Part shown: piece after piece, positions 1-40,124 of the stretch
Layout of the letters: every line of letters starts with the position of its first letter
Numbering within the stretch: the stretch's first letter is position 1
Virus record (IMG/VR): IMGVR_UViG_3300024262_000007
Location: 1-40,124 of that record
Strand: one strand, 5' to 3'
DNA from: a virus
Lineage: Duplodnaviria; Caudoviricetes
Length of the DNA stretch: 40,124 bases
Notes under the pieces: model-generated
Database searches by the model: none
What the model was told of the DNA's origin: nothing
What the model saw: only the letters and a program-made list of their open reading frames with translations
Made by a program: the position numbers and the translations under genes

Positions 1-127
1 GTGGAGAAGGACCATATCTACGTTGGGGCATACGATGCTGACTTCGAGTATGACGGTGCAAACGCGGCTTATAACGCCGCCAATGAGAAGTTACACTCTC
101 GCACCGGTAAACAGCCCTACACAGGTA
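1..127 (+). repeat. Terminal direct repeat, copy 1 (assembly overlap)
   Basis: Identical to 39998-40124. Confidence 0.95.
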
Positions 128-1089
128 GTGCTGATTGTATCTGGAGCATACCCATAGACGACTTGGGTTTTGAACCGAATATTGGTGACGTATGCAGTAC
201 TCCAACGGAAGGCGGATTTATCATTGTCGACTACCTCAAGACAGCGGGTGCCTGGGGCGGAGGTGTGGCTGGTGATACTGCCATTATCTGGCTGAGGAAA
301 CCGGGGGATGCAACCTGCGGAATGGCCGGCGCTGAGGTCCTGACCAATGATACCGCGGTCAATACTATCGGCAACACGACGGCCGGGCCCACCGGCAGGA
401 CAGTTACCATCACTGCTAGCCGGACACTGTCCGGCAACATCGGCGCCGGCTGGGGTATTTTTAGTATATGGCCACTATCAGCTGTACAGCTATTATTCTA
501 TACGGAGTATGCTGGAGCAGACAGCCAGACGCTGGTGGGGAGAGGTATCGTTGACAAGGCCGCCGGCACGGGGTTCAACGGTGAGGTCTCAGGGTTTGAC
601 ACAGCCGATACCAACATTGGTGTCAACGGCAGTGGAGCCGGCACCGGTGCAGACGGCCTTACTCCGATAGCCTACCGCGGCCTTGAGAACCTCTGGGGCA
701 ATATCTGGCAGTTCATCGACGGCTACGACGCAGTGGATGCCGCCTACCATATCATAAAAAGGGATGGCACGGGAGCCTTTGCTAACCCGATGGCAGCAGG
801 CAACTATGAGGCGTCTCTGGCAGTCCCCATTATTGTTGATGGCTATATCAGCAATATTGTCTATGAGGACTTGCTAAAGTATATCTTCATTGCCTCGGCC
901 GTAGTAGGTTCCTCCAGTACCTATCTTTATGACTACTGGTATGCCCACAACGCTGCTGAGGTTAATATCCTGCTGGCCGGGGGCCATTGGTATGCTGCCG
1001 TGAGTGCGGGGGTCGGCTATCGTTATTCGTATGGCGTTGCGGCGAATACCTGTTGTAGGCTCGGCGCGCGGCTCGAGTTCATTGGGTAA
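1..1089 (+). CDS. C-terminal part of DGR target protein, C-type-lectin (Mtd/FGE-like) fold; putative adhesin
   Basis: YRGLENLWGNIWQFIDG and C-terminal LLAGGxW...G...GARL motifs typical of CLec-fold DGR targets. Confidence 0.8.
   Translation: MEKDHIYVGAYDADFEYDGANAAYNAANEKLHSRTGKQPYTGSADCIWSIPIDDLGFEPNIGDVCSTPTEGGFIIVDYLKTAGAWGGGVAGDTAIIWLRKPGDATCGMAGAEVLTNDTAVNTIGNTTAGPTGRTVTITASRTLSGNIGAGWGIFSIWPLSAVQLLFYTEYAGADSQTLVGRGIVDKAAGTGFNGEVSGFDTADTNIGVNGSGAGTGADGLTPIAYRGLENLWGNIWQFIDGYDAVDAAYHIIKRDGTGAFANPMAAGNYEASLAVPIIVDGYISNIVYEDLLKYIFIASAVVGSSSTYLYDYWYAHNAAEVNILLAGGHWYAAVSAGVGYRYSYGVAANTCCRLGARLEFIG
967..1089 (+). repeat. DGR variable region (VR)
   Basis: 3' end of CLec gene; NNY codons at positions expected for AAY-derived sites; 5' end matches 1135-1157. 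Confidence 0.7.
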
Positions 1090-1134
1090 AATTTTACGGA
1101 GGTGGACAAGGTTAAAATGCGAAAATGTGTCGCA

Positions 1135-1157
1135 ATCCTGCTAGCCGGGGGCAATTG
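1135..1157 (+). repeat. Truncated DGR template repeat (TR stub)
   Basis: ATCCTGCTAGCCGGGGGCAATTG vs VR ATCCTGCTGGCCGGGGGCCATTG: 21/23, both mismatches at TR adenines. Confidence 0.7.
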
Positions 1158-1168
1158 CATTAGCAGTA

Positions 1169-1197
1169 TTGACATGATTATCACTAGGTTCTATAAT
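1169..1197 (+). promoter_or_regulatory. Sigma70 consensus promoter of HNH gene
   Basis: TTGACA-17-TATAAT, then AGGAGG and ATG 1214. Confidence 0.85.
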
Positions 1198-1213
1198 AGT
1201 CTAGGAGGTTATT

Positions 1214-1837
1214 ATGGAACCAGAAGATTTAACTGGAAAGAAGTTTAACAACTTAACGGTAATTGGGTACAGCCATAAGGCTCAGTATGGAAGCTTAATG
1301 TGGCGTTGCAGGTGTGATTGTGGGAAGGAAACAATAGTAAGGTCGGATTGTTTAAGAAAAGGTAAAATAAAGTCTTGTGGTTGTCAAACTAAAAGTAGGA
1401 AGCATGGATTACATAAGCATAAGCTTTATAACGTTTGGCAAGGGATTAAGACCAGATGTTATAATCCTAAATCAAACAGGTACAAATATTACGGGGGCAA
1501 GGGGATCAAGGTTTGTGAGGAATGGCTTGACTTTAGTAGGTTTTACAGGTGGGCGATAGCTAATGGATATCAGGAGGGATTGACACTTGACCGAGTTGAG
1601 AGAAATAAAGACTATAGCCCCGAAAACTGTCAATGGGCCAGCTATCACGAACAGAATAGCCACAAGTCAGACCAAATACGCTTAGTTTATAATGGGAAGG
1701 AATATACTGTGACAGAGGCATCTGAAATAGCAAAAGTTTCGGCAAGTACAATCTATCACAGGCTAAGAAGAGGAATAAGCCATAAAGATATTGTGGAAGT
1801 GCCTCCGCAGACACAAAATAGGAGAGTGGCATCATGA
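1214..1837 (+). CDS. Phage HNH-type homing endonuclease
   Basis: DLTGKKF..WRCRCDCG..KSCGC, RCYNP..YYGGKGIKVCEEW, LTLDR..YSPENCQWA; AT-rich. Confidence 0.8.
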   Translation: MEPEDLTGKKFNNLTVIGYSHKAQYGSLMWRCRCDCGKETIVRSDCLRKGKIKSCGCQTKSRKHGLHKHKLYNVWQGIKTRCYNPKSNRYKYYGGKGIKVCEEWLDFSRFYRWAIANGYQEGLTLDRVERNKDYSPENCQWASYHEQNSHKSDQIRLVYNGKEYTVTEASEIAKVSASTIYHRLRRGISHKDIVEVPPQTQNRRVAS

Positions 1838-2169
1838 CAAGAAGTATGGTAAGCCCAGATACCATCTGGCTGAAGAAGACAGAGCTGACTGATAGTGGTT
1901 TGTTTCTGATCTTGCGAGTCCGGTCGAACATCAAACAGGTTACGGTTGAGGGCATGGATGGCGAGAGCCACCTTGAGTATGAATATGATGAAACCGAAAC
2001 CCGCTACCCGGTTCCCGAGGGGGTAACTTCAGTGGCCGATATTCAAAATCTTATCTCGACAGATACCCCTGTGGTTATCTCGAAAGCAGGCAGAGAAAAG
2101 GCGTGGCAAGAAATCCATGCTAAGCCGATTGAAGAGCTTAGGAAAGTGGCAATCATAAAGGCGCTCTAA
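1834..2169 (+). CDS. Hypothetical protein
   Basis: 111 aa, ATGA overlap with upstream gene. Confidence 0.65.
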   Translation: MTRSMVSPDTIWLKKTELTDSGLFLILRVRSNIKQVTVEGMDGESHLEYEYDETETRYPVPEGVTSVADIQNLISTDTPVVISKAGREKAWQEIHAKPIEELRKVAIIKAL

Positions 2170-2187
2170 GAGAATGAGATATGGCAC

Positions 2188-2478
2188 ATGAATTACCCGC
2201 GTTTTGGGGATATTGCAGGAGAGGAAGGGCCGCTTGACGGTGAAAAGAAGAAACTCAGTGAGATATTTGACAAGGAGATACTTGTACTCGCTTTCAGGAT
2301 AGGGAAGAGTAAGTTCCGGGACAAGAATTATGTTACGATACAGTATGAGAACGGCAGCACCAAGTATATGGTCTTTACCGGGTCGGAGGTACTCATGGAT
2401 CAGCTCAAGAGGCATGAGGGGGATCTGCCATTCTACACTACTATTGTTAAAAGGTTTAATTACTACTCTCTATCTTGA
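2188..2478 (+). CDS. Conserved small phage protein (FTGSxVLxxQL...LPFxTTI motif)
   Basis: 96 aa; motif recalled from small genes near phage DGR loci (unverified). Confidence 0.6.
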   Translation: MNYPRFGDIAGEEGPLDGEKKKLSEIFDKEILVLAFRIGKSKFRDKNYVTIQYENGSTKYMVFTGSEVLMDQLKRHEGDLPFYTTIVKRFNYYSLS

Positions 2479-2485
2479 GGAGAAA

Positions 2486-2503
2486 ACAGTATAATAATAC
2501 TGT
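2486..2503. repeat. Palindromic site ACAGTA-TAATAA-TACTGT
   Basis: 12/12 arms, intergenic. Confidence 0.9.
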
Positions 2504-2535
2504 CGAGAGGCAAATAAGCTGTAAGGAGGAGCCTC

Positions 2536-2754
2536 ATGGTAAATAAAGGAGTAATCGTACTGGGCAGCCTGGCTGTAGGCGGGGTGCTCGTTTTTGCTCT
2601 CACCCGCAAAGGGCAGGCAGCTCCGCCTCCCGGCGGCTGGTGTTGCCCTTATAACTCGGCGCACGGCTGCTTCGAGACGTACGAAGAGCTTGTGCAGCAC
2701 ATACAATCAGTGCACCCTGGAGAACGTATTCCGCTCCCCATCGAGTGGGAGTAG
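2536..2754 (+). CDS. Small membrane protein with C2H2-like zinc finger
   Basis: N-terminal hydrophobic helix; CPY...CFETYEELVQHIQSVH. Confidence 0.7.
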   Translation: MVNKGVIVLGSLAVGGVLVFALTRKGQAAPPPGGWCCPYNSAHGCFETYEELVQHIQSVHPGERIPLPIEWE

Positions 2755-2770
2755 GTAGAAGGAGGCTAAT

Positions 2771-3112
2771 ATGGAAAGACAGATGTTGCAAATGGATGAC
2801 CCCGTATTTCCGCCAAGTGAGAGCAAGACGGCCAAAGCCCCTATCACCGTAAGTCCGGCGGGGTTAAGCTGCCAGGCCGAGCTTTTCCTGGGGACAAGCC
2901 CCACTAACAAGGCGGCCACGTCCGGACTAATCCCGTTTACATCAACGGGGGCCCAGCAGTTAATAAGTCTCCCGGTTACCATGCCAGCTGCAGGCGGGGT
3001 TGCCTATCACGTTTACCTCGATGTCTACGCGGAAGGATATCTCCTTCTCGCCTATCTGGCTACCGAGGACGTGATCATTCCCAGCGGCAGTGTTGGACTG
3101 ATAACCTGGTAG
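2771..3112 (+). CDS. Ig-like beta-sandwich protein (putative virion surface)
   Basis: Paralogous to N-terminal half of 3122-3775; beta-strand pattern. Confidence 0.6.
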   Translation: MERQMLQMDDPVFPPSESKTAKAPITVSPAGLSCQAELFLGTSPTNKAATSGLIPFTSTGAQQLISLPVTMPAAGGVAYHVYLDVYAEGYLLLAYLATEDVIIPSGSVGLITW

Positions 3113-3121
3113 GAGGATAAT

Positions 3122-3775
3122 ATGCCTCAGTTTGCGCCAAGCGTTCCGAAGACGGCGGTAGCGCCGATCACTATTTCGCCGGCAGGGTTGAACTGCGAGG
3201 CGGAACTCTTCCTTGGCCCGGACGACCAGACGAAGGTCGCTACCTCCGGGCCGGTGAGCTTTATCTCTACCGGAGCAGAGCGATCAGTTAACCTCCCGGT
3301 TACAATGCCGGTAGAGGGAAACTATCATGTTTACCTGGATGTTTATGCTGAGGACATTCTGGTTGCAGCCTACCAGGCCATTGAGGATGTGATAGTTGAG
3401 GTTCCCGTAGCCGAGTTTGCCTATGTCTCAGGGATAAGGAGTTTGGGAACCTTTTTCCCTTCACTTCCCGGGGATGGGGAATGGTATAAGGTCCAAGTTG
3501 ATATTAAAAATATAGGCACCATCGCAGGCATATGCTCCATAGGCCCAGAGGAAATGCAGGTTTTGAGAGGTTATGAAGACCAAGCCCATTTTCAACCTGT
3601 TAATAGTCTTGAAGCATACGGGCAAATACCATTTAGTCAAACGATACAGCCGGGGCAGACACTAACCTTTGAATGGTGGATAGTCAGAATTACTGTTCCT
3701 TTTGTTCAACCAGTGCATGTTTATACTAAGGTTACTTCTCAAGCTGGAAGTCTCGGTCCAGTCCAAATAGCTTAA
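3122..3775 (+). CDS. Two-domain Ig-like protein (second domain CARDB-like)
   Basis: Paralogous first domain; VQVDIKNIG...IQPGQT second domain. Confidence 0.6.
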   Translation: MPQFAPSVPKTAVAPITISPAGLNCEAELFLGPDDQTKVATSGPVSFISTGAERSVNLPVTMPVEGNYHVYLDVYAEDILVAAYQAIEDVIVEVPVAEFAYVSGIRSLGTFFPSLPGDGEWYKVQVDIKNIGTIAGICSIGPEEMQVLRGYEDQAHFQPVNSLEAYGQIPFSQTIQPGQTLTFEWWIVRITVPFVQPVHVYTKVTSQAGSLGPVQIA

Positions 3776-3850
3776 TAGTTCATACCCGGGAGCCGGAATA
3801 GAGAGCAGGAGTTTTACCTGCTCCGTGCCAAGCAGGGTTTTCGCCTTAAA

Positions 3851-3868
3851 ATAGTATTGGAGTATTGT
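3851..3868. repeat. Palindromic site ATAGTA-TTGGAG-TATTGT (degenerate)
   Basis: 10/12 arms, 1 bp before ATG 3870. Confidence 0.6.
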
Positions 3869-3869
3869 C

Positions 3870-4169
3870 ATGGATATTGGTCTCATACCTGTATGGATAA
3901 CCACTACTTTTACCGCCGGTGGTGTAATTTATGCCATCGCGCGTAATGGTAGCCGCGGCAAGAAACAGGATGAACAGCTCAAGGCAGAGCTTAAACTGGA
4001 GATCAAAGTCATAAAGAAGCAGCTCGATGATCCCGAGAATGGTCTGGGCGCTATCAAAAAGTCCGCTGATGGAATGAGGCTTCACTGCGCCGAGGTCAGC
4101 ACCCGTATTGAAGCTCAGACCCAAACGAATACTGATGAGATAAACATTCTTCGTAAGGGAAAGCAATAG
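3870..4169 (+). CDS. Membrane-anchored coiled-coil protein
   Basis: N-terminal TM helix followed by heptad-like region. Confidence 0.65.
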   Translation: MDIGLIPVWITTTFTAGGVIYAIARNGSRGKKQDEQLKAELKLEIKVIKKQLDDPENGLGAIKKSADGMRLHCAEVSTRIEAQTQTNTDEINILRKGKQ

Positions 4170-4170
4170 C

Positions 4171-4188
4171 ACAGTATTTGACTACTGT
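4171..4188. repeat. Palindromic site ACAGTA-TTTGAC-TACTGT
   Basis: 12/12 arms, 1 bp after stop. Confidence 0.9.
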
Positions 4189-4193
4189 CGGAT

Positions 4194-4226
4194 AAGAGAG
4201 CGATTAAAACCCGCTCTCTTCTTTTT
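4194..4226 (+). terminator. Intrinsic terminator
   Basis: AAGAGAGCG/CGCTCTCTT stem then T-run. Confidence 0.75.
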
Positions 4227-4392
4227 ATTCCTTTGGCGCCGACAGTGGGCAGGGTGTATTTTTGGCTGCTAGCGCGTCAAGTAGTACCGCTGTGAGCTTC
4301 AGGGTAGCCTTTTCCACGTCTGTCAAAGCAGCGTGAACCTCACCGATGGCGATACGCAGGTCCAGCAGGGCGGCAAGTATCTTGTCTTCCAT
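4225..4392 (-). CDS. Small helical hypothetical protein (55 aa, below ORF-track cutoff)
   Basis: MEDKILAALLDLRIAIG...; GGAG upstream. Confidence 0.5.
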   Translation of the reverse strand: MEDKILAALLDLRIAIGEVHAALTDVEKATLKLTAVLLDALAAKNTPCPLSAPKE

Positions 4393-4441
4393 GCCAATAT
4401 CTTACTCCAGAATAGCTTCAAAATAAAGTGTCTACAGGGGC

Positions 4442-4469
4442 TTGACAAACTGTCTAATAGATGTATAAT
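4442..4469 (+). promoter_or_regulatory. Sigma70 promoter of rightward accessory array
   Basis: TTGACA-16-TATAAT. Confidence 0.8.
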
Positions 4470-4476
4470 AAGAAGT

Positions 4477-4677
4477 ATGACTGAAATTACTCTCCAAGTT
4501 GAAAACCTAGTTACCTTCAGTGAGGCGGCTAAGATATTAGGTGTGGTACGAGCCACCGTTTATAATCTAGTTGCCAAGCATAAGCTCCATCCGGTAGTTA
4601 TTGGAAATAATCGCTATATTTTGCGCGATGAGTTGGAAATACTTAAGAGAGCGAGTGACAGAGAGGATATGTCATGA
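4477..4677 (+). CDS. Excisionase-like HTH_17 (MerR-type) DNA-binding protein
   Basis: LVTFSEAAKILGVVRATVYNLV...RYILRDEL; ATG 7 bp after the -10. Confidence 0.8.
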   Translation: MTEITLQVENLVTFSEAAKILGVVRATVYNLVAKHKLHPVVIGNNRYILRDELEILKRASDREDMS

Positions 4678-5132
4678 AGCAGATGCAAATTCGGGCAAAG
4701 AATGGCCGCATCTATGAATATGATTATTCTTTTCCGCGGAATGGTCGTAAGACATCAACACACCACCCGGACTTCCAATACAAAGAGTCATATAAAAATG
4801 AGGCACTACGAAGGTCGAACTATCAGTGTGAAATATGTGCTGCCACCGATAAAAAATTATACGTTCATCACAAAGAGGGATTAGGTGAAGAAAAAACTAA
4901 GAATCCTAACAATGACCGAGGTAACCTTTTAGTGGTATGCGCCTCGTGCCATATGTTGATTCATAAGGTTGGGATTTTCCCAGACGTTAAAGCTATCCGT
5001 CATTTACGGGATAAAGGATACACTCTTCAGTAAATTGGTGAGGTTTTCGGGGTATCTCGTCAAAGAATACACCAGTTATTAAGAAGTGAAGTAGAGCGAT
5101 TAAAGAAGAAAGCTATGGCGGCGAAACCATAG
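4674..5132 (+). pseudogene. HNH endonuclease with C-terminal HTH interrupted by TAA at 5031
   Basis: CEIC..VHH..NN..NL..CASCH; GYTLQ*IGEVFGVSRQRIHQLL continues in frame. Confidence 0.7.
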
Positions 5133-5224
5133 CTTTCTAATGAAAGGAGGTCTGGCGATGGCGGGCAGACACTCTTGTCTAAAATATAGCACCACGCCGG
5201 CGCCTCTGTCAATACGGAGGCCAA

Positions 5225-5416
5225 ATGTCGGATAAGCAGCTCCGGATCCCCGGGCTAGAAACAACCCCACTATTACCCCTAATGATGAGTTACAATCCTC
5301 GTCGGAAGCCGACTGGCTGGCCGGCGGACCGGGTAACATTTCTTGAGAAAAGGATCACCTCTCTAGAGCTGGAGCTAGCAATATTAAAAATTCAGATGGA
5401 GAAGGACTATGCCTGA
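5225..5416 (+). CDS. Hypothetical coiled-coil protein
   Basis: GGAGG SD, 63 aa. Confidence 0.6.
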   Translation: MSDKQLRIPGLETTPLLPLMMSYNPRRKPTGWPADRVTFLEKRITSLELELAILKIQMEKDYA

Positions 5417-5576
5417 GAAGCTGGATAAGAATGTTATTCTCGCGCTCCTGGCCCAGGCGGACAGCAAGTGGTACACCAGCCACCCCGGGCCCATGAATTA
5501 TCGGGAGCACCTGGAGTTCACCGCGGAGTACATCGTCAAGAACTATAATAAGGAAGCCAAGAAAATCAGTACTTAG
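5409..5576 (+). CDS. Hypothetical protein (55 aa)
   Basis: MPEKLDKNVILALLAQ...; stop lies within the spacer of site 5566. Confidence 0.55.
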   Translation: MPEKLDKNVILALLAQADSKWYTSHPGPMNYREHLEFTAEYIVKNYNKEAKKIST

Positions 5577-5583
5577 ATACCGT
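5566..5583. repeat. Palindromic site TCAGTA-CTTAGA-TACCGT
   Basis: 10/12 arms, between stop and SD of dnaN. Confidence 0.75.
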
Positions 5584-5599
5584 AAATAAAGGAGGCGTT

Positions 5600-6730
5600 A
5601 TGAAACTGACTTGTCTACAGGAAAACCTCGATCGGGGCTTGAATATCGTGAGCCGAGCGGTGGCCACCAGGCCGACTCTCCCGATTACCCAGAACATCTT
5701 ACTAACCACGGATAAAGGCCGTCTAAAACTGGCGGCTACTAACCTGGAGATTGCCATCAGCTGCTGGATAGGCGCGAAAGTAGAAGCAGAAGGTGCCATT
5801 ACCCTGCCGGCTAATCTCCTGGGAGACTTTATCCATTCTATGCCGCAAGATACCGTGAGCATTAAACTGTTGCCAGCCGGAAAAATAGTAGAGTTGAAGT
5901 GTACTCGCTTCGAAGGTCGTATTCATGGGGTAGATGCCAAAGACTTCCCGCCAATTCCCGAGGTGGGGGAGGGTCTGAATACTCGAATAGACGTGGAGGC
6001 ATTAAGGCAAGCGATTTCCCGGGTGGTTATAACCGCAGCGACGAAAGACAGCCGTCCTGTGCTCACTGGTGTTTCGGCTAAGTTTAACGGTGATACCTTG
6101 ACCTTGGCCGGGGCTGATGGTTATCGTCTCTCGATTCATAGTGTGCCACTGGCCGAAGCAATTAAGGAAGATGTTGAGGTTATCATCCCGGCGAAAACAC
6201 TCAGAGAGCTCAATAGCTTATTGTCCAATGTGAAGGAGCCGGTTCAGGTGACCATCAACGCGGGGAAAAGCCAGATCCTCTTTCGTTCCAAGGATTTAGA
6301 GGTTGTCTCTCAGTTAATCGTAGGGAGCTTTCCCGATTACATAAAGCTTGTCCCCGAGGGTTTCAAAAGCAAAGTGACTATCGGTGTTGATGAGTTCCGG
6401 CGAGCGGTAAAAGCAGCTTGGGTATTTGCCAGCGAAGGCAAAGGTATTATCCGGATGGTTATCACCCCCGGCGAGGATATCCTTCCTGGAAAGGTTATGG
6501 TGTCGTCAAGTAGTGAGCAGGTTGGGGGGGATGATGGTGAGGTCGACGCAGTGGTTGAAGGAGGCGGCAGGATTGCCTTTGATGGTAAGTTCTTGAATCA
6601 GTTGCTCGGTGTCATCGATGATTCCCAGTTAGTCATGGAGATAAAGGGGGAAAGTTCCCCAGGTCTATTTCTACTTCCCGCCGATGATGCCTATAAGCAC
6701 GTGATCATGCCGACGTTTATTCAGTGGTAG
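5600..6730 (+). CDS. dnaN: DNA polymerase III beta sliding clamp
   Basis: ATNLEIAI, DFPPIP, SRPVLTGV, ADGYRLS, FPDY, IAFDGKFL, HVIMP motifs; 376 aa. Confidence 0.95.
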   Translation: MKLTCLQENLDRGLNIVSRAVATRPTLPITQNILLTTDKGRLKLAATNLEIAISCWIGAKVEAEGAITLPANLLGDFIHSMPQDTVSIKLLPAGKIVELKCTRFEGRIHGVDAKDFPPIPEVGEGLNTRIDVEALRQAISRVVITAATKDSRPVLTGVSAKFNGDTLTLAGADGYRLSIHSVPLAEAIKEDVEVIIPAKTLRELNSLLSNVKEPVQVTINAGKSQILFRSKDLEVVSQLIVGSFPDYIKLVPEGFKSKVTIGVDEFRRAVKAAWVFASEGKGIIRMVITPGEDILPGKVMVSSSSEQVGGDDGEVDAVVEGGGRIAFDGKFLNQLLGVIDDSQLVMEIKGESSPGLFLLPADDAYKHVIMPTFIQW

Positions 6731-6783
6731 GCATTAGCAGAGAACTGTAACTGGCGGCAAATAAACGGAAAGGAGGTAAACCG

Positions 6784-6924
6784 ATGCAAGCATATTGTGT
6801 GAAGTGCAGGGCTAAGAAGGAAATGAAAAACCCCAAGGCCGTAACCATGAAGAATGGTAAGCCTGCGACCCAGGGTGTGTGTCCAACCTGCGGTACGAAG
6901 ATGTTCCGGATTGGCAAGGGCTAA
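6784..6924 (+). CDS. DUF5679-like zinc-ribbon protein (46 aa)
   Basis: MQAYCVKCRAKKEMKNP...GVCPTCGTKMFRIG; AAGGAGG SD. Confidence 0.8.
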   Translation: MQAYCVKCRAKKEMKNPKAVTMKNGKPATQGVCPTCGTKMFRIGKG

Positions 6925-6991
6925 TTTCTCGACTCAGCTCCCCAGCGTTTCTACAGAGCACCAGTTGGGGGGCTGGAATGGAGAAATTAGT

Positions 6992-7009
6992 ACAGTATTA
7001 GCCTACTGT
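6992..7009. repeat. Palindromic site ACAGTA-TTAGCC-TACTGT
   Basis: 12/12 arms; left boundary of duplicated unit. Confidence 0.9.
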
Positions 7010-7019
7010 GGAGAGTATT

Positions 7020-7637
7020 ATGGTGATGGTAGCCAGAAGAACTATCAAGCATAAATGGACTGAGGATGAAGAAGATATCGTCCGGCAGCAATACAAAGGC
7101 AATCATCAGAGTCAAAAGGACATAGCTGACTACCTGAACTATGCCGGCGCCCAACCTCCTATTTCTCAGTTTGCCGTACAGGGTCGGGTAAACAAGCTGG
7201 GACTTGGGCAGAGGGAAAACCGTCGCTGGAGTGAGAGCGAAATGAACCGGCTCCGGGAGTGGACAGGTCGAATCAGGCCGGAGGAGGTGGCGGTCAGGCT
7301 TAAACGAGGAATAGTCTCTGTAATAGTCAAGCAGAAAAAGATGGGACTCTCGCTGCGGGCTAAGGACGGATGGTACACCAAGAAGGATGTGGCGGAAATG
7401 CTCGGCGTCGAGCATAAGAAAGTTCAGCGTTGGATGGATGACGGTTACCTGAAGGCGGTGCCGTATCGAGTGATGCCGCAAAAGAACGGCGGGGGACAGT
7501 GGTATATCGAGGAGAAGGATTTGAGGTGCTTTCTATTGCATTACCCGCAGGAGTTGGTGGGCAGGAACCTTGACGTCGTCCAGATCTTCGATATCCTCGT
7601 TCCTGCCGGCGTAAATGGGTATCATAGCAAACAGTAG
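7020..7637 (+). CDS. DNA-binding protein, Myb-like repeats plus HTH_17, copy 1
   Basis: WTEDEEDIVR / WSESEMNRLR repeats; YTKKDVAEMLGV..KVQRW; 205 aa. Confidence 0.75.
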   Translation: MVMVARRTIKHKWTEDEEDIVRQQYKGNHQSQKDIADYLNYAGAQPPISQFAVQGRVNKLGLGQRENRRWSESEMNRLREWTGRIRPEEVAVRLKRGIVSVIVKQKKMGLSLRAKDGWYTKKDVAEMLGVEHKKVQRWMDDGYLKAVPYRVMPQKNGGGQWYIEEKDLRCFLLHYPQELVGRNLDVVQIFDILVPAGVNGYHSKQ

Positions 7638-7648
7638 AGTAATACCGT
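7631..7648. repeat. Palindromic site ACAGTA-GAGTAA-TACCGT
   Basis: 11/12 arms; contains TAG stop. Confidence 0.9.
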
Positions 7649-7660
7649 GAGGAAGTTATT

Positions 7661-8278
7661 ATGGTGATGGCAACAAGAAGGACAACTAAGCATAAGTGGA
7701 CTCAGGAGGAAGAGGATATTGTCCGCCAGCGGTACCGGGGCACTCATCAGAGTCAGAGGGACATTGCTGACTACCTGAACCACGCCGGCGCCCAGCCTCC
7801 TATATCGCAATTCGCTGTAAGTGGCCGGATATCGAAGCTTGGTATCGGGCAGCGGGAGAACCGGCGTTGGTCAGAGAGCGAGATGAACCGACTGCGGGAG
7901 TGGACCGGACGGTACCCGTCGGCAATGATAGCACAGAAGCTCAAGAGGGGAATAGTTTCAGTAATCGTCAAGATGGAAAAGATGGGGCTCTCCCGGAGAG
8001 CCAAGACGGGCTGGTATACCAAGAAGGATGTGGCGGAGATGCTGGGGGTAGACCATAAGAAGGTCCAGCGGTGGATGGACGATGGATATTTGAAAGCGGT
8101 GCCGTACCAGGAGATGCCGCAAAAGAATGGCGGGGGGCAGTGGTATATAAAGGAAGAGGATGTGAGAGCCTTTCTTCTGAGGTACCCACAGGAACTGGTA
8201 GGCCGCAACCTCGATGTCTGCCAGGTCTTCGATATTCTCGTCCCCGCCGGCGTAAATGGGTATCATAGCAAACAGTAG
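7661..8278 (+). CDS. DNA-binding protein, Myb-like repeats plus HTH_17, copy 2
   Basis: 205 aa, about 36 differences from copy 1 by hand count. Confidence 0.75.
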   Translation: MVMATRRTTKHKWTQEEEDIVRQRYRGTHQSQRDIADYLNHAGAQPPISQFAVSGRISKLGIGQRENRRWSESEMNRLREWTGRYPSAMIAQKLKRGIVSVIVKMEKMGLSRRAKTGWYTKKDVAEMLGVDHKKVQRWMDDGYLKAVPYQEMPQKNGGGQWYIKEEDVRAFLLRYPQELVGRNLDVCQVFDILVPAGVNGYHSKQ

Positions 8279-8289
8279 TTGGATACTGT
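8272..8289. repeat. Palindromic site ACAGTA-GTTGGA-TACTGT
   Basis: 12/12 arms; contains TAG stop. Confidence 0.9.
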
Positions 8290-8331
8290 GCATAAGGAGG
8301 CTATTGGAATGATAAATGTCGTCGAAAGGAA

Positions 8332-8595
8332 TTGGCCGACAAACTTATCGAGTCCGGAGTTTCAGAGGATGAAGCGAACCAGGTTGCCTCTAAAGAGGTT
8401 GACTCCCTGGGGATCGCCAAGACCTCCACTGGTCAATGTCCTCTGGGTCATGCAAGCCCCATGGCTTATATGTTCTGCCAGTATGGCCATATGACTGATT
8501 GTCATTACCCGTTGAGCTGTGAGCAAGCTAATTGCAGTCATCACCAATCCGAGGTAATCGATGCTGGGGAGTATGCCGGCTTCTTGGAGGAGTGA
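8332..8595 (+). CDS. Cys/His-rich hypothetical protein (start uncertain)
   Basis: CPLGH..FCQYGH..CHYP..C...CSH; the SD at 8294-8300 has no in-frame ATG. Confidence 0.5.
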   Translation: MADKLIESGVSEDEANQVASKEVDSLGIAKTSTGQCPLGHASPMAYMFCQYGHMTDCHYPLSCEQANCSHHQSEVIDAGEYAGFLEE

Positions 8596-8613
8596 AAAGT
8601 AATCTAATACTGG
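8596..8613. repeat. Palindromic site AAAGTA-ATCTAA-TACTGG (degenerate)
   Basis: 10/12 arms; directly after stop, before tRNA. Confidence 0.65.
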
Positions 8614-8622
8614 TAGCGGTGT

Positions 8623-8697
8623 CGCGGGGTAGAGCAGTGGCAGCTCACCGGCCCCATAAGCCGGAGGTCGAGGGTTCGAATCCCTCCCCCGCTACCA
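8623..8697 (+). tRNA. tRNA-Met(CAT), initiator-like but atypical
   Basis: Cloverleaf: CGCGGGG/CCCCGCT acceptor, GAGC/GCTC D stem, CCGGC/GCCGG anticodon stem with CAT, GAGGG-TTCGAAT-CCCTC T arm, encoded CCA. Confidence 0.9.
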
Positions 8698-8706
8698 AGG
8701 AGCAAT

Positions 8707-9138
8707 ATGAAAGCGCTTAGTGGTTATGCAGAATGGTTTTGGCTCATGGCCAAGAACTGGAAGGATGTCGAGAATCGGAACTGGTCGCTTACCAGGTACA
8801 TTAAGCGGGATGAGCTCCCGGTCCGTGTTTACCTGCATGCCAGCAAGAAGCCGGCCAGCAAGGAAGATATTACTTTCATCCGGTCAAGACTAACGCCGGC
8901 GCAACGGCAGGAGTTTGATATGGTGGACTGGGGGAGATATCGGGGTGCTATCATCGGTCAGATAACCATCGCTGATGAGGTAACCATGGACGACTGGGGT
9001 ATGCCGGCTACTCATTCGCCCTGGTTCTTTGGGACATATGGCTTTGTAGTCAAGGATGGTGAGCTATACGACAGGCCATTCCCCTGTAAGGGGCAATTGG
9101 GCTTCTTCCCTTTGGAACTGGAGGGGATACCTCGCTAG
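8707..9138 (+). CDS. ASCH domain protein
   Basis: KDVENRNW, LHASK, GAIIG, PWFFG, CKGQLGFF. Confidence 0.85.
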   Translation: MKALSGYAEWFWLMAKNWKDVENRNWSLTRYIKRDELPVRVYLHASKKPASKEDITFIRSRLTPAQRQEFDMVDWGRYRGAIIGQITIADEVTMDDWGMPATHSPWFFGTYGFVVKDGELYDRPFPCKGQLGFFPLELEGIPR

Positions 9139-9177
9139 AACCTTACCAGCGGCCCCAGGATGGCAAATGGAGAGGGT

Positions 9178-9357
9178 ATGAGTGGAACATCGAGTAAGAC
9201 GACCTTAATAACGCTACGGCTACCTAATGAAGTGGTGTATACACTAAGGCGTAGGATTGACGGTAGGCGTACCCACTGGTCAAGTGTTGGGGAATACCTG
9301 CAAGAACGGATAATCTATGACACGCAGCGTAGTCATAATCTGAGGCGAAGTAAATAG
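9178..9357 (+). CDS. Ribbon-helix-helix-like DNA-binding protein
   Basis: TTLITLRLPNEV...SVGEYLQERI. Confidence 0.55.
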   Translation: MSGTSSKTTLITLRLPNEVVYTLRRRIDGRRTHWSSVGEYLQERIIYDTQRSHNLRRSK

Positions 9358-9371
9358 TATGAGTGTACTGT
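9354..9371. repeat. Palindromic site ATAGTA-TGAGTG-TACTGT
   Basis: 11/12 arms; contains TAG stop, followed by GGAGG. Confidence 0.85.
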
Positions 9372-9383
9372 GGAGGTAAAGAG

Positions 9384-9581
9384 TTGATCAGATGCCCGGT
9401 ATGTAAACAGCCTACGGGAACTTACAATGCACCTGGTGAAGAGCCGGGCACCATGGTGATTAAGGATTACCCGCTGTATCAGAAGAGTTATCCTGGACAG
9501 CCGGAATATCTGCCTCCTCGGTGCCTTGAGTGCTATGAGAAGGTTGAGGCCCGAAGAGCCAGGAAAGAACAAACAGTATAA
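9384..9581 (+). CDS. Small zinc-finger protein
   Basis: CPVC...CLEC; TTG start after GGAGGT. Confidence 0.6.
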   Translation: MIRCPVCKQPTGTYNAPGEEPGTMVIKDYPLYQKSYPGQPEYLPPRCLECYEKVEARRARKEQTV

Positions 9582-9590
9582 GCATACTGT
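9573..9590. repeat. Palindromic site ACAGTA-TAAGCA-TACTGT
   Basis: 12/12 arms; TAA stop in spacer. Confidence 0.9.
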
Positions 9591-9604
9591 CGTAAGGAGG
9601 GACT

Positions 9605-9865
9605 ATGCCAAAAACAGAGGTGAAAAATATATGGGAGAGACCGGACGTGTTAGATAGTTTCGAAACCAAGAGAGAGAAACGGAGAGCATTAAACCCCCGG
9701 CTGACCTTTGACTGCTTCAATGCGCATGCTCGAGGAGATAGAGTTGTCTGCGTCAAGGGTTATCACTTGGGTTGTAGCAATGATGGCTCTTTGTATCTAG
9801 CTAGCGTTCTCGAGGGAATCGCATCGGCTAAGTGCAAAAGCTGCCCCGATTTTAATGGTGATTGA
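9605..9865 (+). CDS. Cys-rich hypothetical protein
   Basis: AAGGAGG SD; DCFN..C..CKSCPDF. Confidence 0.65.
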   Translation: MPKTEVKNIWERPDVLDSFETKREKRRALNPRLTFDCFNAHARGDRVVCVKGYHLGCSNDGSLYLASVLEGIASAKCKSCPDFNGD

Positions 9866-9882
9866 CAGTATTCCTATACTAT
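9865..9882. repeat. Palindromic site ACAGTA-TTCCTA-TACTAT
   Basis: 11/12 arms; overlaps TGA stop. Confidence 0.85.
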
Positions 9883-9892
9883 GGAGGAAGGT

Positions 9893-10036
9893 ATGGCAGT
9901 AGAATTAGAAAACCATAAGGGTGAATGGTGTGTAATAAAGCGCGGTATATTTTGCCAAGAAGGTTACTGTTCCGAATGCCAGATTTACAAGGACAATTTA
10001 AAAATGACCAAAGAAGAAGCGGGGGATCATGAGTAG
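9893..10036 (+). CDS. Small Cys-rich protein (47 aa)
   Basis: WC...FCQEGYCSECQIY; GGAGG SD. Confidence 0.6.
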   Translation: MAVELENHKGEWCVIKRGIFCQEGYCSECQIYKDNLKMTKEEAGDHE

Positions 10037-10445
10037 TTTCACTACCCCGCTGGTGGTCTCGCCTTTACCTGATGGACGACGCTGGAGGTTATACCTTGCT
10101 TTCGTCTATCACGTCGGCGACCGGTGGAGCCGAGATGTTATCTGTGTGCCGAGAGGTTTTATCACTGATTTTGCTAGTATACCAAAGGTTATCTTCTGGC
10201 TACTTCCTTGGTGGGCAAAGTTTAGTAAACCCTCCCCTTTGCACGATTGGCTCTACACGGCACAGCAAATCCAGGGCAAGCCGATTACACGGAGAAAGGC
10301 TGATGATATATTTTACGAGGCCATGCTGATTGCGTTCCGTGACCATATATCAGGGAAGCTCGTAGCTTTTATTGAATATTGGGCGGTGCGGCTCTTCGGT
10401 TGGCCGGCATGGCACTTTAGAAAAGAAGTGAGAGATCAACAGTAG
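10029..10445 (+). CDS. DUF1353 family protein
   Basis: VPRGFITDFASIP...LHDWLY...RRKADDIFYEAM. Confidence 0.85.
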   Translation: MSSFTTPLVVSPLPDGRRWRLYLAFVYHVGDRWSRDVICVPRGFITDFASIPKVIFWLLPWWAKFSKPSPLHDWLYTAQQIQGKPITRRKADDIFYEAMLIAFRDHISGKLVAFIEYWAVRLFGWPAWHFRKEVRDQQ

Positions 10446-10456
10446 AGGGATACTGT
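10439..10456. repeat. Palindromic site ACAGTA-GAGGGA-TACTGT
   Basis: 12/12 arms; contains TAG stop. Confidence 0.9.
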
Positions 10457-10471
10457 AGAAAGGAGGACAGG

Positions 10472-10759
10472 TTGACTAGACTCAATGGGAAGCAAGACCT
10501 TTCCAAGACACAACTCTTGGAAAGAGCTAGTCGTCACCGACGGCGTAAACATTGGTTAGAGCAACCCCCTGGGACAGTTCCACGAGAATTCCGTCAATTC
10601 GGTCAGCCTATATTCCGACCAGTGCGTCGGCTAGCCGAGAAGGCAGTTCCTTTTGACACCATCGAAAAAGAGATGAGACTGAGACGGTCTATCTGGCAAA
10701 GGGCAAGAGATTTCTACAACCAGCGAATTAAGGGAAGGTTACAGAGAAGGCAACAGTAG
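10472..10759 (+). CDS. Arg-rich hypothetical protein
   Basis: AAGGAGG SD, TTG start; fills the inter-site unit. Confidence 0.6.
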   Translation: MTRLNGKQDLSKTQLLERASRHRRRKHWLEQPPGTVPREFRQFGQPIFRPVRRLAEKAVPFDTIEKEMRLRRSIWQRARDFYNQRIKGRLQRRQQ

Positions 10760-10770
10760 TGCAATACTGT
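10753..10770. repeat. Palindromic site ACAGTA-GTGCAA-TACTGT
   Basis: 12/12 arms; contains TAG stop. Confidence 0.9.
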
Positions 10771-10788
10771 CGCATGACGGGAGAGTAG

Positions 10789-11442
10789 ATGAGAGTACTA
10801 ATAGCTTGTGAATTTAGTGGAATAGTGAGAGAAGCATTTACCAAGCGGGGACATGATGCTTGGAGCTGCGACCTGCTACCAAGTGAAATCCCAGGTCAGC
10901 ACATTCAGGGTGATATTAGGCTTACTCTTTTAAAAACTTGGGACATAATGATTGCCCACCCACCCTGCACTCATCTCGCTGTGTCGGGAGCACGGCATTT
11001 TGCTGAAAAAAGAGCAGATGGCCGGCAACAAGCAGCAATCGACTTCTTTATGTCTCTGGCTAATGTTGAGATACCTCACATCTGTATCGAAAATCCGGTA
11101 GGCATTATGTCCACGCTCTGGAGAAAGCCAGACCAGATAATTCAGCCGTATGAGTTCGGGCACCCCGAGAGTAAAAAGACTTGTCTGTGGCTGAAAGGGT
11201 TGCCGAAATTAGTGCCGACTGACATTCTGGAGCCGGTGTATAAAAAGAATCCGGACGGTTCCGATTACAAAGACAGCGGCGGAAGTCGGTATTCAGAGAA
11301 ACATTATTATAGGCCAAAGGCATACTGGGAGAATCAAACGCCGAGTGGTCAGAATAAATTGCCGCCATCCGAAGATAGATGGAAATTACGCTCTCGTACG
11401 TATCGAGGAATAGCGAGTGCTATGGCAGAGCAGTGGGGCTAA
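10789..11442 (+). CDS. Phage DNA cytosine methyltransferase-like protein
   Basis: VLIACEFSG, SCD, HPPCT catalytic motif, IENPVG, KKTCLW. Confidence 0.8.
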   Translation: MRVLIACEFSGIVREAFTKRGHDAWSCDLLPSEIPGQHIQGDIRLTLLKTWDIMIAHPPCTHLAVSGARHFAEKRADGRQQAAIDFFMSLANVEIPHICIENPVGIMSTLWRKPDQIIQPYEFGHPESKKTCLWLKGLPKLVPTDILEPVYKKNPDGSDYKDSGGSRYSEKHYYRPKAYWENQTPSGQNKLPPSEDRWKLRSRTYRGIASAMAEQWG

Positions 11443-11450
11443 ATTAATGC

Positions 11451-11468
11451 ACAGTACAAGGGTACTAT
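11451..11468. repeat. Palindromic site ACAGTA-CAAGGG-TACTAT
   Basis: 11/12 arms; between stop and SD. Confidence 0.85.
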
Positions 11469-11483
11469 GAAAGGAGGAAAGCA

Positions 11484-11729
11484 ATGGTAATCGAAAAGCT
11501 AGAATTTGATTTGGCACGCATGCATCAGGTCATCCTATCAAGTGTCCTCTCGGAGGAAGATATACAAAGGTTGGGGGTAGATGGCGATATCCGGCTATTT
11601 CAGGAAGCTAGCGACTGGCTGAAGGCGCATCCCAATTACTGTCTGATTGATGTCGGGTTTCACCAGTCTGGTGATGTGTCACCCAGGGAAGAAGGCGCCC
11701 GCCTTATATTGTACGTTGAGCCAGTATAA
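11484..11729 (+). CDS. Hypothetical protein
   Basis: AAGGAGG SD, 81 aa. Confidence 0.65.
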   Translation: MVIEKLEFDLARMHQVILSSVLSEEDIQRLGVDGDIRLFQEASDWLKAHPNYCLIDVGFHQSGDVSPREEGARLILYVEPV

Positions 11730-11732
11730 GCC

Positions 11733-11918
11733 ATGAGTGAAGAGGTTAAAAGACCGGCATGGACTAAGTTGCCATGTAATTGTTGCGGCTCACTTGATTG
11801 GTGGTACCGCGAGCCGAGGATGATTTTCGGAGATACATATAGCCCAGGAGGATGGCTATGCGGCCGCTGCCACCCAAATCCAAATCCTGAGCCAAAAAAG
11901 GAGGAAAGCAATGGCTAA
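11733..11918 (+). CDS. Small zinc-ribbon protein
   Basis: CNCCG...WLCGRCHP. Confidence 0.65.
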   Translation: MSEEVKRPAWTKLPCNCCGSLDWWYREPRMIFGDTYSPGGWLCGRCHPNPNPEPKKEESNG

Positions 11919-12144
11919 CTATCCGCGAGTAGAGATGCAGAACATCGACAAGCTGAGCATTTCATTTAAAAAGGGGGTGGCGAGAATATCCTTTGAGGTT
12001 CTACCGAGCCATGATATGTTAAAGCTGGTATACCTCCAGGGAACCGCCAACTTGCTCAATGTTGTCATCGAGTCTCCCCAGGCCGAGATGGACTTGAAAA
12101 TCACGCCGATCAATATCAAGACAGGGGAGGTAATCGAGCAATGA
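11911..12144 (+). CDS. Hypothetical protein
   Basis: AAGGAGG SD, overlapping neighbours. Confidence 0.65.
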   Translation: MANYPRVEMQNIDKLSISFKKGVARISFEVLPSHDMLKLVYLQGTANLLNVVIESPQAEMDLKITPINIKTGEVIEQ

Positions 12145-13040
12145 ACCAGACTTCTATTGAATGGGTATTGAACCCGGACGGCTCGCCGGGCTTTACCTGG
12201 AATCCCATCACTGGCTGCCTGAATCATGTCAACGGGATGTGCAAGGGCGGTGGCTTCCCTTGCTACGCTTATAAGCTGGCCAACACCAGGCTAAGGGAAA
12301 GGTATCTGGCTGGTGGGGTTGTTGCTGATGAAGGGACTGACCATGAGAATTTGCTTAACCCCTTCTATCCCCGTTTCTGGCCGGAAAAGCTAGACCAGCC
12401 ACTTAAAAGAAAGAAACCTGCCGGCATCTTTACCTGTGACATGAGCGACCTCTTTGGTATTGGTGTTCCTGAACAATGGACTTGGAGCGTGTTGAACTTT
12501 ATCAAAGAGTGTCCTCAACACCGCTTCTATCTGCTCACTAAGCAACCCCAGAACTTGGCGAAGTTCTCGCCCTTCCCGGATAACTGCTGGGTAGGTGTTA
12601 CGGCCACAAATTATGAGATGTTCAACGATGCCGTATGGAACTTAATAAATATTGAAGCCAAAGTGGAATATCTTTCCCTTGAACCCTTATTAGCACCAAT
12701 CAATGCCGGCATATTAGACCAGTATCATAATTGGCCTGTTATGCATGGTAGTATTCTTCACAATATTATAGACTGGATCATCATCGGTGCCCAGACCAAA
12801 CCGGCAAAGAAGCCGGAATTGCAATGGGTGAAAGACATCATCAAGGCCGCCGATACGGCTGGCATACCGGTCTTCCTGAAAGATAGCCTCTATAAGCTGG
12901 CCATGGACCGGCCAGTCGAGGATCATGACCTGTACTGGGAAGACATGCCAACCTTAAGGCAGGAGCTACCGGTACGAGGCTATGGTGACCAGTTGGTATT
13001 CAACCCTGAAGCTAGAGTGACCAGTGGAGGTGGTTACTGA
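12141..13040 (+). CDS. DUF5131 (phage Gp37/Gp68) family protein
   Basis: TSIEW..TWNPITGC..CYA, DMSDLF, LLTK, SLEPLL, DWIIIG, IPVFLK. Confidence 0.88.
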   Translation: MNQTSIEWVLNPDGSPGFTWNPITGCLNHVNGMCKGGGFPCYAYKLANTRLRERYLAGGVVADEGTDHENLLNPFYPRFWPEKLDQPLKRKKPAGIFTCDMSDLFGIGVPEQWTWSVLNFIKECPQHRFYLLTKQPQNLAKFSPFPDNCWVGVTATNYEMFNDAVWNLINIEAKVEYLSLEPLLAPINAGILDQYHNWPVMHGSILHNIIDWIIIGAQTKPAKKPELQWVKDIIKAADTAGIPVFLKDSLYKLAMDRPVEDHDLYWEDMPTLRQELPVRGYGDQLVFNPEARVTSGGGY

Positions 13041-13621
13041 TGCCCAAATATCAGACAAATGCCCAAAGACAACATCGGTATGAAAAAATAGCGCGAGCTG
13101 AAGGCGAGCGGTGTATCATATGCTGGATAGAGAAAAAAGTCAGGCGTGGGCCACCTAATGTCAATCTCGAAATAGACCATGCTGATGGTGACCCAATGAA
13201 CTGGAATTGGGAAAATCTTCACCTTGTCTGCCACCGAGACAACTGCAGGTTGCGGGAAATGCCCGTTAAAGCCAGAACGACCATGCTTCAAGACTATAGT
13301 GACCAGGTAGAGAAAGAAAGAGAGAGAGAGAACCTACCAACCTGGAAAACCATCCTTAAGGATGAAATAACGTACGAGTATGGGCCTCCGGAGATGCAAG
13401 CCCATAAGGTCTTTCTAAAGAGGTGGTTATTTAGGGTGCACCAGATAATGAGAGAGGAAGGTTCCGAGAAGAAGAAAGACCTTATCACCAGAGCTGCTCA
13501 CTATGCCAAGTGCAGTAAGCAGACTTCTACCAATTACTTGGAAGTATATACGTCAATAGACAGCCCGTTCATGGAGAGTTCAGACAGCCAGGGAAATGTA
13601 ATCATAACATACCGGAAATAG
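13040..13621 (+). CDS. HNH-motif protein with helical C-terminal domain
   Basis: CIIC..LEIDHADGD..N...NL.LVCH..N. Confidence 0.7.
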   Translation: MPKYQTNAQRQHRYEKIARAEGERCIICWIEKKVRRGPPNVNLEIDHADGDPMNWNWENLHLVCHRDNCRLREMPVKARTTMLQDYSDQVEKERERENLPTWKTILKDEITYEYGPPEMQAHKVFLKRWLFRVHQIMREEGSEKKKDLITRAAHYAKCSKQTSTNYLEVYTSIDSPFMESSDSQGNVIITYRK

Positions 13622-13629
13622 AGTAACGC

Positions 13630-13658
13630 TTGACAAGAGACGCTATAAACGCTATAAT
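13630..13658 (+). promoter_or_regulatory. Sigma70 consensus promoter
   Basis: TTGACA-17-TATAAT with CGCTATAA direct repeat. Confidence 0.85.
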
Positions 13659-13666
13659 GGGGAATA

Positions 13667-13870
13667 ATGGCTATGGGGACTGTAAAGAAAGAAAAAGAGG
13701 CAATGACCACGATTCAAGTTAAGCGGTCAGTTGCAGCACAGTTACAGGGCCTGGGGAAATGGGGCGATACCTATAGCACGATTATTGAGCGTCTCTTGAA
13801 TGGAAGTAAAGGAGACGCTCATGAAGACAGGGGAGCTGCAAAAGATGAGCCTACTGGGAATAGCGATTAG
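13667..13870 (+). CDS. Small RHH-like regulator
   Basis: TTIQVKRSVAAQL...DTYSTIIERLL. Confidence 0.6.
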   Translation: MAMGTVKKEKEAMTTIQVKRSVAAQLQGLGKWGDTYSTIIERLLNGSKGDAHEDRGAAKDEPTGNSD

Positions 13871-14096
13871 GAAACAGGATAAGAAGGACCCGAGAAACAG
13901 CATCTATGTGGAATATCATCGGTGTGACCGGTGCGGAGCTGAGTACCGGGTGTATCTCCGCTCGCAGAAAGAGGTCGAGGAGGCGTACCAAGCGTTCGCC
14001 AAGATGTTTGGCAACAAGGCCGAAGAGGAAGACCTCTGCTACAATTGCCAGAGCCAGGTTGTTTTCGACCAGCCGATGATGCCCCTGGAGGTCTGA
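13821..14096 (+). CDS. Zinc-finger hypothetical protein
   Basis: CDRCG...LCYNC. Confidence 0.6.
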   Translation: MKTGELQKMSLLGIAIRKQDKKDPRNSIYVEYHRCDRCGAEYRVYLRSQKEVEEAYQAFAKMFGNKAEEEDLCYNCQSQVVFDQPMMPLEV

Positions 14097-14284
14097 TGAA
14101 GCGGGCGTCCGATGCCGCGGTAAGGGCAGTCTTTCGTCTAAGGATGCAGGAGATTAAAGACGATATCGCCGCCGGCAGGATCAAGTTCTCCAATTCCCCT
14201 CCGGAGTGGACGGAGCAGCTTCTTGAGATAACCGCCTTAAATTGCGTCCTGCTGCTCTTAGCCGAGCGAGCCAAGTGGAATTAG
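14096..14284 (+). CDS. Hypothetical protein
   Basis: GGAGG SD, TGATG coupling. Confidence 0.6.
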   Translation: MKRASDAAVRAVFRLRMQEIKDDIAAGRIKFSNSPPEWTEQLLEITALNCVLLLLAERAKWN

Positions 14285-14287
14285 CAC

Positions 14288-14329
14288 AAAAAGGGGCCCA
14301 GGGGATATCTCCCCCAGGCCCTCTCTTTT
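14288..14329. terminator. Bidirectional terminator where the two arrays converge
   Basis: A-run, GC-rich hairpin, T-run. Confidence 0.7.
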
Positions 14330-14331
14330 CG

Positions 14332-14349
14332 ACGGTAGTCTAGTACTGT
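14332..14349. repeat. Palindromic site ACGGTA-GTCTAG-TACTGT
   Basis: 11/12 arms; after last gene of leftward array. Confidence 0.85.
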
Positions 14350-14355
14350 TTTCGC

Positions 14356-14628
14356 TTATAGCTTACTACCACTCCTTTTACGCCGGCTATCTTTCATTTG
14401 GAGTCCAACATATCCGCCAGCAGCATACTCAGCTCGGGCTTCGACGAGGCGACACATAGCAATATTGTAGAACTCGGCAAACTTATTGTCTTTGGAGAAG
14501 ACTACGAACTTGCTGTCCGCTAGTATACCGTCGAACTCACAAGCTTTGCCCCACAGTTGGCGAGCCGTTGCTGCTAAGCTCGCAATATATTGCTGTCCCT
14601 GTCTGTTAAGAGCTTCCTGTTTAGTCAC
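14356..14628 (-). CDS. Hypothetical protein
   Basis: GTG start after GGAAGGAGG; fills the inter-site unit. Confidence 0.65.
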   Translation of the reverse strand: MTKQEALNRQGQQYIASLAATARQLWGKACEFDGILADSKFVVFSKDNKFAEFYNIAMCRLVEARAEYAAGGYVGLQMKDSRRKRSGSKL

Positions 14629-14644
14629 AAGATTCCCTCCTTCC

Positions 14645-14662
14645 ACAGTATCGGGATACCGT
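14645..14662. repeat. Palindromic site ACAGTA-TCGGGA-TACCGT
   Basis: 11/12 arms; between stop and SD on - strand. Confidence 0.88.
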
Positions 14663-14663
14663 C

Positions 14664-14966
14664 TTATGGACATTCAGCGCGGAGCTTGTCAGCTCGTTTC
14701 TGTAGCGCCTTCGGCACGAAGTAGACCATGATCGCCGTGAGCGGCGCCATGTACCAGTGGTGCCTTATCAACGAGCCGGCCAGCTCCCGGAAATACTGGG
14801 CATCAGAGGCCAGCCACTTGGCCGCAGTTCGTTGAGCTTCACAATCATTCCCGGTGTCAAGCCAGTCCAACACTGAAATATACTTAGACCGGGGAATGAA
14901 GCCGTTACCGAGAAAGTAATCGGCATCAGCCTTAACGACGTCGGCTATTAGTCCAGTCAATTTCAC
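14664..14966 (-). CDS. Hypothetical protein
   Basis: GTG start after AAGGAGGT; fills the inter-site unit. Confidence 0.65.
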   Translation of the reverse strand: MKLTGLIADVVKADADYFLGNGFIPRSKYISVLDWLDTGNDCEAQRTAAKWLASDAQYFRELAGSLIRHHWYMAPLTAIMVYFVPKALQKRADKLRAECP

Positions 14967-14984
14967 AATAATACCTCCTTTCTT

Positions 14985-15002
14985 ACAGTATAGAGATACT
15001 GT
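14985..15002. repeat. Palindromic site ACAGTA-TAGAGA-TACTGT
   Basis: 12/12 arms. Confidence 0.9.
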
Positions 15003-15006
15003 CTGT

Positions 15007-15249
15007 TTATAGTGAAGCTTTTCTGTCACGCCGGGAATACCGCATTAAATGCCGGTATGCCATCCACTCAATCTGCCTCACACGTTCCGGAGTAACATTC
15101 AGGTCTAGGCCAACTTCTCTTAAAGTGCGGCCTTTTAATCTCTCCCGAATCACATGTTTTCGCCTTGGTTCCAGCTTATCAATAAAGCGCTCAAAGCCTG
15201 GATAATTATTCTTTAATTCCTCTATATACATTGAGACACCTTTCGACAT
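15007..15249 (-). CDS. Sigma70 region-4-like HTH protein
   Basis: LEPRRKHVI..RTLREVG..LNVTPERVRQIE. Confidence 0.8.
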   Translation of the reverse strand: MSKGVSMYIEELKNNYPGFERFIDKLEPRRKHVIRERLKGRTLREVGLDLNVTPERVRQIEWMAYRHLMRYSRRDRKASL

Positions 15250-15264
15250 ATAACCACCTCCTTT

Positions 15265-15405
15265 CTAACAGTCTACTGTGTATTTGGGGTTTCTGCGTTT
15301 CCACTCGTCTAAAAGTTCGCGAAGGTCCGCAATATTCCCCCGACCTGTCAACCCTTTAGCAATTTCCGTAAAGATAGCAGTCTCAAGTTCCTTGTCGCTC
15401 ATCAT
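15265..15405 (-). CDS. Small hypothetical protein (46 aa)
   Basis: MMSDKELETAIFTEIAKG...; AAAGGGGG SD. Confidence 0.55.
   Translation of the reverse strand: MMSDKELETAIFTEIAKGLTGRGNIADLRELLDEWKRRNPKYTVDC
15268..15279. repeat. Collapsed palindromic site ACAGTCTACTGT (6 bp short)
   Basis: Both arms present at the expected position before the SD. Confidence 0.55.
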
Positions 15406-15416
15406 TCCCCCTTTCT

Positions 15417-15434
15417 ACAGTATCGTACTACTAT
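15417..15434. repeat. Palindromic site ACAGTA-TCGTAC-TACTAT
   Basis: 11/12 arms; contains - strand TAG stop. Confidence 0.85.
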
Positions 15435-15793
15435 TTTACTACTTCAGGAATAAGGAATTTCTCTCGTTCTTGGCGGTAGATAGTCATCTGGCCATCGGCG
15501 TCTATCGTCTTAGCAATAAAGCCTACCTCGTAGAATTTATTCATGTTGGCGATTTCGGCATTGAAGTGGTCGATATCTGGGCATTTGACTAGGTCGAGGT
15601 CGCCCTCGGCATAGGTCTGGACCTGCAGGAGCTTCTTGTTTATCCAGACTCCGAAGTACCAGGCGTCTTGGCTGGTATCATATTGTTCCCACCCTTGGGC
15701 ACTAAAGTCCTCGTCAAAGTCCCACCGGTACCGCTCCCCATTATTAATGAAGCTTCGAAAGACTTCATTACCACGTTTGTTAATTTCAGGCAC
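15431..15793 (-). CDS. Hypothetical phage protein
   Basis: GWEQYDTSQDAWYFGVW..TYAEGD; GTG start after AAGGAGGT. Confidence 0.7.
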   Translation of the reverse strand: MPEINKRGNEVFRSFINNGERYRWDFDEDFSAQGWEQYDTSQDAWYFGVWINKKLLQVQTYAEGDLDLVKCPDIDHFNAEIANMNKFYEVGFIAKTIDADGQMTIYRQEREKFLIPEVVK

Positions 15794-15811
15794 AATTACA
15801 CCTCCTTTCTG

Positions 15812-15829
15812 ACAGTATACAAATACTGT
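15812..15829. repeat. Palindromic site ACAGTA-TACAAA-TACTGT
   Basis: 12/12 arms. Confidence 0.9.
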
Positions 15830-15873
15830 CATTACTTTTGCTACGATTTAGATTGCTATAATCACCCCCTTTT

Positions 15874-16170
15874 TCACATGATAAGTTGAAGCTGTCGTTC
15901 TGTCTCCGGCCCGAAAACGTGCTCTATGGCTGAGGCGACATGTGCTGCCTTCTCGACGGCGGTACCGGCCGGGTAATAGGCCCCGCACGCCGGCACCTTG
16001 CATCCTGGAGGTCGCTTACGAGACCAATAATCCTTTTCGCAGAGCGGAATACAGGTCAGAGTATCTGTGGGACCGTACCAGGTACCGCCCTTATCGTAAT
16101 CGGCGAGAATTGTCGCAGGCAGGCCGCAGACATGGCACTTATCCCGGCCATATTTTGCCAGTAGAATCAT
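15874..16170 (-). CDS. Zinc-binding hypothetical protein
   Basis: CHVCG...LCEKD. Confidence 0.6.
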   Translation of the reverse strand: MILLAKYGRDKCHVCGLPATILADYDKGGTWYGPTDTLTCIPLCEKDYWSRKRPPGCKVPACGAYYPAGTAVEKAAHVASAIEHVFGPETERQLQLIM

Positions 16171-16185
16171 TGGCTGCCTCCCCTC

Positions 16186-16677
16186 TTAGAATTTGAACAG
16201 CGCCGGTTGCTCCGCAGATTGCCGGGCCTGCTCCTGCTCTTTTCGCTCGCGCCTGTCAGCGCGGTCATGCTCCTGTCTTATCTGCGTACGGCGATTGAAA
16301 ATCCACCTTTTCAAGTCCAGGAGCCTCCCCATGCGATAGTCGCTGAGAGACTCGACCGCGATATCGGCGGGCATATCGACCTGTTTATGACGCCGGCACA
16401 CCTCGGTGCTGATATATAAGTATATCTCCGACCAGTCGCCGTCCATCGGCGCCTCTAATCCCGCCGTATAGAGATAGGCGCAGGCTTCCGCATCGGTGCC
16501 GGTCATCGGCTCTCCCCGGAGGGACCGGACATTCTCGGTCAATCTCTCCAGGGTAATGGCCTGTTTCAGCCAATCCGGCAAAGTGTCTCCCCATCCCCCA
16601 GGCGAGACAATAATCGGGTCAGTAAAGACACCCGCTATGTCGGAGATGTCCTTCTGCACTTCTGTATTTCGTTTCAT
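16186..16677 (-). CDS. Hypothetical protein
   Basis: 163 aa in co-oriented array. Confidence 0.7.
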   Translation of the reverse strand: MKRNTEVQKDISDIAGVFTDPIIVSPGGWGDTLPDWLKQAITLERLTENVRSLRGEPMTGTDAEACAYLYTAGLEAPMDGDWSEIYLYISTEVCRRHKQVDMPADIAVESLSDYRMGRLLDLKRWIFNRRTQIRQEHDRADRRERKEQEQARQSAEQPALFKF

Positions 16678-16682
16678 TTTAA

Positions 16683-16901
16683 TTACGGTAAAGCCTCCTT
16701 TTTGATATCCGGGTTGAGCACAGCCTTGAGCACCACTTCCCCGGAGTCGGCGTCGACAATCTCGGTTACGCCCTCAGCGATTCCACCGATGAAGTTCATC
16801 CGTATTACCCGCGGCACAGTCAAGAGCGCGTCCTCAGCGTTCACCGCCGACACGGGATACGTGCAGGTCACTTTTACCACATATTTGGGCAAAGAAAGCA
16901 C
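16683..16901 (-). CDS. Hypothetical protein
   Basis: 72 aa, AAGGAGG SD. Confidence 0.6.
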   Translation of the reverse strand: MLSLPKYVVKVTCTYPVSAVNAEDALLTVPRVIRMNFIGGIAEGVTEIVDADSGEVVLKAVLNPDIKKEALP

Positions 16902-16926
16902 CTCCTTTCCGGACCTGATTGGCCCT

Positions 16927-17409
16927 TTAATCCTTGAACTTGGTTATATGCAGGCATGAGTAGTGGCTCTTGAAGTTGTTAACTGGACTTTGCCAGAAGC
17001 CGTTGCGAAAGTCAAGAAGATAGTGCCAGTAACCCTGATACTCTTGGACACGGACAGCTACCAGGTAATCGGTGAATATCCGGACGCAGGCATCCCGCCT
17101 TCCCCGGAGCACAATGACACTGGGGATATACTCACCCGCTTTGGTGCCGGAAGGGAAGTTCTCCACCTGTAGCCTCTGGATTTTCAGGTTGTCTAACCAG
17201 TAATGGTCGCCGCCGGCGTTGTAGGAGCCGATGAAAATATCCTTACCCTCGAGGTCTGCAAGAATATCCTTCAGCTGGGCGATTGCCTCTCTCCGTTGCT
17301 TCCGGATTGGGACAAGGGCTTCCCTCTTACCAAGGCGTACCGTTGTTCGTGGTTCTGGCTTCTCTACCTCGACCTTCGCCTCTTCAAAAAGGCCGAGCTG
17401 CGTGGTCAT
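16927..17409 (-). CDS. Hypothetical protein
   Basis: 160 aa, AAGGAGGT SD; N-terminal QLGLF resembles a beta-clamp-binding motif. Confidence 0.7.
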   Translation of the reverse strand: MTTQLGLFEEAKVEVEKPEPRTTVRLGKREALVPIRKQRREAIAQLKDILADLEGKDIFIGSYNAGGDHYWLDNLKIQRLQVENFPSGTKAGEYIPSVIVLRGRRDACVRIFTDYLVAVRVQEYQGYWHYLLDFRNGFWQSPVNNFKSHYSCLHITKFKD

Positions 17410-17451
17410 AATACCACCTCCTTTCTTACTTGAATTTTGATACCGGCAGGG

Positions 17452-17772
17452 CTACATGAGGGACTGCTGCTCGCCCTGCTTTTGCTTTACCTGGTCTGAC
17501 TTGAGGGCGGCACTGGGGATGTTATCTCGGACATGCGCGATGCAGGACCGGAAGTGTCCGACCGGTTCTCGCTGGCTGCCGCCGATAGCATTGTCAATTT
17601 CGCCGATAATACGGTGGAAGCCTTCGCTGATATACTGGGGGATGCCGTCTATTTTCAGGGCTTCCCTGGCGACGTTACGAGCGCACTCCAAAGGTTCGAC
17701 GGCATGGTTAAGAAAGTCCTCGACCATGTCCGCCGCCTCGGTCACTTTCAAGGTATTCCATTTTATAGGCAC
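17452..17772 (-). CDS. Hypothetical protein
   Basis: GTG start after AAGGAGGTG. Confidence 0.65.
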   Translation of the reverse strand: MPIKWNTLKVTEAADMVEDFLNHAVEPLECARNVAREALKIDGIPQYISEGFHRIIGEIDNAIGGSQREPVGHFRSCIAHVRDNIPSAALKSDQVKQKQGEQQSLM

Positions 17773-17871
17773 AATATCACCTCCTTTCAAGGCATAGTAG
17801 CCCTGTAGATTTAAGCGTTAGCCCGCTCATCACCGGACACCAACCTGGAGATGGTGTCCGGTATCAATGGG

Positions 17872-18153
17872 CTAATACTCGTCGGGGAATAGAATGGTAG
17901 TCGCTGACCTGTCGGCTTCCGTGATTATCCAGATTTTGGGCAAGTCCTCGGACTCATAGGCTGATAGAAGCCGGAAGCCCTCTTTTAGGCTAAGTTCGTT
18001 CTCCTGCTTGTCCTCATCGGATAGGTTTCCCCAGTCCCCCCGCCGGTGGCGGGTGAGGCTGCTCATGACGAACTTGGCGAAAGCCTCATTCTCGGCAATC
18101 TGGTCATTGACTCCCCTGGTCATAACCAGTCGCCCCATGTTAAAACTAATCAA
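17872..18153 (-). CDS. Conserved plasmid/phage protein (GDWG...IWIITEADRS.TTILFPDEY family)
   Basis: Characteristic motifs of a widespread MGE small-protein family. Confidence 0.75.
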   Translation of the reverse strand: MISFNMGRLVMTRGVNDQIAENEAFAKFVMSSLTRHRRGDWGNLSDEDKQENELSLKEGFRLLSAYESEDLPKIWIITEADRSATTILFPDEY

Positions 18154-18173
18154 ATTCCTCTCCTTTCTGCCAC

Positions 18174-18217
18174 AAAAAAGGGGGTAAGCTCCCGCATCGG
18201 GGAGCATAACCCCCTTT
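18174..18217 (-). terminator. Intrinsic terminator after second clamp gene
   Basis: AAAGGGGG/CCCCCTTT and GCTCCC/GGGAGC stems, U-run on - strand. Confidence 0.7.
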
Positions 18218-18241
18218 AAAAAACAAAAAAGCTTGATTTTA

Positions 18242-19492
18242 TTATACGGCTACTGGTTGCCTTGCCGTGCGCTTCCGCTTCGACTTGCCGTTGCTTCCCG
18301 CTTCGGTTGCCTCTATAGGCTCGGCTTCCGTTTCGGCTGCTTCGGCTGCTTCCGCTTCCGCTTCTGGCTCGGCTTCCGGCTCTGGCTCGGTTGCTTCCGC
18401 TTCCGGCTCGGCTTCGGTGTTCGGCTTGTCGCTGGTCATCATCGGCATGGTTACAAGCTGGTAACCGTCAACCGTAAACAGGACTGGCGACTTGCTATCG
18501 GTGAGCTTGAGGTCAACCATACCGCTACAGGCTCTCAAGGCGTCTGCCAGATACTTACCGTCAATCCTCACCCTGTTTGACTCACCATCAATGTCGGCTG
18601 GTATAACCGCTTGCCCTTTATCATCGGGGCTAGACAGTATCACCATGCCGTCACTCGTGATGAGGTCTATCGGGTATGAGTTGCTATCGGCTAGCACCTT
18701 AAGCGAACTTACCGCTTTGACTGCCTCAACGGTGTCAAAGTGTATAGCGGTTTTTACCTCGGTAGGAATTAGCTTCTCATAATCGGGGAAAATGCCATCG
18801 GCACTAACAAAGCTATACCGAATTGCTTCGGTATCAATGAGAAGTTTTACTCCGTCAAGGCTCTCACCGCTTGCCTCAAAGCTCAGGTTGACACGGCGTG
18901 CTTTCCGCAAGGCGTTGGCTATCCCCCACAGGTCATCACGCATAATCAGGGCTTGCCCTTCACCGTCAAAGTCTATAGTCTGGACTGCCAGCCGGAAGCC
19001 GTCAGCACTAATGATGTTTAGCTTTCCTTCACCGGCTTTGAAGAGGATACATTGTAGAACTGGTCGGTTATCCTCTTTAGCGGTAAAGGGTAGCGTTCTG
19101 TCTAGTGCCTCGGCAAGCTCAACATTCCCGATGTTTGGCTTGACGGTATTGTTAGGACTAACTCTAACCTCGGCGTGGGACATAGGGGTATTTTCACCAA
19201 TCCAAGCCATGTCCTCAAGGTAACTGGTATTGCTACCGCAAATTACTTTCAGGCGTTTTCCGATGCCATGCGTCTCGCTATCTGCACCGTTCGCCGGAAC
19301 TATCTTGACTACGTTGCTTCCGGCGATTGCCTTTAAGTAACCGAGTAAGCCTTTACGCCCAACAGTGAAGTCCAGCAGCATGAGCCTATCGGCTAATACT
19401 CTGGATAAGGCGTTTACCAGTGTAGCTCTATGAGCTACAAAGCCGTTACCTGAACGCTTGCCCACAATATTCAGTTTTTCCAGTTTATTCAC
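18242..19492 (-). CDS. Second, divergent beta-clamp-like protein with acidic repeat tail
   Basis: DNRPVLQCI, SADGFRLA, FPDYEKLIP, IDGKYL, VTMPM; unrecognisable N-terminus; (EAEP)n tail. Confidence 0.85.
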   Translation of the reverse strand: MNKLEKLNIVGKRSGNGFVAHRATLVNALSRVLADRLMLLDFTVGRKGLLGYLKAIAGSNVVKIVPANGADSETHGIGKRLKVICGSNTSYLEDMAWIGENTPMSHAEVRVSPNNTVKPNIGNVELAEALDRTLPFTAKEDNRPVLQCILFKAGEGKLNIISADGFRLAVQTIDFDGEGQALIMRDDLWGIANALRKARRVNLSFEASGESLDGVKLLIDTEAIRYSFVSADGIFPDYEKLIPTEVKTAIHFDTVEAVKAVSSLKVLADSNSYPIDLITSDGMVILSSPDDKGQAVIPADIDGESNRVRIDGKYLADALRACSGMVDLKLTDSKSPVLFTVDGYQLVTMPMMTSDKPNTEAEPEAEATEPEPEAEPEAEAEAAEAAETEAEPIEATEAGSNGKSKRKRTARQPVAV

Positions 19493-19621
19493 CCCTTTTG
19501 GCTATCTGGCTAGTGGGCTACTGCCAGCTTCACCTAATAGTAAACTACCGTCTAGCTGAGATACTCTAGCCTAAACGGAGCTTCCATTATCTATACTGTA
19601 AAACAGGGGCGTTTTGGGACA

Positions 19622-20389
19622 TTAAAACAGGGCTTTTTTATCAGCTTGCCTAAATCGGTAAAGATACTTCCGGTCAGTCTCGGAAAGAGTCCCGCCGTCT
19701 CGCTTTTTACAGGCTATCTCAACAAGCCTCGGCGGTAATGCCAGGGTTAGCATTTTGAGGTCATACCATCGCTCTGGCATATCGTGTATATCATCGCTGG
19801 CTACGGTGTCCAGAAGCCTCACCCTGTAGCCTTCAGGGTCGATAATCTCACCGTCAAGCCGTTCAACTGGTCTTACTGCCAGCCACGCACACCGTTTACT
19901 TTCGGTATGACTGGCACAGGCTCGGCAGTGCGGTTCTACCGGATAACCGTTGACTATGCAAACTCTCGTAGCATAGCGGTTCTGGTTGCGGAAGTATAGG
20001 GCTATCATTAGACTGGCAATCCGGTAGGCTCTCAGTATCGGCAGGGGCTTGCCGTCTCGGCTCTCGGCTCTCTCAAGCTCCAGCATGGCATCATGTCGCC
20101 AGTCATCCCTATCTTGAGCCGGTATGTGGCTCTCGTATCGGCGTACTACATTATAGTAGCTTGCCCAAGCTCCGGTCAGTCCGGTGTATTCTGGTCTGGT
20201 CTGGTCTGGCTTCCGGCGAGTCCGGCTTCTCATTGAGCGTTTGCGCTTTGATAACAGGTCGCCAACTTCCAGCTTCAAAACTTCGGACTTCCGTTTGGTG
20301 TCAAGGACTGCATTAAATTCAGCTTCGGAAAGTTCGCCATTAGCTTGCTTTAACTTCAACTCGGTCATAGTAATTGCCATCGCCATCAC
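19622..20389 (-). CDS. Hypothetical protein, possibly ECF-sigma-like with Cys insertion
   Basis: DRDDWRHDAMLEL..AYRIA..YFR and LALPPRL..IA patterns; weak. Confidence 0.4.
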   Translation of the reverse strand: MMAMAITMTELKLKQANGELSEAEFNAVLDTKRKSEVLKLEVGDLLSKRKRSMRSRTRRKPDQTRPEYTGLTGAWASYYNVVRRYESHIPAQDRDDWRHDAMLELERAESRDGKPLPILRAYRIASLMIALYFRNQNRYATRVCIVNGYPVEPHCRACASHTESKRCAWLAVRPVERLDGEIIDPEGYRVRLLDTVASDDIHDMPERWYDLKMLTLALPPRLVEIACKKRDGGTLSETDRKYLYRFRQADKKALF

Positions 20390-20462
20390 CTCACTTTTAG
20401 TCTGGCAAGCGTTCAGGTCTAGGCTCGGTCATATTCGGTTGTTAAGGTGCTAACTCAACTAA

Positions 20463-20480
20463 ACAGTATCCTAATACTGT
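20463..20480. repeat. Palindromic site ACAGTA-TCCTAA-TACTGT
   Basis: 12/12 arms; just downstream of leftward promoter. Confidence 0.9.
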
Positions 20481-20499
20481 CGGGTCTAGCTACGAATTA

Positions 20500-20529
20500 A
20501 GACTAGCATAGGCAATACCGGCTTGTCAA
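20500..20529 (-). promoter_or_regulatory. Probable leftward promoter
   Basis: TTGACA-18-TAGTCT with TG extension. Confidence 0.5.
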
Positions 20530-20616
20530 GTCCAGGCGGGAAAATAGTTTGCGGGGCTTGAGTAGGCATAAATCATTCATTATCTTGAATATGGCTATTG
20601 CCAGCGGAAATCCGAT

Positions 20617-20652
20617 TTTGTGGGGAACTTTGTGGGGAACATTGTGGCGTAG
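20617..20652 (+). repeat. Tandem 12-bp direct repeats TTTGTGGGGAAC x2 plus a degenerate third
   Basis: Seen directly in non-coding region. Confidence 0.7.
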
Positions 20653-20820
20653 TCACCGCTCGATACCGGCGGCGCCGGCGTAGGCATCCGGGTATAGGCA
20701 AAGGAAGACGGCACAGTATTGAAGCTAAATAGGGGTGCTAATGCCGGCAGCGGTTAATGCTTACAACCTGGTGGACCGGTTAGAAAGGTTAGAAAGATTA
20801 TCCGCTGCCACGGGAAAGTA

Positions 20821-21750
20821 TCAACGCTTCTTTTGCCAGAGGGGAAGGAAGGGGTGAATTGAGTAAACGACCTTATCGATACCATGAGGGTCAGTGTCAA
20901 GGATCTCGGGGTGGCGGTAAAGGCCGACCATAGCCACGCCGCCAAAAAAGCCACCCATAGACTTCCGGCTCCAGCCAGAATAGTCCGCGATGAGAGCCGG
21001 ATCATAATTGTTCTTCGGCAGGGCACCGGCTATGATCGTGGTTAGCGTGTGGCGAATACCGTGCCAACCCCATCCGTACTGGTGCTCAAGCCCCGCCTTG
21101 ATACATATTCGCTTAAACATTAGGGATAAAGAAGAGGGGTTATGATCCCTTGGCCGGTAATCAGCAAATATCGGTTTGAGAGCCTCAGGAATAAGGTGCT
21201 TTACAACCCTACCATGCTTGGAATGGTGAATGGTAAAAAAAGTGTCGTCGAAGTCCCGTTTCTTGATGCGCGAAAGGTCTTCTCTTCGGACAATAAAGGT
21301 TGTGGCCACAGCCAGGTAGAACCTCTCGGCAGGGGAATACTTCCCCCGGGCTTTTATCATCTGTTCGATCTGCTCGGGTAAAAGAGGGTGGGACTGAGCC
21401 TCGTCTTCAGGGTAAGGGGTATCATCCGCTTCAAAGGGCCAGGGCCAGCCATTGGCAAGCGCCAGTTTCTTGACGTGGAAGAACTCCTTGCGCAGGGTAC
21501 GTTCGCTGATCCCCTCGCGGCGCCGGCGGATAAAGAACTGTCGGAAGTCACTGTCGGTCGGTACCTGTTTATCCTTGAGGACTTTGAGAAAGTTGGAACC
21601 GGTGACCAGGTAACTGGATAATGTACCGGGGGCCCGGAGCCGTGGCGATGAGAGCCGTTCAACCAATCTGTCCAGAGCCGGGTGCAGCTTGGTAGCAATC
21701 TTGTTGGCATTGGCCAACGCCTTTCTTTTGGTCTTAGCACGAGTTGTCAT
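20821..21750 (-). CDS. Tyrosine recombinase (Xer/Cre-like, no arm-binding domain)
   Basis: Catalytic R (VRREDL), K (SKHG), HGIRH, W (SGW), Y (GLYRH); 309 aa. Confidence 0.88.
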   Translation of the reverse strand: MTTRAKTKRKALANANKIATKLHPALDRLVERLSSPRLRAPGTLSSYLVTGSNFLKVLKDKQVPTDSDFRQFFIRRRREGISERTLRKEFFHVKKLALANGWPWPFEADDTPYPEDEAQSHPLLPEQIEQMIKARGKYSPAERFYLAVATTFIVRREDLSRIKKRDFDDTFFTIHHSKHGRVVKHLIPEALKPIFADYRPRDHNPSSLSLMFKRICIKAGLEHQYGWGWHGIRHTLTTIIAGALPKNNYDPALIADYSGWSRKSMGGFFGGVAMVGLYRHPEILDTDPHGIDKVVYSIHPFLPLWQKKR

Positions 21751-22103
21751 TTCTGGGTGCCCTCCCGGGTAGGATTGTTGTCCAGCGCGGTGAAGGGCTT
21801 TTGTAATTGTCGGCCCAGTTCATAGCCGGTGATCAGCATTTCCGTCATAGCGCCCATGGTCATCGCTGCTGGGTCCTGATTATTCTTGGCGGCGACGATC
21901 GCCAGGCCGGACCATGTCTCTATGACAAAAGCCGTTATGGCACGGCGTGTCCTGCCGTCCAGTTCCTCCGGTTGTGGTTCCGGCATGGATTTCAAGGCTC
22001 GGTAAAGTGCCTCGTTCCTGCCTTGGTCGCTTCGTACGTCGGTTGAGGCAACCAGCCTCGCCTTATCCCTGTGAGTAAGAGTGTTGTCAGTCATCGTTCG
22101 CAT
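21747..22103 (-). CDS. Hypothetical protein
   Basis: 118 aa, coupled to recombinase. Confidence 0.65.
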   Translation of the reverse strand: MRTMTDNTLTHRDKARLVASTDVRSDQGRNEALYRALKSMPEPQPEELDGRTRRAITAFVIETWSGLAIVAAKNNQDPAAMTMGAMTEMLITGYELGRQLQKPFTALDNNPTREGTQK

Positions 22104-22115
22104 TCTCCTTTTCGT

Positions 22116-22358
22116 TTACAGTCGTCCCTGCAGCTCGCCTTTTGTCACCTGCAGGCGGAGACCCAGGGCGATACCATTTTTCAAAGCGTTAATTACCACC
22201 TGGTCGGCAGATGATTGTCGCTGGGCGCCCATTTTCATCAGGGCCTCGGTGGCCAGTGAACAGTAGTGCCGGATTATCAAGCTCTCATCCTCCTGGAGGG
22301 AGTCCACCAGGTTCAACCCTTCTTCCTGCCGGCGTTTCATATCATCGAAGTCAATCAT
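22116..22358 (-). CDS. Hypothetical protein
   Basis: 80 aa. Confidence 0.65.
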   Translation of the reverse strand: MIDFDDMKRRQEEGLNLVDSLQEDESLIIRHYCSLATEALMKMGAQRQSSADQVVINALKNGIALGLRLQVTKGELQGRL

Positions 22359-22362
22359 TGGT

Positions 22363-22668
22363 TTAGTGTCTCCGAGGCGGCTGAGGATTCATGCCCATCA
22401 TCCCCATGAGAGCGTCTGTGGGCATGGTCGTCTTTTCCACCCGGGTGCAGCGGTCAAGTCCACACTTGGAGCAGGTATCGTAATGGCGCATGAGAACCTT
22501 GCAAGTGGGCAGGGACACCTTGCTAAAGTCTTGGATCGGGGTAAGCCGTTTCTCGAGGGAAACGAAGGTGCCCTTGGGGATAGATGGCTCATTTTGGCAG
22601 GCCTGCTGGCAAACGGTATCGCTGGAACCGCATTTGGGGCACTTTGGGAACTCGATAGGGAACTCCAT
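22363..22668 (-). CDS. Zinc-ribbon protein
   Basis: CPKCG...CSKCG; AAGGAGG SD. Confidence 0.7.
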   Translation of the reverse strand: MEFPIEFPKCPKCGSSDTVCQQACQNEPSIPKGTFVSLEKRLTPIQDFSKVSLPTCKVLMRHYDTCSKCGLDRCTRVEKTTMPTDALMGMMGMNPQPPRRH

Positions 22669-22701
22669 AAGTATTAACCTCCTTCTTTAGCTACAAACTA
22701 G

Positions 22702-22719
22702 ACAGTAACATTGTACTAT
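22702..22719. repeat. Palindromic site ACAGTA-ACATTG-TACTAT
   Basis: 11/12 arms; overlaps -10 of recombinase-operon promoter. Confidence 0.8.
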
Positions 22720-22761
22720 AGAGCGGGAGGGCTTGTCAATGGCCACTGCAGGTTGTATAAT
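22710..22761. promoter_or_regulatory. Divergent promoter pair
   Basis: - strand TTGACA-18-TACAAT; + strand TTGTCA-17-TATAAT. Confidence 0.7.
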
Positions 22762-22793
22762 TCGGTTAAAGGAGCTTGGGGGATATGGGTTGA

Positions 22794-23378
22794 ATGGATT
22801 GCGAAGCGATTTCAGTCGTAGCAGGGGCTGGTCAGCTCCATCTGTATAGCGAGCTTTTAGCAAATGTGCGCTATGACGGCAAGTACCACTCCGTTAAGGA
22901 GCTGGTGCAGCCGGATGACCCGACAGTGAGAGATATCGCCCGGGTGCTGGTGCAGGCGAAAGACTTCACCAAGGCAGCCCAGGAGTTCGTTGATTCCTTC
23001 ACCACGTACCAGAACGAGGTCGGGGACTACTGGACAACTCCCGCGGAGCTGCTGGCGGCCCAGGCCGGCGATTGTGATGATAAGGCTATCCTCCTTTGCT
23101 CAATCCTGAGAAACTACCTGCCCCCGGACCAGGTCTACTGCGCTTTCGGTCTCTGGGTACTTGATGGGGAAACAACCGGGCATATGTATGTTGTAACCGA
23201 GGGGGAAGACGGCGACGATCGTATCATTGAAGCCACGGCCGGTCCGGAGAGAAAGACCAGGGGGAAATACGTACTTCATGGCATGTTTAATGATAAGTAT
23301 GCCTTTTCAACCGAGATAGGGATACGAGAGTTCGACTTGAAGACTGTTGAAGTTGAAGAATTGACGGTAAGGAGGTAA
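22794..23378 (+). CDS. Transglutaminase-like cysteine protease
   Basis: DYWTTPAE..GDCDDKAILLCSIL, GHMYV, IIEAT (Cys-His-acid triad). Confidence 0.8.
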   Translation: MDCEAISVVAGAGQLHLYSELLANVRYDGKYHSVKELVQPDDPTVRDIARVLVQAKDFTKAAQEFVDSFTTYQNEVGDYWTTPAELLAAQAGDCDDKAILLCSILRNYLPPDQVYCAFGLWVLDGETTGHMYVVTEGEDGDDRIIEATAGPERKTRGKYVLHGMFNDKYAFSTEIGIREFDLKTVEVEELTVRR

Positions 23379-23381
23379 GCG

Positions 23382-23774
23382 ATGGCACCCAAGTCAAGAG
23401 CCAGGCAGGTTAAGCGAGTATTGCGAAATGCCGATGACATCATCCATTTATTCACAGGGAAGCGGTTGAAGAACATCGTGGGAACGGGGATAAATATCTT
23501 TGGGGAAGAGCTGGCCAGAAAAGCGGCCGGCGTATTCACCGGACCGGAAGAGCCGGAGCTGCCGCTCAACAGCCCCTACACCATACTGGGAATACATCCT
23601 GAGGCTATGGATGTGGTGGTGAAAGGAGCCTATCGCGCCCTCGCTCGCGAATACCATCCGGACACTGGTACCAAGCCGGACACTGTCAAGTTCCAGGCGG
23701 CCACGGAAGCCTATAATGCCATACTCGCCGAGCGCCAGCTACGCAAGGATCAGGAATGTGCGGCCAAGAGCTAA
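23382..23774 (+). CDS. J-domain (DnaJ-like) protein
   Basis: PYTILG..KGAYRALAREYHPD..FQ...EAY. Confidence 0.88.
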   Translation: MAPKSRARQVKRVLRNADDIIHLFTGKRLKNIVGTGINIFGEELARKAAGVFTGPEEPELPLNSPYTILGIHPEAMDVVVKGAYRALAREYHPDTGTKPDTVKFQAATEAYNAILAERQLRKDQECAAKS

Positions 23775-24046
23775 GAAAACGCCTGCATGCCGTTGACCCC
23801 AACCTTAATATCGCCCCTGGGGGACATCATTGGAAGTCAAAACAAGGTGCTGATAATTGGGAGAAGGCAGCCGGCATTATTTGCTCGAACTGCGGTCGGG
23901 AAGTTTTCAGATCAAGGGATGGGATTTGTATGCCGTGCTGGGACCAGGTTCACGAGATTGAGGTTCGAGACGGCACCGGAATAACGAACTGGCTGCCGAT
24001 GGATATTATCAATCAGATAACGCACCAGGCCAAGAAGGATGAGTAA
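23756..24046 (+). CDS. Zinc-finger hypothetical protein
   Basis: CSNCG...CMPC. Confidence 0.6.
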   Translation: MCGQELRKRLHAVDPNLNIAPGGHHWKSKQGADNWEKAAGIICSNCGREVFRSRDGICMPCWDQVHEIEVRDGTGITNWLPMDIINQITHQAKKDE

Positions 24047-24081
24047 CCGGGGCCTCAAAAGAATATCAATACGGAGAAACG

Positions 24082-24118
24082 AAAAGGGGAGTGGGTTTTA
24101 ACCGCTCCCCTTCTTTTT
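24082..24118. terminator. Bidirectional terminator
   Basis: AAGGGGAGTGG/CCGCTCCCCTT stem flanked by A and T runs between convergent genes. Confidence 0.75.
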
Positions 24119-24145
24119 GTCGAGTAAATAAAAGCCGACGCGCTT

Positions 24146-24370
24146 TTACCGCAGGCAGGAACGCATGATCGTATTGCGCTCGAGACGGCTGGAGACTCCC
24201 TTGGTCTGGGCGGCGCATTTGGAGAACTTCAGCTTCTGCTCGGGACTGCCGGCTCCAGGAGCGCTAGGCGAGCGCTGGAACACCGTGAGGTGTTTCTTTG
24301 CCGCTACTGCCTGGATTTGACCAACAGGCGGGGCCATCCCCGGGTTAATTCTCTTCCATTTTGCTGGCAT
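24146..24370 (-). CDS. Small basic protein (possible DNA-condensing/core protein)
   Basis: K/R-rich, 74 aa, strong AAGGAGG SD. Confidence 0.55.
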   Translation of the reverse strand: MPAKWKRINPGMAPPVGQIQAVAAKKHLTVFQRSPSAPGAGSPEQKLKFSKCAAQTKGVSSRLERNTIMRSCLR

Positions 24371-24400
24371 TTGGTCATCCCTCCTTATTTAAGATTTTTA

Positions 24401-24703
24401 TTACCCCTCGACCTGGGGTTGTTCATCGGCCTCTGCAGTGGCCGGTAAAACCTCTTCTAGTCCTTCGAAAAAGTCCTTCGAATCGATGTGAGCCACTATC
24501 TTATTCCTGTCCGTCATGATTAGAACGATTGGCGCCAGTGGCAGTTCGTTTGTGATGAACACTTCCTGGAACTCTTCATCCTGGTCTAAATTTACTATCT
24601 TTGCCTCACCATTGTCAAGTTCTCGCCAAAAGTCTTTCTTAAACTTCTTCTCGGCTTCCTCACAAATGGAACAATCATCACTTGAAAGCAAGACAATCTT
24701 CAT
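24401..24703 (-). CDS. Thioredoxin/glutaredoxin-fold protein
   Basis: N-terminal strand then CSIC; LAP cis-Pro-type motif. Confidence 0.7.
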   Translation of the reverse strand: MKIVLLSSDDCSICEEAEKKFKKDFWRELDNGEAKIVNLDQDEEFQEVFITNELPLAPIVLIMTDRNKIVAHIDSKDFFEGLEEVLPATAEADEQPQVEG

Positions 24704-24712
24704 CTCAACTCC

Positions 24713-25096
24713 TTAGTATTTCCCGGTTAGTTTAGTAGCATTAGTTAAGGCTGCATTATCCGCCGACTTCTCATACTTAAGAAATGCTTCTTCTGACTGT
24801 AACTGTTCTATGTACGTCTCAGGGCCTAAGCTTTGCGCTTGAGCCCAGTGTTCCAACTCGTGGGCAATGGCAGATTCAGTCGGCTTATTTCTAAAGTAAA
24901 CGGTGTTAATAGGTATGGTAAAAGCTGCTTTAACACTTGATTTTTTGCTGTCGCGTATATTAAGGTTTTTTTTAAATTGGTGGTCGTCATAGCATAGAAT
25001 TGCAGGGTGAGGCTTATCATTAAGGGCTGTATAAACCTCCTTTATATAGCCCTTAATAACCGGAGTCAGGTTTTCTTCTAAATCATCAAGCCTCAA
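24713..25096 (-). CDS. Zincin-like metallopeptidase domain protein
   Basis: IAHELEHWAQ...YE..A; AT-rich. Confidence 0.65.
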   Translation of the reverse strand: MRLDDLEENLTPVIKGYIKEVYTALNDKPHPAILCYDDHQFKKNLNIRDSKKSSVKAAFTIPINTVYFRNKPTESAIAHELEHWAQAQSLGPETYIEQLQSEEAFLKYEKSADNAALTNATKLTGKY

Positions 25097-25821
25097 ATTA
25101 TTATACCTCGGGTAAGAAGGTCTTTACGCTGTTTTTCAAATGCCTCTTCGGTTAATTCCCGATCATCTTCTGCAGTGGAGGGCAATTCTGTCATCTCTTC
25201 CGGATGCCTTTCGGGGAAAAGAGCCTTAGGGTCCAGGGTTCCCAAGAGTTCTTTGCGTAGGTCCCGGGCCTCGATACCAAAGGCAGGTATAACATCATCA
25301 TACTTACCAGAGCCGGCGTTCTCAACAGTGGATATCGGCCCTAGCCGGCGGACCCAGTCGAGTATCCGGTAGTAGATATCCGGATTTTCGACCATACCGA
25401 CCGTCTCTTCCGCCAGCGCTTCAAGCTCGAGCAAATGTTTTGACTGTCCACAGTCACAAACCTTGCCATTGATACGGAACTTCTGGACGCAGTGGCGCTG
25501 TAGCATGAGAAGGTTCTTGCCTATCTCGCGGTTCTGGTAATCCACCGTTTCCTTGGTGGAGACAGTGGAGGTAACCGAAGGGTTGGCTTCCAGGCGCACC
25601 TTTGTTCTGGTGTTGCCCAGGTTGGCAGGGTGGGTATCCTCGACGATTTCTTCAGGGAGGTCCGGCATCTGTTCGGGTTCTGCCCCTTCGGGCTTTGAGT
25701 GAGCGTCTCCAAGTATTTTTACCAGATCCTGTAAACGCTCTTTTTCATTAGAGCGCCTCACCAGCAAACGCTCGAGGGGAATTTTATCAACCGCCTGTGC
25801 TACAAGAGCTAACCAATTCAT
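25093..25821 (-). CDS. Hypothetical protein (CDCxxxKH motif)
   Basis: 242 aa. Confidence 0.7.
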   Translation of the reverse strand: MNWLALVAQAVDKIPLERLLVRRSNEKERLQDLVKILGDAHSKPEGAEPEQMPDLPEEIVEDTHPANLGNTRTKVRLEANPSVTSTVSTKETVDYQNREIGKNLLMLQRHCVQKFRINGKVCDCGQSKHLLELEALAEETVGMVENPDIYYRILDWVRRLGPISTVENAGSGKYDDVIPAFGIEARDLRKELLGTLDPKALFPERHPEEMTELPSTAEDDRELTEEAFEKQRKDLLTRGIII

Positions 25822-25838
25822 ATTTACGCCTCTTATCT

Positions 25839-25926
25839 ATATTAGATTTATTACCGCGGCTTGTCAAGCCTTTACCATAATAAAAGCTAAAACTCGTTGA
25901 CAAAAGCGTTTGCATGCGCCTATAAT
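25839..25926. promoter_or_regulatory. Divergent promoter pair
   Basis: - strand TTGACA-17-TAATAT; + strand TTGACA-18-TATAAT. Confidence 0.75.
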
Positions 25927-25947
25927 CCAGATTAAAGGAGGTGTGCT

Positions 25948-27207
25948 ATGGCAAGTAAGGAACAAATCTTTGGTATCATGGCGGGAGCCAGCGGCCCCAT
26001 GAGCAGGGTTCATCTGGAAGAGAAGGTTGGCGAGAGCTACCGCCGCTTTCAGACACAGCTTGACCGGTGGGTTAAGCAGGGGTTAATCGAGGACACCGGC
26101 GACCATTGCTACATACTGACTGACAAGGGGAGGGAAGAATCCTTGCAAGAGGAAATTGATAATATTCCTGAGGGTGAGTTAGCAGAGACGGGCGAGGGTA
26201 AAAAAGAAGAGACCCAAGCCACGGCCGGCACGACGGAGTATCAGCAGTTCCTTCGCCTCGGGAAGTATATCGGGGTAGTGCCTATGAGCCTGATTAAGGT
26301 TACTACCGACCACATCTGGAACGGTGGCGATTATCAGGACCTGAAATGGATAGCTTCGGGCTTGCAGCAGATGGGTATTCAGCGCGACCTGGCTAACCGC
26401 TGGCTCGCCGCTTGGGGCTCTCATCTGAAGCAACCCTTGCCAGCAGATTTGCCAACGTATTTTAGCAATACTGAAGTTAAAAGGGGAGAGGGACTTGAAG
26501 CAGAAAGAAAGAAGGGGGTCGGGAGTAGACCCTATATAATTGATAGCAACGACCAAGCAATATGGGTCGGTGAAGGCATGGGGAACCTTGATTATCAGGA
26601 TGCGGTGGATATAAGCAAGCTCAGGGCAGCAGGGAGGGCAGTCCGCTCCGATGGGCATAGAGACGGATCGGGGGATAGCCTGGCCGCGAAGGCAGTTGAG
26701 AAAGTTATCGGCGACATGAATCGGGAGCCAGCTCCTCCCGGGGATGAAACGGAAAAGATGATCTCTCAATTTAAGGCGCTCAAGGAGCTATTGGGAGAGG
26801 GGAAGCAGGAATCAGGTAACGACATCGAAAAGACGATTGCCATAATGAAAACTATGAGAGAGTTGTTTCCGGAGAATAAACCACAGCTTCCCATTGCCTC
26901 TCCGCAGAGGCAGATGCTGTACGATAAAAGAACGGGTGAAGTAACGGAAGTGGCTCCGGGGCAGCCGGTTATTATCATGCGCGAGAATGCAGCGGTTTCT
27001 CAGGCGACCCCCATTCAGGTGAAGGATAAGGATGGTAACCCGATGGTACTGGATCTCAGCACCTATATCCGGCTAGAGGAGCATAAGGAGAAACAGCGGA
27101 GGGATGAGGATAGCCACCAGGTCAAGATAGATATTGCCAAGACCTTCAAGGAAGCGCTGAACAGGGCCGGCAAAGCCCTGGCCAACATGGGAGAGGGGGA
27201 AGAGTAG
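25948..27207 (+). CDS. Winged-helix N-terminal domain protein with helical repeats
   Basis: QLDRWVKQGLIE..YILTDKG wHTH; repeated EKxI..xKxxxEL segments. Confidence 0.65.
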   Translation: MASKEQIFGIMAGASGPMSRVHLEEKVGESYRRFQTQLDRWVKQGLIEDTGDHCYILTDKGREESLQEEIDNIPEGELAETGEGKKEETQATAGTTEYQQFLRLGKYIGVVPMSLIKVTTDHIWNGGDYQDLKWIASGLQQMGIQRDLANRWLAAWGSHLKQPLPADLPTYFSNTEVKRGEGLEAERKKGVGSRPYIIDSNDQAIWVGEGMGNLDYQDAVDISKLRAAGRAVRSDGHRDGSGDSLAAKAVEKVIGDMNREPAPPGDETEKMISQFKALKELLGEGKQESGNDIEKTIAIMKTMRELFPENKPQLPIASPQRQMLYDKRTGEVTEVAPGQPVIIMRENAAVSQATPIQVKDKDGNPMVLDLSTYIRLEEHKEKQRRDEDSHQVKIDIAKTFKEALNRAGKALANMGEGEE

Positions 27208-27714
27208 ATGGCTATTAAAAAGAGTCTCGGTAAGTTCGGCAGCCGCTTCGCCTTCGAGTTTTTCCTTGAAACCATGCACGACTCCATAATTCAGGGGTTA
27301 AAAAAGTACCTGAATACCATAAAGGCCGAGGATATCCCTGCCATGGTCCGCGATGGTAGATTCCCCGAACTGGCGCATCTGGACTTATCGGCCATTGGTG
27401 ATAATATTGAGCACTTTGAAAAGATATCTCTTGTGCGCCTGGTGGAATTCATTGCGGAGGCTCGGCCTGACCTGGCGACGGCGGTTATGAGCTTGGGGGA
27501 TACCGGCGCCGAATACATGGCAAAATTGCGCCGGCATATGCTCGGGTCGCTAAAGCGCACGGAGTTCAAGCCCGATGAGAACGTGGTGCTGGCTCATTGC
27601 GACAAGTGTGATAAGAAGTGGCCGGTCAAGAAAGACGAAGCTGAGTCCGTTACCAAGTGCCCGTTCTGCGGTGCAGGGGAAGATGAGCCGGAGAAACCTC
27701 CGGAAGAGGAATAA
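27208..27714 (+). CDS. Hypothetical protein with C-terminal zinc ribbon
   Basis: CDKC...CPFCG. Confidence 0.7.
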   Translation: MAIKKSLGKFGSRFAFEFFLETMHDSIIQGLKKYLNTIKAEDIPAMVRDGRFPELAHLDLSAIGDNIEHFEKISLVRLVEFIAEARPDLATAVMSLGDTGAEYMAKLRRHMLGSLKRTEFKPDENVVLAHCDKCDKKWPVKKDEAESVTKCPFCGAGEDEPEKPPEEE

Positions 27715-27724
27715 CGTTCAAGTC

Positions 27725-27754
27725 TTGACAATTGCTCTGAAAACGTTACATAAT
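27725..27754 (+). promoter_or_regulatory. Sigma70 promoter
   Basis: TTGACA-18-CATAAT. Confidence 0.65.
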
Positions 27755-27762
27755 TACAGCAA

Positions 27763-27855
27763 ATGGAAGAGCAGGGTTATGTACGGCCGGAGCAGTTTCT
27801 ATTCAGTGTAGTAACTAGCGTTCTGCTAGGTATGATTATGAATGCTGCCACCTAG
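27763..27855 (+). CDS. 30-aa hydrophobic peptide
   Basis: MEEQGYVRPEQFLFSVVTSVLLGMIMNAAT; ATG 8 bp after the -10. Confidence 0.45.
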   Translation: MEEQGYVRPEQFLFSVVTSVLLGMIMNAAT

Positions 27856-27882
27856 CCGCGACAGACCGAAGGGAGGCAGACA

Positions 27883-28764
27883 ATGTTTGGTATTCCCAAA
27901 ACCGACGTAGAGCGCCTTATGTCTCATTATGGCATCAGTGAGGAAGAGGCTGTTGAGTTGCTTTCGAGCTATCCCGCTGACCTATTGCTTTCGGAGAGGG
28001 GATCGGGCTTAGCTCCGGTGGAGATCGTTGGTCGCACTCAAGGCGAGCTCGCCTCAGGACTCGAAATGATGGAGTCCAGTATAAACTATGGGGACAAGGC
28101 CCGGGTGACATTCTGCACCGAGGTTTTACCGGATGAGGTACAGCTTGCTGAAATGTACTTGGGGATGTTATCTACCGGCCACCATGTATCGTACCCCACC
28201 ACTGCCGTGGTTGGTGGGATCCCGACCACCGAGTTCGTTATTAAGAAAGGGTCTCCCTTCTGGCCGTTGATTATCCCAATCTTAGTACCCCTGTTCACTG
28301 TTGGTTTAGTCGCCTTCGGCATCACCAAGATAGAAACCATCACCAAGGCGCTGGTGCCGATCATCTTGATTTCAATCGGCGGCCTGATTGTGCTGGCTGC
28401 GGTGCTTTCCAAGCCAGCCACCAAGTACATCGAGCGGGGCGGGAAGATTCCTTACCTGCCGGCAACCAAGGAAAAGATGACCAGGGATAAAGTGAAGGTC
28501 ATCTCTTGGGCAGAGAGGGATCGGATGCACATCGGCATCGTCGATAAAAAGACGGAGCAGAAGAGTATCGCTGACTGGTGGGATGATGAGGCACGGCAGA
28601 TGTTTGAAGATGGTTTCTTTAAACCAGGCGACATCCGGCAACAGACGATAAAAGGGAGAGCCTTTGAGGATAGCGTTCTGGACTATGCCGAGAGCGTCGG
28701 CATTCTGGCCAGTGGCAAGCGCCTAGCTTTGACTACATCAAAAAAAGCACTGGCCGTCAGGTAG
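27883..28764 (+). CDS. Two-TM membrane protein; N-terminal part of frameshift fusion
   Basis: Two long hydrophobic helices; ends over A7 slippery site. Confidence 0.75.
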   Translation: MFGIPKTDVERLMSHYGISEEEAVELLSSYPADLLLSERGSGLAPVEIVGRTQGELASGLEMMESSINYGDKARVTFCTEVLPDEVQLAEMYLGMLSTGHHVSYPTTAVVGGIPTTEFVIKKGSPFWPLIIPILVPLFTVGLVAFGITKIETITKALVPIILISIGGLIVLAAVLSKPATKYIERGGKIPYLPATKEKMTRDKVKVISWAERDRMHIGIVDKKTEQKSIADWWDDEARQMFEDGFFKPGDIRQQTIKGRAFEDSVLDYAESVGILASGKRLALTTSKKALAVR

Positions 28765-28788
28765 AGAAAGAGAACTATCTGGCGGCTA
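28740..28788 (+). other. Putative -1 programmed frameshift signal
   Basis: A_AAA_AAA in frame, then 14-bp hairpin 28751-28764/28775-28788 with three G-U pairs. Confidence 0.7.
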
Positions 28789-31235
28789 ATGATATTCAGG
28801 AAAGCCGCATCCGCCATGACCTCGGCAAGAGCGTCAACGAAGAGCAAGAGGCAGCCGACAAGTACCGCGATCGGAGCGAATACGCCTCCGGCGCTGGGGA
28901 CAAAGAGACATCTCAACTTTACGAGCACATTGCGGGGGAAGAGGATACCCACAAGAGGGAGTTCCAGGAGCGTGGGCAGAAGCTATCTAAACAGTATTCT
29001 ACTACTGAGCATGTCCCCCAGACCAAGAAGGAGTACTGGGTCAAGATAACCAAACGCGGCGCCAGCTCCTTCAGCGAAGGCTCTCTTATCAGGTGGGAAG
29101 AGTTCAAGGCAGATGACAGAAAGGTCAGAGAGCGTGGGGAAGAGCCAGCCTCCGTCGAGATTGTCAAAGAGCCACACCCGGGTAATGGGAATGGCGACAA
29201 GGAACTTCCGGCCACCGTCCAGGGCGAGCCGATCCCCGACAAGTATCGCACGCTGATACCCCTAATCGATGAGCCACTGCCGCCCGACAGTGATTACCTG
29301 GTGCCGGCGATTGTCCCCGAGGAAGGGGAGCGGAAGATTGACGCCGTACTCCGGCAGCTGAAGGAAGGCGTTGAGGGTATCCAGAACAGTGAACAGTTCC
29401 GGACATTCCTTACCACGATGGCCAAGTTCCATGAGTACTCGTTGGGCAATCAGATCCTTATCGCATTACAGAAGCCAGAGGCCACCCGGGTAGCCGGTTT
29501 CCAGACCTGGAAGAACCTCGGTCGCTTTGTGAAGAAGGGTGAAGCGGGCATCGCTATTCTGGCGCCTATAATGCCGCGCAAGCAGAAGAAGGAAGATGAG
29601 GAAGATGAAGAGTCGCCGCTGAGTCCGGTTTATTTCAAAGTTGTGCATGTTTTTGATGTCAGCCAGACCGAGGGCCAGCCGCTTCCGGAGTTTGAAGTAC
29701 CGAGTCTTACCGGCGAGGCCAATGAAGAGTTGTTTACAAAGGCGTTGGCACTAGCCAAAGGTCAGGGGCTGGAAGTAAGTTTTGACCCCATGCCGTCGCA
29801 GGATCCGGGGCTGAAGGGTTTTTACTCAGGTAAAAAGATATGGGTGAAGCCCGATGAGCCCAGGGCACAGCAGCTCAAGACATTACTTCATGAGATGGCG
29901 CATTACTATTCTGAGGGAGTCTTCCGAATACCCAGGGCGGATGCGGAAACGATTGCCGAAAGTGCTGCCTTTGCTGTGGGGGCCCACTTCGGCTTTGACA
30001 GCGGCATAAGGTCATTCCCTTACGTCGCCCTCTGGTCGCAGGACCCGAAAGTGCTCAAGGCCAACCTTGGCTCAGTCCGGAAGGTGACCAGTATTATGCT
30101 CGAGGGGCTAGAAGACACGAAAGTAGGGCATTATGAGACAATAATCCCTGCCTTTGATGAAACCTTTGGACTACGGAAGCGTGAATTTGATAATAGGAAC
30201 AAGCCAAGGTCTGAATGGATAAGGCGGGAAGAAAATAAGTTGGTGCCAGCTCTAAAGCCTTTCGAGCCGTACCACTTTGCCGAGTTTGTCCTGAGGTATA
30301 ACCGCTTCAGTGATGCTGAGATACCTATTTATAGTGGGCTTACCGGCAAGGCTCCGCTGCGGATCCCCGACCATATTTGGAGAGAGGTAATTGAGGAGAC
30401 TGAAGGCGAATTTATCAAGCAGGGTGAGCTTAACGTCTTCCAGATTCCTGAAAAGGAAAGGCCGGCTTACATGAGAGCAGCGCCGACTTGGAGAGATATT
30501 GCTTCTACTGTTCCAGAGAGCCACCCAGTAATACCTAAGGGGAGATACCCTGAAGTTGAAAATGGAATTGACCAAAAATTGTCTACATGGGCGAAAGAGC
30601 TATCTGTATCGCTTCCGAATTGGTATTTTGCAGAGAACGTTAATTTCGGCTATGATCCTGAGACAAAAATAATTGTATTACCAAGCGATCTCTCAAATGC
30701 AGTGGAGGGTGAAGATTTTAAATACCTGTGGTTCTGGATAGCACATGAATTTGGCCATCATTATATAAGTGATAAGAAGATGGATTTTAAGGAACTCTTT
30801 GATGAGGAAACCTATGCTTCGGATATTGCTACTCAGCTTACTACTTATCAAAGTGGCTATGCTTGGAAAGCCCTTCACGACTTATTGCCAAGGATATGGA
30901 AACAGGAAGTAGCGAAGGAGGGGAAAATGAGAATTGGTGAGGATGGCAAATTATATCTAAATGTCGAGGGAGAAGACATACAGTTATTACCTTTTAATTT
31001 CAAGGTTGCTAATGACCCCATTTGCTATGCTAAAAACGTGAAGAGTGGTAAGGTTGAAAGGCTAAGTCCAGTTGGCCATCAGAAAATTACCATTCTTCCT
31101 TCCAGTCCTAGAGAAGAGTTGGAATTCGTCGCCGACTCCCCTGAACTGATACCTTTCACCATCGACGATATCGGGTACCGTGACAAGTTAGATAATGCCT
31201 TCGAGATGGCAATCGCTAAAGTCCAAGGGGGCTAG
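28746..31235 (+). CDS. Polyvalent protein: ferritin-like motif, ArdC-like ssDNA-binding domain, two HExxH zincin domains (frame open from 28674)
   Basis: YEHIAGEEDTH; FHEYSLGNQILI..VAGFQTWK.LGR.VKKGE..VFDVSQTEG; HEMAH..AES; HEFGH. Confidence 0.8.
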   Translation, partial: STGRQVEKENYLAANDIQESRIRHDLGKSVNEEQEAADKYRDRSEYASGAGDKETSQLYEHIAGEEDTHKREFQERGQKLSKQYSTTEHVPQTKKEYWVKITKRGASSFSEGSLIRWEEFKADDRKVRERGEEPASVEIVKEPHPGNGNGDKELPATVQGEPIPDKYRTLIPLIDEPLPPDSDYLVPAIVPEEGERKIDAVLRQLKEGVEGIQNSEQFRTFLTTMAKFHEYSLGNQILIALQKPEATRVAGFQTWKNLGRFVKKGEAGIAILAPIMPRKQKKEDEEDEESPLSPVYFKVVHVFDVSQTEGQPLPEFEVPSLTGEANEELFTKALALAKGQGLEVSFDPMPSQDPGLKGFYSGKKIWVKPDEPRAQQLKTLLHEMAHYYSEGVFRIPRADAETIAESAAFAVGAHFGFDSGIRSFPYVALWSQDPKVLKANLGSVRKVTSIMLEGLEDTKVGHYETIIPAFDETFGLRKREFDNRNKPRSEWIRREENKLVPALKPFEPYHFAEFVLRYNRFSDAEIPIYSGLTGKAPLRIPDHIWREVIEETEGEFIKQGELNVFQIPEKERPAYMRAAPTWRDIASTVPESHPVIPKGRYPEVENGIDQKLSTWAKELSVSLPNWYFAENVNFGYDPETKIIVLPSDLSNAVEGEDFKYLWFWIAHEFGHHYISDKKMDFKELFDEETYASDIATQLTTYQSGYAWKALHDLLPRIWKQEVAKEGKMRIGEDGKLYLNVEGEDIQLLPFNFKVANDPICYAKNVKSGKVERLSPVGHQKITILPSSPREELEFVADSPELIPFTIDDIGYRDKLDNAFEMAIAKVQGG
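28991..29008. repeat. Palindromic site ACAGTA-TTCTAC-TACTGA (intragenic)
   Basis: 11/12 arms. Confidence 0.6.
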
Positions 31236-32117
31236 ATGTCTTATATAGAGGATGAGGGGAAAGTCATTGGCGATGCGCTCGGTGTAAGATATGACGGCCC
31301 TCAATATTATAAGGAAGACTTCAAGTTCCATCTTTTCACTGACCCCCTCACAGGCTTCACATTTGCTGGTACGTCTTTGGAGGATAGCAAAAAGCGGCTT
31401 GGGAAGATGAGAAGGCAATTCGGCATTTCTCAAGAAAAGTCACCCTCCACACATCCCTTAGTGCTCGAGCGTTTCCCCTATCCGGCTCCGGAGCAGATGG
31501 GGTTGGATATTGGGGGTATCGGCGAGCTAAAGGTAGAGATTCCACCTCCCCGAGGGAGCAAGCTTGAAGAAGGATCGGTTATACGCACTAGCGAAAAGCA
31601 CGATAAAGCCGTTGAACACCTCGGCTACCACTCCGTCAGTTTGAGCGATGATGAGATATCCTTACTCGAAACGAAAGTCCCCACGGATATAGATGTAATC
31701 AACGAATCTCAAAACCGGCTTAGGGAGACGAAGATTATCCCGGATGATCAGCTTAGTTCCGCGCAGCTCGGGCACTTGAACCTTGCCAGGGCAATCGCAA
31801 AGGGTGTCGGCTGTATTCCCCCGGCCGGGATATATGCCGCTGTCATCCCGCCGGCCAGTGACAGGGTAAGGACCGCCGGGCTTTATGGAACCAAGAGTGG
31901 TGCACTATACCTATCTATAGATATGCTTTCGAAAGGTCGAGACGCATTTGATACACTTGTTCACGAACTGGGGCATCATCGCCAGTTCACCAGCAGCGGC
32001 GAGGCGGAGGATTTAACCCCCAGCCACGCAGAGGCCATGACAGATATTGCTAAGAAGTTAATCCAGGGCTTGAACTCGGGCGATTACGATAAACTACTCG
32101 TAGATACACAGTATTGA
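31236..32117 (+). CDS. Zincin-motif protein
   Basis: AGLY...TLVHELGHH. Confidence 0.7.
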   Translation: MSYIEDEGKVIGDALGVRYDGPQYYKEDFKFHLFTDPLTGFTFAGTSLEDSKKRLGKMRRQFGISQEKSPSTHPLVLERFPYPAPEQMGLDIGGIGELKVEIPPPRGSKLEEGSVIRTSEKHDKAVEHLGYHSVSLSDDEISLLETKVPTDIDVINESQNRLRETKIIPDDQLSSAQLGHLNLARAIAKGVGCIPPAGIYAAVIPPASDRVRTAGLYGTKSGALYLSIDMLSKGRDAFDTLVHELGHHRQFTSSGEAEDLTPSHAEAMTDIAKKLIQGLNSGDYDKLLVDTQY

Positions 32118-32125
32118 CATACAGT
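32108..32125. repeat. Palindromic site ACAGTA-TTGACA-TACAGT
   Basis: 11/12 arms; spacer is a -35 hexamer and contains the TGA stop. Confidence 0.75.
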
Positions 32126-32144
32126 TGATATAGTGCTATATAAT
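32114..32144 (+). promoter_or_regulatory. Promoter of structural-like module
   Basis: TTGACA then TGCTATATAAT. Confidence 0.65.
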
Positions 32145-32153
32145 GAAGGTAAT

Positions 32154-32594
32154 ATGGTTGAGACGAGAGAGCTAAAGCAGAAGACAGACTGGCTGGTACC
32201 GACCGCCGTTGTCCTCGGCGGCGCCGGCATTGCCGCGGGGCTCTATTTCTACATGAAGAAACCCCCCGGGGTAGACCCCGGAGGATCGTTTGATGTTACC
32301 TTTAATTTTGATTACCTCGGAGACGGTGGCATCTTTGTTCTTCAAGTCCATCTCGGCAAACTCTACGTTGGCAGTATCTTTGACCATGTCGAAGGGCTTG
32401 GCTGGTCAAAACAAGTTACACTAAGTGGCCCTGATTCATACGAGTTTAAGGTCAATTGTGTTCTACCGATGGCAACTGACCCCAAGACCTATGACGGCGA
32501 GGCCGGCATCAGAGCGGTTGGGCCCTGGGACCCACCGTACGACTATATCGCCGGGCCGGTTTATAAAAATGGGGCAGTTGAGGTGAGGAAGTAA
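32154..32594 (+). CDS. Membrane-anchored Ig-like protein
   Basis: N-terminal TM (VVLGGAGIAAGLYFY) plus beta-rich domain. Confidence 0.65.
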   Translation: MVETRELKQKTDWLVPTAVVLGGAGIAAGLYFYMKKPPGVDPGGSFDVTFNFDYLGDGGIFVLQVHLGKLYVGSIFDHVEGLGWSKQVTLSGPDSYEFKVNCVLPMATDPKTYDGEAGIRAVGPWDPPYDYIAGPVYKNGAVEVRK

Positions 32595-33023
32595 ATGGAG
32601 CAGCAGCCGGTTGCGGTAAGTATCATAAGGAAGGCTGGGGCTGGAGTCTACACCGAGATAACAGTGGTTGAAGCCCCCGCGTCGGCAAGTGCTGGTAGCC
32701 TGGTGCAGGTAAGGGTCAGCATCAAGAACAAGACAGCGTCGACAATTGGTATTATGGTCGGTGGCGCCCTGGAGTACGGTGTCAGCCCCTGGCCGACAAT
32801 TTCCTTCCCGAACAATTGGGCCAACTTCCCCGCCGGGCAATCCTATTATTTCGATGGAACCTTCACCATGCCGGCCTATGCCGTCGTCATCCATGCTTAC
32901 AGCTACTACTATGGGTCTGATAGCGCCTGGCACTTTGATGACGAGAGGACAAAGAGCGTGGGCTTGAGCCAGGTGGAGGATGCGCAATTTCAAAGCCTGA
33001 GCGTCAGTTACGCGAAGGTATAA
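32595..33023 (+). CDS. Ig-like protein
   Basis: APASASAGSLVQVRVSIKN...FTMP; C-terminal AQFQSLSVSYAKV. Confidence 0.65.
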   Translation: MEQQPVAVSIIRKAGAGVYTEITVVEAPASASAGSLVQVRVSIKNKTASTIGIMVGGALEYGVSPWPTISFPNNWANFPAGQSYYFDGTFTMPAYAVVIHAYSYYYGSDSAWHFDDERTKSVGLSQVEDAQFQSLSVSYAKV

Positions 33024-33032
33024 GGAGGCCAA

Positions 33033-33395
33033 ATGATACAGTTGCAATATGGAGATAAGCTACGGTTCACCTGCTCCTTTCAGCATAAGGGAGCTGCCTA
33101 TACAGGGGCTAAACTGCATGCCGCCATCGGAAATAAGGGCGCTCTCGGATTCGATGAAATACTAAACAATGAGACGACTGTTACCGGTATCATCTACGAT
33201 GCCACATGGCAAACGTACACGGTGACCATCGATGTTACGATTACGACAGGCATTTCCGGCGGAGCTTATGATACGATGGTCAAGCTCATGAGCATCCCGG
33301 GCAGCGACATCTACTGGTACGGCACGCTGGATGATATCGTTATCGTCGGCGCAGCGGAGTTCCAGGGTTTAAGTGTTTCTTACGCGAAGGTTTGA
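33033..33395 (+). CDS. Ig-like protein
   Basis: Beta-rich; C-terminal AEFQGLSVSYAKV. Confidence 0.65.
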   Translation: MIQLQYGDKLRFTCSFQHKGAAYTGAKLHAAIGNKGALGFDEILNNETTVTGIIYDATWQTYTVTIDVTITTGISGGAYDTMVKLMSIPGSDIYWYGTLDDIVIVGAAEFQGLSVSYAKV

Positions 33396-33402
33396 AAACT
33401 AC

Positions 33403-33432
33403 TTGACAAATAGCCTACAATAGTTTTAAAGT
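33403..33432 (+). promoter_or_regulatory. Probable promoter
   Basis: TTGACA-18-TAAAGT. Confidence 0.55.
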
Positions 33433-33443
33433 TAAGATAATCT

Positions 33444-33516
33444 AAGAGGGGGCGAGCACTCTCGGCTGAAAAGTCTGAGGGCTCGCCCCCTCTTCTTTTT
33501 AGCGGAGTGCTCGCCC
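33444..33516 (+). promoter_or_regulatory. Terminator hairpin with alternative pairing partner (attenuator-like leader)
   Basis: 14-bp stem 33444-57/33481-94 plus T-run; 33505-16 complementary to 33450-61. Confidence 0.7.
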
Positions 33517-33560
33517 AACCGCAGAAGTCGAATGCGGAATTCTCGCAAGAGGAGGGAAAC

Positions 33561-33992
33561 ATGATCAGGATTCAGGACTTTGGGGAAGTTGCCTATGGCG
33601 GTGCCGTGACTCTCAGCACATGGTGGGACAACCAGCGCATCGAAAAGGGCACAATCGGCACGAAGGACGTCTTCAAGAAGGCGTCATTCTACACCTATCT
33701 GGGTGTAGGCCTCGTCGCCACGCTCATGAGCGTATTCGGCTGGATGCGGCGCTATGAAGTCTGGACGGAGAAGATCTCCACCGGCTTCCTGTACGACCTG
33801 CCGAGATTCGCCTATGACATGAGCAAGACCCTGAGTTCCGCAGGCAGGGCCAGGACATCCGAATCGGCTGCCGTCAGGGAAGCCCAGAGGATACTCCAGC
33901 AACGGTCCACTGCGCGGCAGCTCACCGAAGGGCAAGCGCATGCCACTCAGCGGAGCTACCAGCCCGAGTTCAACAAAACTATGGCCTGGTAA
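33561..33992 (+). CDS. Membrane protein (putative virion membrane)
   Basis: GAGGAGG SD; hydrophobic FYTYLGVGLVATLMSVFGW. Confidence 0.65.
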   Translation: MIRIQDFGEVAYGGAVTLSTWWDNQRIEKGTIGTKDVFKKASFYTYLGVGLVATLMSVFGWMRRYEVWTEKISTGFLYDLPRFAYDMSKTLSSAGRARTSESAAVREAQRILQQRSTARQLTEGQAHATQRSYQPEFNKTMAW

Positions 33993-34046
33993 AACAGTAA
34001 AAGAAGCGTTCCAAATAAAATATAGCTCAGAAGGAGGTATACACTA

Positions 34047-34682
34047 ATGAGCAGCAGAACGTACATTATACCCGTAGGGTCCATGACCCTCACCGATCAG
34101 AAAGACTATCGGATCAATGCCATCGCCGCCGCCATCGAGCGGGCATCCCAGAAGAAAATCGGCTCTATTTCCGATGAGATTCCGGGATATTCGCAGTTGG
34201 CCAGCAGAAATCAGCGCATTGACCAGGTCACCAGCTGGCTGAAGCAGGGCAACACCCCCGCTTCAATCGATGTCCGCGAACCCCAGCCCGGTCTAGACTT
34301 CGCCTGCACCATCGATGACTGGCAGACCCCGGCCATGGCCGCGGTCAACACCTTCTACACCATCTTCAATGGTGTGGTTACCCCAACGCTTAATGCTGTG
34401 CGCATTGCCGTATGGTATGGCGTTGCGGTCGAGACTGCCGGATTCCCGGTGTCGCGGCTTACCTGGCGCAGCGGAGGCGCCGCCGGCAACATCATCGCCG
34501 AGTTCGACTTGGAGCAGCTCATCAACCGGCTGGAATCCATCGGGTTCTTCTCCGAGCCGGTCATATTCGACCCGACCCTGCCGTACTCCGGGACCGTGAG
34601 ATGTCGCACTGCCACCGCCCTTCTCGCTCGAGTGCAGCCGATGGGATTCATCATTGAGCCCGCCGGTACGACCAACGCATAA
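34047..34682 (+). CDS. Putative major capsid protein candidate (helical N-terminus plus beta-barrel)
   Basis: Strong SD, C/G-ending codon bias, multiple predicted strands; fold inferred only. Confidence 0.4.
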   Translation: MSSRTYIIPVGSMTLTDQKDYRINAIAAAIERASQKKIGSISDEIPGYSQLASRNQRIDQVTSWLKQGNTPASIDVREPQPGLDFACTIDDWQTPAMAAVNTFYTIFNGVVTPTLNAVRIAVWYGVAVETAGFPVSRLTWRSGGAAGNIIAEFDLEQLINRLESIGFFSEPVIFDPTLPYSGTVRCRTATALLARVQPMGFIIEPAGTTNA

Positions 34683-34748
34683 AATAACTGGCATGGTGAG
34701 CCAAGGAACAGAATCACCAATACTCATTATGGAGGATGGAGGTATAAA

Positions 34749-35216
34749 ATGAGTTTCAACGATAAAGTAGATCAAATGTTTCTGGCTGCGATTGAGTCGG
34801 GTAGTATTCGTTATCAGACATTGCCCGCCGCAATAGTTCCCATTGCCGACGATGCCGCTTGGGACGAGTTATTCGCAGCCGCTGGAGCGCCGGCGGTTCC
34901 CTTCTGGTTATGCGGCATCTCTTTCAACTGGGCTACTGGTATCGCCGCGGAAACCTCACTGTTGGTTGATGTCGGTTACGGTGGTGTTGATGGTGCGGCA
35001 ATTGCCGCGGCCACGGTCGTCCTCACCAACTGGCCGGTTACCCTGACGGCGGGAGCAGCTGCCTTGGGTCCCGATACTCACGCGCCACACATGCTGCCGT
35101 TCCCCGTTAAGATACCGGCTGCCAGTCGTATGGCGGCTCGTATCGCCAGTTCACCTACCGGCACCCTGGCCTTCACGGATTTCCGTGTAATTCTGGCCAC
35201 TCTTGTCGGTTCCTAA
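34749..35216 (+). CDS. Beta-rich putative structural protein
   Basis: 155 aa; PFPVKIPAASRMAARI jelly-roll-like ending. Confidence 0.45.
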   Translation: MSFNDKVDQMFLAAIESGSIRYQTLPAAIVPIADDAAWDELFAAAGAPAVPFWLCGISFNWATGIAAETSLLVDVGYGGVDGAAIAAATVVLTNWPVTLTAGAAALGPDTHAPHMLPFPVKIPAASRMAARIASSPTGTLAFTDFRVILATLVGS

Positions 35217-35339
35217 TTCTTAACCTGACCAAATGAGGGGGGAGGGATAGAGCCCTCCCCCCCACCCTAAAATTGAATATTACACGCTGGGCTTAAAAAG
35301 CCATGGCGTCTCTAGAAAAATCGATGTAAGGAGGCTGCT

Positions 35340-35993
35340 ATGGAAGTAGCAAATATCTATGACAATGGTCCCCTGTCCTTAGTCGCAAGGATTAAGGATA
35401 CCATCTCCGTCTACACGGCCAAGAAGTGGGCTCACTACCAGGTCGCCTATGCCGAGCCATGGCCCAGGTCCAGCCCTCTGAGGGTTGATCTGGTTGCTCT
35501 CGCCGGCGCAACGGCGATTGCCGCCAATGGCAACATCACCAAGCGGCTCATTCCCATTCTACAGGTCACCGATGGAGAAATGCTCTGTGTCCGGTTTGAA
35601 CCCCTGGACGATGTCGAAGGGGTGATCTGGGAGCAGTCCGGCACCGGCAGGTTCAACTCGCGTAACAATCATGCCCGGGTAGACATGGCCAGTGGTCTGC
35701 GCGATCCATACCTGGCGGGTACTACCTTTTTCATTATGGGTCACCAGCGGGAGATGAACCTGGAAGTGCAGAACCCCAACCCAATAGCCCTTCCCCAAGC
35801 CAGATTTCAGTTCTTCGGTTTCCGCTATGTGGTTGAAGAGATATCTCCCGACCTGAGTTCGGTTGTCACTCAGAATGGGCAGCCTGACAAGCAGAAACAG
35901 GAAGATATCATCAGGCAGCTGGCGGCCGGGGACAAATCCACCGTAGCGCAATTCATCGGTCCGACGACCTGGTTGCCGGCCGAGGGCAGATAA
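35340..35993 (+). CDS. Putative structural protein
   Basis: 217 aa, beta-rich, AAGGAGG SD. Confidence 0.45.
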   Translation: MEVANIYDNGPLSLVARIKDTISVYTAKKWAHYQVAYAEPWPRSSPLRVDLVALAGATAIAANGNITKRLIPILQVTDGEMLCVRFEPLDDVEGVIWEQSGTGRFNSRNNHARVDMASGLRDPYLAGTTFFIMGHQREMNLEVQNPNPIALPQARFQFFGFRYVVEEISPDLSSVVTQNGQPDKQKQEDIIRQLAAGDKSTVAQFIGPTTWLPAEGR

Positions 35994-36007
35994 AGGAGGT
36001 TATGTAG

Positions 36008-36451
36008 ATGAGTTATCTAATTACTCAAGGCAGATACACCGGCATGATTGCCAAAGCCAATAACCGGAGTGGCGCAGCCGGCGCGGCTATCGGGCCAGGA
36101 ATAGTTACCTCGAGCGCAGTGGGAGCAGACCTGATACATCAAATTCCTGTGGGGCGCTCCTTCTATGTCACCAAGCTCATGTGGTATCACGCTCTTGCCG
36201 GCACTGTTCTCCTGACATTTGGCACCCTTTCTAATGCCGGAGTACCGGCCATGGTGCAGATGTTCCCCGTGCAGGTGGCATTAGCCAATGTCGTTGGAGG
36301 AAGGATAGAGGAAGAGTTGGCAGGGGTTGAATTCATGCTGAACTCTGTACCCTTAGTCGGCTGGAACGGGAATCTCATTGTCACAGCTACCCTGGCAGGC
36401 GTCATAGTAGCTGGGGTCCAGATCTCCGCAGAATTAGCTGAGAAGTCATAG
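36008..36451 (+). CDS. Beta-rich putative structural protein
   Basis: 147 aa; HQIPVGRSFYVTKLMW. Confidence 0.45.
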   Translation: MSYLITQGRYTGMIAKANNRSGAAGAAIGPGIVTSSAVGADLIHQIPVGRSFYVTKLMWYHALAGTVLLTFGTLSNAGVPAMVQMFPVQVALANVVGGRIEEELAGVEFMLNSVPLVGWNGNLIVTATLAGVIVAGVQISAELAEKS

Positions 36452-36466
36452 TAGAGGGAGAGTTAA

Positions 36467-36568
36467 ATGTCTGTAAAGGTCATTGGGCCTAAAGATGTTA
36501 CAGCTCTAGTCCTGTTGGTAGCCACCATGTCTGCGATTGGTGGCTGACTTCTGGCTAAGAAAAAATAA
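36467..36568 (+). other. Small TM peptide ORF with internal TGA at 36545
   Basis: MSVKVIGPKDVTALVLLVATMSAIGG*LLAKKK*. Confidence 0.45.
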
Positions 36569-36580
36569 AAGGAGTAAGTC

Positions 36581-36733
36581 ATGGCTGATGATGTAGCCCA
36601 GAAAATAGAAGAAGCCAAGAAGAAGATGTTCGGTAATCTCCAGCCTTCGGGAGGGAAAATTGTGATTCTGAGCAAGGGAGATGCGGAGGTTAAGTCATCC
36701 GACCCGAGGGTTGAAGTAAGGAAGGTGACATGA
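36581..36733 (+). CDS. Small hypothetical protein (50 aa)
   Basis: AAGGAG SD; ATGA overlap with next gene. Confidence 0.6.
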   Translation: MADDVAQKIEEAKKKMFGNLQPSGGKIVILSKGDAEVKSSDPRVEVRKVT

Positions 36734-37284
36734 ATTTCCCGGATATAGTTAACTATCTCCTTACTCTTAGATACCCGGGTTCTGAGAGCGGCCGGCAGAA
36801 CTGGGTTTGCTATCGCGGCGGCCACCAGACGGTTGTACCTGTGTTTCCACCGAATACTACTGTTAAATATACGGTTCTGCCGTTGCATGGAGTCTACGCT
36901 TGGCTGGCATGGTCGTCCAGGTTCGGTGATGACATGGTACCGAATACGTTTACCGGCAGCATAAACTTTTACGGCACGGAGCCGCTGAGTGCCGTGCTCA
37001 CTTCGCGGGTGAGAAATGACCCGTTCGAGTATTTTACACTGATAACCGAGCAGGAGCCGATGAATATCACTATGAGCAATATCAGTCCGCTGGGTCAGCG
37101 GGCAGAGATACTTAGTGACTTTCTGGTGATCCCCACCCCGAACGATCTGGCAACCATAAGTGATGCCCTGCGCCGGCTGGAAACCTCCATAGAATCGGAG
37201 CATCTCCTGCAGCAGAGTGCTTACCTTCTCGGTGTATTGAGTGGGGAGCCGCAGGAGCCGCGGCCGCCGGTAGGAGGCAGTTAA
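36730..37284 (+). CDS. Putative structural protein
   Basis: 184 aa in operon. Confidence 0.5.
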   Translation: MNFPDIVNYLLTLRYPGSESGRQNWVCYRGGHQTVVPVFPPNTTVKYTVLPLHGVYAWLAWSSRFGDDMVPNTFTGSINFYGTEPLSAVLTSRVRNDPFEYFTLITEQEPMNITMSNISPLGQRAEILSDFLVIPTPNDLATISDALRRLETSIESEHLLQQSAYLLGVLSGEPQEPRPPVGGS

Positions 37285-37760
37285 TGAATGTAATACAAGG
37301 GCCGTGGGTTATTCTTCCGAGAGTGGTTATCCTTGGCACCGAGACAGAGACGGTTGCCGACCTGGTGGAGCATACCTCCATCGAATTTCCGGTGGAGTAC
37401 CTGCAGGAGAAAGAGATCCATATTCTTGCTACTGAGGTAGTCATGTTTGGCGTCCCCGGCAATCTCCAGTGCTGGGTTGAGCTTTCGCCGGTCCCAACGG
37501 CCAATAACCTTATGTGGCCGGCACCGTTGCCAGTTCTGGGGCAATATTGGGCGGCCATTGGTGGCGGAGGGGGCGCTATAGCGCCGACAGCTCCGCTGGT
37601 CGAGGTGGCCACCGGGGTAATGGGCACGACGCACAGTATTCTGATACCGTGGGCAATTCACTCAGCCTGGGCTCGTCTGGTGATACAGACACCAGTTTCA
37701 GCCACGCCGGCCACGGCTTTCTGGATCGTTCAGGCGATATTCAGTGGGGCCAGTAAGTGA
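37284..37760 (+). CDS. Beta-rich putative structural protein
   Basis: 158 aa; VELSP...WARLVIQT. Confidence 0.5.
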   Translation: MNVIQGPWVILPRVVILGTETETVADLVEHTSIEFPVEYLQEKEIHILATEVVMFGVPGNLQCWVELSPVPTANNLMWPAPLPVLGQYWAAIGGGGGAIAPTAPLVEVATGVMGTTHSILIPWAIHSAWARLVIQTPVSATPATAFWIVQAIFSGASK

Positions 37761-37769
37761 GGAATATAA

Positions 37770-38054
37770 ATGAAGAAGGCGGCAACTATAAGCGTTTTAG
37801 CCGGCATAGGAGTTTTAGCCGGTAGTGTTCTTCTGGCTACCCGGGCAAAAGCTGCTCCTGAAGAGCCAGAAACGCCCGGTCTAATCCCCTCTGTCGATGA
37901 CATTCTGGCATCCCAGGCCATGGGGGAGCTTGAGATATGGTATATGTATATCGGCCAGCTCTACTTCACCGGGCAGATCGATAGAGCAACCTACGAAACT
38001 CTCTACCAGGCTTATGTCGATAGGTTCTATCAGTTAACGGGGGCTAATCAATGA
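37770..38054 (+). CDS. Membrane-anchored small protein
   Basis: N-terminal TM then RAKAAP, like 2536-2754 (RKGQAAP). Confidence 0.65.
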   Translation: MKKAATISVLAGIGVLAGSVLLATRAKAAPEEPETPGLIPSVDDILASQAMGELEIWYMYIGQLYFTGQIDRATYETLYQAYVDRFYQLTGANQ

Positions 38055-39598
38055 AAGTATCCACAAGCGGACTAAGGCAGGATTCACCAGCCAGGCCACT
38101 GCTTCTTGGGCTTCTATCCTATCAAGGCGTGACTGACGCCGCCGGCGCTGCCTCTGGTCTTACTATCGTATGTGGCGACTTGGTCAACGAACCTTCCTAT
38201 GATGGGCAGCTTCTAAAGGTCAGGTCTGGCCCAGCAGCGGGACAGGTAAAGCCAATATATGTTCAGGCGGGTAACACCCTGACCTTTGCCACGCCATGGA
38301 CAAATGCGGCAGGAGCGGTAGTTCAGATAGTTGCCGGCACGCTGTTTGATATCCTGTCGATAAGCGGAGGTGGAGGCGGTCCCGGGCCGGCTCCCAGAGA
38401 AGGGCTGTCTTACTATGGGGTTGTTGACGCCGTTCCGGGAGCGAACCAGTTCACCATCGGCTCCCTTGCTGGTCTCGGCGCCGGTAAATTTGATGGAGCG
38501 ACCAACCCCTACTATGCCTTTGTCCTGCGGGACGCCGGGGGCGCCGGAGCTGCCCCCCAGGGAGAGCAATTACCCATAACGGCCTACGTCACCGCAACGG
38601 GCGCATTCACCACGGGAGCTTTCACTGCGGCAGTAGCTGTTGGTGATGAGATTCTTATTCTTCATCCCAATGTAGCTGCTGTGCTAGTTATCCTGGCTGG
38701 CCTTGCGGTTCCGGGAGTTGACTCAGTAATCAATTTACTGATGCGGGATGTCACGGGTAACAAGGCCGATACCGCTCTTTACGCTGCCACCGTTACTGAC
38801 TCCCTGATGCGGTACTTGAAGGCCGTGCTGCATACTGAAGTGCTGGCCATCGGTACGTTTACAACTTCCAGCGCAACAGTACCGGCCGATACCGGACGGA
38901 CTGAGGCCAACGACGCCTGGAAGGGCTGTCTCCTGATGCCGCTGGTGGCCGGCGCCGGGGCGACCGCTTTCCAACCGAAACGTATTGTCTCATTTGCTAA
39001 TGTCGGCGGTGTCTTCACCATCGACCCCGGCAACCCCTTCACCTCACCCACCGGGTTAGTGGCCTATGCGATATTGCCTGCCCAGGCGGACTTTGTTCCG
39101 GCTGCCGATAGTGCCCGGAATGTTTCAACACCGGAGGTGGTTGGAAATAAGGCGGACGCGGCGGTAACAGTAGTAGGAGTTGTCGCCAGCGCTATTGCCT
39201 ACACCAAAGGAATTCTCAATGTCATCGCCGCCATCAACAGTGGTTTTCAGGAACAGGCAGATGTAGCAGTCAATATCAATGCCATTCTTGCCGCCGAGAC
39301 AGATGTTTTAAATGTAGCCGTTGCCGGCACCAGATATATAGTGAGAAGCCTGCGGCTGAAGTGTGCCGACCCGGGAGCCAATACGGTTACTGTCAGGCTC
39401 TACGAGTTGGTTAATGATGGGGCTATTGCAGTACAGAGTTTTGATATTACCGCGGCCAATTTCGGAACCTATCTCTCTTTAATGGACATGTTCGGGCTTC
39501 CATACTTGGCGGGGGACAATCTAAGGGTTACGGTACAGGCTTCGGCTGCCGGACCATACGCCGTAAGTGGCCAGTACAGCCATGCTACCGCTACATAG
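38051..39598 (+). CDS. Ala/Gly/Thr-rich spike or fibre-like protein
   Basis: 515 aa; repeated beta modules and two GNKADxA segments; directly upstream of adhesin. Confidence 0.55.
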   Translation: MKVSTSGLRQDSPARPLLLGLLSYQGVTDAAGAASGLTIVCGDLVNEPSYDGQLLKVRSGPAAGQVKPIYVQAGNTLTFATPWTNAAGAVVQIVAGTLFDILSISGGGGGPGPAPREGLSYYGVVDAVPGANQFTIGSLAGLGAGKFDGATNPYYAFVLRDAGGAGAAPQGEQLPITAYVTATGAFTTGAFTAAVAVGDEILILHPNVAAVLVILAGLAVPGVDSVINLLMRDVTGNKADTALYAATVTDSLMRYLKAVLHTEVLAIGTFTTSSATVPADTGRTEANDAWKGCLLMPLVAGAGATAFQPKRIVSFANVGGVFTIDPGNPFTSPTGLVAYAILPAQADFVPAADSARNVSTPEVVGNKADAAVTVVGVVASAIAYTKGILNVIAAINSGFQEQADVAVNINAILAAETDVLNVAVAGTRYIVRSLRLKCADPGANTVTVRLYELVNDGAIAVQSFDITAANFGTYLSLMDMFGLPYLAGDNLRVTVQASAAGPYAVSGQYSHATAT

Positions 39599-39607
39599 GA
39601 GTAAATT

Positions 39608-40124
39608 ATGAGTCATTGGATTGACCGAATATTAGAAGCTATCTGGCAGGTGCCATCCGTCATCGGTGTCGAGTGGAACCAGCCCACCGATGATTGGTAC
39701 CGCATTGATGAATACGGTAACCATGTGAACCTGCAGGGCGGCTACTTCGACCGTCATCCTGTCTGGGGTGGCATGAGAAGGTGCACCCTGGCCGCCGCCG
39801 GCACGGTAAATCACTATGGGGCGAACCCTCGTGGCGATGGTCTTGACCTCACCGGCGTAGATGGCCGTGTCATGGTTGAGATACCCAAGTTCTACGTCAA
39901 AGGTGAGAGCCCATCGGCCAATGTTTACCGCTGGTGGATATCGCCGTCAGCCCGGCCCGGATATGTGGTGCATCCAGCCTTCGTCCAGAGAGGTGGCGTG
40001 GAGAAGGACCATATCTACGTTGGGGCATACGATGCTGACTTCGAGTATGACGGTGCAAACGCGGCTTATAACGCCGCCAATGAGAAGTTACACTCTCGCA
40101 CCGGTAAACAGCCCTACACAGGTA
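39608..40124 (+). CDS. N-terminal part of origin-spanning receptor-binding/DGR target protein (~492 aa, 39608 through origin to 1089)
   Basis: AGGAG then ATG at 39608; 130 codons in frame to 39998; VMVEIPKFYVK...HPAF...IYVGAY motifs. Confidence 0.85.
   Translation, partial: MSHWIDRILEAIWQVPSVIGVEWNQPTDDWYRIDEYGNHVNLQGGYFDRHPVWGGMRRCTLAAAGTVNHYGANPRGDGLDLTGVDGRVMVEIPKFYVKGESPSANVYRWWISPSARPGYVVHPAFVQRGGVEKDHIYVGAYDADFEYDGANAAYNAANEKLHSRTGKQPYTG
39998..40124 (+). repeat. Terminal direct repeat, copy 2 (assembly overlap)
   Basis: Identical to 1-127; 127 is a standard assembler k value. Confidence 0.95.

Follow-up and report, generated by a model that had tools for sequence, protein, structure and literature searches.

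A circular viral genome with repeated 18-bp palindromes

The window analysed here, a stretch of 40,124 bases, is the complete circular genome of a virus with homologues in Dehalococcoidia/Chloroflexota records, and its hosts are likely Dehalococcoidia bacteria. Set among its genes are many copies of the palindrome ACAGTA-N6-TACTGT, together with genes for a tyrosine recombinase and a predicted capsid protein (Table 1).

Table 1. Features of the window; sites are named by their 6-bp spacers
Feature	Position	Strand	Remarks
Site TAATAA	2486..2503	+	First of short array; left arm and spacer together give TATAAT; spacer also in L105 and distant G005
Site TTGGAG	3851..3868	+	Short array; spacer also in L101, flanks unrelated on both sides
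Site TTTGAC	4171..4188	+	Last of short array; hairpin and T run follow, about 4194-4226
Right-going array	5566..11468	+	11 intact sites and decayed 6731
Right array, sites 1-6			CTTAGA 5566, decayed GCAGAG 6731, TTAGCC 6992, GAGTAA 7631, GTTGGA 8272, ATCTAA 8596
Right array, sites 7-12			TGAGTG 9354, TAAGCA 9573, TTCCTA 9865, GAGGGA 10439, GTGCAA 10753, CAAGGG 11451
Terminator-like hairpin	14294..14321	-	Right after last left-array site; kept after CTAGAC in relatives with differing upstream modules
Left-going array	14332..15829	-	TTTGTA 15812, GTACGA 15417, decayed GCCGAA 15268, TCTCTA 14985, TCCCGA 14645, CTAGAC 14332
Decayed GCCGAA site	15268..15279	-	Arms kept, 6 bp missing
Site TTAGGA	20463..20480	-	Downstream of recombinase; CTAGGA in close relatives; replication-type modules swapped here
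Tyrosine recombinase	20821..21750	-	309 aa, core-binding and catalytic domains; PF00589; candidate enzyme
Site CAATGT	22702..22719	-	Upstream of recombinase operon; overlaps promoter -10 box
Site TTCTAC	28991..29008	+	Read in frame as QYSTT; domain junction of frameshift-extended ORF
Site TTGACA	32108..32125	+	Before virion gene block; spacer is -35 consensus
Predicted single jelly-roll capsid protein	34047..34682	+	Structure model

The capsid candidate, modelled with a pLDDT of 91.5 and matched in Foldseek with a probability of 1.00, has the SPV1 capsid 6oj0 as its best structural match, at a moderate score (Z 9.3, rmsd 3.5, 142 aligned, 7% identity); the next-best match reaches Z 6.9. Circular double-stranded DNA and the predicted SPV1-like capsid fold are common to this virus and the Portogloboviridae (SPV1), but that family, in the available part of its description, has genomes of ~20 kb and Sulfolobales hosts, whereas here the genome is 40 kb and the presumed host bacterial. 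The Dehalococcoides IME1 viruses also have a Dehalococcoidia host; neither their pI ATPase nor their primase-helicase or resolvase was found in the window by Pfam/PHROG. Capsid-protein scans of the viral collection matched only G005, and an Rfam scan of the window returned tRNA only. The virus seems to represent a lineage not yet described, of bacterial viruses with an SPV1-like capsid.

All 23 sites listed in an earlier note on this DNA are real, every coordinate matching; ten are perfect, as had been claimed, ten have one mismatch and three have two, and recomputation again gave an expectation of 0.002 perfect matches by chance. With up to three mismatches allowed, 36 matches occur in the window versus 9.8 +/- 3.5 in shuffles, a number reached in none of 100. 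An additional match at 18634 (two mismatches), within the second clamp gene, is probably a coincidence because it is lost in more distant homologues; another at 37633 (one mismatch) lies within a virion-module gene and was compared in two close contigs, and the decayed site at 6731 (three mismatches) falls at the clamp gene stop. A reading of the sites as RNA hairpins was rejected since 25 of the 38 arm mismatches are not G-U, the other 13 being so. The site has the marks of neither attC nor pdif: conservation is limited to 18 bp, and the arms are symmetric and have no ATAA/TTAT core.

Outside this virus and its relatives the motif is sparse. By exact matching it is at background in Dehalococcoidia genomes, with one perfect match in 6 of 400 others, and no conserved chromosomal copy was found in 400 genomes of the class. 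A broad motif scan returned 120 viral loci, three with a second site, and most of these loci are chance matches; the single-match records G130, G247 and G265 have no recombinase homologue. Searches of phage records, plasmid records and PDB sequences gave no match, and a literature search, covering main texts and few subscription papers, found no description of the motif or system.

The unit proposed in the earlier note, in which a site and Shine-Dalgarno sequence precede one to three promoterless genes whose last stop meets the next site, holds for most of 53 modules from the window and its close relatives. Stops lie inside the next site in 26 modules and within 3 nt before it in 13; the exceptions are 12 modules with earlier stops and two with no ORF. 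A Shine-Dalgarno-like word lies no more than 6 nt from the right arm in 41 of the 53, in a census that used a loose pattern and consensus arms and counted one near-duplicate twice. The right-array cargo comprises a clamp, DUF5679, two HTH paralogues, tRNA-Met, DUF1353, a DNA methyltransferase and ORFans. At most array sites there is no promoter or terminator match; the hairpin and T run after TTTGAC were read from the sequence and are absent from the hairpin/terminator scan list. The decayed GCCGAA site is intact at the same position in a contig of run X2, and also in L021 and L092.

Sites outside the arrays are more varied in context. As the earlier note held, the site at 28991 is the only named one away from a gene boundary, and it is read in frame as part of a long reading frame; a coding coincidence was rejected, as the same in-frame site occurs in L103, L031, L033, G001 and, as TTCCAC, L087, where the upstream or downstream domains differ. 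The spacer of 32108 recurs in L031, L033, L087, L103 and L104 with differing flanks, and the homology blocks of L031 and L033 stop at 32125; the promoter scan of the window lists nothing at 32108 despite the -35 consensus.

The tyrosine recombinase and its link to the sites

The recombinase matches PF00589 at 30 bits (cut-off 27.1), and the top Foldseek matches of its model are XerA, the lambda Int core and Cre (probability 1.00, TM 0.38-0.56), in keeping with a core-binding and catalytic fold. The residues that we take to be the tyrosine recombinase catalytic set R-K-H-x-x-R-H/W-Y are all present and are widely kept among 120 homologues: R156 in 120, K178 in 117, H230 in 99, R233 in 115, W260 in 108 and Y278 in 117. 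In about 80% of homologous loci there are sites on each side of the gene, the upstream one present in 38 of the 47 loci whose DNA extends far enough (chance about 5%) and the downstream one in 40 of 49 (chance about 3%), with spacers that drift among loci. The recombinase and its flanking sites also occur in tRNA-linked islands that have their own integrase; integration through the motif was not seen, L083, L085 and L059 carrying a separate integrase at the tRNA. Among 13 window proteins tested, the recombinase is the sole one present in 19 of 19 site-bearing loci, which were themselves found with the recombinase. G001 encodes a homologue at 41% identity; scans of the viral collection with the recombinase or its alignment gave no match and are insensitive, because they missed this homologue.

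The conserved arms, at 6-7 bp, are short for a recombinase that has no arm-binding domain; Xer and Cre arms are 11-13 bp. Even so, the element's own enzyme is the best candidate suggested by the sequences. The linkage to sites and the retained catalytic residues favour the earlier proposal in so far as it has this enzyme act on the sites, while its identity as the acting enzyme stays putative.

Spacer order and module replacement among relatives

The new result lies in the 6-bp spacers, which by comparison of sequences are mutually dissimilar and fixed in order across relatives, each seeming to be a position-specific address common to related viruses. No two spacers of the window are within one mismatch of each other (0 of 253 pairs versus 7.4 expected, P=0.0008); in relatives 4 of 298 within-record pairs do come that close, one of them, in the tailed phage L007, being identical, and in G005 alone the dissimilarity is not significant (P=0.37). 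All 11 array pairs tested have two to five spacers in common versus 0.04-0.15 expected, and address order is concordant in 98 of 98 order pairs; GGTGAA and GTTGGA differ in order in the distant G001/G005. The left and right arrays have no spacer in common. One clade has about 29 array addresses, and 6 of 26 array spacers are private. Where orthologous sites are defined by their flanks, spacers are identical in 12 of 14 pairs versus 5.4 expected, the remaining two differing at three to four bases and none at one; the arms of such sites differ at 8 of 168 positions.

Comparison with relatives, as proposed in the earlier note, bears out its claim that the sites bound gene units, most of them promoterless, that can be exchanged: relatives show breaks at sites, and modules at the same address are often unrelated right up to the arms. 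In 62 of 95 same-address pairs the DNA is unrelated on both sides, and where upstream flanks are unrelated (84), 69 have no more than one base in common beyond the arm. Several unrelated modules occupy the slot GTGCAA-CAAGGG (680, 651 and 334 bp) and the slot GACCAA-TCCCGA (457, 224 and 192 bp), and in contigs of the X3 and X4 runs 10456 is linked to 10753 through different DNA. Homology-block ends lie within 20 bp of a site in only 11 of 100 cases genome-wide, a point against the exchange reading below, and, inside the arrays, in 8 of 11 versus 12% expected. These comparisons set aside L001, L002, L004, L006 and L008 (one or two sites each), exclude L009-L012 and L018 (the window itself) from all counts, and rest, for metagenome loci, on fragments up to 20 kb; counts over loci are not independent, as many are near-clonal (L021-L024).

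The site at 20463 offers the finest resolution. L013, L019, L021 and L092 show all four flank combinations there: upstream, 50 of 50 informative differences split L013 and L019 from L021 and L092, up to base -4, and downstream the module splits L013 and L021 from L019 and L092 after base +5, so that a crossover is confined to the 26 bp surrounding the site. The alternative module codes for a primase/helicase-like protein.

Exchange is not always so tidy. Some gains or losses end off-site at one or both ends (L021/L024; 11468-11733). Modules can also move to another slot or address: the HTH paralogues occupy two slots in the window and a third in X3/X4, and gene 9363 ends at GACTGA in X3 and at TAAGCA in the window.

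A candidate exchange mechanism and its alternatives

The reading that we consider likely is that the 18-bp palindromes bound slots and their spacers serve as addresses, with the virus's own recombinase joining matching addresses only and so swapping genes between co-resident genomes. What the sequences show directly is the build of the sites, an address order that stays fixed, replacement exact to the arms, mutually dissimilar spacers, one crossover confined to 26 bp and the linkage of the gene to its sites. Cleavage, presumably at the spacer edges, would lead to recombination only between sites with matching spacers; two genomes present together would join into a cointegrate at one address and come apart at another, and fusion and resolution together would swap the genes between the two addresses, a natural form of cassette exchange. 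Spacers that do not match would protect the many sites within a genome from mutual deletion or inversion. Through the site that overlaps its promoter, the recombinase probably also regulates its own expression. Contigs of run X1 show no joint at a site, and no cointegrate or excised circle was seen in the contigs of the runs, which drop rare forms. The swap model leaves unexplained the first entry of a new gene between two old addresses and the changes of slot. Also counting against it is the arm variant TACTAT, common to unrelated downstream modules at CAAGGG and TTCCTA, which is not expected if arms always travel with the module.

A wider claim, which we advance only tentatively, is that, in a self-contained viral system, one compact recombinase may read fixed, mutually incompatible 6-bp addresses as a standard of exchange across tailless viruses, tailed phages and Dehalococcoidia islands, swapping genes, replication modules and in-frame domains.

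It is unlikely, on our assessment, that the same recombinase instead inserts and excises circular cassettes with no spacer matching, in the manner of integrons or Tn916, each cassette bringing a spacer and excision leaving one of two. Such insertion would explain the slot changes, new private addresses such as GTACGA inserted before GCCGAA, and the finding of TAAGCA versus GACTGA after one gene, and it may run at low frequency beside the main mode. It predicts a scrambled order, however, and roughly as many new spacers as new modules, whereas order is kept throughout and few spacers are private though most modules are unique; nor does it give any reason for spacers to avoid each other. An integron-like array such as the earlier note inferred, with cassettes carrying their own site and inserting at one shared point, is not supported either: spacers stay with position while contents are replaced, in keeping with double-crossover exchange between genomes.

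Much the same low odds attach to the idea that the sites are kept for regulation or DNA organisation while modules are exchanged by short-homology recombination, such as RecT-like annealing, at their 18-27 identical bases. Recombination of this kind has been proposed for phage boundary sequences and PeSLs, would likewise need matching spacers, and accommodates shared arm variants (as whole-site homology) and off-site breakpoints; G001 even encodes a RecT-like protein. Yet no annealing protein was found among the 76 window proteins, the crossover at 20463 avoided some 800 bp of upstream DNA at 88-96% identity and fell within 26 bp, and the motif follows a recombinase with an apparently intact catalytic set into unrelated islands.

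That the sites serve solely as operators or stoperator-like roadblocks for a single master regulator, with mosaicism incidental, is very improbable. The site format resembles an HTH-dimer operator, similar repeats exist in Cluster O mycobacteriophages, 2486 and 32108 contain promoter hexamers, and 22702 covers the -10 box of the promoter TTGACA-18-TACAAT (22739-22710), so that binding there may also regulate. Against this, the strongest in-window promoters (4442, 13630, 25897 and 27725) have no sites, a terminator directly follows two of the sites and another site falls within a reading frame, the spacer of an operator has no need to be fixed by position or to differ from the others, and the recombinase accompanies the sites as described above. 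Action by a host XerC/D-type enzyme, as for Acinetobacter pdif, deserves hardly any credence: the 6-bp spacer and exchange logic match, and G001 has a second, XerA/C-like recombinase beside its array, but the class genomes hold no conserved chromosomal copy (by exact match) and the symmetric arms lack the dif-type core.

Phage mosaicism is usually ascribed to selection acting on the products of illegitimate or short-homology recombination. This virus family appears instead to have built-in exchange points, whose positional code preserves the order of the genes and the context of their expression as the contents vary. A single protein and 18-bp substrates would be enough to test such programmed modular evolution directly.

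Relation to known systems

The system works like the Acinetobacter pdif modules but is not one. In pdif/xrs plasmids, modules lie between tyrosine-recombinase sites with variable 6-bp spacers, asymmetric 11-bp arms and alternating C/D orientation; recombination by host XerC and XerD depends on spacers that are identical or almost so, a single module can be replaced via cointegrate formation and resolution, and inversions and deletions take place because one plasmid contains spacers that match each other (PMC13141974; bioRxiv 10.1101/2024.04.09.588662; PMC5790767). Replacement between matching spacers is common to both, on comparative evidence here. The viral arms, in contrast, are symmetric ACAGTA/TACTGT rather than XerC/XerD arms around ATAA-N6-TTAT, and the candidate enzyme is one protein that the element itself encodes. 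The viral spacers are also mutually dissimilar within a genome, each keeps its place throughout the virus family, and slots are mostly promoterless operon units.

Nor is the system an integron. Promoterless units of Shine-Dalgarno, ORF and stop, stops overlapping the site and a linked tyrosine recombinase recall IntI, attI and attC, as far as the part of the source available describes them, phage-borne integron parts included (PMC9892861). The viral array nevertheless has no single insertion point; conservation covers 18 bp only, with flanks unrelated from the first base, and no attC-length hairpin with a GTT/AAC core; addresses keep one order and an address pair holds unrelated modules, instead of cassettes being reordered with their own site. 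The window recombinase had no NCBIfam match at E 0.01, at which the integron integrase model did match a G001 control protein.

Cluster O mycobacteriophages and, with their stoperators, Cluster A phages also have short repeats, palindromic or intergenic, in tens of copies per genome; the Cluster O 17-bp palindromes have mostly TTT/AAA spacers, lie in genes in a third of cases and accompany no encoded integrase, and no module exchange is described for them in the portion of the source available (PMC4351075). PeSLs of the T4-type phages RB49 and phi1, ~100-bp promoter-terminator repeats that recombine by homology and form mini-circles (PMC2839356), are likewise repeated intergenic elements where ORFans are gained, lost or replaced. 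They differ in having neither a dedicated recombinase nor a positional code, and the viral site is 18 bp long.

Heterospecific loxP sites, as used with Cre in recombinase-mediated cassette exchange, are an engineered parallel in which 34-bp sites encode compatibility in their spacers. One recombinase, symmetric arms, spacer-encoded compatibility and exchange between two different spacers are features in common. On the wider claim made tentatively above, the virus would carry a natural multiplex cassette-exchange machine using 18-bp sites. One recombinase that works on such short sites, with about 29 natural spacers that largely do not cross-react, would be an attractive tool for multiplex cassette exchange; the viral system is natural rather than engineered, with its many array addresses found in one clade.

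Spacers as positional addresses

The site pattern described in the earlier note is real and more structured than it first appeared, consisting of ordered slots coded by the 6-bp spacer of each site. All 23 ACAGTA-N6-TACTGT sites lie where that note had placed them, 10 of them perfect (against 0.002 expected by chance), 10 with one mismatch and 3 with two, and their spacers are all different. It had also singled out the site at 28991 as the exception to gene-boundary placement, which is borne out: this site is read in frame within a long reading frame lacking its own start codon. Relatives retain the in-frame site, but the domains to its left and right differ.

Comparisons were made with 85 loci carrying the recombinase, 11 contigs of one MAG and three virus records; L018, the window itself, was dropped. 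Within the close clade, identical spacers return in identical order, each genome holding a subset. With the near-clonal loci L021-L024 included, shared spacers agree in every one of their 98 order relations, pairs of arrays have 2-5 spacers in common against 0.04-0.15 expected, and left and right arrays share none. Distant relatives (41-66% recombinase identity) still carry GAGTAA, GGTGAA or GTTGGA, and CTAGAC, with one conflict of order. When orthology is assigned by flank rather than by spacer, 12 of 14 spacers match exactly, against 5.4 expected, and none is one base off, while the arms at these sites vary.

No two of the window's 23 spacers come within one mismatch of each other in either orientation, against a mean of 7.4 such pairs in column shuffles (P=0.0008). 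Avoidance of this kind would follow if two matching sites on the same molecule led to deletions or inversions. Among relatives 4 of 298 spacer pairs are this close; three differ at an edge base, and the fourth is an identical pair in L007, a tailed-phage fragment in which ATCTAA occurs twice, around terminase and portal. In L007 (20% complete) and a second tailed-phage fragment, G412 (66% complete), sites lie at module ends, and the recombinase is absent from the sequence available at that completeness.

Replacement of slot contents

Slot contents are replaced with base precision. Among 95 pairs of sites with the same address, the flanking DNA is unrelated on both sides in 62, upstream only in 22, downstream only in 6 and on neither side in 5. 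Where upstream flanks are unrelated, 69 of 84 pairs have no more than one additional base in common; where downstream flanks are unrelated, 52 of 68 pairs have 0-2 bases in common, with 15 pairs sharing the 8-15 bases of the Shine-Dalgarno word. Contigs from other groundwater runs behave similarly: joints from 10456 to 10753 occur in runs X3 and X4, and a contig in run X2 matches the window only at 10438-10770. Within the arrays 8 of 11 homology-block ends fall no more than 20 bp from a site, where 12% would be expected; genome-wide the figure is 11 of 100, the remaining ends being mostly divergence or indels in the core.

At site 20463, the upstream allele common to loci L013 and L019 differs from that common to L021 and L092; across 860 bp, all 50 informative differences follow this split, up to the final one at -4. 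Downstream of the site the window-type module is present in L013 and L021, whereas L019 and L092 have another in common, 100% identical over its first two 200-bp bins. The presence of all four flank combinations indicates that exchange between genomes fell within 26 bp around the site, yet some 800 bp of 88-96% identical DNA lies upstream. Likewise, L022 and L024 are identical through TCTTAA plus 9 bases and then unrelated.

Features of the window and of related sequences
Feature	Position (strand)	Remarks
Right array	5566-11468 (+)	CTTAGA, TTAGCC, GAGTAA, GTTGGA, ATCTAA, TGAGTG, GACTGA, GCCAAG, TAAGCA, TTCCTA, GGTGAA, GAGGAG, GAGGGA, GTGCAA, CAAGGG (close-clade order)
Left array	14332-15829 (-)	TTTGTA, GCCGAA, TCTCTA, ATAGGA, GACCAA, TCCCGA, TCTTAA, CTAGAC (close-clade order)
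GAGGGA-GTGCAA slot		different modules, 296, 258 bp
GTGCAA-CAAGGG slot		different modules, 680, 651, 334 bp
GACCAA-TCCCGA slot		different modules, 457, 224, 192 bp
TCTTAA-CTAGAC slot		different modules, 257, 1829, 277 bp
Decayed sites	6731; 15268-15279	additional to the 23
Near-matches in coding regions	18634-18651; 37633-37650	first one gone in distant homologues
tRNA-Met	8623-8697	slot cargo immediately after site 8596; also in L098
Two DnaN-like sliding-clamp genes	5600-6730; 18242-19492	one slot cargo, the other conserved core with acidic tail
Conserved word after site 20463	20440-20462 (-)	also in relatives
Candidate -1 frameshift	28738-28792 (+)	would extend 27883-28764 into frame ending 31235
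Virion block	33507-39598	without family matches; SPV1-like protein at 34047-34682
Tailed-phage sites	L007 (G006) 706, 8833; G412 2942, 3252	spacers ATCTAA, GAGTAA also in window
Chromosomal islands	L085/L083 3750-20918; L059; L074; L089	at tRNA-Ser or tRNA-Lys, or with resolvase
Truncated host-type peptide ABC transporter operon	L056 10579-13715	between recombinase site and viral array
Complete 42-kb relative	L110 5078-12419 (G001)	pilin-like gene, tRNA-Leu, second XerA/C-like recombinase and RecT-like protein around array
Recombinases of 410-435 aa	P0008, P0009, P0018, P0036; L074, L071, L059	N-terminal domain duplicated; H230 to D in several; L074, L071, L059 island-like

The recombinase and a proposed mechanism of exchange

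In established tyrosine-recombinase chemistry, a tetramer cuts at the spacer edges, and exchange is completed only when spacers match. Here the genomes show the pattern of exchange, while the enzyme, cut sites and intermediate are inferred: a pair of related circles sharing a cell would fuse at one address and resolve at another, swapping everything between. Such exchange would preserve order, leave every gene behind a Shine-Dalgarno sequence in its operon, and select against spacer mutation and spacer duplication alike. Taken as a whole, this spacer-matched mechanism is fairly likely. Against a strict version of it, modules at times change slot or address, arm variants are common to unrelated modules, spacers at both recombinase-flanking sites drift, and some changes have ends off-site. 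New slot alleles may well arise when mismatched spacers occasionally recombine, or by ordinary illegitimate capture with later trimming.

With a core-binding and a catalytic domain, the 309-aa protein belongs to the tyrosine recombinases, and its catalytic residues are conserved in 99-120 of 120 homologues. A profile search returned 93 clusters at E < 1e-30, and no homologue was found among cultured phage or plasmid records. As the loci were collected through the recombinase itself, the occurrence of a site within 1.5 kb upstream in 38 of 47 (chance about 5%) and, in 40 of 49, within 0.9 kb on the downstream side (about 3%) shows that sites come with the gene but does not establish that they depend on it. 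The upstream site overlies the -10 box of a TTGACA promoter. Chromosomal islands contain the recombinase along with its sites and viral core genes that adjoin it; because the site pair still accompanies the gene in tRNA-linked islands with a separate integrase or resolvase, the recombinase probably does not carry out integration. The palindrome at 20463 reaches about 11 bp per arm in several relatives, and the conserved word that follows resembles a boxA antitermination signal. The junction of the L056 transporter operon is off the site, reflecting either capture or misassembly.

The closest known system, from the accessible parts of the literature, is Acinetobacter pdif/xrs, with spacer-matched cointegrates and single-module replacement (bioRxiv 10.1101/2024.04.09.588662; PMC5790767; PMC13141974); the present system operates alike but lacks pdif's defining arms and orientation. 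Tested as an integron (PMC9892861), the system fails, and the integron-like array of the earlier note gives way to ordered, address-coded slots. PeSLs (PMC2839356) and Cluster O mycobacteriophage palindromes (PMC4351075), as far as the accessible text of these articles describes them, have no positional code, unlike the present sites. A host regulator or host dif site is argued against by the motif's background level in host-class chromosomes. The system is a variant form of spacer-matched module exchange outside every tested family, and searches of openly accessible article text found neither this motif nor a viral system of this kind described.

The virus and its capsid

The window, which has direct terminal repeats, comprises a complete virus record. 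Head, portal and terminase families had no match among the 76 window proteins scanned, and the protein at 34047-34682, whose fold is predicted with high confidence, has the SPV1 capsid protein as its top structural match (Z 9.3, the runner-up reaching 6.9), so that a tailless virus with a single jelly-roll capsid is predicted. No Walker A motif was found in the same 76 proteins, and packaging may therefore do without an ATPase. For the recombinase and the capsid candidate, named homologues belong to Chloroflexota and Dehalococcoidia records (one binned in an archaeal MAG), which suggests a host in these groups. Identity with IME1 was rejected, going by the available part of its preprint.

The candidate programmed frameshift consists of a slippery A-run and, downstream of it, a strong stem (z -6.6), and it was seen in 11 of the 13 loci that were examined. 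The -1 frame stays open for 827 aa and gives ArdC-N and M78 matches besides a weak ferritin-like one; its domain content differs between relatives.

Follow-up and report, generated by a model that had tools for sequence, protein, structure and literature searches.

The window, by which we mean the whole 40,124-nucleotide stretch analysed here (IMG/VR record IMGVR_UViG_3300024262_000007), is a circular element of 40 kb with a 127-nt terminal repeat. It carries a gene for a membrane protein, ORF1, that overlaps a long open frame displaced by -1 (Table 1). ORF1 encodes, in order, a small soluble domain, a predicted pair of membrane helices that is kept across the alignment of relatives, an LPAT linker, an exchangeable module and a KKALAVR tail, and has no family in Pfam, PHROG or NCBIfam. 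Joints between contigs run from 28448-28469 to 28735-28739. In the 293-aa form, too, the final third is an exchangeable module. Upstream, a promoter-like site lies 8 nt before the ATG at 27763, a layout that recurs in the relatives examined, and the mRNA made from it is, judging from the sequence, likely to be leaderless. The hydrophobic leader that opens at this ATG is fused to ORF1 in most relatives, position 27853 is C in contigs of runs X2-X4, and other stops interrupt the leader-ORF1 linker in L010, L016 and L058; the true gene start most likely lies upstream of 27883, at ATG 27763.

Table 1. Features of the frameshift locus and of associated genes in the window.
Feature	Position	Strand	Basis or remark
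Sigma70-type promoter-like site, TTGACA-N18-CATAAT	27725..27754	+	11/12 consensus matches
Leader ORF of 30 aa, hydrophobic and in frame with ORF1	27763..27855	+	Ends in TAG (27853) here
ORF1, 293-aa short form	27883..28764	+	Own GGAGG ribosome-binding site
Two predicted transmembrane helices (~aa 126-147 and 156-176)	28258..28410	+	Kyte-Doolittle peaks 2.55 and 2.87
LPAT linker ending the constant anchor; module swaps begin there	28456..28467	+	Contig joints
Slippery heptamer A_AAA_AAA, ORF1 register	28740..28746	+	Sequence and relatives
Predicted 14-bp stimulatory hairpin	28751..28788	+	ORF1 stop 28762-28764 inside 5' arm
-1 frame extension, 829 aa	28746..31235	+	Predicted total 1117 aa
Two-helix ferritin-like module (half bundle)	28785..28982	+	Precedes any canonical start
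YSTT, VPQT and LPAT linkers flanking a small module	28995..29216	+	Sequence
ArdC N-terminal domain (ArdcN)	29331..29654	+	PF08401 E 2.3e-14, passes cut-off; phrog_7245
Zincin-like metallopeptidase (HEMAH), Peptidase_M78	29757..29909	+	PF06114 E 3.9e-5, passes cut-off; phrog_87
Second HExxH motif (HEFGH), further optional module	30744..30758	+	Sequence; alike in L005, L014, L040 and L065
Conserved C-terminal tag EFxxDSPE...IGYRDKLD..., ~40 aa	31089..31232	+	Relatives
Transglutaminase/LapG-like cysteine peptidase, candidate processing enzyme	22794..23378	+	PF24656 E 1.5e-7
Single jelly-roll capsid protein candidate	34047..34682	+	Model pLDDT 96.6; points to a tailless virus

The -1 frame is open from 28674 to 31235 and its first ATG, GTG or TTG stands at 29301, with 187 start-less codons; a recount confirmed this feature of the preliminary description. 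No start codon in the segment is common to the relatives, the first NTG falling at codon 13-226 or being absent. The start-less segment is nonetheless a conserved coding module under purifying selection, with a pN/pS of 0.23 in the -1 frame and 1.57 in the other two, and with stops in none of 16 sequences in the -1 frame and in 8 and 16 of them in the others. The ferritin-like motif proposed for it stands as this coding module, but the family assignment is weak, with a Pfam E of 0.001 that falls below cut-off and an E of 0.0045 to bacterioferritin 4am2; it covers a two-helix half only and, at 16-24 bits, misses the cut-off of 125 of the encapsulin-associated ferritin-like family TIGR04535.

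The long product is built as a mosaic from unrelated, exchangeable modules. The anti-restriction-type and metalloprotease domains noted earlier are there, yet as optional cargo and not as a constant part: ArdC-N occurs in 16 of 28 scanned products and is absent from 12, nine of them complete. The tag is found in 23 of the 26 complete -1 products of at least 200 aa, in the distant relative L083 and in DUF192-anchored proteins, C-terminal without exception. Linkers matching an LP[AQS]T-like motif recur between modules (42 held-out proteins give 36 strict matches, shuffled ones 1.7), and their synonymous codons are free to vary. Sortase LPxTG substrates have a Gly after the Thr and then a membrane helix; in 104 contexts of the linkers, the Thr is followed for the most part by K, V, N, I, S or E, which does not fit sortase sites.

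The 3' end of ORF1 reads TCA AAA AAA GCA ... TAG, which sets the heptamer in register as first described. The hairpin also proved as described, with 14 pairs, three of them G-U, a 10-nt loop and a predicted stability of -22.8 kcal/mol (z -5.19, none of 200 shuffles being as stable). When 1603 windows of 50 nt were sampled across the genome, 4 folded equally well, and none of the other folds 3' of the 38 slippery-type heptamer matches listed, both strands included, is as stable; an Rfam search returned a single chance-level match. A -1 shift at the heptamer would join 288 residues of ORF1 to 829 of the extension, and the computed 1117 aa agrees with the long form of about that length that had been predicted beside the 293-aa short one.

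To place the signal among relatives, we scored 74 related loci with the ORF1 stop in view (L081, with G_GGG_GGA, was left out of the site counts, and L079 has no heptamer). An in-register heptamer before the ORF1 stop, together with a hairpin, is present in 58 of the 74 loci (A_AAA_AAA in 50, C_CCA_AAA in 8); the two heptamers make up 42 and 7, respectively, of 49 distinct sites, counts that overstate independent events because the loci share ancestry; a tree of the sites has seven label changes in all, with bootstrap support not settled. With heptamer, register, spacing and stem kept together, the earlier reading of a programmed -1 frameshift is supported. The -1 frame runs for at least 70 codons or stays open to the contig end in all 58 heptamer loci. 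Of the 16 loci lacking a heptamer, 13 have a -1 frame shut within 60 codons, and in the other three it enters a gene with its own start codon near the stop. The +1 frame in heptamer loci shuts within ~13 codons, 38 at most. Among the distinct sites, the codon before the heptamer is of seven kinds, for six amino acids, and completes XXX every time, and an invariant G-C core stands 6 nt past the heptamer in 48 of 49, across two unrelated hairpin types. Elsewhere, AAA AAA encodes only 10 of 130 other Lys-Lys pairs.

A nearly identical product would result if RNA polymerase added one A to the A7 run and ordinary translation yielded the fusion, and such slippage is used by Thermus dnaX and many IS elements (excerpts of PMC5009743) and may underlie the under-representation of A7 runs in E. 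coli genes (excerpts of PMC4066793). The relatives speak against it: the run is seven A in 41 of the 42 distinct A-type sites, always in the same codon register; the seven distinct C_CCA_AAA sites offer four A only; and the structure stands 3' at a fixed 6-nt spacing that suits a ribosome. Polymerase slippage is therefore very improbable here. A 3' structure at a set spacing from the heptamer is the usual layout of -1 ribosomal signals.

Homopolymer runs are prone to error, and an assembly error or a decayed single ORF whose true sequence is A8 had to be weighed, the more so as a fused relative exists: in L083 the leader, anchor, ferritin-like module and tag form a single natural 421-aa ORF. 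The proposed check of reads for A7 or A8, made at the level of contigs, found no A-run indel in 111 contigs from four runs; low-level A8 is possible because contigs drop rare variants. In run X1, possibly the source of the window, a contig depth of 216 shows no indel, and none occurs in X2, X3 or X5. The break falls at the identical base in 58 loci, and the same KKALAVR tail ends 59 of 61 database homologs of ORF1. Refuted by the relatives, the A8 reading has next to no chance of being right. Among 1684 candidates, no single-ORF form of 514-2000 aa with the ORF1 core was found, which is weak evidence. A single-protein locus search of viral contigs gave no match, the ESM Atlas held unnamed clusters only, and DNA pattern matches L001-L003 in viral contigs were dropped as chance matches within unrelated portal genes.

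Selection on the RNA itself had been suggested from the G-U pairs. The suggestion stands on other grounds, namely fixed synonymous positions and frame-keeping loop lengths. In every one of 41 sites the 3' arm lies 29, 32, 35 or 38 nt from the heptamer, the loop varying by multiples of three only, and the two stem Ala codons past the ORF1 stop are GCG in 40 and GCT in 39 of 41, respectively, against backgrounds of 17% and 27%; in the next module, by contrast, third positions vary in 57 of 60. The G-U pairs by themselves do not amount to covariation. In the stem alignment 91% of cells are paired, four pairs being invariant, six varying on one side and two on both, and the covariation looked for as a check of the hairpin is rare, with two-sided changes in 5 cells at 2 of 14 pairs, and came out no higher than in column shuffles.

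The 3' arm could also serve a different mechanism, in which translation would end at the TAG inside the hairpin and begin anew at a CTG or TTG in this arm by translational coupling, or at another non-canonical start, so that two separate proteins are made. Of 41 sites, 35 have CTG at this point and 5 have TTG, and the clade of the window has purine-rich loops. Yet the codon is CTA in one site, the loops of many relatives are not SD-like, the second hairpin type has no CTG/TTG restart codon, and L083 is a real fusion; restart would moreover leave the heptamer, its register and the loop changes by threes unexplained. We give it only a slim chance. An SD with a start close to the stop occurs in 1 of 57 loci.

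On the minus strand the same letters spell a stem followed by GTGC and seven T (z -2.18), as in an intrinsic terminator with a hairpin and then U7, and the -1 ORF would then be expressed otherwise. The minus-strand fold reaches -13.5 against -22.8 kcal/mol for the plus strand, being weaker because G-U pairs turn into A-C, and the plus strand is the more stable in 44 of 49 sites. A terminator scan made no call at the hairpin, no convergent gene lies nearby, and C_CCA_AAA sites would leave four U only, all of which makes a terminator exceedingly improbable.

We therefore consider a programmed -1 ribosomal frameshift a highly probable explanation of the gene layout, and are if anything a shade surer that the slippage is ribosomal. 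Some ribosomes would re-pair one base back at the heptamer, stimulated by the 3' hairpin, and read on from the membrane-protein gene into the start-less frame, so that one gene would yield the short anchor in abundance and, less often, a long form with a swappable domain string. A_AAA_AAA is among the two commonest frameshift heptamers of IS1/IS3 elements and C_CCA_AAA shifts in E. coli (excerpts of PMC4066793), where A_AAA_AAA shifts less than A_AAA_AAG (excerpts of PMC5009743). A host tRNA-Lys with a CUU anticodon might account for the use of AAA in place of AAG.

The element is likely a circular tailless virus whose host is a Dehalococcoidia of groundwater. The frameshift gene lies ~3 kb upstream of the jelly-roll gene, in a synteny kept in relatives. 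The structure closest to the capsid candidate is SPV1 VP4 (6oj0; Z 9.6, next 6.7; rmsd 3.6 over 142 aligned residues), which ranks top for two aligners, at a modest score (TM 0.45-0.51, 8-10% identity; Foldseek E 7e-4); a single-sequence model of the candidate reaches a pLDDT of only 41. By eye, the ORF at 33507-33992 is a helical candidate for a VP1-type nucleoprotein. Neither a Walker-A packaging ATPase nor a polymerase was found among the element's genes, which include an integrase and a bacterial clamp; the top five organism-named relatives of the clamp are all Chloroflexi/Dehalococcoidia. Among 401 genomes of the class, the ORF1 profile matches two and the capsid profile one. The cysteine peptidase, also matched by NF045674 below cut-off (E 1.4e-5), keeps its synteny in relatives and occurs in elements without the frameshift as well. 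Portogloboviridae (SPV1), whose single jelly-roll capsid fold is the best structural match, share the circular dsDNA and the lack of a detected Walker-A packaging ATPase or polymerase (PMC8459092). They have an inner lipid layer around a VP1 nucleoprotein core, ~20 kb genomes and a Sulfolobales host, whereas the present element has 40 kb, a likely Dehalococcoidia host, bacterial signals, and integrase and clamp genes; the ICTV profile of the family mentions no frameshift. The IME1 elements of Dehalococcoides, 21-28 kb and with a pI ATPase, form a separate group (10.64898/2026.09.15.751708).

Known systems share parts of this arrangement. In IS1/IS3 orfA-orfB, likewise, a heptamer of this class (A_AAA_AAA or A_AAA_AAG) and a 3' stem-loop give a short 0-frame product and a longer -1 fusion at a set ratio (excerpts of PMC4066793 and PMC5009743); here there is no transposase but a membrane protein upstream and a variable multi-domain string downstream, and no conserved upstream SD stimulator (an SD-like 4-mer precedes 3 of 49 sites only). 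Lambda gpG/gpGT and phages T7/T3, A2, A118 and PSA also make short and C-terminally extended forms of a morphogenesis-region protein (excerpts of PMC5009743). Those phages are tailed and add a single fixed extension (T domain or Ig-like), whereas here a tailless virus would extend a membrane-helix anchor by a string of exchangeable modules, 70-1100 aa in length. Polyvalent proteins (Iyer et al. 2017, PMC5512222) likewise combine unrelated domains in one chain, ArdC-N and a zincin-like metallopeptidase among them, lie near virion genes and have been proposed to be processed. Frameshift-dependent expression, the membrane anchor, the recurring linker and the fixed C-terminal tag set the present proteins apart; the words "frameshift", "transmembrane", "ferritin" and "Chloroflexi" do not occur in the main text of that paper.

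Retroviral and totiviral Gag-Pol offers an analogy only: a -1 frameshift joins enzymes to a structural anchor for ratio, packaging and later cleavage (excerpts of PMC5009743), without kinship of sequence or fold, and in the present case, a bacterial virus with a DNA genome, both packaging and cleavage are putative. By this analogy, Gag-Pol-like dosing of membrane-tethered cargo is likely. Whether the anchor sits in the inner membrane of a tailless SPV1-like virion, and thereby doses and packages the cargo, seems to us evenly balanced. The cargo would be delivered along with the genome, and ArdC-N/zincin modules might then shield incoming DNA in the Dehalococcoidia host, to which we give slightly less credence; more tentatively, the element's cysteine peptidase or a zincin module may cut the linkers and free the domains. 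The complete scheme is rather unlikely: membrane-containing single jelly-roll viruses of Dehalococcoidia would have arrived by convergence at the logic of retroviral Gag-Pol. A -1 frameshift would attach anti-defence and other enzymes, as a plug-and-play cassette, to a virion protein of the inner membrane in a fixed ratio; the terminal tag would dock the cassette in the particle, and the viral cysteine protease would cut LP[AQS]T linkers so that the modules are set free and delivered.

Because gene callers trim the first 100-200 residues and detach the anchor, this architecture is invisible in databases. The locus provides an unusually well-controlled natural case of a probable bacterial -1 frameshift that belongs neither to an IS element nor to a tail gene; heptamer and hairpin each come in two types, and there are cases of loss and a fused relative. 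It also indicates an SPV1-like virus group in Dehalococcoidia, of which our literature searches found no description. Finally, it suggests in testable form by what means polyvalent proteins may be dosed, packaged and processed, and it supplies a set of short unknown modules with a likely role in conflict between virus and host.

A conserved -1 frameshift near the end of ORF1, the 293-aa two-helix membrane-anchor gene (27883-28764), is very probably real. ORF1 closes with TCA AAA AAA GCA CTG GCC GTC AGG TAG, and the -1 frame, stop-free from 28674 to 31235, offers its first ATG, GTG or TTG only at 29301. The hairpin behind the A7 run has a folding energy of -22.8 kcal/mol (z -5.19; 0 of 200 shuffles as stable), and equally stable folds occurred in 4 of 1603 sampled 50-nt windows of this genome. 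With a -1 shift the predicted product is 1117 aa long. The ORF end, A7 run, start-less frame and hairpin of the preliminary description are all present in the sequence.

Features of the probable frameshift gene and of other genes of the virus
Feature	Coordinates	Strand	Remarks
Promoter and leader region	27725-27885	+	conserved promoter 8 nt upstream of likely leaderless ATG
A7 run	28740-28746	+	within TCA AAA AAA GCA of ORF1
Hairpin	28751-28788	+	14 pairs, three G-U
Transglutaminase/LapG-like cysteine peptidase	22794-23378		conserved across family
Run of similar-sized ORFs	33507-37760		includes jelly-roll gene 34047-34682

With the ORF1 alignment as query we collected 82 loci, including L004, the window's own sequence, and L085, which duplicates L077; eight end upstream of the ORF1 stop and 74 remain for scoring. 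The slippery site proved conserved, an in-register heptamer lying directly before the stop in 58 of the 74 (50 A_AAA_AAA, 8 C_CCA_AAA). Each of the 58 leads into a -1 frame that continues without a stop for at least 70 codons or to the contig end. Among the 16 heptamer-free loci, the -1 frame closes within 60 codons in 13 and leads in the other three to a gene with its own start codon near the stop. At the 49 distinct sites, which are kin rather than independent counts, any of seven codons precedes the lysines and the XXX triplet is completed every time. The A run is 7 nt long in 41 of the 42 A-type sites, an upstream SD-like 4-mer is present in only 3 of 49, and the G-C core of the stem begins 6 nt past the heptamer in 48 of 49, the exception (L049) being a pattern artefact. 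The heptamer and the 3' arm are 29, 32, 35 or 38 nt apart in 41 of 41 distinct sites, and the restriction to these distances points to translation of the loop in the -1 frame. Six loci carry a different, shorter hairpin after C_CCA_AAA with unchanged spacing (z -3.6 in L060). A 66-row core tree with unsettled bootstrap has 7 label changes in all; on its well-supported branches 'none' and C_CCA_AAA each account for 3 or more.

RNA-level selection on the stem, claimed in the preliminary description, is supported in part. Pairing in the stem reaches 91% over an alignment of 41 rows, but two-sided change is seen in only 2 of 14 pairs, with no excess over shuffles. The case is made instead by synonymous positions that stay fixed beyond the ORF1 stop, where the stem Ala codons are GCG in 40/41 and GCT in 39/41 rows (255/1523 and 411/1523 Ala codons elsewhere), and by the plus-strand fold, which beats the minus-strand fold in 44 of 49 distinct sites.

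The A7 break is not a sequence error. A protein search gave 103 matches, 61 of which span the ORF1 core (one being the window's own protein), and the same KKxxA[AV] tail closes 59 of these 61, even though the segment separating it from the membrane helices differs. As to A7 versus A8, contigs over 28700-28860 from four sequencing runs (2, 55, 53 and 1 contigs) have no indel in the A run, at a level at which rare variants get dropped; run X1 is a possible source of the window. The start-less segment is, on its sequence signature, coding: the ferritin-like module, compared over 16 distinct copies, has a pN/pS of 0.23 for the -1 frame versus 1.57 for the other two, the copies interrupted by stops number 0, 8 and 16 by frame (-1 having none), and the first NTG codon comes at codon 13 to 226 or not at all. 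Moreover, the related locus L083 (36% identical in the core) has a single 421-aa ORF comprising leader, anchor, both helices, ferritin-like module and C-terminal tag; anchor, module and tag can therefore work as one chain. The gene probably starts at 27763, leaderless, behind a TTGACA-18-CATAAT promoter. A hydrophobic leader follows this ATG, with an internal GGAGG-ATG downstream; position 27853 reads TAG in the window versus CAG in runs X2-X4. The GGAGG at the second start, together with independent stops between the two starts (window, L010, L016 and L058), suggests two working starts.

Complete -1 products range from ~70 to 1111 aa and have a mosaic build. In the window, ArdcN and Peptidase_M78 exceed the Pfam cut-off, in line with the ArdC/zincin assignment proposed earlier, whereas the ferritin-like match is weak and covers a half bundle, a two-helix segment similar to bacterioferritin's C-terminal half (E 0.0045). 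ArdcN occurs in 16 of 28 scanned products (a subset of the 37 of at least 200 aa), and further modules include DUF2958, zinc ribbons and many unnamed ones. The ferritin-like half also occurs as a stand-alone small ORF in less closely related elements that share a MAG (L093:6969, G001:C187:37659), with no ORF1 homolog found in the stretches examined around them. The next gene (31236-32117), which may be modular as well, starts right behind the -1 ORF stop and has an HExxH motif, and its relatives match in separate pieces.

In alignments of the products, 92 of 473 breakpoints lie near a short LP[AQS]T-like linker motif, against 35 expected. Because this motif was chosen from these very sequences, we tested it on the 42 other protein-search matches: these held-out proteins contain 36 strict [LVI]P[ASQ]T matches versus 1.7 after shuffling, and 78 capsid homologs with a comparable summed length contain 4. 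Linker codons vary freely, so constraint acts on the peptide. The exception is the YSTT linker (window 28995-29006), whose DNA is nearly fixed (first 11 bases common to 22 of 23 contexts), possibly as a recombination joint or RNA element. A conserved 40-aa tag ends 23 of 26 complete products of at least 200 aa, as well as L083 and single-ORF proteins in which DUF192 is combined with a single membrane helix and linker-joined modules (P0063-P0102); these DUF192 proteins and the ORF1 products share a common module pool, the former with a second anchor. The C_CCA_AAA-type products (L060:519-1205, L074:5767-6453) are without the tag. Judged by its motif, their terminal domain looks ParB-like; L060 had no Pfam match at E 0.001. 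The constant design is thus a membrane anchor, linker-joined modules and a terminal tag, with the frameshift as one route to it.

The window is a complete circle with a 127-nt terminal repeat. No Walker-A motif was found in its long ORFs, and scans of 31 proteins against Pfam and 29 against PHROGs gave no match to a terminase, portal or polymerase. The product of the jelly-roll gene, modelled from 71 homologs (pLDDT 96.6), is predicted to fold as a single jelly roll, and among solved structures the model matches VP4, the capsid protein of the Portogloboviridae virus SPV1, best (Z 9.6, next 6.7; Foldseek E 7e-4); VP4 ranks fifth in a viral library comparison. The literature searched held no earlier description of such a circular, SPV1 VP4-like virus group. 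The host is likely Dehalococcoidia, although MAG binning could mislead: one relative lies within a Dehalococcoidales MAG and a second in another NCBI record of that name, and among the top 120 relatives of the window clamp the five organism-named ones are all Chloroflexi or Dehalococcoidia. Two sliding-clamp-like genes lie on opposite strands (5600-6730, 18242-19492), one of which shares 57-60% identity with Chloroflexota dnaN; the second is divergent and extended at both the N- and the C-terminus. Synteny of the cysteine peptidase extends to most long loci, some of them without the frameshift; a small ORF adjoining it (23382-23774) is J-domain-like by eye. Tandem near-duplicate HTH genes occupy 7008-7637 and 7661-8278.

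In IS1/IS3 elements, A_AAA_AAG or A_AAA_AAA make up 72% of heptamers and C_CCA_AAA is among the motifs with >0.10% shifting without stimulators (PMC4066793). Known cases include lambda G/GT, capsid extensions, Gag-Pol, CsoS2 and dnaX, with A_AAA_AAG shifting better than A_AAA_AAA in E. coli (PMC5009743). The main text of the polyvalent-protein paper contains neither 'frameshift' nor 'transmembrane', and its supplements may list related proteins (PMC5512222); IME1 is a different element (10.64898/2026.09.15.751708). No frameshifted ArdC or polyvalent protein, tailless Dehalococcoidia virus, or programmed frameshift in a tailless or membrane-containing virion protein was found in the literature searched, which includes few subscription papers.

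We propose that the ribosome would meet the stem and the two Lys tRNAs would re-pair in tandem at A_AAA_AAA; the majority of ribosomes would stop 15 nt later and give the short anchor, and a minority would make the long form. As the ends of the helical hairpin are expected on one membrane side, the cargo would lie on the cytoplasmic side or inside the virion. By analogy with polyvalent proteins and with Gag-Pol, the long form may be packaged, cut at its linkers and active against restriction. In a virus group for which we found no description, the case joins two known kinds in one.
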